A DNA stretch of 64,000 bases. It comes from Ophelia neglecta (Eukaryota). Each line of letters opens with the position of its first letter. The stretch's first letter is position 1. A program made the translations under genes and the position numbers. Under the pieces are notes generated by a model. That model was not told the origin of the DNA. It saw nothing but the letters and a program-made list of their open reading frames with translations, and ran no database searches. Below, in pieces: positions 1 to 64,000 of the stretch. The stretch is taken from NCBI GenBank assembly GCA_965285935.1, contig OZ260666.1, positions 52,328,001 to 52,392,000 on the forward strand, read 5' to 3'.

Positions 1-3000
1 TAAGTCTTGTAAGATGAGGACAAACTACCGGTATTAGGTATCAGGTCCCCCGTACATAGCAGAGGATCGTTATGTTTTCATTGAACTGCATCTGATGTTC
101 CTTGGTTGCTCTTGGTTAAAGCCTAGGGTTTTCACTCACAATTTTAGATATGTATCAAATTTTTGTCTTGGATTGTGTTTGCATTTTCAAAGAACAAGAT
201 GGCCACCAGGATCACCCAACATTTCCTTTGTCATGTAAAAAAAAAAAAACCCTCATAAGTATTTAGTCCTTTTTGGTGGGCTTCTAGAATTAACCAATGT
301 CTGGCCTGAAATTGTATTTAGCAACCTTTGAACAAATTTAGTTGCCATGGCAATTGGAAAAAATGACTGATTTTACATTCTGTCTAACTTTTTTAATATG
401 TTGTTAAAAACAATAAATAGTTCATAATACTTCTGTATTTCAATCCCCATAGCACGTTCGTCTTTAACTTTTAGCATAGTAGTTTTGAAATACAAAGACA
501 TTTTGTATAAATAAACATGCCAGGACAGTGCTTAAATAACTTGTCCATTATAGCGTGGTTGGTTGAGGTTGATACTGGCATGAATGAGAACAGTGCCTTC
601 TGAAGGATCTAGACAAATACCAAGCCAGCTCCGGCTGATTTCATCTTCAGGCTGAGCAGTCTGTTGCAAGGGTGATGTTCTACAGATGTTTGAGGCACTG
701 TATACCTACGACTTCTGTTGATGTACATTTTCAGTTATTGTCTGTCTTCCTTGACAATTGTGTATGTTTGCTGTTTAACGAAGTGTTCTGTGCTAGCCGT
801 TGTTAATAAATGAAGTGACTTTGTACACAGTAAATAAATAAGCTATAACTCTGAGCAGCAGGATATCAGTGCACACCATTTATAATTAATGTGGAAACAT
901 TGACCATGTAGTTACCTTGTTTGGTCTGCCTACCAATTAATTTTCTGTACCTCAGGGCAAAGCCTCCACAATGGCATAAATAAATAGATGGCTTGTAATT
1001 CCTCTCTCTGGCTAGGACCCATTAATGTATTCGATACCTCCACCCCCCCCCCCCTTTCTCCCCCATTTGCCAGTGCCCACTCATGGCCTCATTGTGATTC
1101 CAAGCACCCCCCCCCCCCTAGCATTGAGGATAATGTATCTGTATTGTGGGCTTGATGAACTACCTGTCGGAGTCTAATCCTGCTTAATCATTGGCCCTCT
1201 GCTCTCTCATGAATGAGGACTGCGGTGTGTGCAGAAGTGTGGGAAGGCACACAATAGGAGGATAGGGAGAAGAGCCGTATGCTGTCTGCATGTTTATGTT
1301 TATGTCAGGATTGAGATCTGGCACAGGAGCTGGTGTATGTGACTGGGCCAATGTAGCTGTGTGTACTGCCAGTGTGACACTTGTGGAGTTTTCTAGTTAG
1401 ATGGAGCTCTAACAGAAGGCTTGGAGGTTGGTCTGCCATCGATTGTCCATTGCCGCCTGCCGATTGCCGCCTGCCAGAGAGGATCCTTCGTCTGTGTCTC
1501 TCAACTTGGTGGTTACCACTTGTAGAGCCTGCCCACCCTACATGTACAGAAGGTAAGCCTTTACCAAACTTGGCTCCACACACCATCATCATCTGACAGA
1601 CGGAGGGGTGGCCATATACATGCTACACACAGATCCATGCAATATTGATTTCTCAGTTATTTAGCAGCCAAGGTTATTGTTGGCCTCTATTTTGTGTTAG
1701 TAAGCAGTAATTACTAGCTGCAGTTACTAGTATCAGCCACTTGTGTATGGACATGTATTAATGGTATTAATATGTATACTTGTATATGGTATTTCATGGA
1801 GACATGATTTATGCAGCAAGCCCTGTGAGAGGTCACTGCCAGCTTGTTTCAGCATTAAATGGCAACCATTTTCGATCAGGTACTAATGTCGGTATATCAG
1901 ATTCATAGGCCTCAATACCTATTACTTTTAGGTACCAAGTCCGGATGGAACCCTATAGTCAGTTACTGGATACTGGTTACTGATATCCACATTACATGGG
2001 AGTAAATGTCACAGTAAATATTCATTGCATCAGCCATTTTAGTATACTCTCCGCCATAAAGATACCAGTGCCATATTCTTGATTATTAATGTCTGCTCTC
2101 AGCCTCCTACAATTACTGTCTGTAGCCAAAGAACGGTTAAAACATGTTATCCTCATACTAAGACACATAAAGTTTACACAATGCTAGTTTACACAAAATA
2201 AGGTGATTGTACATGGTAAAATGAGAAGCCACTTTGACAGTTTTCTTTCAGTGTTATCATTGTCAATTTTTGCTTCCTGCTTTAACAAATAGAGCACTTT
2301 TCAGAGACTATTCTTTCTGAAAATAGAAAGTTGCTTTGCCACGCAAGATGATAGATCCATTTGTAACTCCCAGTTGATATATATCTGTATAAGTAGATAT
2401 AGACATACTAGTCGAACTGGAGTCAATAATATGTATCCGGTTTGCTCTGGTCTGGTCCTGTATCAAACTTCCTTGTATATGATCATGAGAAAAAAGCATA
2501 GTTAACATGAATACAAACTGTAAATGGGGGGCATGTCTTATTTGCTAGGAACACCTACTTTCATTAATATTTAACTGCATTTAGAACTATTTAAGTGAAT
2601 GTTTGCAAGATTGCCAAGTAGATTGATGAAGTATTTTATGGGAATGCAATCTAATAACTTGGCCACCCTGAAGGGAAGAACCTGGAAATTAGATATGGAG
2701 AAAGGAGACATGGGAAATATATGTGATCAGCCTGCCCATCAGATGACGTGACAGACATACAGCGGACACTCAGATAATGGCTGTAAGGTCTACTGGAGGC
2801 AGCACATATCTTCTCTCACTGATGACAACTGGTACTCCTAGATCACACTCAACAACTCATCTACCAGCACTGGCAAGCATTGAGTGGCTTGTGAAAAGGC
2901 AGACACCAGCTGTTAAGAAGGCAATTTGGCTTCAGGCGCTTCCTCTGGTCACCCTTAGTGGTTTGTCATGTGGTCAGTGTGACAGTTGGACTAGATCGAG

Positions 3001-3079
3001 GTTCTTCTCAAACAGCAAACCGAATAAAGTTTCGTAGGGCAGCAAATATGCTCTTAATTCTATGCCAATGTTTGACAAT

Positions 3080-3117
3080 CAAGATACAGTCAAGATACAG
3101 TCAAGATATAGTCAAGA
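3080..3117. repeat. 11-bp tandem repeat CAAGATACAGT, about 3.5 copies
   Basis: Direct reading. Confidence 0.8.
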
Positions 3118-3459
3118 CATGATGGTGGCATAGCACCGTGGGTGTAGTGGGGTAGAGGCTGATACTGGAAGTATCAAGTATTGATTAGGAGGTCCTGGCT
3201 CACAGCAATATCAGGATAAAGATGTTGAAGGAAGCCTTCCCCCACAAACTACAACAGATGGCATTTTAAACCAAACAGGGCAGACACGACAGTATGATAA
3301 AGTACAAGTGTGTAAATAGACATTATCACTATGTCTCCCCCAAAAATATATTCACCCAGCTTGAATTGGACACAGAAAATACTGTTGAATCAGGCAAGTG
3401 TGAACTGTGGACCAGGACTGCTGATAAGGGAATAATTATAACATACACAAGATGGCGCC

Positions 3460-3730
3460 AGGACACTGGCCTGCAATCGAGAGAATGACACTAGCCTGTA
3501 ATGGAGAGAAGGACACTGGCCTGTAATGGAGAGAAGGACACTGGCCAGTAATGGAGAGAAGGACACTGGCCTGTAATGGAGAGAAGGACACGAGCCTGTA
3601 ATGGAGAGGAGAGAAGGACACTAGCCTGTAATGGAGAGATGGACACTGGCCTGTAATGGAGAGAAGGACACGAGCCTGTAATGGAGAGGAGTGAAGGACA
3701 CTGGCCTGTAATGGAGAGAAGGACACTAGC
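3460..3730. repeat. 25-bp minisatellite AGGACACTGGCCTGTAATGGAGAGA, about 10 copies (some 30-bp variants)
   Basis: Direct reading. Confidence 0.92.
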
Positions 3731-4148
3731 AAGGGCAATTCACTGTAAGGCATTAGGATATTAAAACCCCTGAGGAACTTTGCATTCAGTCAGAGGTCCC
3801 AGAGCACTGTATTATGCCCTGTCATGTCACAGATCAGAGCAGGCATATACAAGGACAAACTACTTTCAGTAGAAAAGCTGGGTTGTTTGGTTACATCATT
3901 TTCATTATCAACAACACCATCATTACTAACATAAACCAGAATAGGGGAGCACTGAGAGCGTTGTACCTTGTAATCATGGATACTCTATTCCAGGGCATGC
4001 CCCATATAGAACTGAATGTACTGAGAGATGGTATTTAGACCTGACCACATGATTAGGATAAAAGAGCAATGTTACTTTACTCTGTAATTAGAAACACTAT
4101 TTAGTATCTAAGATGTGTGTCCATGTTCTTGGTTAGGCTTTAAGGCAG

Positions 4149-5792
4149 AGTACTGGAATGCCTTTTGCCTGCCAGTGTACTGGACTGGACTCCTCTTTGC
4201 CTGCCAGTGTACAGTACTGGACTCCTCTTTGCCTGCCAGTGTACTGGACTGGACTCCTCTTTGCCTGCCAGTGTACTGGACTGGACTCCTCTTTGCCTGC
4301 CAGTGTACTGGACTGGACTCCTCTTTGCCTGCCAGTGTACTGGACTGGACTCCTCTTTGCCTGCCAGTGTACTGGACTGGACTCCTCTTTGCCTGCCAGT
4401 GTACTGGACTGGACTCCTCTTTGCCTGCCAGTGTACTGGACTGGACTCCTCTTTGCCTGCCAGTGTACTGGACTGGACTCCTCTTTGCCTGCCAGTGTAC
4501 TGGACTGGACTCCTCTTTGCCTGCCAGTGTACAGTACTGGACTCCTCTTTGCCTCCCAGTGTACTGGACTTGACTCCTCTTTGCCTGCCAGTGTACTGGA
4601 CTGGACTCCTCTTTGCCTGACAGTGTACTGGACTGGACTCCTCTTTGCCTGCCAGTGTACAGTACTGGACTCCTCTTTGCCTGCCAGTGTACTGGACTGG
4701 ACTCCTCTTTGCCTGCCAGTGTACTGGACTGGACTCCTCCTTGCCTGCCAGTGTACTGGACTGGACTCCTCTTTGCCTGACAGTGTACTGGACTGGACTC
4801 CTCTTTGCCTGTCAGTGTACTAGACTGGACTCCTCTTTGCCTGCCAGTGTACTCGACTGGACTCCTCTTTGCCTGCCAGTGGACTGGACTGGACTCCTCT
4901 TTGCCTGCCAGTGTACATTACTGGACTCCTCTTTGCCTGCCAGTGTACTGGACTGGACTCCTCTTTGCCTGTCAGTGTACTAGACTGGACTCTGGACTTG
5001 ACTCCTCTTTGCCTGTCAGTGTACAGTACTGGACTCCTCTTTGCCTGCCATTGTACTGGACTGGACTCCTCTTTGCCTGCCAGTGTACTGGACTGGACTC
5101 CTCTTTACCTGTCAGTGTACAGTACTGGACTCCTCTTTGCCTGCCAGTGTACTGGACTTGACTCCTCTTTGCCTGCCAGTGTACTGGACTGGACTCCTCT
5201 TTGCCTGTCAGTGTACAGTACTGGACTCCTCTTTGCCTGCCAGTGTACTGGACTGGACTCCTCTTTGCCTGCCATTGTACTGGACTGGACTCCTCTTTAC
5301 CTATCAGTGTACAGTACTGGACTCCTCTTTGCCTGCCAGTGTACTGGACTTGACTCCTCTTTGCCTGCCAGTGTACTGGACTGGACTCCTCTTTGCCTGT
5401 CAGTGTACAGTACTGGACTCCTCTTTGCCTGCCAGTGTACTGGACTGGACTCCTCTTTGCCTGCCATTGTACTGGACTGGACTCCTCTTTGCCTGCCAGT
5501 GTACTGGACTGGACTCCTCTTTGCCTGTCAGTGTACAGTACTGGACTCCTCTTTGCCTGCCAGTGTACTGGACTTGACTCCTCTTTGCCTGCCAGTGTAC
5601 TGGACTGGACTCCTCTTTGCCTGCCAGTGTACTGGACTGGACTCCTCTTTGCCTGTCAGTGTACAGTACTGGACTCCTCTTTGCCTGCCATTGTACTGGA
5701 CTGGACTCCTCTTTCCCTGCCAGTGTACTGGACTGGACTCCTCTTTCCCTGCCACTGTACTGGACTGGACTCCTCTTTCCCTGCCACTGTAC
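4149..5792. repeat. 32-bp minisatellite TTGCCTGCCAGTGTACTGGACTGGACTCCTCT, about 51 copies
   Basis: Period 32 (4261 to 4293). Explains all ORFs between 4115 and 5908. Confidence 0.97.
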
Positions 5793-6347
5793 TTGTTTCT
5801 CTGAGTGTGCACTGACTGCCCTGATGAGCCATTTTCGATGTAAAACTCAAACAATAGTAATAGTATACCACGGCCAGCCACTGATAACAAAACATTGACG
5901 TCAAACAACCAACTGCTTTGTTATTACATTAAGCCTGAGATGTTAAGAGTCTTGCTATTCTTAATCACTGTAATCAGCTGATTAATACTAAGTCTCCTTC
6001 ATCCATCAATATATGCTTTACATGTTCTTGTCTTGTGACACTTGTAGTCATACTAAATAAATATGTATGATTTAATTGACTTCCAGTTTAACATTTCATG
6101 CCATCCTTCTAATGTAGTGGATATTACTGTCACAATTTTCACATACATTATATATGTACTTTTCTCCATATAAAGGAATCCAGTAGTGCAGGTGTTTGAT
6201 AGGCCAATGCATGACTGTTGGAAATTATTTTCTATTGATTATTTCACTTGCAAACAGAAGCTGCAATGTTTATTTGTACAGATACTCTGCCTATAGCAAT
6301 AAGGGCCAGTTATCCTGTCTACCTATTGTTTCATTTCCAAGTGAGAC

Positions 6348-6985
6348 TTTGTCATTGATTGGGAGGCGAGGATTCCCCAGTCTGATGGCTGACAATGCCA
6401 GGTCCTGTATTTGGGAGGAGAGGATTCCCCAGTCTGAGGGCACACAATGCCAGGTCCTGTATTTGAGAGGAGAGGATTCCATAGTCTGAGGGCACACAAC
6501 GCCAGGTCCAGTATTTGGGGGGAGAGGATTCCCCAGTCTGAGGGCTGACAATGCCAGGTCCTGTATTTGGGAGGAGAGGCTTCCCCAGTCTGAGGGCACA
6601 CAATGCCAGGTCCTGTATTTGGGAGGAGAGGATTCCCCAGTCTGAGGGCACACAATGCCAGGTCCTGTATTTGAGAGGAGAGGATTCCCCAGTCTGAGGG
6701 CACACAATGCCAGGTCCAGTATTTGGGGGGAGAGGATTCCCCAGTCTGAGGGCACACAATGCCAGGTCCTGTTTTTGGGGGGAGAGGATTCCCCAATCTG
6801 AGGGCACACAATGCCAGGTCCTTTATTTGGGAGGAGAGGATTCCCCAGTCTGAGGGCACACAATGCCAGGTCCAGTATTTGAGAGGAGTGGATTCCCCAG
6901 TCTACTGCTACCAGGTCCTGTATTTGTCTTTGTCATTGATTTGGGAGGAAAAGATTTCCCAGTGTGCTTGCTGATAATGCCAGGT
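6348..6985. repeat. 52-bp minisatellite AGGATTCCCCAGTCTGAGGGCACACAATGCCAGGTCCTGTATTTGGGAGGAG, about 11-12 copies
   Basis: Period 52 (6421 to 6473). Confidence 0.95.
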
Positions 6986-7950
6986 TCTGTATTATGGCCA
7001 CATCTTGTTGCCTCTGGTCTTCTGAAGACTTTGCCTCCGCTCCTTCACTGTTCATTGCAGCTGGTAACATTGTCAAGTCTTCACTTAATTACATAATGAA
7101 ATCGGAGCTGTGCATGACCAGCCAAGTTATTTTGTGGATAAGGAAGTCTGTTTTCAGGCTGTTTGTTAATAAGCTTGTACTAACAATGATTGTTGTACAT
7201 CCATGTATATTATGATTAATTCATTTAGTTCATTTTGCTAGCCCCTTTACAAATTCTTGTCTGTTAATAGTGACACATTTATAACTATTGAGTATTAACT
7301 ACCAGTAAATGTGAATTCATTGTACATGTAAGATACACATGTATATTGAATTAAATGTGTTTGTACACTGTTAGGCTGGAAATGGAAATCATTCAAACTA
7401 ATCACCTGCTATTTCTGGGTACTGTGCCCTGTCTGTGTATAAATAAACCAATACTATTGACAGGAAGGTGTTCCTGACAGTGCTGGCATAATATTTTGTA
7501 AGTCTTTTATAGAACCATAAAAAGCTGATAAGTTTGACAATCCTGCCAGTGAATCGCCAATGCCTTTTGATTGTGGGAGTGTTCAAACAATATTGAGCTG
7601 GGTGGAGTATAGCAAGCTGATCATCATAGAACTGTAGGAATTCAGACAACATGATCAGGCCAAGGCTAAATGTCATGGCGAAGAATAAGCAACAGGCCTA
7701 ATGCTCCATCAGCTCGCAGCTGAATGATGCCTGTCCAAATATAGTCATTGTAACTCAAAAGATGGAGCAGACACCGACAGGGCCAGTAAAGGGCCAGTAA
7801 TATTCAGGGACTCTCACTCATAAATCTGATAAAACAGCCAGATCTTCAGACCTTAAATACAGATCAATATAAACAGCATAAGCATCAAATACCTGTGTCG
7901 CTTTGTCTGTTTTTTATCGCCAGCCGTTGTTGGATCAAATCAAGCCAGAA

Positions 7951-7964
7951 GTTGCCATGGTAAC
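7951..7964. promoter_or_regulatory. RFX X-box-like palindrome GTTGCCATGGTAAC
   Basis: 13/14 match to the X-box consensus GTTGCCATGGCAAC, about 85 bp upstream of ATG 8048. A second near-match GTTGCCATGGCAAT is at 341-354. Confidence 0.35.
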
Positions 7965-8047
7965 TGCTAAAAGAAGTGTAGAGTTTATGGATGGTGCGTA
8001 TGTAGGGTTGCTATTCTGGAGGAGAGCAGAGGAGGGTGTGCTGGTTT

Positions 8048-8212
8048 ATGTTAGTGGTGTCTGTTAAGGTGGATCCACCTAAGGACCCAGTGACCCAGCC
8101 TCCCCCCTCCCCTGGCCAGTGTGCCCCAGTACATCCTGAAACAGAAACACCATCAGAGCCACTAGATGTCACCATCATAGCTCATCAAGAATATCACCAT
8201 GTAAGGCCTAAG
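8048..8212 (+). CDS. Candidate alternative or cassette exon, Pro-rich
   Basis: MLVVSVK/VDPPKDPVTQPPPSPGQCAPVHPETETPSEPLDVTIIAHQEYHHVRPK. Possible acceptor gttaag|GTG at 8069. Two phase-0 donors: CAT|gtaagg (8200) and AAG|gtaatc (8212). Confidence 0.35.
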
Positions 8213-9639
8213 GTAATCGTCACTCATCTACATTATTATGTGGACTGGAGCAGGCGCTGTTTGCCTGATGTTTTGTCGAGCAGATGGGGAGCCAGAATGG
8301 GCGACCTGTACAACCCATCTACATAGTACATTATCATCCCTCTCAGCCTCCTGCCATTCTCAATGGTAATGCCATTCCTCCCTTTGAAAGGCAATGACAT
8401 AACCACTGCGAAAATGATAATTTTACTCGACATATTACCTCATATTGAAAATCAGCCAAACTGAATATTTCCCAGCCAATTTTGCAAGTTGACTGGCTGG
8501 TTGGCTAAATGGAGATAGCCTGTCAAGAAATTCAGTTTTATCCCAATGATTTATATAAGCTGGGCTGATGAGACATTGAAGTACTGTTTAGCCAAGACTT
8601 TGGTAACCAAGATAGTGCCTAGTGCAGACATTGATTGGCTATTTTGGCATTTGCTGGAATTGGATGATGATTTTGACATTAGAGGGATCTGCATTGATCA
8701 GGCAGGTTCTTTGTTAGGCCAGTGGAGGTGCCAGAAGTGATCAATGGACTCTGGATACAGTTTGTTTGACCACTGATCGCTTTATTCAGAGACAGGAGGA
8801 CAGAAGAGGAAGCTAAAGAGTGGCTTAATAAAAACTATCAGACATCTCTATGTCCCACCACAAGACACAATGTTATTCTTTGGATACTGACTGAGTATAA
8901 ATCACCAGACTAGATCTAAATGATTTATAACATTTCTAGCCGACTGTGTCTCCAGTCCTCTGAGTACAGTCTTATAGACAACATTGAGCAGCTTGTACAT
9001 GTACAGAATCGGTCTTACTCTGGAAGGGCTGTTCAAGGCTGTATGTACAAGTAGATGTGTGTGACTAGGGGAAGGACCCTTGGCTTGGTTATTGGCAGCC
9101 ATACCACACACAGGAGGAGCTAGCAAAGCATCATTACCTTAGCTGGACAGGCCTCTGCCTCAGTCTCAACTCTCTCTCTAATGAAGATGGCTGCTTGGAT
9201 TAGCCAAGGGATTAATTCTTCATGAAATATAGGTGACAGTGGCATGTGTGTTTGGCTGTATGGCTAATAAGTAGCTGGAGGCGACAGGCCCAATATCCCT
9301 GATAGAATGATCAGGCATTGAGTCTGGTGGCCACCCTACAGGACTACAACATCTAACAAGGAATTAGGCACCTTATTTGTGCCTAACCTAATGACAAACA
9401 CGGACAAGTCAGGCATTAACAGGACCCAGTCTACGTAAACAGACGTTATCAGTATCATAGGTATTAGATTCTCAAGAGCATGTTAGGGTGTCATGCTTCC
9501 TGATCAACTTTAATTGTTTACTTTTTTGTATTGGATGTAGCACATTTTATTCCCTTGTTTTGTTCTTTTTTTGTCGTAAGACCCAGGCAGTATCAAGTGC
9601 TCATGGTAATGTCACAGTTTTCATGTTGTTTTCAGACTA

Positions 9640-10720
9640 ACCTTGGCTCATGTCATTGTTACACTACCATGTCACACTACTCTGGGTTCCTGTTTTTGTT
9701 ACAATACCATGACAGAGTACCCCAGGTTCATGTTATTGTCACACAACCCTGGGTTGATGTTATTTTCACACTAACCTGGGTTCATGTTATTGTCACACTA
9801 CCATATTGTCACAGTACCCTATTGTTGCACTACCCTAGTTTTATGTTATTGTCCCATTCCTGTGGATTCATGTTATTGTCAAACTTGCCTGGGTTCATGA
9901 TATTTATACACTTACCAGGGTTCATGTTATCGTCACACTACCATATCATCACACTACCCTAGTTTCATGTTATTGTCCCATTTACCTTGGTTCATGTTAT
10001 TGTCCCACTACCATATTATCATACTACCCTTCATGTTATTGTCACACTACCATGGGTTCCAGTTATTTTTACACTAACCAGGGTTCATGTTATTGTCTAC
10101 GCCTATGTATTGATTTGGTACCCTGTCACATTAGGTGCTAGGTTCATGGTATTGTCTATCTAGTTTGGATTCATGTTATTGTCACACTACCCTTGGTTCA
10201 TGTTATTGTCCCAATACCCTGGGTTTATGTTATTGTCACAATACCCTGGGTTCATGTTATTGTCACAATACCCTGGGTTCATGTTATTGTGCCAATACCC
10301 TGGGTTCATGTTATCGTCACACCACTCCAGGATCATGTTATTGTCACAATACCCTGGGTACATGTTATTGTCCCAATACCCTGAGTTCATGTTATTGTGC
10401 CAATACCCTGGGTTCATGTTATTGTCCCAATACCCTGGGTTCATGTTATTGTCACAATACCCTGAGTTCATGTTATTGTCCCATTACCCTGGGTTCATGT
10501 TATCTTCGCACCACTCCAGGATCATGTTATTGTCACAATACCCTTGGTTCATGTTATTGTTCCAATACCCGGAGTTCATGTTATTGTGCCAATACCCTGG
10601 GTCCATGTTATTGTCCCAATACCCTGGGTTCATGTTATTGTCACAATACCCTGAGTTCATGTTATTGTCCCATTACCCTGGGTTCATGTTATCATCACAC
10701 CACTCCTGGATCATGTTATT
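9640..10720. repeat. 27-bp minisatellite CCCTGGGTTCATGTTATTGTCACAATA, degenerate 5' half and homogeneous from about 10160
   Basis: Direct reading. Yields the GSCYCHNTL and MLLSQYPGF repeat ORFs. Confidence 0.95.
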
Positions 10721-13700
10721 TTTTCACATCCCAGACTTTCATTGCAATTCACTTTGAGGATTGGTTGGCTGATTATAACTATTTATTTCGGAGTACTTGT
10801 AATATTTATTCAGATGTTATCAACCAATATATTATGATGAATATATATGACTTGGCTTGTATGTACATGTACCAGCTAGTTCATGTTTTATACTAAAAGC
10901 AAAGACCAATTTGGTGTAAGCAATATTAAATGTGTTGTTTCTTGCCATGAGATGTCAATTGTTCTGGATTATTTGAGCCAAAAGAAACAGCCAAGTGTGG
11001 TGGTGTAAAGTCTGCAATCTTAACATTAAGATCTGGGTGGCTGGTACTGAGTTTGTTTTGAGACACATTTCTCTTGTTTATAGCAGATTGGCATGAACAT
11101 AATCTATGTTACAATTGTGAGGTCTGAGTAGTCTTTATCTGGACTGAAGCTTCTGAACATTAAACAATATTATATAGCTCTCATAAACTGGGCATTTTGT
11201 GTGCTCCTGGCCTAATTCATGGATTTCAGTAAGCATGAACTCACAAGCAGACGTACCTTTCAAGCTGTAAAACAGACACAAACTCCTCTTTCAGAATCAG
11301 AGGTCAGAGATATAGGTTTTATGTCTGGCTGAAAAGGACCACTAGTTGTTTTTGTCCTCTTCTACTAGTGTGGTTTGTGAGACTAGTATAAAGAGGCTGA
11401 TTGTCCTATGAGTAGCACTAAATACTGGTTAGGCTTGGATCTTGCTCTCATGTGTGCAATAGGAGATTCTAATTGGATTCTTTTTCTGAAATCAGAAGAA
11501 CATCTCCCATTTTTTAAAAGGAGATCCATTAAGAAATGAGTTGGCATTAATCAGTGCAGCATGTGGAAATGATATTTGCATTAATTAAACTCATGCTGCA
11601 GAACTTTATCTATGCTTTGGTGATGGTAAACATGCTTAGATGCAAGTTTGTTGTTGAGTACTTTATCAGAGGGTTAGGGAGGAATAAATAGGTATATTTT
11701 TGTTTTGTTGGGGGTAGTTGGTGGGGGCGGGTGGGGGTGGCTACTTGGGACTTTGGCTGCCTCTGTTCCTTATCCTGCTGCAGTGTTTGTCATCTTAACC
11801 ATTTGCCTGGTCAGTGGGGTCAGGGCATGGGCTCTTGATGAAGATTTTCTATAAAAAAAGATACAAGGTGCTAAATGGCTACCATTGTGCTTATGTGTCA
11901 TTTACACCAAAAATCTAATCCAAATGTCAAGAAAATACAAAATTGAAATTTTTGGGAAGACAAAAATGAGGCATGGTCCTAGGGTTAGGTTTTTTTTATT
12001 CTGTTGTTGCCTCTTGCTCACCTTTAGCCTCTGTCTAAAGAACCAGTCCTTCCGAAATACAGGGACTTCCTTTGAGGCTTTGGCCCTTTGCTATGGGCCT
12101 TGTAGTTACATGTGAAGGAACCTTGTAGTTTTCATCTGCTGAAGTATGTCAGTAAAAGATGTATCCCAGTCTGATGGACAATGTGCGTTTCTCAGCAGGG
12201 TCAAGCCAAGAAGCACTTCACTCACTACAAGACACTTTATTTTAAGACAAGGAAACCACTAGATATTCCAGTACTACTACTACATCACTTTATATCAGTT
12301 AATAGTCTCATCACTGATCTCATTTACACATATTTACCTGTGCAAGAAGCAGCACTTTGATGCTGAAGTGTGGTGGTCTACCTGGCAGGAAAATATTTTC
12401 CCTAAACTAGGAAAAATAGATTGGGAAGGGCAGTATTTTACTGTAAAAGTGAGTATGCTCCCAGTATTCCCCATTGAGTCTTTGTTCATTTCCAAAATAA
12501 TAATTTTCCCTCCATTCTTGTTTTGTTTTAGAAAATAGCATGCCTTGTTTCTGTTGGAGTTTGCCTGATGTAATCTCAAATGTTCAAATATTGCCAAGGG
12601 TAGACATTCTTACCAAACTATATTAGTTGCTGCAGCAGGCATTGTGAAATTGCTATATTATATCACAGATTAGTTGTGGTGTATTATATGTACAGGAGAC
12701 TTCTTGGTCGCTAAATTATCTAAGACATAATTAGCCCTCCACTAGGATGCATAGAATAGCTTTAATGGAAATAAAACTTCTGTGGTTGGATGGCAATATT
12801 GAGTATCTGGCAGGTTGTGCTGGAAAGCATCTTTCTGATGGTATGTCCTCTTGCACAATGTCTGCCAGAACTGCCTTGATCTGCTGACTCAGCCATTGAT
12901 CTCCATCCGTTAGCCCATCAACCAGCCCATCCGTCAGGCCATCCGTCAGGCCATCAACCAGCCAGCTTGTCTGCTCCTCAGGTTAACTTGGCTTTCTTTG
13001 AAGGCAGCCACTCCAAATAAGCCACACACTTATATTGGTGTGAGGAGAAGCAGAAGTCAGGGGCCCTCACTCTATCCGAGCATCTTTATCCTTTGATACC
13101 TTCAGCTAGTTTTATACATCCTCCCTGGCCCATTGCATCCTATCTCAGCCCCAAGTCTGTATAAGTGATTGATTTGTGCTGGTCATGTTTGATGTCTCCT
13201 CGTTAAACTGGCCAGGAACAGGGCTAGGAGGCAGTGTGTTTGAGTTTGAAGGATGTCCAGGCCCGGGGCAAGTGATTTCCCTCCAGTTAGGAAGTGTTAG
13301 GCACTGGCTTTGTCATAGAAACAGGCCATTCAGTAGAAATTGGCAGTGATGGACTGGTGTAATCTACATTAGCAGATTGGCATTGCTGTGCTGGAGTGAC
13401 AAGCACTGTGTACTCCAGGCTAGCGGTCTAAGCAGATAAAGCTACATGGTACTCACTTGAGATAGATACATGTTACTCAGAGAAAACCACCGCCATTTTA
13501 CTGATATAAACACTGTCACAGATTGCCATGAATTGTTTCACTAACTGTCATTAAATGTAACCATTGTATTGTTAGAAGCTAACTTTGGCTTTTGCTGTTG
13601 CATTATTCCCCTAGAACAGCCACTCCTTTCTTGAAATCTGTGTCTGGCTGGTAGAACTCATGTGTTAACTGGATGCAGTACTTGTAATGTGTAGATTGGT

Positions 13701-16700
13701 TTCTAGGCTTGCCACCTGAAATGACCAATTTACTTATTTTCAACTTCAAGAAATGAAGCCACCTTTATAAAAGATGATAAAGACTGTGTTGTGATGTTCA
13801 AAGTGGCTGTTGGAAACCTGGTTTGAAGTAGGAGGGAAGCTGAGCAGCTTAGCAGGATGTAATGTACCTAGTCCTGTCAGCCGTGTATGTGTCACCTGCC
13901 ACTAGACACTTAATTCTGCATTATGGCTATTTATTGTGGACCCATTACATTCAGGCTGTGGGTTCCATGTAATTTCTGCTTCAGGCCCAAGAAGCCTTCA
14001 TGCCAGAATCACCATCTTGTTGTGAATACCTAATTTATAGCACTTGGAGCTGCAGACTTTCCCTGAGGTTGGTTTGGAGGCCAAACAGGAAATGCTAAGT
14101 TCTTTTTCTAGTTTATTGGCCTGTGGCTGGAATCGATAGCTGATTTTAAGTGCCCGTAATTGGTCTCGTCTTTGTGTTTTGAGCCATTCGTGATTGATCA
14201 GTTTTTTCTTTAAACTATTTGGTGTTAATATTCTGGAAGCTGTGTGTTCTGGACTGGGTTCAGGATGCTTTCTGGTCAGTGTCTTATGGTCAGGATTGTT
14301 TTCACAGCGACATGTCAAGGCAAAATATCAATGGTTTGCCTTGGACAGCAGTCAAAATGATAGTATGTGATGCATGCTAACATCATTTAAACATTCTGTG
14401 TCTCAGGGGAAAATGATATACACCATAAATGGAGAAGTGCAGACATTTTTCCCTTTCACTTGCATTAAAAAAAATAGATTCTTAGTGACAGACAGATGGT
14501 CTTCCTAGGCATACTGAGATCATTTGGACAGGAGCACAGAGAAGGAGGTATGTGGCTTTATTGAACTCTCCGGGCATAGTTGGTGTAATAAGGCTGTGAA
14601 GAATCCATTCTGAGACCTCTATTGGGAATGACCACTTGAAGATTATCGTTTGGCTGGCTTTATCTTGACTGATTGGTGTTGGTCCCTGGAACTTTGTCTT
14701 ATCTGCTACCAAAATCTATTGAGTGGTTTAACCAGGCCAATCCCAGTCCATTGATGACCAGAGATTGAACTGTGATCAGAACAATACACCCAGCCTCCAC
14801 CACTCTGGTGTGCTTTCCTCTGGTCATTAATTTGCATCAGGAAGTGAGTGACCAGACGGGGTGAGTAGTATGACGAGCTATCAGTTCAGGAAAGCAGATG
14901 GAGCTGTTCAGGTGGTGAGGGTATAGGCTCAGTTCAAGTATATGGTCTCCGGCTAGAGCTGCCTTCTTTACTGATATGATAGCATGAGGTTTGGGTGGCA
15001 TGGAGAGAGACAAGATCGGGCGTTCTGTATGCTGGTGGCCAAAGAGACTGAACTGGATTGCAATGCCAGTCCTGGCTGTTTTCTGTATGACATTAACAAT
15101 TTGTTCATAACGCACAATTTATTAACAATGTATTCCCCACTTAATCATTTATACACCAGTCATTGTGAAATAGTTAATTTAAATGATAAGTTGAATGAGA
15201 TGAGAGAGTACGAACCAGGGAAGTCAAGAAGGAGGTCAGATGAATAATTTTAATACTTGTTATGTTTAACATGTTTATGTCATTTTATATCATGTTAATC
15301 TGATGCTAGCTGGTTTTCTGTTTAAAGTAATCAACCAGTCAAATGAGTTGTGGTTTGTATAAACTAGGATTGTTCAATTGCAAAAGAAATGTGCCCTTAT
15401 TCAGCCACCAATCTGGCTGTGACGTCCTTCACACATGCTGCTCAATCTGATTTGTTGATGTGAAACCAGTAACTAGCCAGTCTATTTCTAGGCGACCACC
15501 AGTCATATGAGCAGCCTTACTTGTGTTAGTAATTAAGTTTGCTATTTGCATACCTTGCTACAAACTACATGTAACAGGCTTTGGGCCATAATGAGCAGAA
15601 GACAAAATAAGGCAACTGGCTCTCCACTGTGATAATCCTGGCAACACCAAAGGCTTGGCTTTTAGTATCAGGATGACTGCTGCATACAGTACTATCATGA
15701 AAGTCTTAAGAATATGTTAACAATGAAAATGTACAGATTTGCATCAAGAGTACAGCCATTGTATGGGCCTCACCGTGGCAGTGGTGCTCTTCTGCTCGTC
15801 ATATTAGGACTCAAATGTCGATGACCTAGTTAATGCTTTGCTCTTGATTTACAGCTAAATCTTGATAGTTCAGGGCAAATGACACATTCAGGATAGAAAG
15901 CAAGAATGTAGTTGAGAAATATCATCTTATTTGAACTCAAACCTTTTTGCCTGCTAGCCCATCTGCTTCATGTCAGTTGAGCACAACCCAATAATTCTCA
16001 CCAGGAACTTTAAAGTAGGTTAAGGAAACCTGTCAGCTGTGGTTTCTGGTGGCGGTGAGAGGTGAGCTCTGGCTCTTTTGCCTCAGTTTCATGTAAGACC
16101 TGCCACAGTTTTCTGTTAGCATGTTTAATAATGCCACAATTGGTTTGTGGCTAGGTGTCTTGCGGTACTAGGCCAAACACAATGAATGACCTATTTGAAG
16201 ACACATATCAGTATTTATTACCCTATTTTTATAACTTTATGTACATGTAGCTGACTGTACAAATACTGTATTTTTCAATGAAGGACTTGTCATTGGGTGA
16301 TTGCACACTTGAGTACTGTGTTCCTGCGTATATAAATAAGACTTCTGATGATGACTGGCCAGTGCCAGTCAGAGTCACAGACTTAACATAACTCTGAGTT
16401 GGCTGTGCATGGGTCAGACATTTGTGCTTGGGCCTAGGCAGTAGATAGTTCAGAGTTCTTGGTTTGAGATCAGGCATTGCCCACATGTAGGTCAGAGAGT
16501 TGGCCGCATGAGAGAGCCGAGCCCATATCACCTCAACACCTGTCCAGATGTACACCAACTACACTGTTATGGTACATTCCCCCGGAAATTCTTGGTCCGC
16601 TCTTGAAATTCTGAGCTGAAAGCAGGAAGAGGGAATCATTATATGAAGCTCTCATTCCTGTGATACATTCAATTGCTTTGCTTTTTACAGTTTTTATTTG

Positions 16701-19700
16701 CATATTTCATGCGCTGTGGCACTTAATGGTATTAATAATGGAATTTACATGTTTGATTTTATTTGTGTAGACAAAGGAAGAAGAACCACAGTCCATTACA
16801 TTAGGCATCCTTTAATCCCCCCCATCTCTCCTCATTCCTTCCTCCATTAAGGTCCTTGATCAATAGAGCAAAGCTGAGATAGTAGCTGTGATTGTTGAAT
16901 GTGATCACCCCAGTTTGTGTGAGGTCTCTCTGCCAGAGTTCAGGGCCCCAAAGCACAGGATTGGCCCCAAGAGCTGCCTTCCCTCAGTTTTTACTGAATA
17001 GTACGGTAATTCTACCATCTCACTCCAGGTGGGCACTCATAAATTGTGCAGGAGTTATCTGAAGCGGTCACAGCAGTAAAGCTGTACGCAGGAAGCACAT
17101 CTCTGCCCTGGGCAAACAACATATTTAACTCTCCGGAGTGGAGTCTTCTGAACCTGGATGGTTTATGTTTTCAATGGATTTATCAGTTTTCTGTTTGAAC
17201 ATACTGTGAAATATAAAAATTGAGCACACGTTGAGGGGTGCCAAACAGCTTGTTTGTCAAGAACCAGGAGAAGATCAGTTGAGGAATTCAAGTCATTCGG
17301 TAGAGGATTTCTTTCTTCATCTGGCTGTGTACGTGTATACCTGGCTGGATTTTGGGCCAATGAGTTTTTAATGTTTTAATGTTAACTATTGGGCAAGTCG
17401 GTTATATCAGTACAAGCTAACTTGTGAACTGTTTGAATTGCTGATAAAGTGAGATGTAGAAATATGGTAAGCTTGCAACCCTACTAGTCCGGAGTTATCA
17501 TTGTGGATATGACACATGTAGCCAAGTTGTTTGTATCTATAGAATCAATACTTGGTTTTAACATGTAGATTGAGGGCATGCCCTTGGCTTGTAAAGCTGG
17601 AAGGGACAGGCTTGGTTATCTGATGGTGGCATGGGGTGGCTGGGAGTTACTCTGCCTGGAGAATGACTGGCTGGCCTGCAGAGCACACTTCAAGTAGAGT
17701 TAGTGGTGTGTCTGCCAGGCGTTCATCCATTAGGTTTAGTTTGGAAACCTTCTGGAGAGCTCTTCTACAGGAGAAATTCAAACCTACTTCTCCATGTTAT
17801 ATAGCAGGCATTCAGTACAGCCAGGGTTCAGCCAGGGTAGTGACCACTCACGTTGGTATATCTGTCACCTTCTGATGGCTTATTAGTGTGGGCCGGGCAG
17901 GAGGGTGCCTCTACTAGTAGACTTGGTGCCTTCTTAGTAGTTATTATACTGGTGTGGTTGGTATTAGACAGTCCCTATGTTAGTACAGTTATGTTTGTGC
18001 AGTTGGTGCCTACTTTACTTAATCTCGTGAGGTAGGTGCCTGCCAGTGCCTCAAAGTCACAGATATTAGTTGGTGCCCCTACTCGTAATACTTTACTAGT
18101 GGAGTGGGTGGCCATTCTAGAGGTGGAGTTGTCCAGGTTTAATGCTCTCTCTGTAGTTGATAACTTGCCTGGGTATTTTTCTGGCAGGAATGGTGGCCGC
18201 CAGCCTGAGAGTTACGATTGGAACTGGGTGTTGAGACTGATCTATCTTACTGTCTGGCCTCAAGGCCTAATGTATCAGCATTCAGCACAACGGGCAATTA
18301 AAGCATCTATATAATCTGTTATTTGTATAAATCAATTATATTATCTTATAACACAAAGGGGGGCTACAAAGCTTATATGTATACACATGTATCAGTGTAT
18401 TTCATAGTTATCATTTGAAGTCGTCCTTCTTTCTGTGTGAACAGTATTTCGTTAGGATTTGTCTGTCCAGACTTGATCAAACATGTTCTCCTACCACATG
18501 CTCCGTCCATATCTAAGCACACTTCATCCAGAGAGCCCTCTTTCTGTAAACTTATGTTGATCAAATCCCTGGAGTTGGACCTTCTTGGTAGATATCAAAT
18601 GGGTATTATGTAAGTGCTGTATGTCTAGTTAGGTAAGATAATTGTTCAATTAGTCCAAATGAGTGGGGGACTGGCCCCTGTTAGTGGCAGCCTGGCTGTG
18701 GGTTAGATGTCTGTGTAAATGAGGCTGTTGTTGCTGTGTCTGGATGTAGAGCCGAGCCTCCCTGTCCATTACTCTCTGGTGATATCAGCACAGCAGATAG
18801 CTATCAATCCTGTCAGTTCTCAGAATAGTGGCAAGTTGGCAAACCACTCTACCACATCCTAGGAGCACTACCTAACTACTTGAAAATCTATCATTTTTAA
18901 AAGATTTTCAGGACCTTGGATATCATTTTTATTTCAAGTGGATTATATTGTTTTTTGACTGGTGTATGGTTTCTTTTAAACCTGCTTGCACTGAGCAGGG
19001 GATTAGTTTGGATCAGTCTTATTCATATTGATGTCAAGTTTTGTGCACTCCCCTTGAGGGTTGGCAGCAGGTGGGAGCAAGGCTTATTTCTAGGAAGTTG
19101 ATGTTTCTGTGTTGATGATGATCTGACCTGTTGCTGCCTTGCCCTGTTCCCCAGGTACAGAGATCTCTCCACTGTGTCCATTGTGGTCAGCTTTTCTTGC
19201 TCTCTCCTCTTCGCCTAGCAGTTATGCTCAGCTCAAACGGTAGACAGTATTTTTTTCAGGCCAACTTTCTTTTTTGTTGGGTTTTTTGGTAAATAATTTA
19301 CTTAAGTATCATGGTCAGATTTACTTGGAAATGTGAAATGCTTCCAACACAGTGAAATATATGTAAGAGCCAGCCAGGGAGTTCTGATTCTTTATGTCAA
19401 TAGAAACATAAAAAGTCAAAACTTCCTGTGTGGTCACAACAGATACTTAATTACATGTAGCTCCTGTCATTCAGAAATATTATAAGCTGGCAATGAGAAA
19501 CTTCTTGTGTGATCACAACAGGTACAAGACTGGCATGTACTTACAATTCCAGGAATAGTTAAAGGTGGCAATGAGATGAGTGTTGTGTGCGCCATATTAT
19601 CACAATCCACAGTAGATATTAACAGCCTTGACACTAACTGTGCTGTGGCCATGGATATACACACTTACTGGTAGTGTAAGGCATTGACGCAGATCTCCCC

Positions 19701-20319
19701 TGGAGATTCTTGGAAAACTGCAGAATTCAAATTGAGAGGCAACAATAGCAGTCTACATACAAAGTTGTTCCACACTTGTTGATTATATAGGCTCGAGTTA
19801 AACAATGAAGTGCATTGAAAAGGAGAATGACCTAGCTAATCCACTAGCTATAGATACTGTGCCTATCTGGGAGATAGTGGCCAAGTGCTTCCCTCGGTGA
19901 TATAGCTAAGCTTTATGATTAGAGCTCTCCACCATCAGGACCGACACTCTCCGAGTTAAACCCAACCCAAGCCACAACACCCTGGGCTGTGGTCTCAGAA
20001 CACAATCACTCTCAAATAGAGCTGTGGCCTGGCCCTGGCTTCATCACCGCCCTCTGCCACCTTTATATCTTCAAGTTGGCTTGTGGTTCCTTGCCAGTCG
20101 CTGGCAGAATTGCAGAAAGCAGAACAATTACATGTTGGTAAATATGATGTATTAGTGTGCACACATCAAAGTATACTGGAGAACACAGCAGTTGGATGGA
20201 CTGCCTGAAGACTCGCTTATAGCAGGAATAGTGTTCTATATACTTCATATTTGGATTACATTGACTGCTGTCATTCATATTGTAATATGTCACAAAATTG
20301 GGGTCCACTTTTTGCTAAA

Positions 20320-20409
20320 ATGATGGGTAGACATTGGCGAAGAAAAAGGAAGGGCTCCAGAAAAGATATAGAGAAAATTACAGATGGAGAAAAAGGCAAA
20401 GAAAAACAG
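20320..20409 (+). CDS. TRIO: Candidate alternative first coding exon (SH3+GEF2 Trio isoform)
   Basis: aaaATGATGG start, 30 codons MMGRHWRRKRKGSRKDIEKITDGEKGKEKQ, then a strong donor CAG|gtaaga in phase 0 matching the SH3 exon acceptor at 32124. Purine-rich. Absent from the ORF track. Confidence 0.6.
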
Positions 20410-22814
20410 GTAAGAACCAGCGTCTGAAAACTAATACAACACGTGTTTAACCATTTTTCTGTTAGTTTTCGTTTTTTAATACTTGGACCGAGTGCTTTTT
20501 AAGGACTTTCATGTAACAAACTCAGGATACGATAGCTAGAAAACATGTTTGGAATCACCACAGTGTACAAAATATTTCTCCTACAACTGTACAGCCACTT
20601 GAAGGAATGTAGTGGGATGTACATGACTTGTGTATCATTATAACCATACAGTACATGTATATGATGTGAATATCCTGAGTGATAATGTTACATCATGTGT
20701 ATCGTGGGTGTATTAGACCTGCATGCATAGACTTACAACTGAATAATCTATGACTGTTGATAAGAGCCTCCATTATCCTAGGTAGGCAGTGTACTGGGCA
20801 GCTATCTTCAAACATTATCATTGTACATAGTCATCTGTTTGAGCTAGTGCCACCCTGGACATGGATGATGTATGACAATCATCCACCTTAATATCCCATA
20901 AATAATAGAAGACTGGAGAGAAATGATGGACCATACCATGATAACAACAAATTACTTTGCATGAATGTAATTTGGCTGCTTTTAAGATAGATAACTAAAT
21001 TACAGTTTACTGATTGATGGGTTTTAGGGCCTACTGGCTATTTTCATCTTTTCAAGGTTTCTAAATCATTTAATTTGTTTAAAAAATCTCAGAGTAATCA
21101 AGAAAAACATAAGCGTGGGACTCTTTGTTAGTACAAATAGAAAGTAGTACACTACTATAAAGACAACAGAATACAAGATTTAAAGGAGCACACTCATTCT
21201 TTGATTATAACTGATTGAAGACTAGCCCTTTACCACACTAGAACTTCATGACCTACATTATATGTTATCAAAATGCATCTGTCACATAGGTCTTTCACCT
21301 AGGTAGGCATTTCTGCTGCCTGAATTGGCCTTCATGCTTGACCATGTTTTACGTGAGAGGAACTGCTCGTCATTAGGTCATTTTAAAGAAAGCATCATCA
21401 TTTCTACCGTCGAATGGCCTAGAGACTTGTATTTTCTTTATAACCTAATCTAGACTAGACTTTCCTGACATCTATTTTAGCCCTGGAGTCTGTTAGACTT
21501 TCCTGACAAATATGGAGGAGTGGGGCAGAATGCGTATTTTTCTTGGCCTGTGTTTTGCAGAAAAATAAATCTTTGTGGACCCTGAAATAGTCATTTTATT
21601 CACAGTAAATTGCAAAACAAGTATGGTGTGTGAATCATGAAAGGGAATTATAATTTCTTGTGAATAGTGAATGAAACTGCTGACAAAAGTTGATTTCTAA
21701 TTGATGGGAACCCTGAAAGGGAATTTATTTCCCGTTAACTGTGATACACCTCACCCCTATGCATCCCCTTTATATTGTGGCATTCCTGATGTATACCGAA
21801 GCCCTACTACACTACTTGCCTGATATACCTGAAACACAATAGATGGCAAGAGAGATAACACTGCCCAGCTATATTTTCTTGGCCAACATCCTTGCACTCA
21901 CAATACTTTCCAGACAAACCTTGAAGCAATGAACTTAGTCTGCCATAAGATGTAGGTCTGAACATCAAACCATGTATGTATATTTATTTATTTATAGTGG
22001 TATGTACAAAGGTAATATTGACAATAATTTTAACCATATGATTGTACCCAGCGTATATATAAAGAACAGAATTGGTGGAAGTACTGAGGATGCTGGTCGA
22101 ATAAACATACACGTGCATGCTTACTATATATAGCTTGACAACGAATATATTTTCAACAAATTTTAAAATCAATTGGTGATTCATACACCCCCTCCCATGA
22201 CCTCCCCCCCCCCCCCCCCCCCGGGCACCTGACTTATTTTATTATTAGTGGACAGAAATTAACTGCACACAATGTTCATCGTGTCATTGTTTGACTTATC
22301 CAGTCTCATAAGCAGAGGGGTCACCACCTGTTGCACGCTGTGCCAAAACGACAACGGTGGCATTGTCACATGACAACACAACAACACTGAGACACACATG
22401 GATTTTGTAGTCGCTTTAGAGGGGTTATCAGTTTAGAGAGATTGTAGTCAAACTGATCAACTTGCCATTTTTCATAGCGGAATATAGAGAGTAAATGTCA
22501 GAAAAGGCACTCCCAAAAAAACTAAAAAATGTCTTTTATTCTGATACCCACTTAATTTTGTACATAAACAACTATTGCTTTCAGAAATGCTGTCTGTAAT
22601 TTCTTGGCAATGAAGGGTTTCGATTTGTCATGAACTAGAATAAGTTGTGTTTAATTCTCTTGACTTTGGACAAAATATTCTGATTCGTTGAGATTAGGAA
22701 AATTCCCTATTGTCAACGCAATATGAAAATGGATACATTACAAGATTGGCCTATTTTAATACCCTAATCTTAAACTGGCGACCTCTCTGACCCTGTCAAA
22801 ACTGGACAGCTGGA

Positions 22815-23185
22815 ACCTGTGACTGAGGACTTCCCTCTAGCTGTAACAGGGGACTGGGGTCTTACCTCTAGCTGTAACAGGGGACGCGGGACCTCCCTGT
22901 AGCTGTAGCAGGGGACTGGGGACCTCCCTGAAGCTGCTGTAACCAGTGACTTGGGACCTCTCTGTAGCTGTAACAAGGGACCTCCCTGTAGCTGTAACAT
23001 TGGACTGGGGACCTCCCTGAAGCTGCTGTAACCAGTGACTTGGGACCACCCTGTAGCTTTAACAGGGGACTAGGGACTTCCATCTAGCTGAAACAGGGGA
23101 CTGGGGACCTCCCTGTAGCTGTAACATGGGACTGAGGACCTCCCTGAAGCTGCTGTAACCAGTGACTTGGGACCTCCCAGTAGCT
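22815..23185. repeat. About 31-bp minisatellite GGGGACTGGGGACCTCCCTGTAGCTGTAACA with longer variants
   Basis: Direct reading. Confidence 0.88.
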
Positions 23186-23544
23186 TATTAAAAATTGAGT
23201 GTTTCAAAACTCTTTTTTCCCAATTTGTTGTCTTACTATCTTTTTATAAACCTTTACTAATACTTTGTAATTGGAGCAGGGATCTCTGATCCATACACCT
23301 AGAAAGTTATTACAGAATGAAGCTCGATAAAATATTACGGATACCTTTACTACATTTTAATATTAATTAGACATAAAAGGGTCCACAGTGCCTAAGTTTC
23401 ATTAAGCCCAAAAATCCAAATCCAATCTTAACATAAATAAACACAATTCTGATACTTACATAAAATATACCCTACCTAAAGACACTAAATGGCCTACATG
23501 GTGCTTATGTGAAGTTAAAGTTTTAAAAAATCCGAATCCTCTCT

Positions 23545-24040
23545 GTAGCTGTACTCTTGGAGTTGGGACCTCCTAGTTATTGGTTGTAATCTGGGACTGG
23601 GGTTTTCCCTGACCCTGTCAGATTTGGACATTGGTGTAACCTGGGAATAAGGACCTCCCTGGAGCTGCAACCTGGGACTGGGTACCTGACGGTGGCTGTT
23701 ACCTGGGACTGGGGACCTGACGGTGGCTGTTACCTGGGACTGGGGACCTGACGGTGGCTGTTACCTGGGACTGGGTATCTAACGGTGGCTGTTACCTGGG
23801 ACTGGGTACCTGACGGTGGCTGTTACCTGGGACTGGGGACCTGACGGTGGCTGTTACCTGGGACTGGGTATCTAACGGTGGCTGTTACCTGGGACTGGGT
23901 ACCTGACGGTGGCTGTTACCTGGGACTGGGGACCTGACGGTGGCTGTTAGCTGGGACTGGGTACCTGATGGTGGCTATTACCTGGGACTGGGTACCTGAC
24001 GGTGGCTGTTACCTGGGACTGGGTACCTGACGGTGGCTGT
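23545..24040. repeat. 31-bp minisatellite ACCTGGGACTGGG(G/T)ACCTGACGGTGGCTGTT, about 11 copies plus degenerate lead-in
   Basis: Direct reading. The unit is homologous to the 22815 array. Confidence 0.92.
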
Positions 24041-26269
24041 ATGCCTGTATCCTAGGTTTGAGGAACTCCCTGACCCCATCAAAACAGGCCATAGCCGCCT
24101 CTGCTTGGCAAACTCTCGTCAGCATGCCTATAGTCAGCCGCTAGTCAGATAATTATCTGTCAGCTCCAAATGGAGCCGGGTGGATATTTCAGTGTTGAGT
24201 TCATTGGCAGGACTCTTGCAGCATTTCGGAATGGCCTGACCTCTCTGGGGAGTTCCGAAAATAGCGGCATATCAAGCAGCATTGATCACTAGACATCACT
24301 CACATTGCCCGTGTTCAACCACCAGCCCATCAAAGCAATGTTTTAACTTTACCTACCAAACACACATTGGACAGGAATCCATCAAAAATATTGATTCCAC
24401 CCATCAAATACCGGGCAGAATATAAATGCCAGTAGGGATGAGCTAGCCAATCTTTATTAGATGCTGCCATCAGTGCTTCAATTGAAAACATTTCTTCTCC
24501 CAATTTTCATCGTTTCCGATATGATTCTGCCTTATTCTATAGGCAGTGCACCAATGTGATTAAATTGCTGCAAAATTCATGGTGTAAAATGGGTGATTTA
24601 TGGTCTAGTCAGGAATTTAACATTTTAGTATTCCTTGATGCACAGCTGCAGCAGTAGTACTGTGCCGGTGGTGCCATGCAAGCATTAACATATCCAATCA
24701 TCAACATAAACAGTATTTATTGGCCGAATGCGTTGGAAGTCTTCAGCTCTGTTCTCTGTGGTTGGCCTGCAATAAAAGTCAGCAGTCTCGCCGCGGTCTC
24801 TCTGCTTTTATTCACAGATGTATTTAAAATAAGCCACTTAGGTATACAGTTAAGTCTCTGGGTGAAGAACAGCAGAAATATTATGAGGCCACTCGAGGCT
24901 CTGGCCTAGCTCTCGCACATTACTAAGTGTCTCCATCTGGTGTGTGGACTGGACAAAATGTTAACTCAGAAAACATTACTTCACTAAACTACTTGTGATT
25001 GTTTCTTTAGCTGTTGACTATAACACATTATTGCGGCTGCCACAGAGCAATGTTTTACCTTTTAGACATCAGACAGAACTAATGTATAGATTACAAAAAG
25101 CTGTCGAAGCACCTACACTGTAACTGCGGCAGATTTTCAGTATTCAAGATACTACTGTCATGATTGACAACAACTAGACACTTTTGTGCATAGATGTCTT
25201 GTGCATGTTCATGAATAGGGAAAGGAATTCACCAACAATATGGGGGCCAAATAGATATGCCTTCAATGAGATGCCTGGGGGATTAGCCAAATATTATTGG
25301 CCTTCAGTTAGAAATGGTGAATCTTCAATGAATACCTTCACCTGAGCTTCACACTACAGTTTATTTCACATATCTTGGATTTACCTAAAGAGAACTCTCT
25401 TGACCACAATAACTCCTGTCCTGTCCTGTTTATTAATGTATTTTCCTTCAACTGTGTATTTCAAAAGTGACAGTTTGCTACGTACAGTACAGATAACTAA
25501 GAAGTCATCACCTGTGTAATACCTTGTATCATAGTCCCGAGTAATATAAAAAGTGTACACATATATTTAAATTACATCAATACCAGTCTATATACTTATG
25601 CTGACTGGAGCTCATTCCACCATGTATACAAATGTATGTAATTTATATATAGAAGAGTATTATACAAGTATGATACACAAGACCTTTTATGTGATGAATT
25701 TATATCAATGCTTCTAAAAGTACTCTGTATATGTTTAATAAATGCAAAATAATAATAAGAAGACAACTGCAAAAGCAACCAGCATTCGGGTGTGTTCAGG
25801 TATGTAGGAATCAGGATGTAATGTAAATACAATACATGTACTGCTTTTAATCAGTGGGCAGCATGTGGAGACTGGTGTCACCACATACTGCTGTGGGGTG
25901 TGGCTGATTGGAGTAGTATAGGTTGGTGAGGTTTGAGGTGTTTGGTCCTTTAGACAACTCTTATCCATGTCTAGGAGATTGTAGATCCAGTGAGTACCTA
26001 AACCTGTTTTATTTTGTTCGAGATATCAAGGGCTATTGGCTTGAGGACCTCACTCTTTATTCTGCATAATTATTTTTATTCCACACTGTACTAATCATTC
26101 TGCACTCTTGTCCTCTGTACGTTCAGGTCAACTTGGGGCAAGCCTACACCAGTAATTCTGGTTATTAAATTTCCCCTGAAGTCAGGATGTACACGAGCAC
26201 ATATGTAACTTCTGCATTTAGTTGGTTACATTGGCTCAACTCTTGAGACAAGAGTTACTCTGGGAGTCC

Positions 26270-26800
26270 CATTCATTCCTCACTCTTCAGTTCATTCCAC
26301 ACTGTTCAATTCATTCAACACGCTGATGTCCTGTACTTTTCACACTGTTCAGTTGATTCCACCCTGTTCAGTACATTCCACACTGTTCAGTTCATTCAGT
26401 ACGTTGATTCCTGTACTTTTCACACTGTTCGGTTTATTCCAGTACCTTGTGTGTTCAGTACCTTGCGCACTTTTCAGTTCATTCCACAGTGTTTACTACC
26501 TTCCGCACTTTTTAGTTCATTCCAGAGTGTTCAGTACCTTCCGCACTTTTCAGTTCATTCCACAGTGTTCAGTACCTTCCGCACTTTTCAGTTTTTAGTT
26601 CATTCCACAGTGTTCAGTACCTTCCGCACTTTTCAGTTCATTCCACAGTGTTCAGTACCTTCCACACTTTTCAGTTCATTTCACAGTGTTCAGTACCTTC
26701 CGCACTTTATAGTCCATTCCACAGTGTTCAGTTCATTCCCCACTTTTCAGTTCATTTCACACACCGTTCTGTTCATTCTCCACTATTCTATACTCCACAC
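26270..26800. repeat. 19/38-bp dimeric minisatellite TTCCACAGTGTTCAGTACC-TTCCGCACTTTTCAGTTCA
   Basis: Direct reading; degenerate edges. Confidence 0.88.
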
Positions 26801-26994
26801 AGTCCTGTGCAAACCATACTGTTTATCTGCTCCATGATGGGTCCCGCCCTATGTTTACAAGGTCACTCAGTCTGAAGATTGGGCTGAGGTAATGGCACAC
26901 ACCCCAGGACAGCACTCTCTCCTGTCAACAATAAGTAACTCCAGATAAATTTCTAGTCCAAAAAAGATCACCTGGTATCAAAATGCTAGCTTGG

Positions 26995-27462
26995 ATAGGA
27001 GAAATTGTGGCCTCAGTAGGAGAAAAGCTCGTTGGGGTAGGAGAAATTCTTTCCAAAATAAAAGAAAAATGGTCTAGGTAGGAAAAATGCTTCCTGGGGA
27101 AGGAGAAATGTAGCCAGGTTAGGAGAAAGGCTTCCTGGTATAGGAGTAATTTGACTGGGTGAGGAAAAGGCTTCCTTGGGTAGAAGACATGTAACCAGTG
27201 TAGGAGAAACACTTCCTGGGGTAGGAGAAATGTTGCCGGTGTAGGAGAAACGCTTCCTGGGGTAGGAGAAATGTTACCGGTGTAGGAGAAACACTTCCTG
27301 GGGTAGGAGAAATGTTACCGGTGTAGGAGAAACGCTTCCTGGGGTAGGAGAAATGTTACCGGTGTAGGAGAAACAATTCCTGGGGTAGGAGAAATACTTT
27401 CTGGGGTAGGAGTACATGTAATGCTTACACCAGTAAGAGAAATGTGGCCGGGGTAGGAGAAA
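26995..27462. repeat. About 20/41-bp dimeric minisatellite GTAGGAGAAACGCTTCCTGGG-GTAGGAGAAATGTTACCGGT
   Basis: Direct reading; degenerate edges. Confidence 0.88.
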
Positions 27463-29762
27463 GGAGGCAGTTTAGAAGAAAAACTCACTGTTAGATGTTA
27501 TTTATTCCAGCCCTTTGTACATTTGGTTTGCCAGTAGCCACAACTCTATAGACTCTGTCTTGGCCCACTCTAAATCTATATAATGATGCCCCATTCTTGG
27601 CATCTGTGTGTGCAGTTGTTTGTTTCTAGGAATAAGTGCTTTCTGACTGTGCACTATGTTCTGTGCTTATGTACAGAGGACACAAATAAATGTACACAGT
27701 GTGAATATCTAGGGCATGGTGTTATTTTCTCGATCCCCTTCACTCCATCTATCTCTTGGGAGGGTAGTATGGACTGTGGATAGTTGTTCTAGGAGGCTTC
27801 CCGCTAGTTGTGTTGGATGGTTTCAGTCTGAGCTGCATTAATCATTACTAAATCCCAAACCTTGAGTCAGCCTGAGCAGCCCTGCTATGGCAGCCTCTGC
27901 TGCAGACTATACATTAACATGGAAATTGGGAGAAAAAGTCCAGAGTTTTTGCCTGTGCCCCATGATGGTCTGATATCACATGCTGTGGGCTGCTGCCGAC
28001 ATTGGTATTACAGGGAGTAGCAGTGAGCTAGGGTTTCCAGAGGCATATGTCTGGCTCCCTGCAGGAGAGGTCTTTATTTCGGTGGTGCCAGCTCCCTAGG
28101 ATTGAGGATATTCTGGGCTATTACCAGACTGTGTACTATTGAGAAGACAGTGCTGCTAACTGGCTTTATAGAGGTGTATTTTGTCCTCAAACGGCTGTAC
28201 GATGTTCTCAGCAGTGATGAGGGTTACTTACGATCAGATGGCCAGGATTTTCTAGCAACTTTGTGATTTTTTTCTTGTAAATCCTGGCTTTTTGCGTCAT
28301 CTGGCCACCACAACGGAGAAGCTTATCAAAACTGTGACCAAATGATGTCATTGGAATGAGTAGTCATGAACCAAACTCAGTCTCACAAACAATATTCATG
28401 TGACACAAGACAGTACAAATTACATTCTGTAGACAGTGATGGCAGTGATATTTGTGCATATCCTGGTTTGAGTTTTGCTGCTGAGCCAGTAGAGAAGGAT
28501 CTTAGGGATTGGCTTGCAGGAAACATCACTGGTCATGTGCCAAACTCCAATACAAATAGCCCCTTGTTGAGATAAATTTTGGAATACTGGAATTTTTGAA
28601 ATACTAGACTGACTGCACGTCCTAATTACAAGGTGTTGAATAAGGGAGACACTAGTTTTGTATGTGAGATACATACTATTAGTGATAGAATATGTTGGCA
28701 GGGTGTGGTGTACATTAGTACGTTCCTGCTAACCTTGTTAACTATTTGACAGACTTATTTATGATTAATGTGCCTAGATCTCCAGCTTGGTGACATTTGT
28801 ACAAGTGAGAGGTATGGTAATATGTCGGTGCATTGTGTGACATTTAATATTGATTTGAGACAGGTAGTTAGGCCTGTTGTCTGTGTATAAGGTATGATGT
28901 GTAGTGATACCCTGGTAGAATAGGTAAAGGTCAGCCAACTTCAGCTCACTGGCTGCTCAGATGAAAGTCTAGCTGGCTGAACCTCTCTAAGTACTGTTCT
29001 CCTACACCACCTGGACAAGCCCTGTACTACCTGAGTCATCTACCTGAGCCAGGGGCAGGCCAGTGGCTGATACATGGAATAAACACGGAGATTAACATCC
29101 AGGGCCGATGGCAGTGGATCAGCAAGTCAAACTGGCCTTTGAATTACACTTTGTGCCTGGACAGAGGTCCCCTCCATCTTGACCAGGCTGACACTAAAAA
29201 CGCCACCCTTCTCTCTCCGATATCACTGGTGACCAGCCTGCTTTCTGGTAGATTACTTAGAGCCGGTTATAAGTATGATTTGAGTCTTCTCTAGCTACCG
29301 AGAGGGAGGTACAGTCTGTGGATTTTGGTACTAAAGGGGCCTGGGATAATCTTTAGACAGGCTGGGTTGGTATTTGTTTAATAACAGACAAACTCTGTGA
29401 CTTGTGCCAAGCGTTCTGATCTAGGTGGATTGTGGGATATGTGATCGCTAGATGTTCTGCTCCGACTTGGGGCCAGCAGACACAAGAGATAGATGACCAG
29501 AAGGCTATAATCCTGCTTACTGCCACCAAATAAACTACATTAATAACACTTCTTAGTGCCAGCTTGGGACAGACAAGTCTACTGGGAGAGACATTCGTAA
29601 TAAATGTATCAAAAGGCTGTTTCATCCATAACCAGTTATTGCTTCAGGTACACATGTAGCTATTCCAGGCCAGCTGAGGTGGTCTAGGAGTATCCTGAAC
29701 ATGGAGACATTTCAGTAACATTAGGATAGTTTGTTTTTGTTCTTCATTTACACAGCCTAGTT

Positions 29763-30062
29763 ATGTCTGGTTGGAAAAATGTTGGGACTAACATATTACA
29801 TGCATTTAGCTGGCGCTCACGGCGGTCGCGTCATAGGGAAAGTAGTAAAAAGCGGCCACCCCCGCCCCCTCCCCCTACCAGGGAGACCAGCTCAGACAAC
29901 CTGTCTGTGGCGGGACCTGTCGACCTCAAAGACTGCCTCATTGCCTTGGAGGAGGGGCAGTCTGCCAGCTATCCCCCTGACCAACAAACAGGAAAGGAAC
30001 AGGCAGGAGTGAAACAGACAGGGGAGAAAACCCCAGGGGAGGAGGAGGTCATTCTGTTTGAG
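29763..30062 (+). CDS. TRIO: Candidate alternative exon with basic and polyproline N-terminus
   Basis: Acceptor ttgttcttcatttacacag| at 29755/29756, ATG at 29763, 100 codons to GAG|gtagac (phase 0, fits SH3 exon). Encodes MSGWKNVGTNILHAFSWRSRRSRHRESSKKRPPPPPPPTRETSSDNLSVAGPVDLKDCLIALEEG...EEEVILFE. GC/CpG-rich and non-repetitive; the donor is weak. Confidence 0.6.
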
Positions 30063-30490
30063 GTAGACATTATTACACAAGCCATCTTTACCCAAACTGA
30101 CCCCTAGGTGCTCCTTCACAGTACAGGGTACCACATGAATTAGTAAATATCACCCCCACCCCAGTAAGCCACCATGTGTACATACGTGTATATGTACAGT
30201 GTATTACAGTTCAGTGTATTTGCAACTGCAGATCCTCATATCGATTTGATGAGTTCTCAGAGCTAATGTGGCTTTGACCTTTAATACAAGGCCTTGGTTG
30301 TGTACTTACCCATGTACAAAATGTATATATCAATGTATTTCAAGCATAATGTACATGCATGTTATCATCTCTCCAGTATAATAGACTGGCATGTCATTAT
30401 ATCGGCAGACTTTGTTTAATACTTATCATTTGTAGATGATGGCCGACAGGATCTGAATGTGATATGTGGCCTATCCATTCCCCGTGGAGT

Positions 30491-30564
30491 GGGTAGTCCC
30501 TCCTCGGGTAGTCCCTCCTCGGGTAGTCCCTCCTCGGGTAGTCCCTCCTCGGGTAGTCCCTCCT
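30491..30564. repeat. 15-bp tandem repeat GGGTAGTCCCTCCTC x5
   Basis: Direct reading; near-perfect copies. Confidence 0.93.
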
Positions 30565-32123
30565 GGCACACACTGACAGGCGATACTCAAGTGTTATGCA
30601 CTCTGAGATGATAGATGAACTGTGTGTGCATGCTAGCTTTCCAATAACAGCTCCTATCTGAAGAAGAAAAAAATAACATAAAACACTCCCATACTGACAG
30701 CTATCCCAGATGTTAAAAAAAGGCACTGCAGGCACTGACTGACTGAACATAGCCTGGTCTGCATTACAAAATATTTATAAAACTTTACTCTATGAAGCAG
30801 GTGAAAAATTATGCACAGTGCCTAGAAAAGTAAATTCCTATCTGATAAGATATTAGGATAATACCAGGCTAAAATATGATCACATCAGTGGTTTTACTTC
30901 TTTTATCTATTGATCAATAAATGCTAATGTTAAGTGGGGTGATATCAAACAGCTAACAGAAATCTCATAAATTGACAAGACATCCCTAGTTTATGTGGTG
31001 TTTATGTGGTGTAATGTTATATGTAGTGAGTAACAGTTATGAGAGTTAGTCATGTTGTATAGCTACTATGTCAGCTGTCATTATGTGAAGTTTGATATTC
31101 AATAATAATATTTGTGTTCATGTATGAATCATATAATAATCACATTCCAAGTTATTGCCGTGTGTGTGTGTGTGGACGAAGTAGTGGAGTGGATTCAAGT
31201 ACCTATTTAGGCCGACTGCCCTGGTTTATTATTTATATAAACTACTAATATGATAGTAGTGTCCTTGGTGGTCCTCACTATGCAGTATGTGTGTATGTTG
31301 ATTAGGGCTCCAAGTCAGACCAGAACCCATAAGTTACATACATCAGCCATGTAAATATCTATCTCTAGCAAAATATACTAGCTTTAGGATGCATGTTTTA
31401 TTTACATCCACCTTATGCCAGACATTCCTGAGATTCTCTCTGACTTCACCATTCTGATGCTCATTAGATGCTCCTCTCTGATCATTGCCTCAGGTATTCA
31501 CTTGACTCTCACCTGCTGATCACTGAAGACATACATGTACCCAACATCCTCAACTTAGTGTCCTAACTACATTCTGGGTCAATAACGAAAATATCACATA
31601 ACATACCGTACATCATTATGTTTATAGTCATCAAGAGCTTTCAGCCGTATGCATTAGGAATAAAATGTGTCTGTTGGCAAGTTTTTCGAGCAGATTCTTC
31701 ATGGAAATGCCAGGAAAATAAACATTGAAAGGTGCCAATGAAAATATCGTCTACTTAAGAACTTGATGTGGGATGTGTATATCTCCACATGATGTTGGTT
31801 CTGGGGTTCTTTATGAGGGAAGTCCTTCATTCAACCGAATATTACCACTTGACAATGTATTGGTATATCTCCATCACCTGTACATGTGTACTGTAGTGTT
31901 ATCTTCCTTTTTTACAATACACATGTATATTCCAGTACATTCCTGTACCTTAATTCAATAGTGATGTAAGAATTTTCATGATTTTAATTTCACAGGTTAG
32001 GGTACAATAGTTATTGTCATTGTTTTACAAAGTTATCTGTGTACTTGTGAACCTACTTGCATCACTTTTGACTTTTGGCCCTTAAGCCCACAGAAAATTT
32101 ATGTGTATTTATTTCTATTTCAG

Positions 32124-32373
32124 AGTTGCAATGACTTATGGCTGATCACTGATGATTACACAGCAACAAGTGAGAAGGAAATTAGTGTTAGTCGAGGCCA
32201 GCAGGTGGAGCTGGTAGAGTCCGCAGCAGGAGGCAGCCCAGAATGGTGTCTAGTGCGTCCACTTAGCGTGGAGTCCAGTAGTGCCCCCGCCGAGGGTCTG
32301 GTCCCCGCAGCAATGCTTAAACAAGTGCCAAATCTCAAGGTTTCTGGCTCTCGGGGCAGCATAGAAAATGAAG
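32124..32373 (+). CDS. TRIO: Trio/Kalirin family Rho-GEF, exon encoding the first SH3 domain (phase 0 to 1)
   Basis: Acceptor tttctatttcag|AGT, donor GAAG|gtcagt. Translation SCNDLWLITDDYTATSEKEISVSRGQQVELVESAAGGSPEWCLVRPLSVESSSAPAEGLVPAAMLKQVPNLKVSGSRGSIENE(G) carries SH3 hallmarks (DY..E.S...GQ.VE, WCLVR, EGLVP) and the SRxSxExEG tail, matching Trio SH3-1 as I recall it. Confidence 0.93.
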
Positions 32374-33659
32374 GTCAGTATATCATCCCCAAATGTAAAT
32401 ATGATGTACTTGTTAATCAGAGAATAGTGAGGAATCGGTCAGGGGTTCGGAAATATTTAAGTCAACTAGCTCACTTCAATTCAATGTGATTTCAAATTTA
32501 TAAGATAAAAAAACTGGACATATTTCCTATCCATTCACATGTATCATTGTATACCAGATTACTTGAACCTCACTCAAATAGAATACACAAACCTATTAAA
32601 AAAAATTAAAACAAATATATTCATTATGTTTTATATATAATTTCATGCTCAGCTTGTTCAAGCTTGCTCAAGCTGGCCGAGCTAATCAAATCATTGGCAT
32701 TCATCTGGCATTATTTCATTCATACTTCCCTCCATCAACAGTTGATACATTCTATTTGGTAAAAAACAACTATCACAGCTCTATATCCTTATACAATTAT
32801 TGTATTATTTATCTATCTTTCTATCTTTATAAAGTTGTGACTTATAGTTTAACATCAACCAGTCAAAGGTACATGAACATATATATTTCACTGGTCCATT
32901 TGCACTCATATGCACAAGAAGGACACTGGCAGCGCCCTCTACCAAGTTTATATTATGCTTATTCAATTGAAAAAATGGCAGCAAATTGTTTTTTTATTTG
33001 GTGTACAGGAAGGTATACATTAATACCACCTTGCATGTCAATGACTTAATTATGCATAATAGACATGTTAAGAGTATTGGTCTCTTTGGAAATTCCAATG
33101 CTGTTGCCAGAGGAACGTAAAGTGGTCAACTAATTACGTAGGCAGTGTCAAATTTATGATGAATTTTAGTAAAATTGCTATGAGAAAATTAGTATACCCT
33201 ATCTCATCCTTTGTCATGTCATAAAGGTCAATGCATGTGCACCCAAACTTGTGTGTGTGTGCAGGGAATTTGATAAGATCTCAATAAGATATGTAATGGC
33301 ATTATCCACAGCTCAAAACAGCCCCCACAACCATTGATGTCAAAAAAAATGGAAGTCCATAGCATTTAAGATGGCTTCAGCCACATGCGCCTAATGTCAT
33401 GGCTGCATGCAACTGGTATCTTCTTGCAGAATGGGGTGTATTTAATGGAATATATGCACAGTATGTAGGAGGTAGGAGATACTGGTAAAACAGGGGCCAG
33501 TCAGAGATGTTGGTACTAAACCTCGTCCTGCTTCTAATCTACCAGGGGTCAGCACTGTGTATGACTAGACCACATCATTGGTAGGGCTAGACTAGCGATT
33601 ATGCAGTGTGGCATGCTCATTGTAGTCTATCTAGGCATCAAACCAAAATGAAAATTACA

Positions 33660-33803
33660 TATGTAGGGCCCCTCCAATGAAGGGCCACCTTGGATGGGAG
33701 GGCAGTTTTTGAATACTCATGTCCTATCTTATCCAATGGAGGGCCACCTGCAATGTACTTTTTCATTTGATTTAGGGGCAGCCCTACATCGCAGCGACCA
33801 CTG
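33660..33803. mobile_element. Second, diverged copy of the same MITE (opposite orientation, one end truncated)
   Basis: TATGTAGGGCCCCTCCAATGAAGGGCCACC...TTTTTGAATACTCATGTCCTATCTT...TTTAGGGGCAGCCCTACATCGCAGCGACCACTG|TA aligns by eye to the reverse complement of 53877-54055, and ends CACTG followed by TA. Confidence 0.72.
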
Positions 33804-34802
33804 TAGATATGTGTCACTAGCATTACTGGTGCTCAAGAATGTTCCAATACATATGGCCTGGGCACAATATGTCAATACAGAATAATATTTCTGATATGCA
33901 TGGCTTATGTAAGGACTCTTAAAAACCAAGTTTGATGTCCCCTTTCTCATTTTTATTAACCCTTTATCTTGCGAGTCCTGAGCGAGATTCTTATACCATG
34001 TGCTGTATACTTTACTGAAATGTAATAAGTTGATTGTGTAGTCTGGCTGTAGCACTGAGGACTGTAGCTTTTTGGTTTTGTTTAAATATTGCAAAATTTG
34101 CCGGCCTAATGATTTTTTATTATAAAAATCTTATTCATATGGTAATATCATGAGTACATCACAAATGTCTTGTTTTTTAATTGTACTGTATGTTTACAAA
34201 TAAAATTATCAAGTAATAGAAAATAGAATGAGGAAAAAAGAGAACCATATAAATAACCAATTTACCCTTTAAATGTAACATGTTCAGCATTGTACCCTTT
34301 CAGTGCCTGGATTTTATATAGAATATGTCCCTGTTGGTGGTATACGGCTACATTCATTAAAAATATATTCTGTATTTATTGATTTTCCTTGGTCCTGGTA
34401 TACTTGCAGCATCCCATTTTCCTGGAACACATTGTTAACATTTACTATGGCCTTTTTCTCTGATCCTCTGTTGCTCTGACCTTTTGGTAGTATTTGTCAT
34501 CACTCGAACAACATGTGTGTGTCAGGTGAATTCTATGCTGCCCTGGGTTATCTAGGACTTGAAATAGCTTTATTTTATGGAAGCCCAGCATGCAGGCGAG
34601 CTTCTAGGAACCAGCCAGACAGACCTGGGATGTACTTACCTGTCAAATGGTGATCCCTAACTAGGTTTTTATCTAACCTTAAGTGAGATGCCTATAAGTG
34701 TCAGATTTGAAGATTTCTCTGCAGCATTTGTGATAAGGTGACAATCATGTCTTGGGTGTCCCCCCCCCCCCATGTACAGTGTATAACAAGGTGGCTCTTG
34801 AT

Positions 34803-35770
34803 ACTGGCCATAGACAACCACTGTACTGGGCATAGACACACACTGTACTGGGCATAGACACACACTGTACTGGCCATAGACACAAATTGTACTGACCATA
34901 GACACGTCCTGTACTGGCCATAGACACACACTGTACTGGCCATAGGCACACACTGTACTGGGCATAGACACAAATTGTACTGACCATAGACACACACTGT
35001 ACTGGCCATAGACACACACTGTACTGGCCATAGGCACACACTGTACTGGGCATAGACACACACTGTACTGGGCATAGGCATACACTGTACTGGGCATATA
35101 CACATACTGTACTGGCCATAGACACGCCCTGTACTGGGCATAGACACATACTGTACTTGGCATAGACACGCCCTGTACTGGCCATAGACACTCCCTGTAC
35201 TGGGCATAGACACAAATTGTACTGACCATAGACACAATTACGAGCCATAGGCACACACTGTACTGACCATAGACACACACTGTACTGGCCATAGGCACAC
35301 ACTGTACTGGGCATAGACACACACTGTACTGGGCATAGACACAAATAGTACTGACCATAGACACACACTGTACTGGCTATAGGCACACACTGTACTGGCC
35401 ATAGACACACACTGTACTAGGCATAGACACAAATTGTACTGACCATAGACACACACTGTACTGGCCATAGACACAAACTGTACTGGGCATTGGCACACAC
35501 TGTACTGGGCATAGACACACACTGTGCTTGGCATAGGCACACACTGTACTGGGCATAGACACATACTGTACTGGCCGAACACACGCCCTGTACTGGGCAT
35601 AGACACATACTGTACTGGGCATAGACACGCCCTGTACTGGGCATAGACACAAATTGTACTGACCATAGACACAAATACGAGCCATAGGCACACACTGTAC
35701 CGGGCATAGACACACACTGTACTGCGCATAGACACACATTGTATTGGCCATAGACACGCACTGTACTGGG
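34803..35770. repeat. 22-bp minisatellite CTGTACTGG(G/C)CATAGACACACA, about 44 copies
   Basis: Direct reading. Explains the Cys/Val-rich minus-strand ORFs at 34669-35761. Confidence 0.96.
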
Positions 35771-37527
35771 CCCTAGAATTACATAATTAAAAGTAGTAGG
35801 GATGTATTGGTCTTTTTCAATTAGGATAATGACTATATTTAATTCCTGACATTATCAATACATTTAAATAGGAAAATAATGTTTTCTTGTTTTATATCAT
35901 GCTATTATTTCAATTTGATTATACTTGATTTGCAAATTTTCTTAAGCACGTAGAAATTAGTTTATAATGTTCACTTTCTCCACTGCCACAGTGATGAGAG
36001 TGCTAGGTTTGCTATTTGAATATTTGTTGGCAACTGTTTTTTACTCCAACAAGGGAATAGAGAAGGATTTTAATTAATTTATTATTAGACTACCTCATAA
36101 ATTCTTCTGTGTAATCGGAGTGCACAGCTCCCACCTTTGGAGTCATTCCAAGAACAGGTACCTGGATTATATTTATGATGTCACGGGCAGTGCAATTAAT
36201 ATGTACCATTTTGCAGAAATGGCAAACGGTATGTTTGGGAAAAGTAAATAAATGTGAAGATTGAATGTTCAGATATCATAAGTTACCAGGGTAATATAAA
36301 AATCCTTTTTTTTAGGCTTACTGGTATATATTTATTCCTAGTTTCATAGCAGTAAAATACTATAGTTATCCTTAGCTCTTGGGAGTGAGAGGATTTAGAA
36401 AATGTTCCTTTGACACTGAAGATTGACCTCCGTATTTACAAAACACTTTTAATCTATGCTCACTCAAATGCTTATCATAGACTCCTGGCCAGTTTTGATG
36501 ATATATTATCTTGCTGTAGTCTTCATTGAATATTGGGTGTTTTTCCCTCGGTCAACTTCTGCTACCTAGCGTTGATAAATCCAATGTGACCTTGTTCAGT
36601 GTTCCTTCCGTGCCAGAGTACACTGCTCGGCCACCTGTAGTACTCTGCCAAATCCTGTCTATAAGAAATTCTCTCATCTTATTTGCATAAGAGGTGCCCC
36701 TAGTAACCTTTGGGTGACCTGGCATATATATTTCTCCTTTTGTCCGGCATGCACACTTAACAGTGTGTCCACACAAATGACTTTAGGTAATGTTAAGTCA
36801 AATACCCCATGGAAATGTCCAAGATGCACATCTCCAAGAAGAATCCCAAAAAGTTGTTTTTCTCACCATAACAAGGGCTGTCTACTGTGTGATGAGTGCT
36901 CAATTTTTGAGAATTTTTGGGATCAGCATCTGCTAGCAAGAAAAATATGAGTTGATTAGCTAAAAGACTCAATCACTACAAAAATGAAAAACTTTGCCCA
37001 AAGCCTCTTAGCCAAATGACCATCCAGACCCTAATACCCAATCATCACAGAATCTCTTGCTTTTATTTCTAAAATTTGAATAAAGATATGCCACATTAGG
37101 ATTAAAAAAAAGACATTTATATATGGTGATGTAAAACATTTTTAAATTATTTACCAAACAATGATCTAAGGATCATGAAAAGCAGTTTTTTTTATGAGAG
37201 ACATGAACTCTATACCTTTCAGACCATGCACACGACCTTAGTGCAGGAGTTCACTGGGGCTTTATACCTATGTGTCTCTGTAACATATGTTTGTATAGAG
37301 AAAATGTAATGATTAATGTTATTTTGTTCATAATCAGGTTGTTATTATTTGAAATTGTTTGAGTTTTAGAACAGTGTAGTTTTTTCCTTCATGCAAAATT
37401 CACCTAAATTTCCTGGAACATTGGGTTATATATCTGTTGGAAGATGCTGTTATTGTGTCCTGCTCCAAATCTGGAAACATTAGCAATGTCTCATTACTAA
37501 ACAATAAAATGTGTTTATTTCTTGCAG

Positions 37528-37648
37528 GTGATATGAGTACCCCGGCGGCCAGTGGAGACCCCAGTCCTAACACATCTACCTACTCGCTGGCCAGCAACAA
37601 CTCGGCTGCTTCCTCCTCTCCTGCAAACAAGAGAAGAAGCAGCTTTAG
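37528..37648 (+). CDS. TRIO: Trio exon, Ser-rich linker after the SH3 (phase 1 to 2)
   Basis: Acceptor tttatttcttgcag|GT, donor TTTAG|gtagga. In frame with both neighbours: (G)DMSTPAASGDPSPNTSTYSLASNNSAASSSPANKRRSSF(R). Confidence 0.88.
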
Positions 37649-38663
37649 GTAGGAGACAGTATTTCCCATTTTCAATTGTCTTTACCAGTTATATACCATG
37701 GTTTTCCATACATACTGAAGTACAGAACCTGAGAAATTCAAAATTGACCAAGGTACTTGATCAATACTGCAATTTGGCAGGTTCTGTATGAGGTAGGTAT
37801 GGAAATCATAAGGTAAGAAGCTAGATTCTAATATACCAAATGGAAAATTCTGCTATTACGTTGCATCAGCTTCCATAACTTTCAACATGACAGCTGACGA
37901 CAGATGACTGGTTGATGGCAGACGACAACTTGTCAACAAATCTTGATTGTTAGAAAGTGCCCTAGCAGGGGCAACCCTTAGCAAGCCAGAAATGCTTGGC
38001 AAGTGGTTAAAAACGAGTAATTATAAAAAGCTATATAAACCAGGGGAGAAAATGTCGGTACGAATTTTCCATATGGTATATTTGTTATAAGCTCAAATTA
38101 TAATAAGTTATAATAATTGTTATAAGCTCAAATTCATGAACAGCAAAGAGCTCGGGATTGTTTTCATGCCAAAACATTCAATTCATATTATATGTTTTGT
38201 AGAAAATTGCTTATTTTATAGGTCACTTCCTTGTAACTGGAAAATCATTGTTTTTTATTATCTATATTACATGGACTGATATATGGAATATGTCAGTTTG
38301 TTTCAATTTACTTAGCAATTAGTGTAGGATATTTAAATTAAAACCCAAAACTGCCCCATCAAATACGAATTGTGTTTCATGTTTCAAGAGGCAGACTTTA
38401 ACCGTACTGCCTTTCATATGATATGTGAGGCTCAGAGAAAGCACTGTTAGCTCCTGTTTTCCTGGATACAATATCAGAAGAAGTGTATCACAATAATACA
38501 GAACCCTCAGGAGGCAATGGGTTAAAGACACTTTATATGCTATATATGTAGTAGCTTCCTCCTCTCATCTAGTCCCTCATCAGGCAGGGCAAAGTCCACC
38601 TCTGTTCTGCTGTATGAAGATAATTTTATTCTCTATATTAATCATTTTCTTTTTATTCTTCAG

Positions 38664-38799
38664 AAAATGGTTAACAAATCCAGTGCGTAAACTCAGCCAG
38701 AGTAAGCTGGACAAATCTGGGTCAGAAAAAAATTCCCTGGAAAACTCCAGTAAATCAGCCAAAGGTCATAAAGGAGGTGGAAAATTCTCAACATTTAAG
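38664..38799 (+). CDS. TRIO: Trio exon with the conserved RKWLTxPVRxLS motif (phase 2 to 0)
   Basis: Acceptor ttttattcttcag|A, donor AAG|gtaggt. Encodes (R)KWLTNPVRKLSQSKLDKSGSEKNSLENSSKSAKGHKGGGKFSTFK, resembling vertebrate Trio/Kalirin RKWLTSPVRRLS. Confidence 0.92.
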
Positions 38800-38871
38800 G
38801 TAGGTCACCACAAAATGAACTTCCCTGATCTCTAGACTAGTGGCAAAGTGACTGGATGAATAAGTTAGGGA

Positions 38872-39265
38872 AGGATGGCAAGAGAACCTGAGATATTAGT
38901 GAGTACACTGGTGGTAAGAGAGATAGCCAGGAACCTGAGATATAACTCAGGCCACTGGTGGTAAGAGAGATTGCCAGGAACCTGAGATATTAGTCAGTAC
39001 ACTGGTTGTCATAGAGATGGCCAGAAAACCAGAGATATTAGTCAGTACACTGGTGGTCAGAGAGATGGCCAGAGAACCCTGAGATATAAGTCAGTACACT
39101 GGTGGTCAGAGAGATGGCCAGAGAACCCTGAGATATAAGTCAGTACACTGGTGGTCAGAGAGATGGCCAGAGAACCCTGAGATATAAGTCAGTACACTGG
39201 TGGTCAGAGAGATGGCCAGAGAACCCTGAGATATAAGTCAGTACACTGGTGGCCAGAGAACCTGA
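38872..39265. repeat. 49-bp minisatellite GAGATATAAGTCAGTACACTGGTGGTCAGAGAGATGGCCAGAGAACCCT, about 8 copies
   Basis: Period 49 (39081 to 39130); divergence decreases 5' to 3'. Confidence 0.93.
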
Positions 39266-40412
39266 GGTGTTTGTCTGAATGCTGGTACCCATCTCAGTTT
39301 TGGAGTAAAAATGAACAGTTGTGTAGAAGATATCCGGTCAGAGCGAGTGGGGAGACGGACAGACCACTATGTGCTCATTCATTGTCTAGCTATAGAAACA
39401 CCCAACCCATTGCAAATTACTGTGACTGTTGACTGACATATACATGTATACCTAGGATCCTCAAAAGACTTATACTTGGCATACTTTATTTAGAAATATC
39501 AATCCCACAGCTCTTCACTTGTCAAAGAATCATATGTTTTTAACATTAAAATGTTTTGAATGCTCTACCTAACAAATTTCTGACATGTGTATTCCTCAAA
39601 AGTAGTCTTAGTGTGTATTATGTTAAATTGGCGAGTGTCAAACCATGTGATATGATACAAATTATCAGCTTCCAGAGAAGTGGTATTGTCAAACGGCATA
39701 ACATTGGGATGCTTCATCCAGACTCTGTTTGTGTAAATGTTACCCAATAGCAGGCTAGTTAGGATGAAAACTAGTTTTCTGAATATTACCAATTTACCAT
39801 TATCAAGTGTATTATGGAGAAAGATCAGGTGCAATTTGCTGTTGAATCAGTTATTAATCAGAATGTGATAAATTGGTATTTGCTCATCAAATGCATTTTG
39901 CTCTCTTTTGTTCTAAAGGTCATATGTGTCTGGAAGTGCACTGGGGTCATTTATTAAAGATAGAATCATTATAATTTGAGTTGATGTGATGAAACAGTCT
40001 TCATATTGACTGATCACATTGTTGTTTGTATGGTGCTCTTATAGTATTGCTCTTGGTAAGGTCCTATCTGCCGTTTGGTTGATACCAGTTAAACAGGTTT
40101 ATCCTGGTTATGTCATGCACCTACTTTACCTGTACTTGCTAGTTATTTCTGAGTTATGCTGGTAAGATCACCTCCAGTTAGCAGACCACTTCATTGTGGT
40201 GTATTTATATCACTTCCATAGCCAGTCTAGCCTTTGTGTATGGGTATATTTATGCTTTTATTCCTGCTTAAAAATATGATTATCTGTTGCATTTAAATTT
40301 ATAAATAATATTGAAGGGGATCAAATGGAATTTAATTTAGAAGTCTATACCCATTGGAGTTGGAAGGCTTGCCATTCCCCCCTTGGCTAAGAATGAAACA
40401 TTGGTAGTACGT

Positions 40413-40862
40413 ATGTAGACTAGGTCCATGTAGACAAGGTCCATGTAGACAAGGTCCATGTAGACAAGGTCCATGTCGAAAAGGTCCATGTCGAAAAGGT
40501 CCTTGTATACTAGGTCCTTGTAGACTAGGTCCTTGTAGACTAGGTCCTTGTATACTAGGTCCTTGTAGACTAGGTCCTTGTATACTAGGTCCTTGTAGAC
40601 TAGGTCCTTGTATACTAGGTCCTTGTAGACTAGACCCATGTAGACAAGGTCCATGTAGACAAGGTCCATGTCGAAAAGGTCCTTGTATACTAGGTCCTTG
40701 TATACTAGGTCCTTGTAGACTAGGTCCTTGTAGACTAGGTCCTTGTATACTAGGTCCTTGTAGACTAGGTCCTTGTATACTAGGTCCTTGTATACTAGGT
40801 CCATATGGACTAAGTCCAAGTAGACAAGGTCCATGTGGACTAGGTCAATGTGGACTAGGTCC
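40413..40862. repeat. 15-bp minisatellite TAGACTAGGTCCTTG, about 30 copies
   Basis: Direct reading. Yields the DLVYK repeat ORF. Confidence 0.95.
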
Positions 40863-42928
40863 TCCAGGCATGGCATGACACTGCTAGGGATTTTTTTTTT
40901 TTTTCAAATAGCTTACCCAAGGTTTTTATTCACATACCCCTGATATTGCTTCTTTTGTAATTTCTATGAAATGCAGATTCTGTTATATTGTGTATGCATT
41001 ATGTTCAACCTTTGCCACAAAGGGATTGCCTGCCCCGGGCCCTGTAGACAATAATTCACAATGGCCTTTCTATGAGGAGAACTGTCTGGGTTGGTCTGAA
41101 ATTAATCTACATCTGGTCGAAAGGGTATAGTTTTAATGAGGATACCTTAACCGCCTCTGGCAGAATGGACTACTCTAATGTCAGTGCAGCAGACGGTACC
41201 AACCTGTGTTTGTCCTTTATCTTCTGCAGTATTGATGGAACATCTGGTTGAGTCTAAATTCCATGCAAAGGGAAGCAGTGGAGGGAAAATCAAAGCATGA
41301 AGCATTTTGGTGTAAGCCATCAATTACCTTTAATGTTGGGACATAAATATTGATAGTTAATATCTTCAATTAGGGCAGTGGCTGGCTTTGGTGTGGTCAG
41401 TGGACTCTGGTCTCCTATAGTGACTGGTGTTATTGCCATATTCATGGCTGGTCAAGTCACTGCTGAGCCAGAATGGCTTCAGGTGCTATTACAGGCAGCA
41501 AAATCTGAGTCGGGCAGGCTGCAGCAATACTGTCTGCCACTGCACTGGCTCCGTAGCTATGATAATGTGTTCTATTCTTTGGCAGGGACAAGTATTCAGG
41601 CAGAAAATAAAGCTTTGCCCATCTAAAATTATGCTGGATATTTTCCAATGTGTCCTTGACTCAGGACATGTTGCTCCATATTAAAGCCAATGCCCATACA
41701 TGTGTTACCAGGGCTGGCACACTAGCTGATGGTTTACCTCAGAATATTTTATCATTGTTGTACATTCAGCTGGTATGGCACAGCTGCAATTAACTCAGCG
41801 ACCCAGCCATGAATTGATAATTATTATTTATATGGCCTGATCCATATCCAGGCTTGCTGTGGCATTATGTTGAGATCTGGCTGTGTAAAATATGGATGAC
41901 AATGCATGTATTGACTTAGCATGGTGTTTGACATTTTATTTGAGGTTGGTGGACTGCTGTGCCCAATAGAGCCTTGTCAGTGGCTGAGAAGATAATGATT
42001 GATGCTGGACAGTGGCTGCTGCGTACAGCCAGTCACAATAGCTAGCCTGCAAAGACTTGTCTTGTGCTGCATCGGGAAAACCCCGTCCCCCTCAATTGTG
42101 ACAGCACCCAAACCCAATGACGTGCAACTAACATCCAAAATGGCTGCGTGGGAGACCAGCTCCGAAATATTATTGGCAGCAAACAGTGCAACAAGCCAAT
42201 GCTAGCTGCTAGCTAGAGTAGGACTCCTCAATCTGTGGTCAGGTGTGTACGGTGGTGAACACACAGACAGTGTGATATCAGGAGTAGGAGCAGGACTGGA
42301 GGAGCAGAGGGGGATTGTTTACTGGCACTGTCTGAGGACTTGGCTTGTCTGTGAGACTAGGCTACTATAGAGGAAGGAGCCATAAAGACAGGCTGCTGTA
42401 CCATGTACCGGCAGGGTGTCACAGGTAGCAGGAGACTGCTACACTGAGAGGTCAGTGCCTTCACAAAGTGGACAGACGCTGTGGACATTACATGGCTTAA
42501 TCTAGCTCCCTCTCACCAGCCACAAACCTAGACAAGGATATTGCACTATACTGCTGTGTGTCCCAAGGACCTGTCAATAAATTACACTGTAATACCCTGG
42601 CTAAAGGATCTGCTGAATATTGATGGTGTAGTGATGTATTGAAAACTTTCACTACTAATGGGTTTCTTTTGAGGGTGTTTGCCATCACTGAATTGACCTG
42701 CTTTCATTCTCACATTCTCTTACATTATCAGTGATTATATAAAGTACTATACAGTGAGGATGGTTTAAGAGATTATTGCTGTGCCTTCCAGCTGCAGGAT
42801 TATCAACACATTAGTACAGTTTGTGAGGTCCATGTTTTTGGTTGCAGATTCAAAATTTTAACAATTTCAAGGAAGAGTTTTCTCCTCGGAGTTGGTTGTT
42901 ATACATTTAAACAAGGTGAAACTGCAGT

Positions 42929-43030
42929 CTGGGCAAAGCCAGCAAGACAATCTGGGCAAAACCAGTGAGACAATAGGGGGAAAACCCAGTGAGACAGTCT
43001 GTGTAAAACCAGTGAGACAATCGGGGCAAG
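42929..43030. repeat. Degenerate ~23-bp repeat (CTGGGCAAAACCAGTGAGACAAT), about 4 copies
   Basis: Direct reading. Confidence 0.7.
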
Positions 43031-46000
43031 AAATTGATTCACTGACAATGTCTTCACAAACCAGGAGTCATGAATATTGACCCTGGGAACTTTTTGGAGT
43101 GGTTAACTGACTGGCCTATTAAGACTGTTGTAAAGCACTGTACCAAAGGAGTCTCTGAGGTTGTGCTGTACCTATACTAACATTATATAAATCACTAAGG
43201 TGATTAGACTTTGCCAATTGGATTACTACCACTTGCACTCATCAGATCATATCAAATGACCTTCCGGACACTTGAGGCCATGCAAGTAGGTCAGCAGACC
43301 CGCTGCCCAGTAACTCTGTAAGGCTGCCATTAATCCCTGCCTGGACATAATAATATCATTAATACTTAATGATTTTTATTGTTTAAGTCTTGGCACACAA
43401 ATTGGCAATCAGAATAGTAGGGTGCACACCCAGGGACTTGTCACAGTCTGGGTTTAGGAAGCTGCCATCACCCTCCAGACAAGTGGTGCCCCACCCCAGT
43501 CTTACTGGCTGAAGGCCTCCTGTGGGTTACTGTGAGGACACCTAGATTGAGCCCCTCTCCTGGTTAGGTCAGAGAAGATGTACAGGTATAGGTATCCTGG
43601 CAGACTCCACAAGGCCACACCCCTAACCTGATCAAGGAGACGCTCTCTCCAGGGCCACACCACCCTACAACCCAAGCCAGGGCTTGTTGTGGGCATTTTA
43701 CCAAGTGCCAGATTTCCTGTTCTGGGAAGTGGCTGGTTCTGCAGACTAAGGGAGTTTCCTGCCAAGTTTCCTCTGCTGCTGCAAATTAACTGTGCAGGTG
43801 GTCTCCTAGGCAGCGGAAGTGTGCTACCTGCACAAGCTCCAGGAGTACAGGTTCGAGCTGCCCACAGCTGGTCCTAGCCAGGGCTACCCTGCTTGCACTT
43901 GCCAAATCCCAGATCCCTGCACATACAGTCCTGTTTATTTTTGGAATAAACGGCTATTAGAGCAGATGAGAAAGTTGTCTGGCCACTAGGCAGTAACTAT
44001 TGAAAGTAAAATAAACTTTGTGAGCATCACAGCAAACTTTCTGCAGCAGAGTCCTGTGATCTTTTGAAGAGCTGACATATTTTTGTCAGATCTGCAGGGT
44101 CTGTGTGTATCTAGTTCACCAAGTGTTCAGTGGACGCCTCAGAGAGGACACAGACCTAGGTATGATTTCAAAGGAGACCTTCGTTCAGCTCTAATGTGTT
44201 AGAGCCTAAGCTCTTACCTGCCTGGGATGCTGTTTGTAGTTGTTCCATACACTCTTCTGGATTTACAGCTTTTCCTATCTACAGGAATTTGAGATAAGAT
44301 TGCTTATCCCACAAGCTTTTTCCAGTTGCTTCATTTAATTGTGAAAAGTAAGTGAATTTATGTGAAAACACAACGTTGCAGAAAAATGAAATTTCTTAGG
44401 ATATAACCGTGGATTATTCGAAGCTCTAACCAAAGATGTATAGCTCTTTGTTCTGGGACATGTTTGCAATTATTTCTTGAAATTATATTTTATTTTCATC
44501 TTCTAATTTGGGGTATAAATTTGATGCACAAAGGCTGCACAGATAGTATTAGACGTGACAATGTTCCTGGATTGGAGGAATCAAATATGATACAGATATG
44601 AAGTTTTTCATGGATGAATCCATATGCTGACAAGATGACTGACACTTTTTACACTGATCTAGGTTTGGTTGATGTGCATAGTACTTGGATCCTCTAGATT
44701 TGAACTTTTACTTTTGGCTTTTCTGAACAGGAAATACATTGTGTTTTAAGATTACTGGAGAAAATATTGTATTATCAAGAGTTCTGTGTAAGGTTTAAAA
44801 CAAGCCTTAAGTTTGCGAGTAGGACACTGCATTATTCTGTACCTGGGATATGAAGGGATGCCAGTGGTGCTGTCAGTTGTGAGATACATGAAGGAGTGAC
44901 TGTCTGTCTGCCTCCATACCTGCCTTAACCACCCCATCACTCCTCTCCTCCTCTTATTAGTCAGGGAGCCTGCCATCAACCATCTTACATTGTGGCAGTC
45001 ACTCATAAAGATACAGGTTCTCCGGTGTAAAACCTGGTGGGTCTGTCACATAGTCAGTGGTCCCTGCCCCCATACAGGACATCGCTTCAGGGCCAGGACA
45101 TCGCCTAGAGAGAGGAGCATTCTCCCTGTCCTGTCAGTTTGGAGAGAGGACCAGAGCACAAACTCTCTTATTGGTCACTTTCCTTAGTTCAGGTACACTG
45201 CTGATAGGAGCAGGACTAGACATCAATTCTGGCAGCCTGTATGTATCAAGGTGTTGAGTGTGAACAGAAATTTGGACAAGCCAGCTATGGATTACTTGAT
45301 TTGGATTTTAGAGGCCAGGCAGATAATCCTGGCCTAGCTTCCCTCGGGCCTTGTACCAGCTCAGTACCTGGTAGCCTCTGCTTTGCCAAGCTTGATGCAT
45401 TTTTGATGATCTTGGAATACATGTTGTAGCAGTTCTGGCTGGGATAGATAAAACCAAGTCAGCAGGAACTTTGTCATGGAGTGCCAGCTAGCTCCATGGC
45501 AATACTAGCCGGGCGTGTCCTAGACCTAGCCTTGATTTATGAATATCGTCACAAGGACTGAATGTCTGGCCAGGAATATTAGCTACCTGCCAGGCAGAAT
45601 TTTGAGTCTATATGCTCCAGAATCTTCAAATTTCTAAATGTTTCATGTGCTCTAACTTGTGTAGGCAGACACATTTAAGACTAGTGTCAGCTGGGAATAT
45701 GTTAATCATGGTGTGCCTGCTGTGCTGCACAGAGCAAATCTGTTGATGTGTTTGTGAATGAATCAACAAGAATTGAGGTTGGACATGATAATTCTGATGG
45801 TAAAACCCTTCACTGGTAGAGCTATTATCACTGCGAACTAGCAGAACTAGTCGGGAGTGACCTAGTTCACAGCTCTGCCATATTTAACATTTATCATTGA
45901 CATTGGTTGGGAACAATAGTGAATAAGTAAGGTAAAAATGGAGCTGTTGATAAAATTCCCTCAATTCTTCAACAGTTAATAGTGGTCTGTGCTGGGAAAG

Positions 46001-48212
46001 CATTTAAAAACGTCTGGCCTGGTTGATTGTAGAAGTACATTGGCACTGACAGGCTGGCACCAACTTGAGTGGTTGAGTTGTATACTGGTAAACACAGTTC
46101 TCTGGTTTATTAGAAGGCATGCTGAGGGCATGTTGGATGTAACAATAGGCAGGGACTAAGACTGTACTAGTAGTCAGTACACTGTTGTACAATATACAGT
46201 GTACATTGAGCATCATCAGTGCACTAGATTGTCTACACCAGTGATACTCTCTGGGTATGTGTATAAGAAGCTGATCTGAGCCCAGTGTCCTTCACTCCTG
46301 ACATCAGCCTCATCCACATGGAAGTGGGCAGGTGTACACACCGCTGGCACCTCTCTGGTCAGTAGACTGTACTGACCAGAGGCCAGTCAGAAGTCAGCAG
46401 CTGAGGTGATTACTGTCTAACATCTCCTACATCCTACCTACATCCCACGGAGACCCCAACCCCCACGGAGACCCCAACCGGCAAGTGTTAATCAGACAGA
46501 AGTACCTGGGGCCAGCAATCTAAGCAGGCCTGGAATCAGAGAGAGGCAAATACAGCCACAGTTAAACATACACAGCCAGTGTTAACTAGGAATATATGTC
46601 TAACAACCACAGTTAGTCACCAACAGCCAAGGACTACAGCCTAAGTTACTCATCTGAAGCACTGTTACCTGTGTGTAACTTGTCTGACTGTTTACGATAC
46701 CCATTTTTAAATATACCAGGAGACTATGAACTTCAAGCCAATATCAGTGCATTAGGCTAGTCTAGTCACACCCCAAAAAACATTGTGATCAATATTGCAC
46801 CAAGCCACTATTTGAGCTATTGGAGCATGATCTGTTCTAAGCGTCCATACTTCCAGTTTCATAGCCTGTATAACACTTGAATAATATTCAGAGGATAGTG
46901 ATAGCAGAGTTCTTGTGACATTTGTGTTTGGTTAATATGGGAGAGTACAAACAATGTAATCAGCAGGTTACCTGATAAGAGAGGATGACACCCTCTAGCC
47001 TCCTGTGATGTTATCACCCCAGAGGAAGATCCTACCACCATATACATACCTGTACCTGTCTCAGCCCACAGATCCTCTAGATAATAAGCTGACCTGTCCC
47101 CAGGGAGAAGCATATGGGACTGGATTTCATTTCTCTCTGTTTTGCATAGTGACCAAATAACCAGTCTAGGAGATACAGTTGTAATGAAGTGATTTTGAAT
47201 AAGTTGTGAGCAAAACCTGCCTTGAATTTGTGCATCTTTCATTTGGCAACTGCTGGCACTTTACTTTGCTTTCTGATAATTGCTTTCTGTGATTTCATTA
47301 TTAACAACAATTTCACAACAATCATTCTAGGAATTTGAAAGGGGAAGCTAACGTATGGGAGTACCGTGTGTGAATGTGAATATTAATTAGCATGCCTATG
47401 TGATTACCTGATTACGGAAGATTAATTCCGTTCATCATCTAAGTGCTAACCATATATCTGGGATTGATTCATTAGTGTTGCTGTGTTTGGTGTGCCACTG
47501 TGATCCCTACATCAGCCACTCTGTGCTCTGGTCAGTGGGCAGCACCCCGTCTTCCATTGATGTGTATATGGATGATTGTGCATGATATTGAGGGACAGAA
47601 TCAACATTCTCATTGTTGTATATGATTTATGGAAAGTGAAAATACTTGGTTTAATAACTCACCCAGCTTGTATGAAAATTATATCATTGGCATTTGAATC
47701 TTGATAAGCAGCATGCACACAAGCTATTGGATCAATGTGCACTGTTGGTTTTTCTGATAACTAAATTAAATACATAGATATGTGTGGGCTATGTACAAGG
47801 ATATAACTCTGACTGGATGACACAACACCATATATTATTGTTATCTGTCTGACTAAAAACTTCACTATGAATAGCAAATGTAGTTGATTTAGGAAATTAA
47901 CACTTGAGCAGTGTAATGTGCAGATTCCAGTTATGATTTTGCTAACAATATATACACAGTGGGAGGAATTCAATATCAATATTGTATAATATGGAGTGCT
48001 AGTGAGGTGCACATTGAGCTGTGTGAATGGTGCTTACAGCTAGTGAATTACATGTGTAGCTTCTATTGACTAGTGTCACATGTGTGAAACCTAGCCATAT
48101 TCACATTGAAGAAGACAAGCTTGTACCCAAACCTGGCTGACAACTGGCTATGTGGTATAAGTCTATGCAAAAAACCTTTTCAGTTGCATAGATAGGAATA
48201 CATAAACTCAAT

Positions 48213-48368
48213 ATGGGAAAGACTCGGAAGAAGAGAAAGTTCTTCAAATTTTTCTCATGCCTGAGTAGTAAATCGGACGACATGTTAGAGGAAACCATTA
48301 CCAGTTCTCCGCCGCAGAGTTCTACCTCTCCCCTGAAAGAGGTGGGAACCTCGTCCCCCGAGTTCATG
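48213..48368 (+). CDS. TRIO: Candidate alternative first coding exon of a short, GEF2-only Trio isoform
   Basis: ATG to donor ATG|gtgaga is exactly 52 codons (phase 0, fits acceptor 52329). Encodes MGKTRKKRKFFKFFSCLSSKSDDMLEETITSSPPQSSTSPLKEVGTSSPEFM. Locally CpG-retaining within CpG-poor DNA. Confidence 0.7.
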
Positions 48369-49561
48369 GTGAGAATCCACTCGACGGGCTCTATAGAAAT
48401 ACCCTGGCCCTCCGATTGGGTAAATGTGTAATATCATCCCGTTAAATATTCTGGCACATTGCATGTTGTAGTCACTTTTTGGCGGGGAGGGTGGTCGTGG
48501 GAGGGAAGGGGGGGGGTTAGTTTCAACAGTGATTCGACTTTTTTTATAATATAATTTAGAATTATGTTTGATCTGATGACAGTATAATACAATTGATTTT
48601 TATAGGCAAAATTTTCTCCATAAAAATTTATATTATTATTGCATTATTTTTGTGGCCAGGTTATGGTAGCGAGATAACATCAACATATGCTTGCTGTTTT
48701 TAACCTTCACAATGTCAACACTGTGTAGCAAAATAACCTTTGGAGTCCAGTATTGTCCATAGAATGAGAACAATGAGAACAACATCTAATTGCAGGATTA
48801 GTGATCAATATTTCATGTACTGTAGGAGTAAAACATTAAAATCAGAAGGATCCAAGTCCATTTCAGAACAATATAAACTTGAATCCGTCATTGTCTAGTA
48901 CCCAAGTAGTACTATATAGTAAGCTGTTTGTTACCGTGTATAGCTTGGCCACGAGCACATTTTAGGGATGCTGCTACACGTTTCTTGATTATGGGGGGCT
49001 GGTTTTGTTTATTTGTGAACACTGCACTTCTGTAGTTGTCAAATTTTTTTGCTTTAAATGGTGTTTTGAAGTATACAACTTTTATTTATTGCATACAGAC
49101 TTATGATTACATTGTATTTAATACTGTATGTTCTTTTATACATATATTACAGTAATGTTTTACTCATTTTGCATGAGTTGAGCATTACTGTACACCTTTG
49201 AATGCAGAGCTGATTTTGTACAGTAAATCTGAAATATGCTATTATAAGACAACACCATTATCAAAGGAAACTTATATTATTAGAAAATAACTTTGTTTAC
49301 ATTTATCACAAGAGAAAGCTATATTGATATCTATTGATATCTTGTACAAGGGCAAATTGAAGACAACACACCACTTTCACAAATAATAGGCCAAATACAT
49401 TTTATTTTTGCTCTTATTTGTTTCTTAATATTGAGCGTAAAATAAGCAAAGAGGCTGATGGGGATTGACTGAACATTAGTGAGATACTTCTAACTCACAT
49501 TCAAAATGTTTTGTCTGGTTAATAACTTTGAGATAAAAGATCAGATATTGCAGCCTACACA

Positions 49562-50603
49562 GACCCTGTCATTGACTGGGAGGGGGTAAGGGTGCTAGTG
49601 GATCAGCAGGGAGCAGGTGGGACTCTGTCATAGACTGGGAGGGGGGAAGGGTTCTGGTGGATCAGCAGGGAGCAGGTGGGACCCTGTCATAGACTGGGAG
49701 GGGGGAAGGGTGCTAGTGGATCAGCAGGGAGCAGGTGGGACTCTGTCATAGACTGGGAGGGGGGAAGGGTGCTGGTGGATCAGCAGGGAGCAGGTGGGAC
49801 CCTGTCATAGACTGGGAGGGGGGAAGGGTGCTAGTGGATCAGCAGGGAGCAGGTGGGACCCTGTCATAGACTGGGAGGGGGGAAGGGGGCTGGTGGATCA
49901 GCAGGGAGCAGGTGGGACCCTGTCATAGACTGGGAGGGGGGAGGGTGCTGGTGGATCAGCAGGGAGCAGGTGGAACCCTGTCATAGACTGGGAGGGGGGA
50001 AGGGTGCTAGTAGATCAGCAGGGAGCAGGTGGGACTCTGTCATAGACTGGGAGGGGGAAGGGTGCTTGTGGATCAGCAGGGAGCAGGTGGGACCCTGTCA
50101 TAGACTGGGAGGGGGGAAGGGTGCTTGTGGATCAGCAGGGAGCAGGTGGGACCCTGTCATAGACTGGGAGGGGGGAAGGGTGCTGGTGGATCAGCAGGGA
50201 GCAGGTGGGACCCTGTCATAGACTGGGAGGGGGGAAGGGTGCTAGTGGATCAGCAGGGAGCAGGTGGGACCCTGTCATAGACTGGGAGGGGGGAAGGGGG
50301 CTGGTGGATCAGCAGGGAGCAGGTGGGACCCTGTCATAGACTGGGAGGGGGGAGGGTGCTGGTGGATCAGCAGGGAGCAGGTGGGACCCTGTCATAGACT
50401 GGGAGGGGGGAAGGGTGCTAGTGGATCAGCAGGGAGCAGGTGGGACCCTGTCATAGACTGGGAGGCGGGAAGGGTGCTAGTGGATCAGCAGGAAGCAGGT
50501 GGGACCCTGTCATAGACTGGGAGGGGGGAAGGGTGCTGGGCAGGACCCTTTCATTGACTAAGAGGTGGTTCTTGCAGGTATCTGGAGGGAGGGACCCTGT
50601 CAT
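49562..50603. repeat. 59-bp G-rich minisatellite GGGACCCTGTCATAGACTGGGAGGGGGGAAGGGTGCTGGTGGATCAGCAGGGAGCAGGT, about 17 copies
   Basis: Period 59 (49681 to 49740). Confidence 0.96.
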
Positions 50604-50667
50604 GTCTATTACATTACAATCATAAAAACTTAAAAAAAAGATATTATGATTTCATGATTCAGGAAAA

Positions 50668-50830
50668 CCTGCCTTAAAAGACCACCTCTGTGTTCAGACA
50701 AATTTTAAACTCTGACCACTGATATGAAGTACACTTTCTAACAGAAATAACCTGTCCATGTAAGCCACTTACATGACTGTACATGTATGTAATCCATCTA
50801 TCATATTCCAATCCCTTGGGTGGTCTTAAT
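50668..50830. mobile_element. Decayed MITE remnant
   Basis: AAACCTGCCTTAAAAGACCACC at the left and GGTGGTCTTAA at the right form a short inverted pair of the kind seen in Tigger-like MITE ends. Confidence 0.3.
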
Positions 50831-52328
50831 TTGTCTTCTTTGTTTTTTTCTATGATGTGTAGAATCATATAAAAATACAATATACCTTAACCAGGTAGCC
50901 CAGGGACATGATTTTATTTTTCTCATTATGAAATGGAGAATGTACATGCACATATTGTAGGTGGTATCTATGTGCTCACATGATAAGTTACGACACAAAT
51001 TTAAAGTATCCATCTAACTCAAAGTGCACTACAGTGTAGTCCCAAACCTGGATACCTCATTTATAATATTAAGTAGATATAACTTTAACATGTACATCAA
51101 CCCACTTTACTAGTTTCAATTTCCTTGGTCATTATTCAGGAAGCCTGCCTTTGACTGAATGTGTTGACTTGGATAATTAAAGTAGTCAGTAGAACCAGAA
51201 AGTAGTATAACAAGCTAATCCATGCCATGCCATACCTTTTTTATCTGACAATCACATACACTAGATCAACATATAAAACTGGCGAGTACTTCGCAATGGT
51301 GGAGCTTGTGATGACCTCTGACCTGTTTACCAAGCACTTGGTTCACAAACCTTTGGTCTTACTCTGTTCAAACATACACACGATGATTTACTGACTTAGC
51401 TACACATCCTTTGTGCCTACCTATATCTTATTACTTCTTGCTTATAAAAAATAGGCTGATAACTAACAACGCGTAGGAACTCTCAATGCTGGGACTGTGA
51501 ATGTCAGACAACAACCTACAAAATCTCTGCACTAGGGTGTCATTCATATATCAGTGGTTTATGGACCAGGAACCAAGTTTACTTTACATGAACATATGTG
51601 TAAAAATGAGACTAGCAGGGACATATTCCCCGGCTCTGTTATCTGATCTCACCAGACGTTAGTCTAACATGACCACAATGGAGGGGATGTTTTTGGCCAG
51701 ATGTTTGTGTCAAATCATCTGTGTTCTTGTCAAATGGTAAATCTAACGACAAGAGGTCTGGGATATTGATCTTCTGAATCACTGGGCATGTCAAATTTCA
51801 AGAAAACATTTCAATATTCATTCAGGAGAGTGATATGCTGCCATAAGCAATCTGTAAGTGTGGAAAGAATTAAATGTATGTCAACTCATTCAAAGGACGG
51901 TGTACATTATGTATTGAGAATGTGCAATTATATGAAAATATTTAACTTTCAGTCATGTATGCTTTTTCAAATGTTCTGATCCTTCGGAAAACATCAGAAA
52001 TGAGTCACTATATTAAACACCAAACAAAACACACCCTGCCAGTGATCTCCTGACACCACACATGGCACAGACATCCTGACATAACAACTAGAATGTGTAC
52101 AAAGGCTGGCATATTAACCTCCGTCAATTAATTATTATGATGTATATGTGTATGTGTAAAACCCATCAATCCGAAGTAATCACATTTTTTCATTGGGTAT
52201 GTTAAGTAAGATTTAGGAAATGAGAGCAGGCATGGTAGGCGAACTGTGTGTGAGCCTTATGTACTGCTTTCCCATGTTGCTTCATCGCTTTCCCTCATTG
52301 CTATTTTGTTATCCTGATGTCTCCGCAG

Positions 52329-52412
52329 AACCTCCTCCATAGCTCAGAGGATGCTGGAAAACCAGACAAAGATAAACCCCCTCTGGCACAGCAGGAGGAT
52401 CTGGCCGAGGAG
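52329..52412 (+). CDS. TRIO: Trio linker exon (84 nt, phase 0 to 0)
   Basis: Pyrimidine-rich acceptor ...tctccgcag|AAC, donor GAG|gtaata. Encodes NLLHSSEDAGKPDKDKPPLAQQEDLAEE and preserves frame. Confidence 0.75.
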
Positions 52413-53876
52413 GTAATATACTGCAACTACTGCTGCCATGTCACCTGGTGTCTCTCTGTGTCACTGTACCCCGCCCCCTGGTGTATGGTACATGTAGTAG
52501 TTTTGCTCTTGCGCCTGACAATTTATTCTTTCTCTTGCATTCATTATCTTGTCCCTTATTAGCTGTTTGCTACACCTTGTGTAAAAGTTTGAATGCAAAC
52601 TCAACACAGACTCTACCAGTTTTCTGCCTTATTCATTGTAAAAGTCTGAGTGCAATATTTGTATGATTCTGTTTGACTTTACCTTGATGTTAAATAGTTT
52701 GGACCCTCTTTTAGTTTGCCCTCTTTCTCTGTGTACGTTATCTGTGTACTGTGTATAAGACTTTACACAGATTATGATCCCTGCATGTTAACTGTCATCT
52801 GGTTGGGTTCTCCTATCGCCTAGTAAGTTGTCAATCTCCAGCTAGATGTACTGTATATCCCTGGCATCCTGTACCATACCTGTAATTAGCTACCCTATTA
52901 ACACAGCAAAGTCACTGTTATGTTCTGATCACTAGGCTTTGGCACTTGCAGTAGAATTCTCAGTATGCAAGATACCACAACCTAATAGTATGCATTTTTT
53001 TTCTGAACTTCCAATTGACTGCTCTTTCTGCCATCGCTGTGCAGTTTATTGAAGAAACTGTTGTTCAATATGTTCAGAGGTTGGGATGTCCTATGGGACA
53101 TAGTAGTGAGAAGAAGTAGTATAAACAGTTAGACTATCAGAGAAAGCTGTGGAAAGACACAATTAGTTCAAGCCATACGATCGCGAAGTTTCTGATGCAA
53201 ACCGGAGACTTGTTTGCAGCAAAAGTTCCATTAAAGCACATCTCAAATATCCTTATTAAGCAGAACTTTTTGCCTAACCGAACTAAATATACATGACTCA
53301 GAAAAAATATGTACAGCCTGCCAAATCTCAAACATAAACATGGTGAAATAAAACTGATAACTTTGGAGGCTTACATGTACGGCGATAACTATGTGAGCTA
53401 AGGTTTGCCGTCTTATTTGATATGTTGATTACTGATCATGGCTTTCATGCTTTCCACATAGATCATTAATCTGTGCTAAACTGGAGAGGCCATCTTTGAT
53501 ACACCTGATGTGTGTATCACAGGTAGTGCCTCAAGCCACCCCTATCAATGTGCCAGGGACAAGGGGCATATTTAATTTCAAAATCGTATGATTCTTTGTC
53601 CTTTAATCCTCAACTGGGCATTTCTAAAATTTCAAACACTGCCGAATGTCACAAAAACCCATGGTGACTCCGTTAGGCCACATTAACTGACCTGCTCAAT
53701 TTGACATGCCTGTACTGGAACATTTGCATATTTTATGACACTTGTAACTGCCTCATTCAAATGATGCCAAAAATCATGAATTAGCAATTTCTTAATGGCA
53801 CATAAAATTATTAGCATTATGTATGTCTATGCATAGTTGTACTAAAAACAGGCCAGCACAACTTGTCAATGTTACA

Positions 53877-54055
53877 CAAGGGTCTCTGCTATGTAGGGCC
53901 ACCCCTAAATACTAGGAAAAGTGGCCCTACATTGAAGGGTGCCTCTCCATCGGAGATACATTACTATTGAAAAGATAAGACATGGGAATTCAAAAAGTGT
54001 CAGGCCATCGCAGGTGGCCCTTCTTCGGAGGGGCCCTACATAGCAGGGACCACTG
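53877..54055. mobile_element. MITE (about 180 bp), probably Tc1/mariner pogo/Tigger-like non-autonomous element
   Basis: Imperfect terminal inverted repeats CAAGGGTCTCTGCTATGTAGGGCC ... GGCCCTACATAGCAGGGACCACTG. A second homologous copy lies in inverted orientation at 33660-33803. Confidence 0.75.
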
Positions 54056-54633
54056 TTATCACTCTGGTACCATCAGAGCCCTTGTCAGACTGCCATCAGT
54101 GCCTCCAAGTGACTGAAAAAGTGCTAACTTGGATACTGAGAATTGAATGCTATTAAAGATTGTGGCTTGATTTTGGATGTTTACCTGTTGACTTCTTTTG
54201 AAACAGTTGTATACAGATGATAAAATCATATTGCCACACATTTGGCCAATGGTACGTGTTTTAAGCATTAAATATGTACATGGAATATCATTGTCTGTCG
54301 TCATTCTTTCAGTTATGTTACCCATTACTGTGCTCAGTTTTATGTATAAAGTATCATGTACTTGTAAGGTCCAGACAGATCTATTTAGGATTGGTTTGTT
54401 TGTTATATTTTAGATCTAGTAAGGCTTCATTTACATGTACTTAGTATTGGCATATAAAGGCAGATCTGTATTTCTGTGTTTGAACTATGAATTTTCTCAT
54501 TAAACTGTATGATATTGAACACTTTGCACAATGGACATCTTTATAGGGGAGAGATGTCCATCTTGTATGTTGTCTTGAAATCAAAGTTTGTATCTGGTCA
54601 TTGCAGATGCAGCAGTTATTGTATTGAAATGTG

Positions 54634-54882
54634 ACTGCTGTCTCCTAACCCAGTGCCCTGCTCACATGGCCTGGTGCCTTTTATTCCCCCTTATTGCTCA
54701 GTAGTTTAGGGTCTGCACTGCTGTCTCCTAACCCAGTGCCCTGCTCACATGGCCTGGTGCCTTTTATTCCCCCTTATTGCTCAGTAGTTTAGGGTCTGCA
54801 CTGCTGTCTCCTAACCCAGTGCCCTGCTCACATGGCCTGGTGCCTTTTATTCCCCCTTATTGCTCAGTAGTTTAGGGTCTGC
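54634..54882. repeat. 83-bp tandem triplication
   Basis: ACTGCTGTCTCCTAACCC... starts at 54634, 54717 and 54800; the copies look identical by eye. Confidence 0.95.
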
Positions 54883-56949
54883 GAGCAGAGTATCAACATG
54901 CTGGATGATTGGTACTTCTGATATCTTACCTCAGCTACCAAAATTAATAATGTGGTTTAGAATTTATGACAATATTTGCCACCCAAGGTCTTTTGAGAGA
55001 TGACCAGTAATTTTTTGACAAGGAATAAACACCCAGTGCCACCTCCATGGACAAACTTAGTGAGAAATTATATTCACTGAGTTTCTTCCCTGATTATAGA
55101 ATGCCTGTTCCTATCCTGTCAATTACTTTGCGGATATTACTGGTGTGCAGAAGATTGTACCTGTTGTCTGAAGACTTCCATCTGCCATCCCATTTGCTCC
55201 TTCTGTAGGTGTATTCTACAAAAACCTTTATCTGACTCTCCTCAGCTCCTTGACCATTGAACTTGTCTATATAATATAATTGTTGTCTGAGACGATGTAG
55301 ATGCCTTTGTGGCCTTTGGCCTTCTGAATATTGGCTTCATATGGTGCTACCTTCAGCTTGTATTAACCTGTTTTCACCAAGATCTATATATTTTACTTGG
55401 CATTTGACACCATTATGTTTGTGAAAAGTACATTATATTAAACCATGTGCTATTTGAGGAAACTAGATTCCTTGACATTTAGCAGTGGCAAGAACTGCTC
55501 TCATTAAATGATATATTTATATATACATACATGTACATTAACAGATACAACTGTAAAGGGAATTGTTTGGTTTGATTCTTTTTCATTCTTTCTTTCTACT
55601 TGTTTGATAAAATTATGTTTGCTGATTTTCCTTTCTGAAGATAATTTGACAGTTATCAGTCCCTAAAGTGTATTCACAAATGCTTGTTATTTGTGATTTG
55701 TTATATAAAACCAGTCCGTAGTTTTTTTGCAAATGGAATATAGAATGTTGAGATAATCAGTTTTTGTTGATGACCTTTCAATCCCTGTGTGAGTTGTGAG
55801 TTGTGATTCGCTGAGTGAATGTCAGTTCTGGAAAATTGCAATGGCAATCTCTTGTCGCCTTGCCAAGCCATGTATTCTTGCTAAATACCGGGTAGTTCAT
55901 TTTGTTTGGACCTTGAATTCAGAATGCAATAAATATTCTATAGTGTATTTCCTTTGTTTGGCTTGAATAAATGGCTTTGCCCTCCCTGGCTCAAGTTGGC
56001 CGAGTGGGAGGAATTTGTGACCCACAATACAAGCCTGTTACCATAGTTTGAATTAAAGAAAATGCTGACCTAGAATGAGTTCACTGTGGAGCAAGTAAAA
56101 CACACTAGACTAAAACATATAACTGGTGAATGGTTAAATGATTATAATCAAGTCTTAGAACTAGTGTTGCCAAGAGGTGCCAATTTCATAATCGATCATC
56201 GATTATACATAACCAATTGATCATCACATATAATCAGTTAGCGCATGAAGTAACAGGCAAGACTTTGACTGGGTATTTATTGCAGTTAGATATCCCTTTT
56301 TTTTAAATTTATACATATATGCTGAGGAGAGTCAGATGAAGGTTCTTGAAGAGTACACCTACAGAAGGAGCAAATGGGTTGGCAGACGACAGTCTTCAGA
56401 CAACAGGTACAATCTTCTGCATGATAGAAAATTCACATTGGCAGAGGAACTATTTAATACTAGTGGCTTAATAAATTAACAAACCCAGATGTGATTAAAT
56501 TGATAGTTGATTTTTTTCATTCAAGCACTTGGTTAGGAGAAGTAAGTGACTGAATTTCGATTATACTCCATCATTGTGACAACACTACTTACAATAAATG
56601 TCTCGGTTTGCTCTTTTGATAACTATTTAGGGATATTTAGGACAGATTTGGCTCTTGCTGATATTCAGCAAATATTTGGTTATCCCCCTAAAGATATTAG
56701 ATCATTGGTAGTATTACCTTTAGCTTGGTGTTATATGTGAACCACTCAGATCTTCCATTTTTATTACATCATATTCCCGTATTCAGACTCCCCCATTGCG
56801 TTTCATACAAAAAATAAAGATCCTTAAACTTCATGAAGTGTGACTGATTGGCATGTAAATCTACAACAACCAAATGAGTAGAACTTGTCAACAGTGATTA
56901 GGTGATGATCTCCTTGCTGTTTTCTGTGCTAATCAATAATACATAAACC

Positions 56950-57735
56950 AAGGTCTTGAAAGCTTGTGAGCTCTAGGGATGTTCTGAACAGTGACCAAAT
57001 GTAAAAGGTCTGGAAAGCTTGTGAGCTCTAGGGATGTTCTGAACAGTGACCAAATGTAAAAGGTCTAGGGATGTTCTGAACAGTGACCAAATGTAAAAGG
57101 TCTGGAAAGCTTGTGAGCTCTAGGGATGTTCCGAACAGTGACCAAATGTAAAAGGTCTGGAAAGCTTGTGAGCTCTAGGGATGTTCTGAACAGTGACCAA
57201 ATGTAAAAGGTCTAGGGATGTTCTGAACAGTGACCAAATGTAAAAGGTCTGGAAAGCTTGTGAGCTCTAGGGATGTTCCGAACAGTGACCAAATGTAAAA
57301 GGTCTGGAAAGCTTGTGAGCTCTAGGGATGTTCTGAACAGTGACCAAATGTAAAAGGTCTAGGGATGTTCTGAACAGTGACCAAATGTAAAAGGTCTGGA
57401 AAGCTTGTGAGCTCTAGGGATGTTCCGAACAGTGACCAAATGTAAAAGGTCTGGAAAGCTTGTGAGCTCTAGGGATGTTCTGAACAGTGACCAAATGTAA
57501 AAGGTCTAGGGATGTTCTGAACAGTGACCAAATGTAAAAGGTCTGGAAAGCTTGTGAGCTCTAGGGATGTTCCGAACAGTGACCAAATGTAAAAGGTCTG
57601 GAAAGCTTGTGAGCTCTAGGGATGTTCCGAACAGTGACCAAATGTAAAAGGTCTGGAAAGCTTGTGAGTTTAGGGAATGTTCTGAAAAGAGACCAAGAAT
57701 AAATGTCTAGAAAGCTTGTGAGTTGAGGAAATGTT
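56950..57735. repeat. 55/37-bp minisatellite with a 147-bp higher-order repeat
   Basis: Long unit GGAAAGCTTGTGAGCTCTAGGGATGTT(C)(T/C)GAACAGTGACCAAATGTAAAAGGTCT; the short unit lacks the first 18 bp. The short-unit junction AGGTCTAGGG recurs at 57061, 57208, 57355 and 57502. Confidence 0.96.
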
Positions 57736-59454
57736 TTGGTCAGTAATAGACAGAATAACTGCTGACTTGAGTTAAAGATAGAATTGCAGCCACCTTGATG
57801 TACAACTTACAAAAAAACCTGTTCATACATGTTATCTCAGCTGACTTAAAAGATCATTTTTCAAATTGCATTTTATGAAAAGCTTTAAAATTAATGCAGG
57901 AGAATGAGGCAGAAGATTCTCTGGTTGGCACACCCATTGTGCCATCGTTCTCTGTTTTACTTGTGCTTCCATTTTACCAATTTTAAACATGGGTCATTCC
58001 CAGTGGCTGTAGGTGTGCCTTTTGGAGCATCTATACTAGGCATTATGCAGAGGCCAAAGTGAGCCCCATTATTCTTTTTTTTTTAGCCATACTTATACAG
58101 ATTTCTCCACAATTAATGAAGGGTTGCATGCTTATTACATATGATGCACCTGGGTGCCAGTTTGTATGGCATAACTGTACATTATCCTAGCTTTTGGATT
58201 TGGATTTAGATTTTTGGGGCTTAACAACACATAGACACCATTCCTAGGTTTTGGGCAGAAATTTCTATATACCACCTTTCAATTTTTATCGCTGTGCTTT
58301 ATATTCCGGAACAGATCTCCAAGCCTGTTGAATGGAATGAGACCATATCATATCCGCTTTGGGCGTGTCATCCAGGGATGTGTTTTCATGTCTATGGGCA
58401 GTTCCTCGACAGTTATTCCCTAGTTCATTTATAATCATTATTGCTAATAAGGGTAATTCTCATGTCATGGTAAAAGGTGGAAATGATGCCCAGTCTGTCT
58501 AAAACTGACTCACTTGCATTGTCATTTCTTCATATTGTCAGTGTAAAACAAAAAAAAGTGAAAATGGAGTGGTAAAATTGTCGGACATTGTGTTTTCTCC
58601 TTTATAAGGAGAAAATATCACAACAATTGAATGCTACAGGTGGAATTATTCAAGGTATCACTTGTTACTTTAAGATATGATATGTCTGGTTATATCAGGA
58701 GAGTGGTTCATGTTACATACCAGTGGCGGAGGCTTGGCTCACTCCACAGAGAAAGGCTTCAGTTTCAGCAGTGTCGTCTGCTCCTTGTATTTTGTACTTG
58801 GTACAGGTGATGCACAGTTGCACAACTGTGCTTGAGACATTCACATGTCACAGTACCACAGTACCACATGGCTTGTCTGTAGTGGATATGATGCTTGATG
58901 AATGGACAGTTTTATATTTTCAAATTCTTTGAGAGGGCAGAATTGGGAATCCAGGAATGTGATTTTTTTAACCCAGTTAGGACAGCTCCCTTATCTAACT
59001 AACTGTCATCCGAGGAAATGGTATCGCGCTACAACCTGGGAATATTTCAAATCATTTGCATGTGTCAGAGACGCAAGGCATATGACCTGGTACACATTTT
59101 AAAGACAATACCTGTCTTATTTCTGCATGTATATAGTATATGTTGCCCTTCTCTTTCTCTATTAAATTAAATTATTAAGATATATTAATACCTTTTAACT
59201 TATATGTATAAACTGGGTATAATACATGTAGATTGTAATCTTTTTGGCAGTGATCCAGTTACATATATTTAAAAAAAACAGAATACTCAATTTCTCCTTA
59301 TGAACATTTGATAGAAAATTGCTATTCTATCATTCTTTGTCAAAGCACACATTTCACTCTCTTCAAATAAATGATGTTACGGTCTACTCTTGATACCACC
59401 GAATATTGTTTTTGTTTGTTTATGAATTACAATGTAATTCTTTGTGATTTGTAG

Positions 59455-59682
59455 GAGATCGAGAGCACTCCTGACACCAGCCGAGGTCCAGCCGCGTCCT
59501 CGGCGGAGCAGCCCTGCCCAGCCCGGCCTGTCCGAGGCCCTGTCACAGCCGAGTCAGACCTGGAGGATGATGAGGCCGACTTCCCGGAGGTGCCTCCCTC
59601 CATGGACCCGCTGCCCAGTATCCCTGTGACACAGCCTGCCTCTCCACCCCCTGTCTCTCAGGCGGACGTGGACATTCAGATG
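59455..59682 (+). CDS. TRIO: Trio linker exon with acidic and PP-x-M motif (228 nt, phase 0 to 0)
   Basis: Acceptor tttgtgatttgtag|GAG, donor ATG|gtaggt. GC- and CpG-rich. Encodes EIESTPDTSRGPAASSAEQPCPARPVRGPVTAESDLEDDEADFPEVPPSMDPLPSIPVTQPASPPPVSQADVDIQM, resembling the Trio acidic/PLPPPM segment. Confidence 0.87.
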
Positions 59683-60718
59683 GTAGGTATCCTACTCTGG
59701 TTATTGTGTCTTCTGTACAACAAGCAATGTCTAGAGCTTTATGTCTGCAAAGAAATCAGCAATGGCACCAGAATGTGAACATCTTAAGTAAAGCCTCATT
59801 TAGCACTGAACTAAGTTATGAATTTAATTATGTAACAGAACTGGATACATGTATTTTGCAAATTTAGAACAAAGATTTCAATTTCATAGATTTACAACAC
59901 TTTTGGTCAAATACATGTATCATGGTGACTCAGGCCTTTGACAAGAGTTGGGTTGATTCAGACACAATAAAATACTGTGCTTTTCTGATACCCAACCATC
60001 TGTGTCTAAAGGTCAAAGGTCCAAAGATTTTATTTTGGCAATATACTAGCAATGCTTTGGTGCATGAAGTACATTCAACCAGCTGACATGTGAATTTGAC
60101 TTTTTGTTGCTTGGGCTTGGGTATCTGTCCCTCCAGAGTATTCCAATGGCTGGCCCATGCCCAAAACTATTCATTTGTAGATAAAACATGAAGACCTACT
60201 ATTAATTATGTCTGTTCAAATGGTGAACAGAAAATTATTCTTACAGTATTTGCCTACTAACCAACCCAAGCATTGGCCTTCTGGCGTTCTATATAAATTA
60301 TACATTGACAAATAGCTATAGATATATTTATATAAAACACAGTTACATGTTTGGTGAGCTTTTTGTCTGTGTTGGTAATGGGAATTATTATGTTTCCAGT
60401 GATAATGTACACTGCTGCTTACATTGAAAAGCACGACACACTGTCACACTGTATGGTTATTGTAAATAATGCACCCTATCTATGTATCACTTCCTTGACA
60501 AAGATCTTATCCAGAAGTTTTCTCAATAAAAAAGTAATTAGTAAACAAGGATGTTAACTTTGCCTTAAAATGTACTCCTGTTTCCTGCTAGAGCTGCTTA
60601 TATATTTCAAATTGGGAAGGGCTGGATAGTATTTAGTTTGAGAAGTGATTGATTTGTGTTCGGCTTGAAGCACTTGTGTGTGGCATCGCTGTATAAAGCT
60701 TGGTGTTGTTGCTTTCAG

Positions 60719-60796
60719 TCATCACAGAGTACCACAGAAGGTCAAAGTCAGATGGACTTAGCCCAGGAAATACAAAGTATAGTGGAGCAGAGGATG
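60719..60796 (+). CDS. TRIO: Trio exon preceding GEF2 (78 nt, phase 0 to 0)
   Basis: Acceptor gttgctttcag|TCA, donor ATG|gtaagt. Encodes SSQSTTEGQSQMDLAQEIQSIVEQRM, resembling the Trio ELVSAIEELVKSKM helix. Confidence 0.88.
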
Positions 60797-62386
60797 GTAA
60801 GTGTCACTGGCTTGTACCCTACTGAGGTCTAGGTAGTAGTAGTTCCTGTAGCCTGCTACTCACAAGTTGGTTCATGAGAAAGTTGTTTTCCATCTTTGGT
60901 TTGAGTTCTAAATGTAAAAGTAATCTGTTGCCTGAAACACTAAAAGTTATGGCTTAATTAATGAGGTTCATGCCCACAGTTAGTTATAAAAGAACCTTTG
61001 GCAGCATTTTTTTTTAATTGCCACTATTATAATATTTATTGAATTTCTGCTCTAAACAGGATTTCCCGGCTAAATACTTTATCTGCCTATATGGCCAAGT
61101 TCTGGTACTCTTTGAAGAAATGTATAATTTGTAGATTATCAGAAGATTTTTCACTAGGGGAAAATATAACTACATAATAAGTTCTGCCCAAATCTAAAGA
61201 AAAATACTGTAAATGGCATGCATGTATGTTCAGATCAGGCTAAGTGAAGTTGGTTGACCCTACAAATAGTTCATATTTAGGTAGGAAGGGTGACGAATTT
61301 CAGAGTAATACTTTTACCGTCCAGTCAATGCACAGTTGCCTTTTCTATATACCCAGTGAATTATTTATTAAAGCCTTTTTCATTGGACATGGTCTTGGCA
61401 AGAAAGCAGTTGACCTTTTTTCTCTGGTTGAACTCTGATAACCGGTACAGCCAGCCTACTTCAACCTTTATCAAATAACATTCTACACAATTACTAATGC
61501 TTTGTTGACCATTCACTGGAAATCTGTACATGAAAATTAGCTACATTTACCAGGTAATCGAATGCGTTTACACAATTTTCATGACTTAACATGTTAGCAA
61601 TTAGGAAGTAACGTATCCGGGGATAATAGAAGAATTTGAAGAGAAATTTACATCCCCAAATATAAGGTATTAAAGGCAGGCAAAACTGGACCAATCCCAG
61701 AGCACACTAATAAAATAGATGTGTGCCTTTAGTTTTCATGCTAAGCATGCTAAGTAGGAGATAATATTGTTCATTGTAGGAAGGAAATAACAGCCTAAGG
61801 ACTATTTTGTGTAATATTTAGGTGGTCAGGGAGGATTGATACATGGATGTGGTAAGGTACATTGTCAATCCGAGTGGTTATCACTGCTGACATGATAATC
61901 ACCATTACCAGATTACTCCTCCTGTTTGTCAGGCCCTGTGCTTTTAATCTGACCTGTCTACGTGTGTAGAGATGTACCTGTGTCATGATCAACCCGCCAT
62001 ATGACTCATGTACCCTAATTAACAGGTGATGGTATCATTCTGTACAGAGGTACTGACAACGCCTAACACATGTACATGTACTATTTTTTGTGGGTGTGAT
62101 TTATTATCTAGACATATGGTAACTCTGTACAATATAAATATTCACTGTATTTTGTTGACATCTTGTTCGTGCATCTTAGATGTAAAATTAGATCCAGTAT
62201 GTTTTGAGATTCATCATAAAGGAATAGATGTGTACAGAGAAGACAAAACCTTACAAAAGGCAATGAGCGCTCAGACCACTTCTGAGATCCACTCACGTAC
62301 AGTAAAATAACAAGAGACTTTGGGTATACATGTATGTGGTTACTATTGACAATACATAACATGTACACATTTACACATGTACAAAT

Positions 62387-62718
62387 GTAGACCAGAAAGC
62401 ATCAAGAAAAGATGTATTAGAATGTTATAATCAGAAAAAAATATCAGGATATTAGGCATCAGGAAAATCAGAATGTATCAGTAAATAACAAATCTAGCCA
62501 ATGTAATTATTATTAATTCTAGTTTAGCAATATATCTTGCATGTAAATATATTATTTCCTTGATCACGCAGAGCATAAAGAAAGATTGGAATAATTTCTT
62601 GTGTTTCTTGTTTTATTTTGACAAGCATATTAGGTGATACTTTTTTTGATGCCTTTTTTCCTGATGCTATCCTTGCTTTTATTCCGATACTTTTTTTCCT
62701 GATAATTTTGGTCCATAC
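62387..62718. mobile_element. Degenerate foldback/MITE-like element with inverted subterminal repeats
   Basis: The left arm has repeated ATCA(A/G)GAAAA motifs (GTAGACCAGAAAGCATCAAGAAAA...GCATCAGGAAAA). The right arm has the complementary TTTTCCTGATGC...TTTTCCTGATAATTTTGGTCCATAC. Confidence 0.5.
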
Positions 62719-64000
62719 AGCTACATGTTCAGGTAAATCTTTGTGTGTTTATTGCTGATAAAAGCTTAACCAAACCACTTTGTGTGTGTAAAGCATTGTT
62801 CTTGGTATATCCACCATCTGCCCTGTGGTCTTTGTGGCGAGTTTTTTAGGCCTTAAATTTACATGTGCATATCAGAACTATTTTCCCATCTCAAGAACAA
62901 ATGTTGTAGGCTAATAGTTAAGTACATGTGGGACTTGCTGCGTAGACCATTATACTTGAGACAACAATTAACACGGTTATAAAACATTACCCGGTATATG
63001 TATAACATAAACCTGGCACGCCTTTCACAGTCCTTTGATCAGTTTTGCATGTACTATATGGAACAGATATTTTACCTCCCTCCCTCCCCCCCTCAACACA
63101 TCCTGAGGTATGTAAGAACCAACATATTTTGATCCATTGTGAGGGGTACGCCTGAATACATTAAACAGGGTGATAGAGTGTAGGGTTGTAGGAGTCACCA
63201 GTTGATGACTAGGAGCCCACAGCTCCCACCCCCTCCCTCCTCCACTTACACCAGCTACAGGGTGTAGTGTTGTGGGACATGCCATTTACTACCTAGAACA
63301 CACCTGCTCTGGTCCTTGCCTCAAGCCTGTGCCTACGTAGGGATGTGATTTTCACCTTACTGTTTACTAGCCAGGTGCCAGTAAATATTATAAGCCTGGG
63401 CATCCATGTACGTGTATATGATTTACGTGTCCCATGTACACACTTTGTACACTGGCAGTAATCAGGCCTTTGTTACACACCTAGCCTCTCACCTGTTGAT
63501 TTTCTATGCCAGTTCTTTCTGGGATCTGAGGTTGCTGTGGCAACAGTATTGCGGCATGCCTGTGATCATATTCCATGTTCATCATGTCTCCAGATATTAT
63601 CTGTGTATTGTTCAATGATATCATGTGGACACAACTAGTAAAATAGTAGGATGAACATTGGCTCATTTTGTAGCTATGAATTTCTACTTACAAAAGGTCT
63701 TGTGTTGGCATTATCACACTATGACATTTTGAAGACTGAGGAAATTGATAGAGAAATTACAAGCACAAAATAACTGCCAAATTTATCCCAACTGAGTGAT
63801 ATGATGGTAAATATATTCAAACATTGTTCATATTCACAAATTTATTTTAGGTATTTATAACAATAAATACGCGTTCAATGAGGACACATCCGTTTTACAT
63901 TATGGATGTGACACTGTTTGACATTGCTGTAAGACTGATGTACATGCAGGTGATAGGTGAAATCAAACATCTGCTTGTATTTTATATTACAATTTAGGCT

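Follow-up and report, generated by a model that had tools for sequence, protein, structure and literature searches.

Two conserved coding exons in the GEF1-GEF2 linker of an Ophelia neglecta Trio gene as candidate first exons of GEF1-less isoforms

Does the linker of a Trio gene hold exons from which isoforms without GEF1 could start, and might such exons set where those isoforms go in the cell? We addressed this question in a window of 64,000 nucleotides from Ophelia neglecta, which is flanked within a single Trio gene by the exons for the DH domains of GEF1 and GEF2; GEF2 starts at ~64049, beyond the last exon of the window, and SH3-Ig-FN3-kinase lies downstream in the same gene. The concept on which a preliminary description of this DNA drew, internal starts that yield GEF2-only forms, is already published for Trio-family genes (PMC11321036, PMC11630257, PMC5105084, 10.1101/2021.05.08.443256). 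The shared exons of the window are as follows.

32124..32373, plus strand: Trio SH3 exon, phase 0 in, phase 1 out
37528..37648, plus strand: linker exon, phase 1 in, phase 2 out, with orthologues in loci L022 and L023 of other animals
38664..38799, plus strand: KWLT linker exon, phase 2 in, phase 0 out
52329..52412, plus strand: linker exon, phase 0/0, the acceptor exon for leader 4
59455..59682, plus strand: linker exon, phase 0/0
60719..60796, plus strand: linker exon, phase 0/0, the last one inside the window

The SH3 exon matched Pfam SH3_KALRN with an E value of 7e-6 and 26.3 bits, below the cut-off of 29.2, and the KWLT exon matched SH3-RhoG_link (E 0.024), also below cut-off. Exon 52329..52412 was matched by Priapulus and Saccoglossus models and at L022:17756. 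A phase-0 end is shared by exon 38664-38799, exon 52329-52412 and the nearest upstream exon (end -1320). A tree built on SH3 gave no firm placement of the organism.

Within the introns the preliminary description had listed five segments that open with ATG, run in an open frame and are followed by a phase-0 GT, and all five were found as described; the acceptors at 32124, 52329 and 59455 are also phase 0 and match the leaders.

8048..8212 (alternative end 8200), plus strand: leader 1, doubtful candidate, proline-rich, without a basic patch
20287..20409, plus strand: leader 2, probable first coding exon, with ATG at 20287, 20320 or 20323
29763..30062, plus strand: leader 3, conserved first coding exon (putative), 100 aa, which would join the SH3 exon at 32124
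48213..48368, plus strand: leader 4, conserved first coding exon (putative), 52 aa, which would join exon 52329 and skip the SH3 and KWLT exons
56374..56406, plus strand: leader 5, likely a chance frame, inside an inverted duplication

By itself the ATG-to-GT phase-0 pattern is at chance level, because the same three introns hold 61 such segments on the gene strand and 60 on its complement (at least 10 codons, donor score at least 3 bits). The features of GEF2-only start exons were nevertheless present, namely a start codon, an upstream in-frame stop, a donor phased to the next shared exon and a position between GEF1 and GEF2 of a Trio-family gene, and leaders 3 and 4 in addition showed coding constraint. 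A joint filter selected exactly leaders 2, 3 and 4 (3/168 ORFs on the plus strand, 0/171 on the minus strand), a purely illustrative result since its thresholds were chosen after the leaders had been seen. The Pfam scan assigned no family to any of the four leaders long enough to scan (leader 5 was too short), and scanning the other four introns yielded no coding-like leader, the codon score being negative in all 15 candidates. Conservation in other animals, which the preliminary description had named as a check, was found for leaders 3 and 4; for leaders 1, 2 and 5 no homologue was found in 119 proteins or in 11 loci that do not extend into the intron before the SH3 exon in a close relative. 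L022 and L023 stop short of the SH3 exon, so that leaders 1-3 fall outside their span, and L022 extends just 2.2 kb past the orthologue of exon 52329.

Leader 4 begins with Met-Gly and a basic run, followed by a Phe-rich patch and a single Cys16; alternative phase-0 donors lie at 48341 and 48419. Orthologues occur at L022:15455 (46% identity, E 2.9e-9) and L023:7329 (50% identity, E 5.4e-12), each of them located after the KWLT exon and, in L022, within the same exon order, and the window, L022 and L023 all carry upstream in-frame stops and phase-0 GTGAGA donors. The three-way alignment contains 24 invariant residues, the Cys among them, and the same starting Met. Shared residues are encoded by a different codon in 16/25 and 15/25 cases, and the differences between L022 and L023 fall 8/7/29 on the three codon positions, a third-position bias. 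The codon score of leader 4 was 21.7 bits, reached by 0/2000 base shuffles. Matches came from 2 of the 11 fetched loci, the other nine being mostly short or transcript-like. Upstream of the ATG a 99-nt block (73%) is conserved between L022 and L023 and contains what we take to be promoter-type motifs; it can also be read as an extension of the open frame whose indels preserve that frame, and it is absent from the window.

Leader 3 has an amphipathic start, a Trp plus a basic run, seven prolines, an acidic tail and a 47-nt internal 15-mer repeat; the basic cluster that had been placed at its very start begins at residue 17 instead. Its N-terminus aligns without gaps to that of the Plakobranchus model P0025 (11/28 identical; BLASTP E 1e-4 for this single pair), and 0/5000 shuffles reached its score against either P0025 or the Elysia model P0023. 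In six frames of 204 kb, leader 3 was the best match (50 vs 28), beginning exactly at the ATG. The gastropod leader stands in these two Trio gene models attached to the same SH3 exon, although both are models and the match spans 28 of the 100 residues of leader 3. The codon score of 27.2 bits far exceeds the null maximum of 6.5 (n=175) and is not above that of the leader's own base shuffles (p=0.20). Its donor scores 5.7 bits, below 27 of the 29 real donors, on which the donor matrix was trained. Leader 3 may be a second exon, because 115 nt upstream of it there is an acceptor of 10.6 bits, which is out of frame. Leader 3 did not align with arthropod-type leaders (P0049, L026), a search among longer proteins found it in 0/247 candidates, and the ESM Atlas returned no usable match for it and SH3 matches alone for residues 1-110 of P0025. 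Cluster look-ups did not reveal any additional short isoform that had a matching leader. An SH3-alignment scan of metagenomes gave 0/130 stretches. Variant data carried low power for both conserved leaders: leader 3 had none in the DNA runs (at 7 events in 3071 nt, ~0.7 would be expected), and leader 4 had two in one run, a synonymous change at Cys16 and a Glu-to-Lys change at residue 50, which is not in the conserved part. The three read runs, from one sample and one study, cover the introns continuously and behave as DNA; they have no splice joints and no bearing on expression.

With this evidence, 29763-30062 and 48213-48368 are very probably real coding exons, and that they start isoforms is a well-supported proposition if a less secure one. 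The explanation that we favor, and regard as reasonably likely, is that these two conserved coding exons are alternative first exons; the isoforms that they start would lack GEF1 and carry basic-hydrophobic N-termini with a predicted affinity for membranes. Transcription would begin in the intron, with the leader itself or an undetected non-coding exon coming first, and splicing would connect the leader to the next phase-0 exon. The form beginning with leader 3 would read leader-SH3-linker-DH2/PH2-SH3-Ig-FN3-kinase and that beginning with leader 4 would be shorter, without SH3 and KWLT exon, so that the positions of the two would fit GEF1-less forms both with and without SH3 and the KWLT linker, as had been proposed; both forms would likely be kinase-bearing.

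On the basic-hydrophobic scale, leaders 2, 3 and 4 reached 0.83-1.13 and all four orthologous leaders 0.64-0.82, and 15.5% of intronic ORFs on the plus strand and 11.1% on the minus strand exceeded 0.6. That value is the published threshold, and according to the same source only some basic-hydrophobic sites bind lipid, whereas others may bind proteins (PMC6960411). Membrane targeting by the two conserved leaders and by the leader at 20320 is plausible because all three contain a basic-hydrophobic patch; for leaders 3 and 4, the chance that they act as membrane addresses seems to us evenly balanced. Acidic membranes are the predicted target of the leader N-termini, which, by analogy with ARHGEF25, could keep GEF2 at the membrane near G-alpha-q, with Cys16 of leader 4 possibly palmitoylated. 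This is the one invariant Cys of leader 4, and leader 2 and residues 1-55 of leader 3 have none; an N-terminal Cys cluster of the p63RhoGEF580 type was not found. Myristoylation of leader 4 was considered and set aside, since Gly2 is invariant but Lys3 and the Lys/Arg/Ser at position 6 fit the consensus poorly. It is unlikely, though worth weighing, that the isoform starts are real and the basic patch serves instead as a nuclear-import signal, a protein-binding site or a self-inhibiting element. The Lys/Arg runs of four to six in the leaders, the seven prolines of leader 3 (a possible ligand of the SH3 domain that follows), the restricted lipid binding noted above and a conserved N-terminus on the cytosolic ARHGEF25-619 (PMC5105084) all speak for such a role; against it, conservation among the leader 4 orthologues is stronger for the Phe-rich patch and the Cys than for the basic run, parts of which have been replaced, and the leader 3 homologues retain the amphipathic stretch and the Trp.

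Leaders 3 and 4 could also be coding without being starts, either as cassette exons inside long Trio or because their true start lies further upstream, a reading that we judge improbable. Cassette exons are present in the GEF1-GEF2 linker of cephalopod Trio, the frame is open upstream of leader 4 for 45 codons in L022 and 22 in L023 with similar residues and frame-keeping indels, and in the window a TAG, a possible phase-0 acceptor, directly precedes the open frames of leaders 3 and 4. These TAGs, however, score at most 1 bit as acceptors, whereas 22 of the 23 real acceptors reach 8-16 bits, and no phase-0 acceptor above 1 bit was found within 250 nt upstream of either ATG. Moreover, three-way similarity starts exactly at the Met for both leaders, P0025 starts at the Met of leader 3, and both leaders are absent from all long Trio sequences fetched. 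In another animal, the intronless contig L026 encodes its own Met and then SH3, linker and DH2 in one reading. That all five segments are chance intronic ORFs, as the equal strand counts, the chance-like behavior of leader 5 in all tests and possibly that of leader 1 might suggest, is hardly credible, since syntenic orthologues with synonymous-site divergence reject chance for leader 4 and the cross-lineage match makes it very unlikely for leader 3.

First-exon status of leaders 3 and 4 being the preferred reading, we turn to the remaining candidates, which differ in strength. Codon scores of leaders 1, 2 and 5 were near 0 (-2 to -3 for leader 1), and these leaders are not excluded by such values because 8/42 real exons scored 0.7 or less in leave-one-out runs of the codon model. 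An amino-acid plus donor score was compared with 348 null candidates; leader 3 is absent from this comparison, its internal 47-nt repeat being masked. Leader 2, which an in-frame ATG at 20287 missed by the preliminary description extends to 41 aa, has a donor of 11.0 bits and a score reached by 0/348 null candidates; its similarity to the gastropod leader (p 0.03-0.04) is not significant after 20 comparisons. Support for leader 2 as a probable exon comes from composition and donor strength alone, and the leader at 20320 is rather likely to be real. Leader 1, whose score was reached by 2/348 null candidates with the donor at 8212 and by 15/348 with that at 8200, is doubtful, with chances somewhat short of even. 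Leader 5, with a donor of 4.8 bits and a score reached by 131/348 null candidates, is very unlikely to be real, and probably arose by chance because it lies inside one arm of a 101-nt inverted duplication.

55146-55246 and 56321-56421, no strand assigned: inverted repeat pair, 101 nt, 92% complementary, 1074 nt apart

The other arm also reads ATG, 11 codons and GT, with 4 base differences in the 33-nt frame that change 2/11 residues. A transposon end was considered for this leader and rejected, and a local inverted duplication is preferred, because the arms are found nowhere else in the genome. The repeat pair adjoins an interspersed repeat at ~56150-56320. Accordingly, the description of the candidates as non-repetitive holds for leaders 1-4, each of which had a single genome match in a copy search that passes over common words, and not for leader 5.

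Tandem variable first exons of the protocadherin or UGT1A kind are duplicated paralogues. The leaders do not belong to arrays of this type: the four leader regions are each single-copy, and leader 2 against leader 3, the sole leader pair shuffled, gave p=0.085. Since the leaders are not detectably paralogous, they are, as far as their sequences tell, putative independent internal starts and not a duplicated array of variable exons. Of the variable-first-exon array proposed earlier, the independent internal starts survive and the array does not; overall, the original observation was partly confirmed and its interpretation partly supported.

What is new is the leader peptides and their conservation, the short-form design being known from flies, nematodes and humans; in the literature surveyed (titles and abstract starts, subscription journals missing) we found nothing on these leaders in annelids or molluscs. 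Conservation of N-terminal leaders between distant lineages suggests function, and spiralian Trio models gain two exons without a Pfam match. A broader proposal, rather unlikely as it stands, is that spiralian Trio has ancient position-fixed leader classes forming a conserved address code, with 20320, 8048 and 11219 as further members. If true, a Trp-plus-basic amphipathic leader before the SH3 exon would be common to the Ophelia neglecta lineage and gastropods, a second class, placed after the KWLT exon, would be a Phe-rich leader with Met-Gly and a single Cys, and a single RhoA GEF-kinase, carrying SH3 and the KWLT element or lacking them, would be sent to different membranes. The leaders also offer a natural construct set for asking how GEF2 is affected by SH3 and by the conserved KWLT linker. 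A specialist would be interested and not surprised, because the principle is established in flies, nematodes and vertebrates.

Several known systems resemble this locus. In C. elegans unc-73, C1 and C2, and likewise D1 and D2, differ by first exon. The unc-73 variants A, B, C1, C2, D1, D2, E and F are differentially expressed and the RhoGEF-2 forms act downstream of G-alpha-q (10.1101/2021.05.08.443256); the likeness, drawn from description and not from sequence, lies in multiple forms that include RhoGEF-2 ones. Human KALRN DUET has several intragenic starts, mapped by 5' RACE, whose proteins lack everything through GEF1 (PMC11630257), and it is likened here by description to starts after GEF1 that are predicted from sequence alone. 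In ARHGEF25, alternative N-terminal exons of p63RhoGEF580, p63RhoGEF619 and GEFT set a plasma-membrane or cytosolic location (PMC5105084, PMC3722567), which parallels the alternative N-terminal exons predicted here for a Trio-GEF2-type RhoA GEF; ARHGEF25, however, is a separate vertebrate gene with five putative palmitoylation sites, whereas the leaders lie inside Trio and have one N-terminal Cys, in leader 4 only. A further such system is Drosophila Trio M, a GEF1-less transcript with its own 5' exons that encodes a protein with SH3 and GEF2 (PMC11321036), just as leader 3 would give SH3 and GEF2 without GEF1. The 5' UTR of Trio M has an intron, and the available text of that paper describes no N-terminal targeting role (PMC11321036); unlike Trio M, the leader 3 form would retain the SH3-Ig-FN3-kinase tail.

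RhoGEF matches flanked the window, 4.5 kb before and 1.4 kb after it in a 762-Mb genome, and translation of the flanks gave spectrin repeats, DH1/PH1, SH3, linker exons, DH2/PH2, a second SH3, Ig, FN3 and kinase, in that order; this order across flanks and window identifies one Trio gene. The top named match of the SH3 exon (32124-32373) came from the annelid Ridgeia (55%), and in an 87-column tree a starred group of 11 rows includes all five named molluscs and leaves out the window sequence, whose own place is not firm. We take the animal for a spiralian, probably an annelid and less likely a chiton or a similar form. The introns -1320>32124 (33 kb; negative coordinates lie upstream of the window), 38799>52329 and 52412>59455 are all in phase 0. 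Tandem repeats occur window-wide (48 rows), many being 15-60-nt minisatellites, up to 1.6 kb long, within the long introns; interspersed repeats lie at about 56150-56320 and at 33660-33810 (related arm 53969-54042), the one at 33660-33810 being of very high copy in DNA runs.

The preliminary description had singled out five intronic open frames, here leaders 1 to 5 (ATGs at 8048, 20320, 29763, 48213 and 56374), and all five frames and their phase-0 donors were found as it reported. The ATG..GT pattern alone carries no weight, because phase-0 segments 10 or more codons long, counted with a donor matrix built from 29 real donors, were about equally numerous on the gene strand and on the opposite strand (61 versus 60), and every candidate was therefore judged individually. 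With a codon model built from 42 exons (2317 codons), leaders 3 and 4 scored 27.2 and 21.7 bits, with none of 175 null candidates exceeding 6.5, and leaders 1, 2 and 5 scored near 0, as did 8 of the 42 real exons. Leader 4 exceeded all 2000 of 2000 base shuffles, whereas leader 3 did not (p = 0.20), so that its codon score in part reflects GC content. When an amino-acid model with Trio linkers as its training set was combined with the donor score and leader 3 was masked from the run, the scores of leaders 4 and 2 were each reached by 0 of 348 null candidates, that of leader 1 with donor 8212 by 2 and that of leader 5 by 131; about 0.25 candidates would be expected by chance at leader 1's score among 44 on the gene strand. 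Taken with the comparisons below, leaders 3 and 4 are very probably two real, conserved coding exons.

A scan with the KWLT linker exon (38664-38799) fetched 11 loci, and in two of them an orthologue of leader 4 was found some 5 kb past the KWLT exon: L022:15455 (46%, E = 2.9e-9), with an orthologue of exon 52329 behind it, and L023:7329 (50%, E = 5.4e-12). The three sequences share the starting Met and 24 invariant residues (including Gly2, a Phe-rich patch and Cys16), an upstream in-frame stop 8 (window), 45 (L022) and 22 (L023) codons before the Met, and a phase-0 GTGAGA donor, picked by appearance among several GTs, after 52, 103 and 90 codons, respectively. Different codons are used at 16/25 and 15/25 of the residues common to leader 4 and its orthologues, and the differences between L022 and L023 are distributed 8/7/29 over the codon positions. 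As judged from these alignments, leader 4 has been conserved under constraint on its coding sequence. A block of 99 nt just 5' of the orthologues' ATGs (L022:15282-15380 and L023:7225-7317) is 73% conserved; no counterpart was found in the window, and the block keeps an open frame into the leader and is readable as a short in-frame extension of it, so that it gives only mild support for a promoter. It holds what we take to be GT-box, TALE, CRE and ETS-like motifs. A 29-nt block some 1 kb beyond the KWLT exon (L022:11118-11146 and L023:3422-3450) is 97% identical between the two loci and was not found in the window.

The Ridgeia SH3-linker model, used as query, retrieved 103 proteins. Two of them, spliced models from the gastropods Plakobranchus (P0025, 'kalirin-like isoform x8') and Elysia (P0023), carry before SH3 a peptide that aligns ungapped to the start of leader 3, with 11/28 identities (E = 1e-4 for a single pair) over residues 1-28 of 100 only. 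The alignment score was reached by 0/5000 shuffles for either model, and the P0025 leader, slid over six frames of 204 kb, scored best (50) exactly at 29763, the next score being 28. Because Plakobranchus and Elysia are mutually related, they amount to about one observation; at this level leader 3 is conserved between the window gene and these predicted gastropod gene models.

Leader 2 is a probable real exon on its amino-acid and donor score. An in-frame ATG at 20287 lengthens it to 41 aa, with a Trp at residue 17 ahead of the basic run, an arrangement shared with leader 3; leaders 2 and 3 showed no significant similarity (p = 0.085). Leader 1 appears doubtful. It is matched in score by a 28-aa ATG..GT phase-0 candidate at 11219-11302 (+) that was absent from the preliminary description (donor 8.2 bits; 2/348 nulls). 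Leader 5 is likely a chance segment, lying inside one arm of an inverted duplication whose other arm carries a comparable minus-strand frame:

55146-55246 and 56321-56421, opposite orientations, inverted duplication (101 nt, 92% complementary)

No further copy of this duplication was found in the genome, and its arms could pair in pre-mRNA. The leaders had been called non-repetitive, which holds for leaders 1-4 (one genome match each) and fails for leader 5. Conservation in other animals was found for leaders 3 and 4, and among 119 proteins and 11 loci none was found for leader 5. The 17-aa cassette that cephalopod Trio carries between two linker exons had no convincing counterpart in the window at 37649-38663. 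At 37992-38053 a phase-2 ATG..GT candidate reaches 0.75 on the basic-hydrophobic scale, with a negative codon score.

No phase-0 acceptor above 1 bit occurs within 250 nt upstream of the ATG of leader 3 or leader 4, and 22/23 real acceptors score 8-16 bits. An out-of-frame acceptor of 10.6 bits lies 115 nt upstream of the leader 3 ATG, given which a non-coding upstream exon may exist. Intronic promoters would produce Trio transcripts lacking GEF1 (DH1/PH1): leader 3, and probably leader 2, would start an isoform retaining SH3 and the KWLT linker, and leader 4 one without either. On the basic-hydrophobic scale, leaders 2, 3 and 4 scored 0.83-1.13 and four orthologous leaders 0.64-0.82. The threshold is 0.6 (PMC6960411); 11-16% of intronic ORFs also exceed it, which counts against this evidence. 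By analogy with ARHGEF25, the leaders most likely hold GEF2 (DH2/PH2) at acidic membranes, perhaps aided by palmitate on Cys16 of leader 4. The main rival is that the patch serves nuclear import or protein binding.

The resemblance to ARHGEF25 lies in alternative N-terminal exons, which there set membrane versus cytosolic location and the efficiency of G-alpha-q signalling (PMC5105084, PMC3722567); unlike p63RhoGEF580, the leaders lack its Cys cluster. GEF1-less Trio frames of other animals have leaders unrelated to those of the window: an intronless contig (L026:1-2369) starts at a Met of its own and reads on across SH3 into DH2, a basic Met-started frame lies ahead of the KWLT motif at L024:841-1328, and insect and rotifer models (P0049, P0083) have Trp-plus-basic stretches ahead of SH3. 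The leaders are not an array of detectably paralogous exons, and the proposed multi-promoter array of variable first exons is better taken as a set of independent internal starts. Within the library searched, nothing was found on these leaders. The predicted internal start of a GEF1-less form resembles that of Drosophila Trio M, whose 5' UTR has an upstream non-coding exon such as leader 3 may have (PMC11321036), and those of KALRN DUET, for which several start sites within the gene are described (PMC11630257), and unc-73 with its eight variants (10.1101/2021.05.08.443256). By position, structure and constraint, two leaders fit this Trio M/DUET/UNC-73 kind of intragenic start, as far as sequence can tell; the principle of Trio leader exons is already known, and what is new here is these leader exons.
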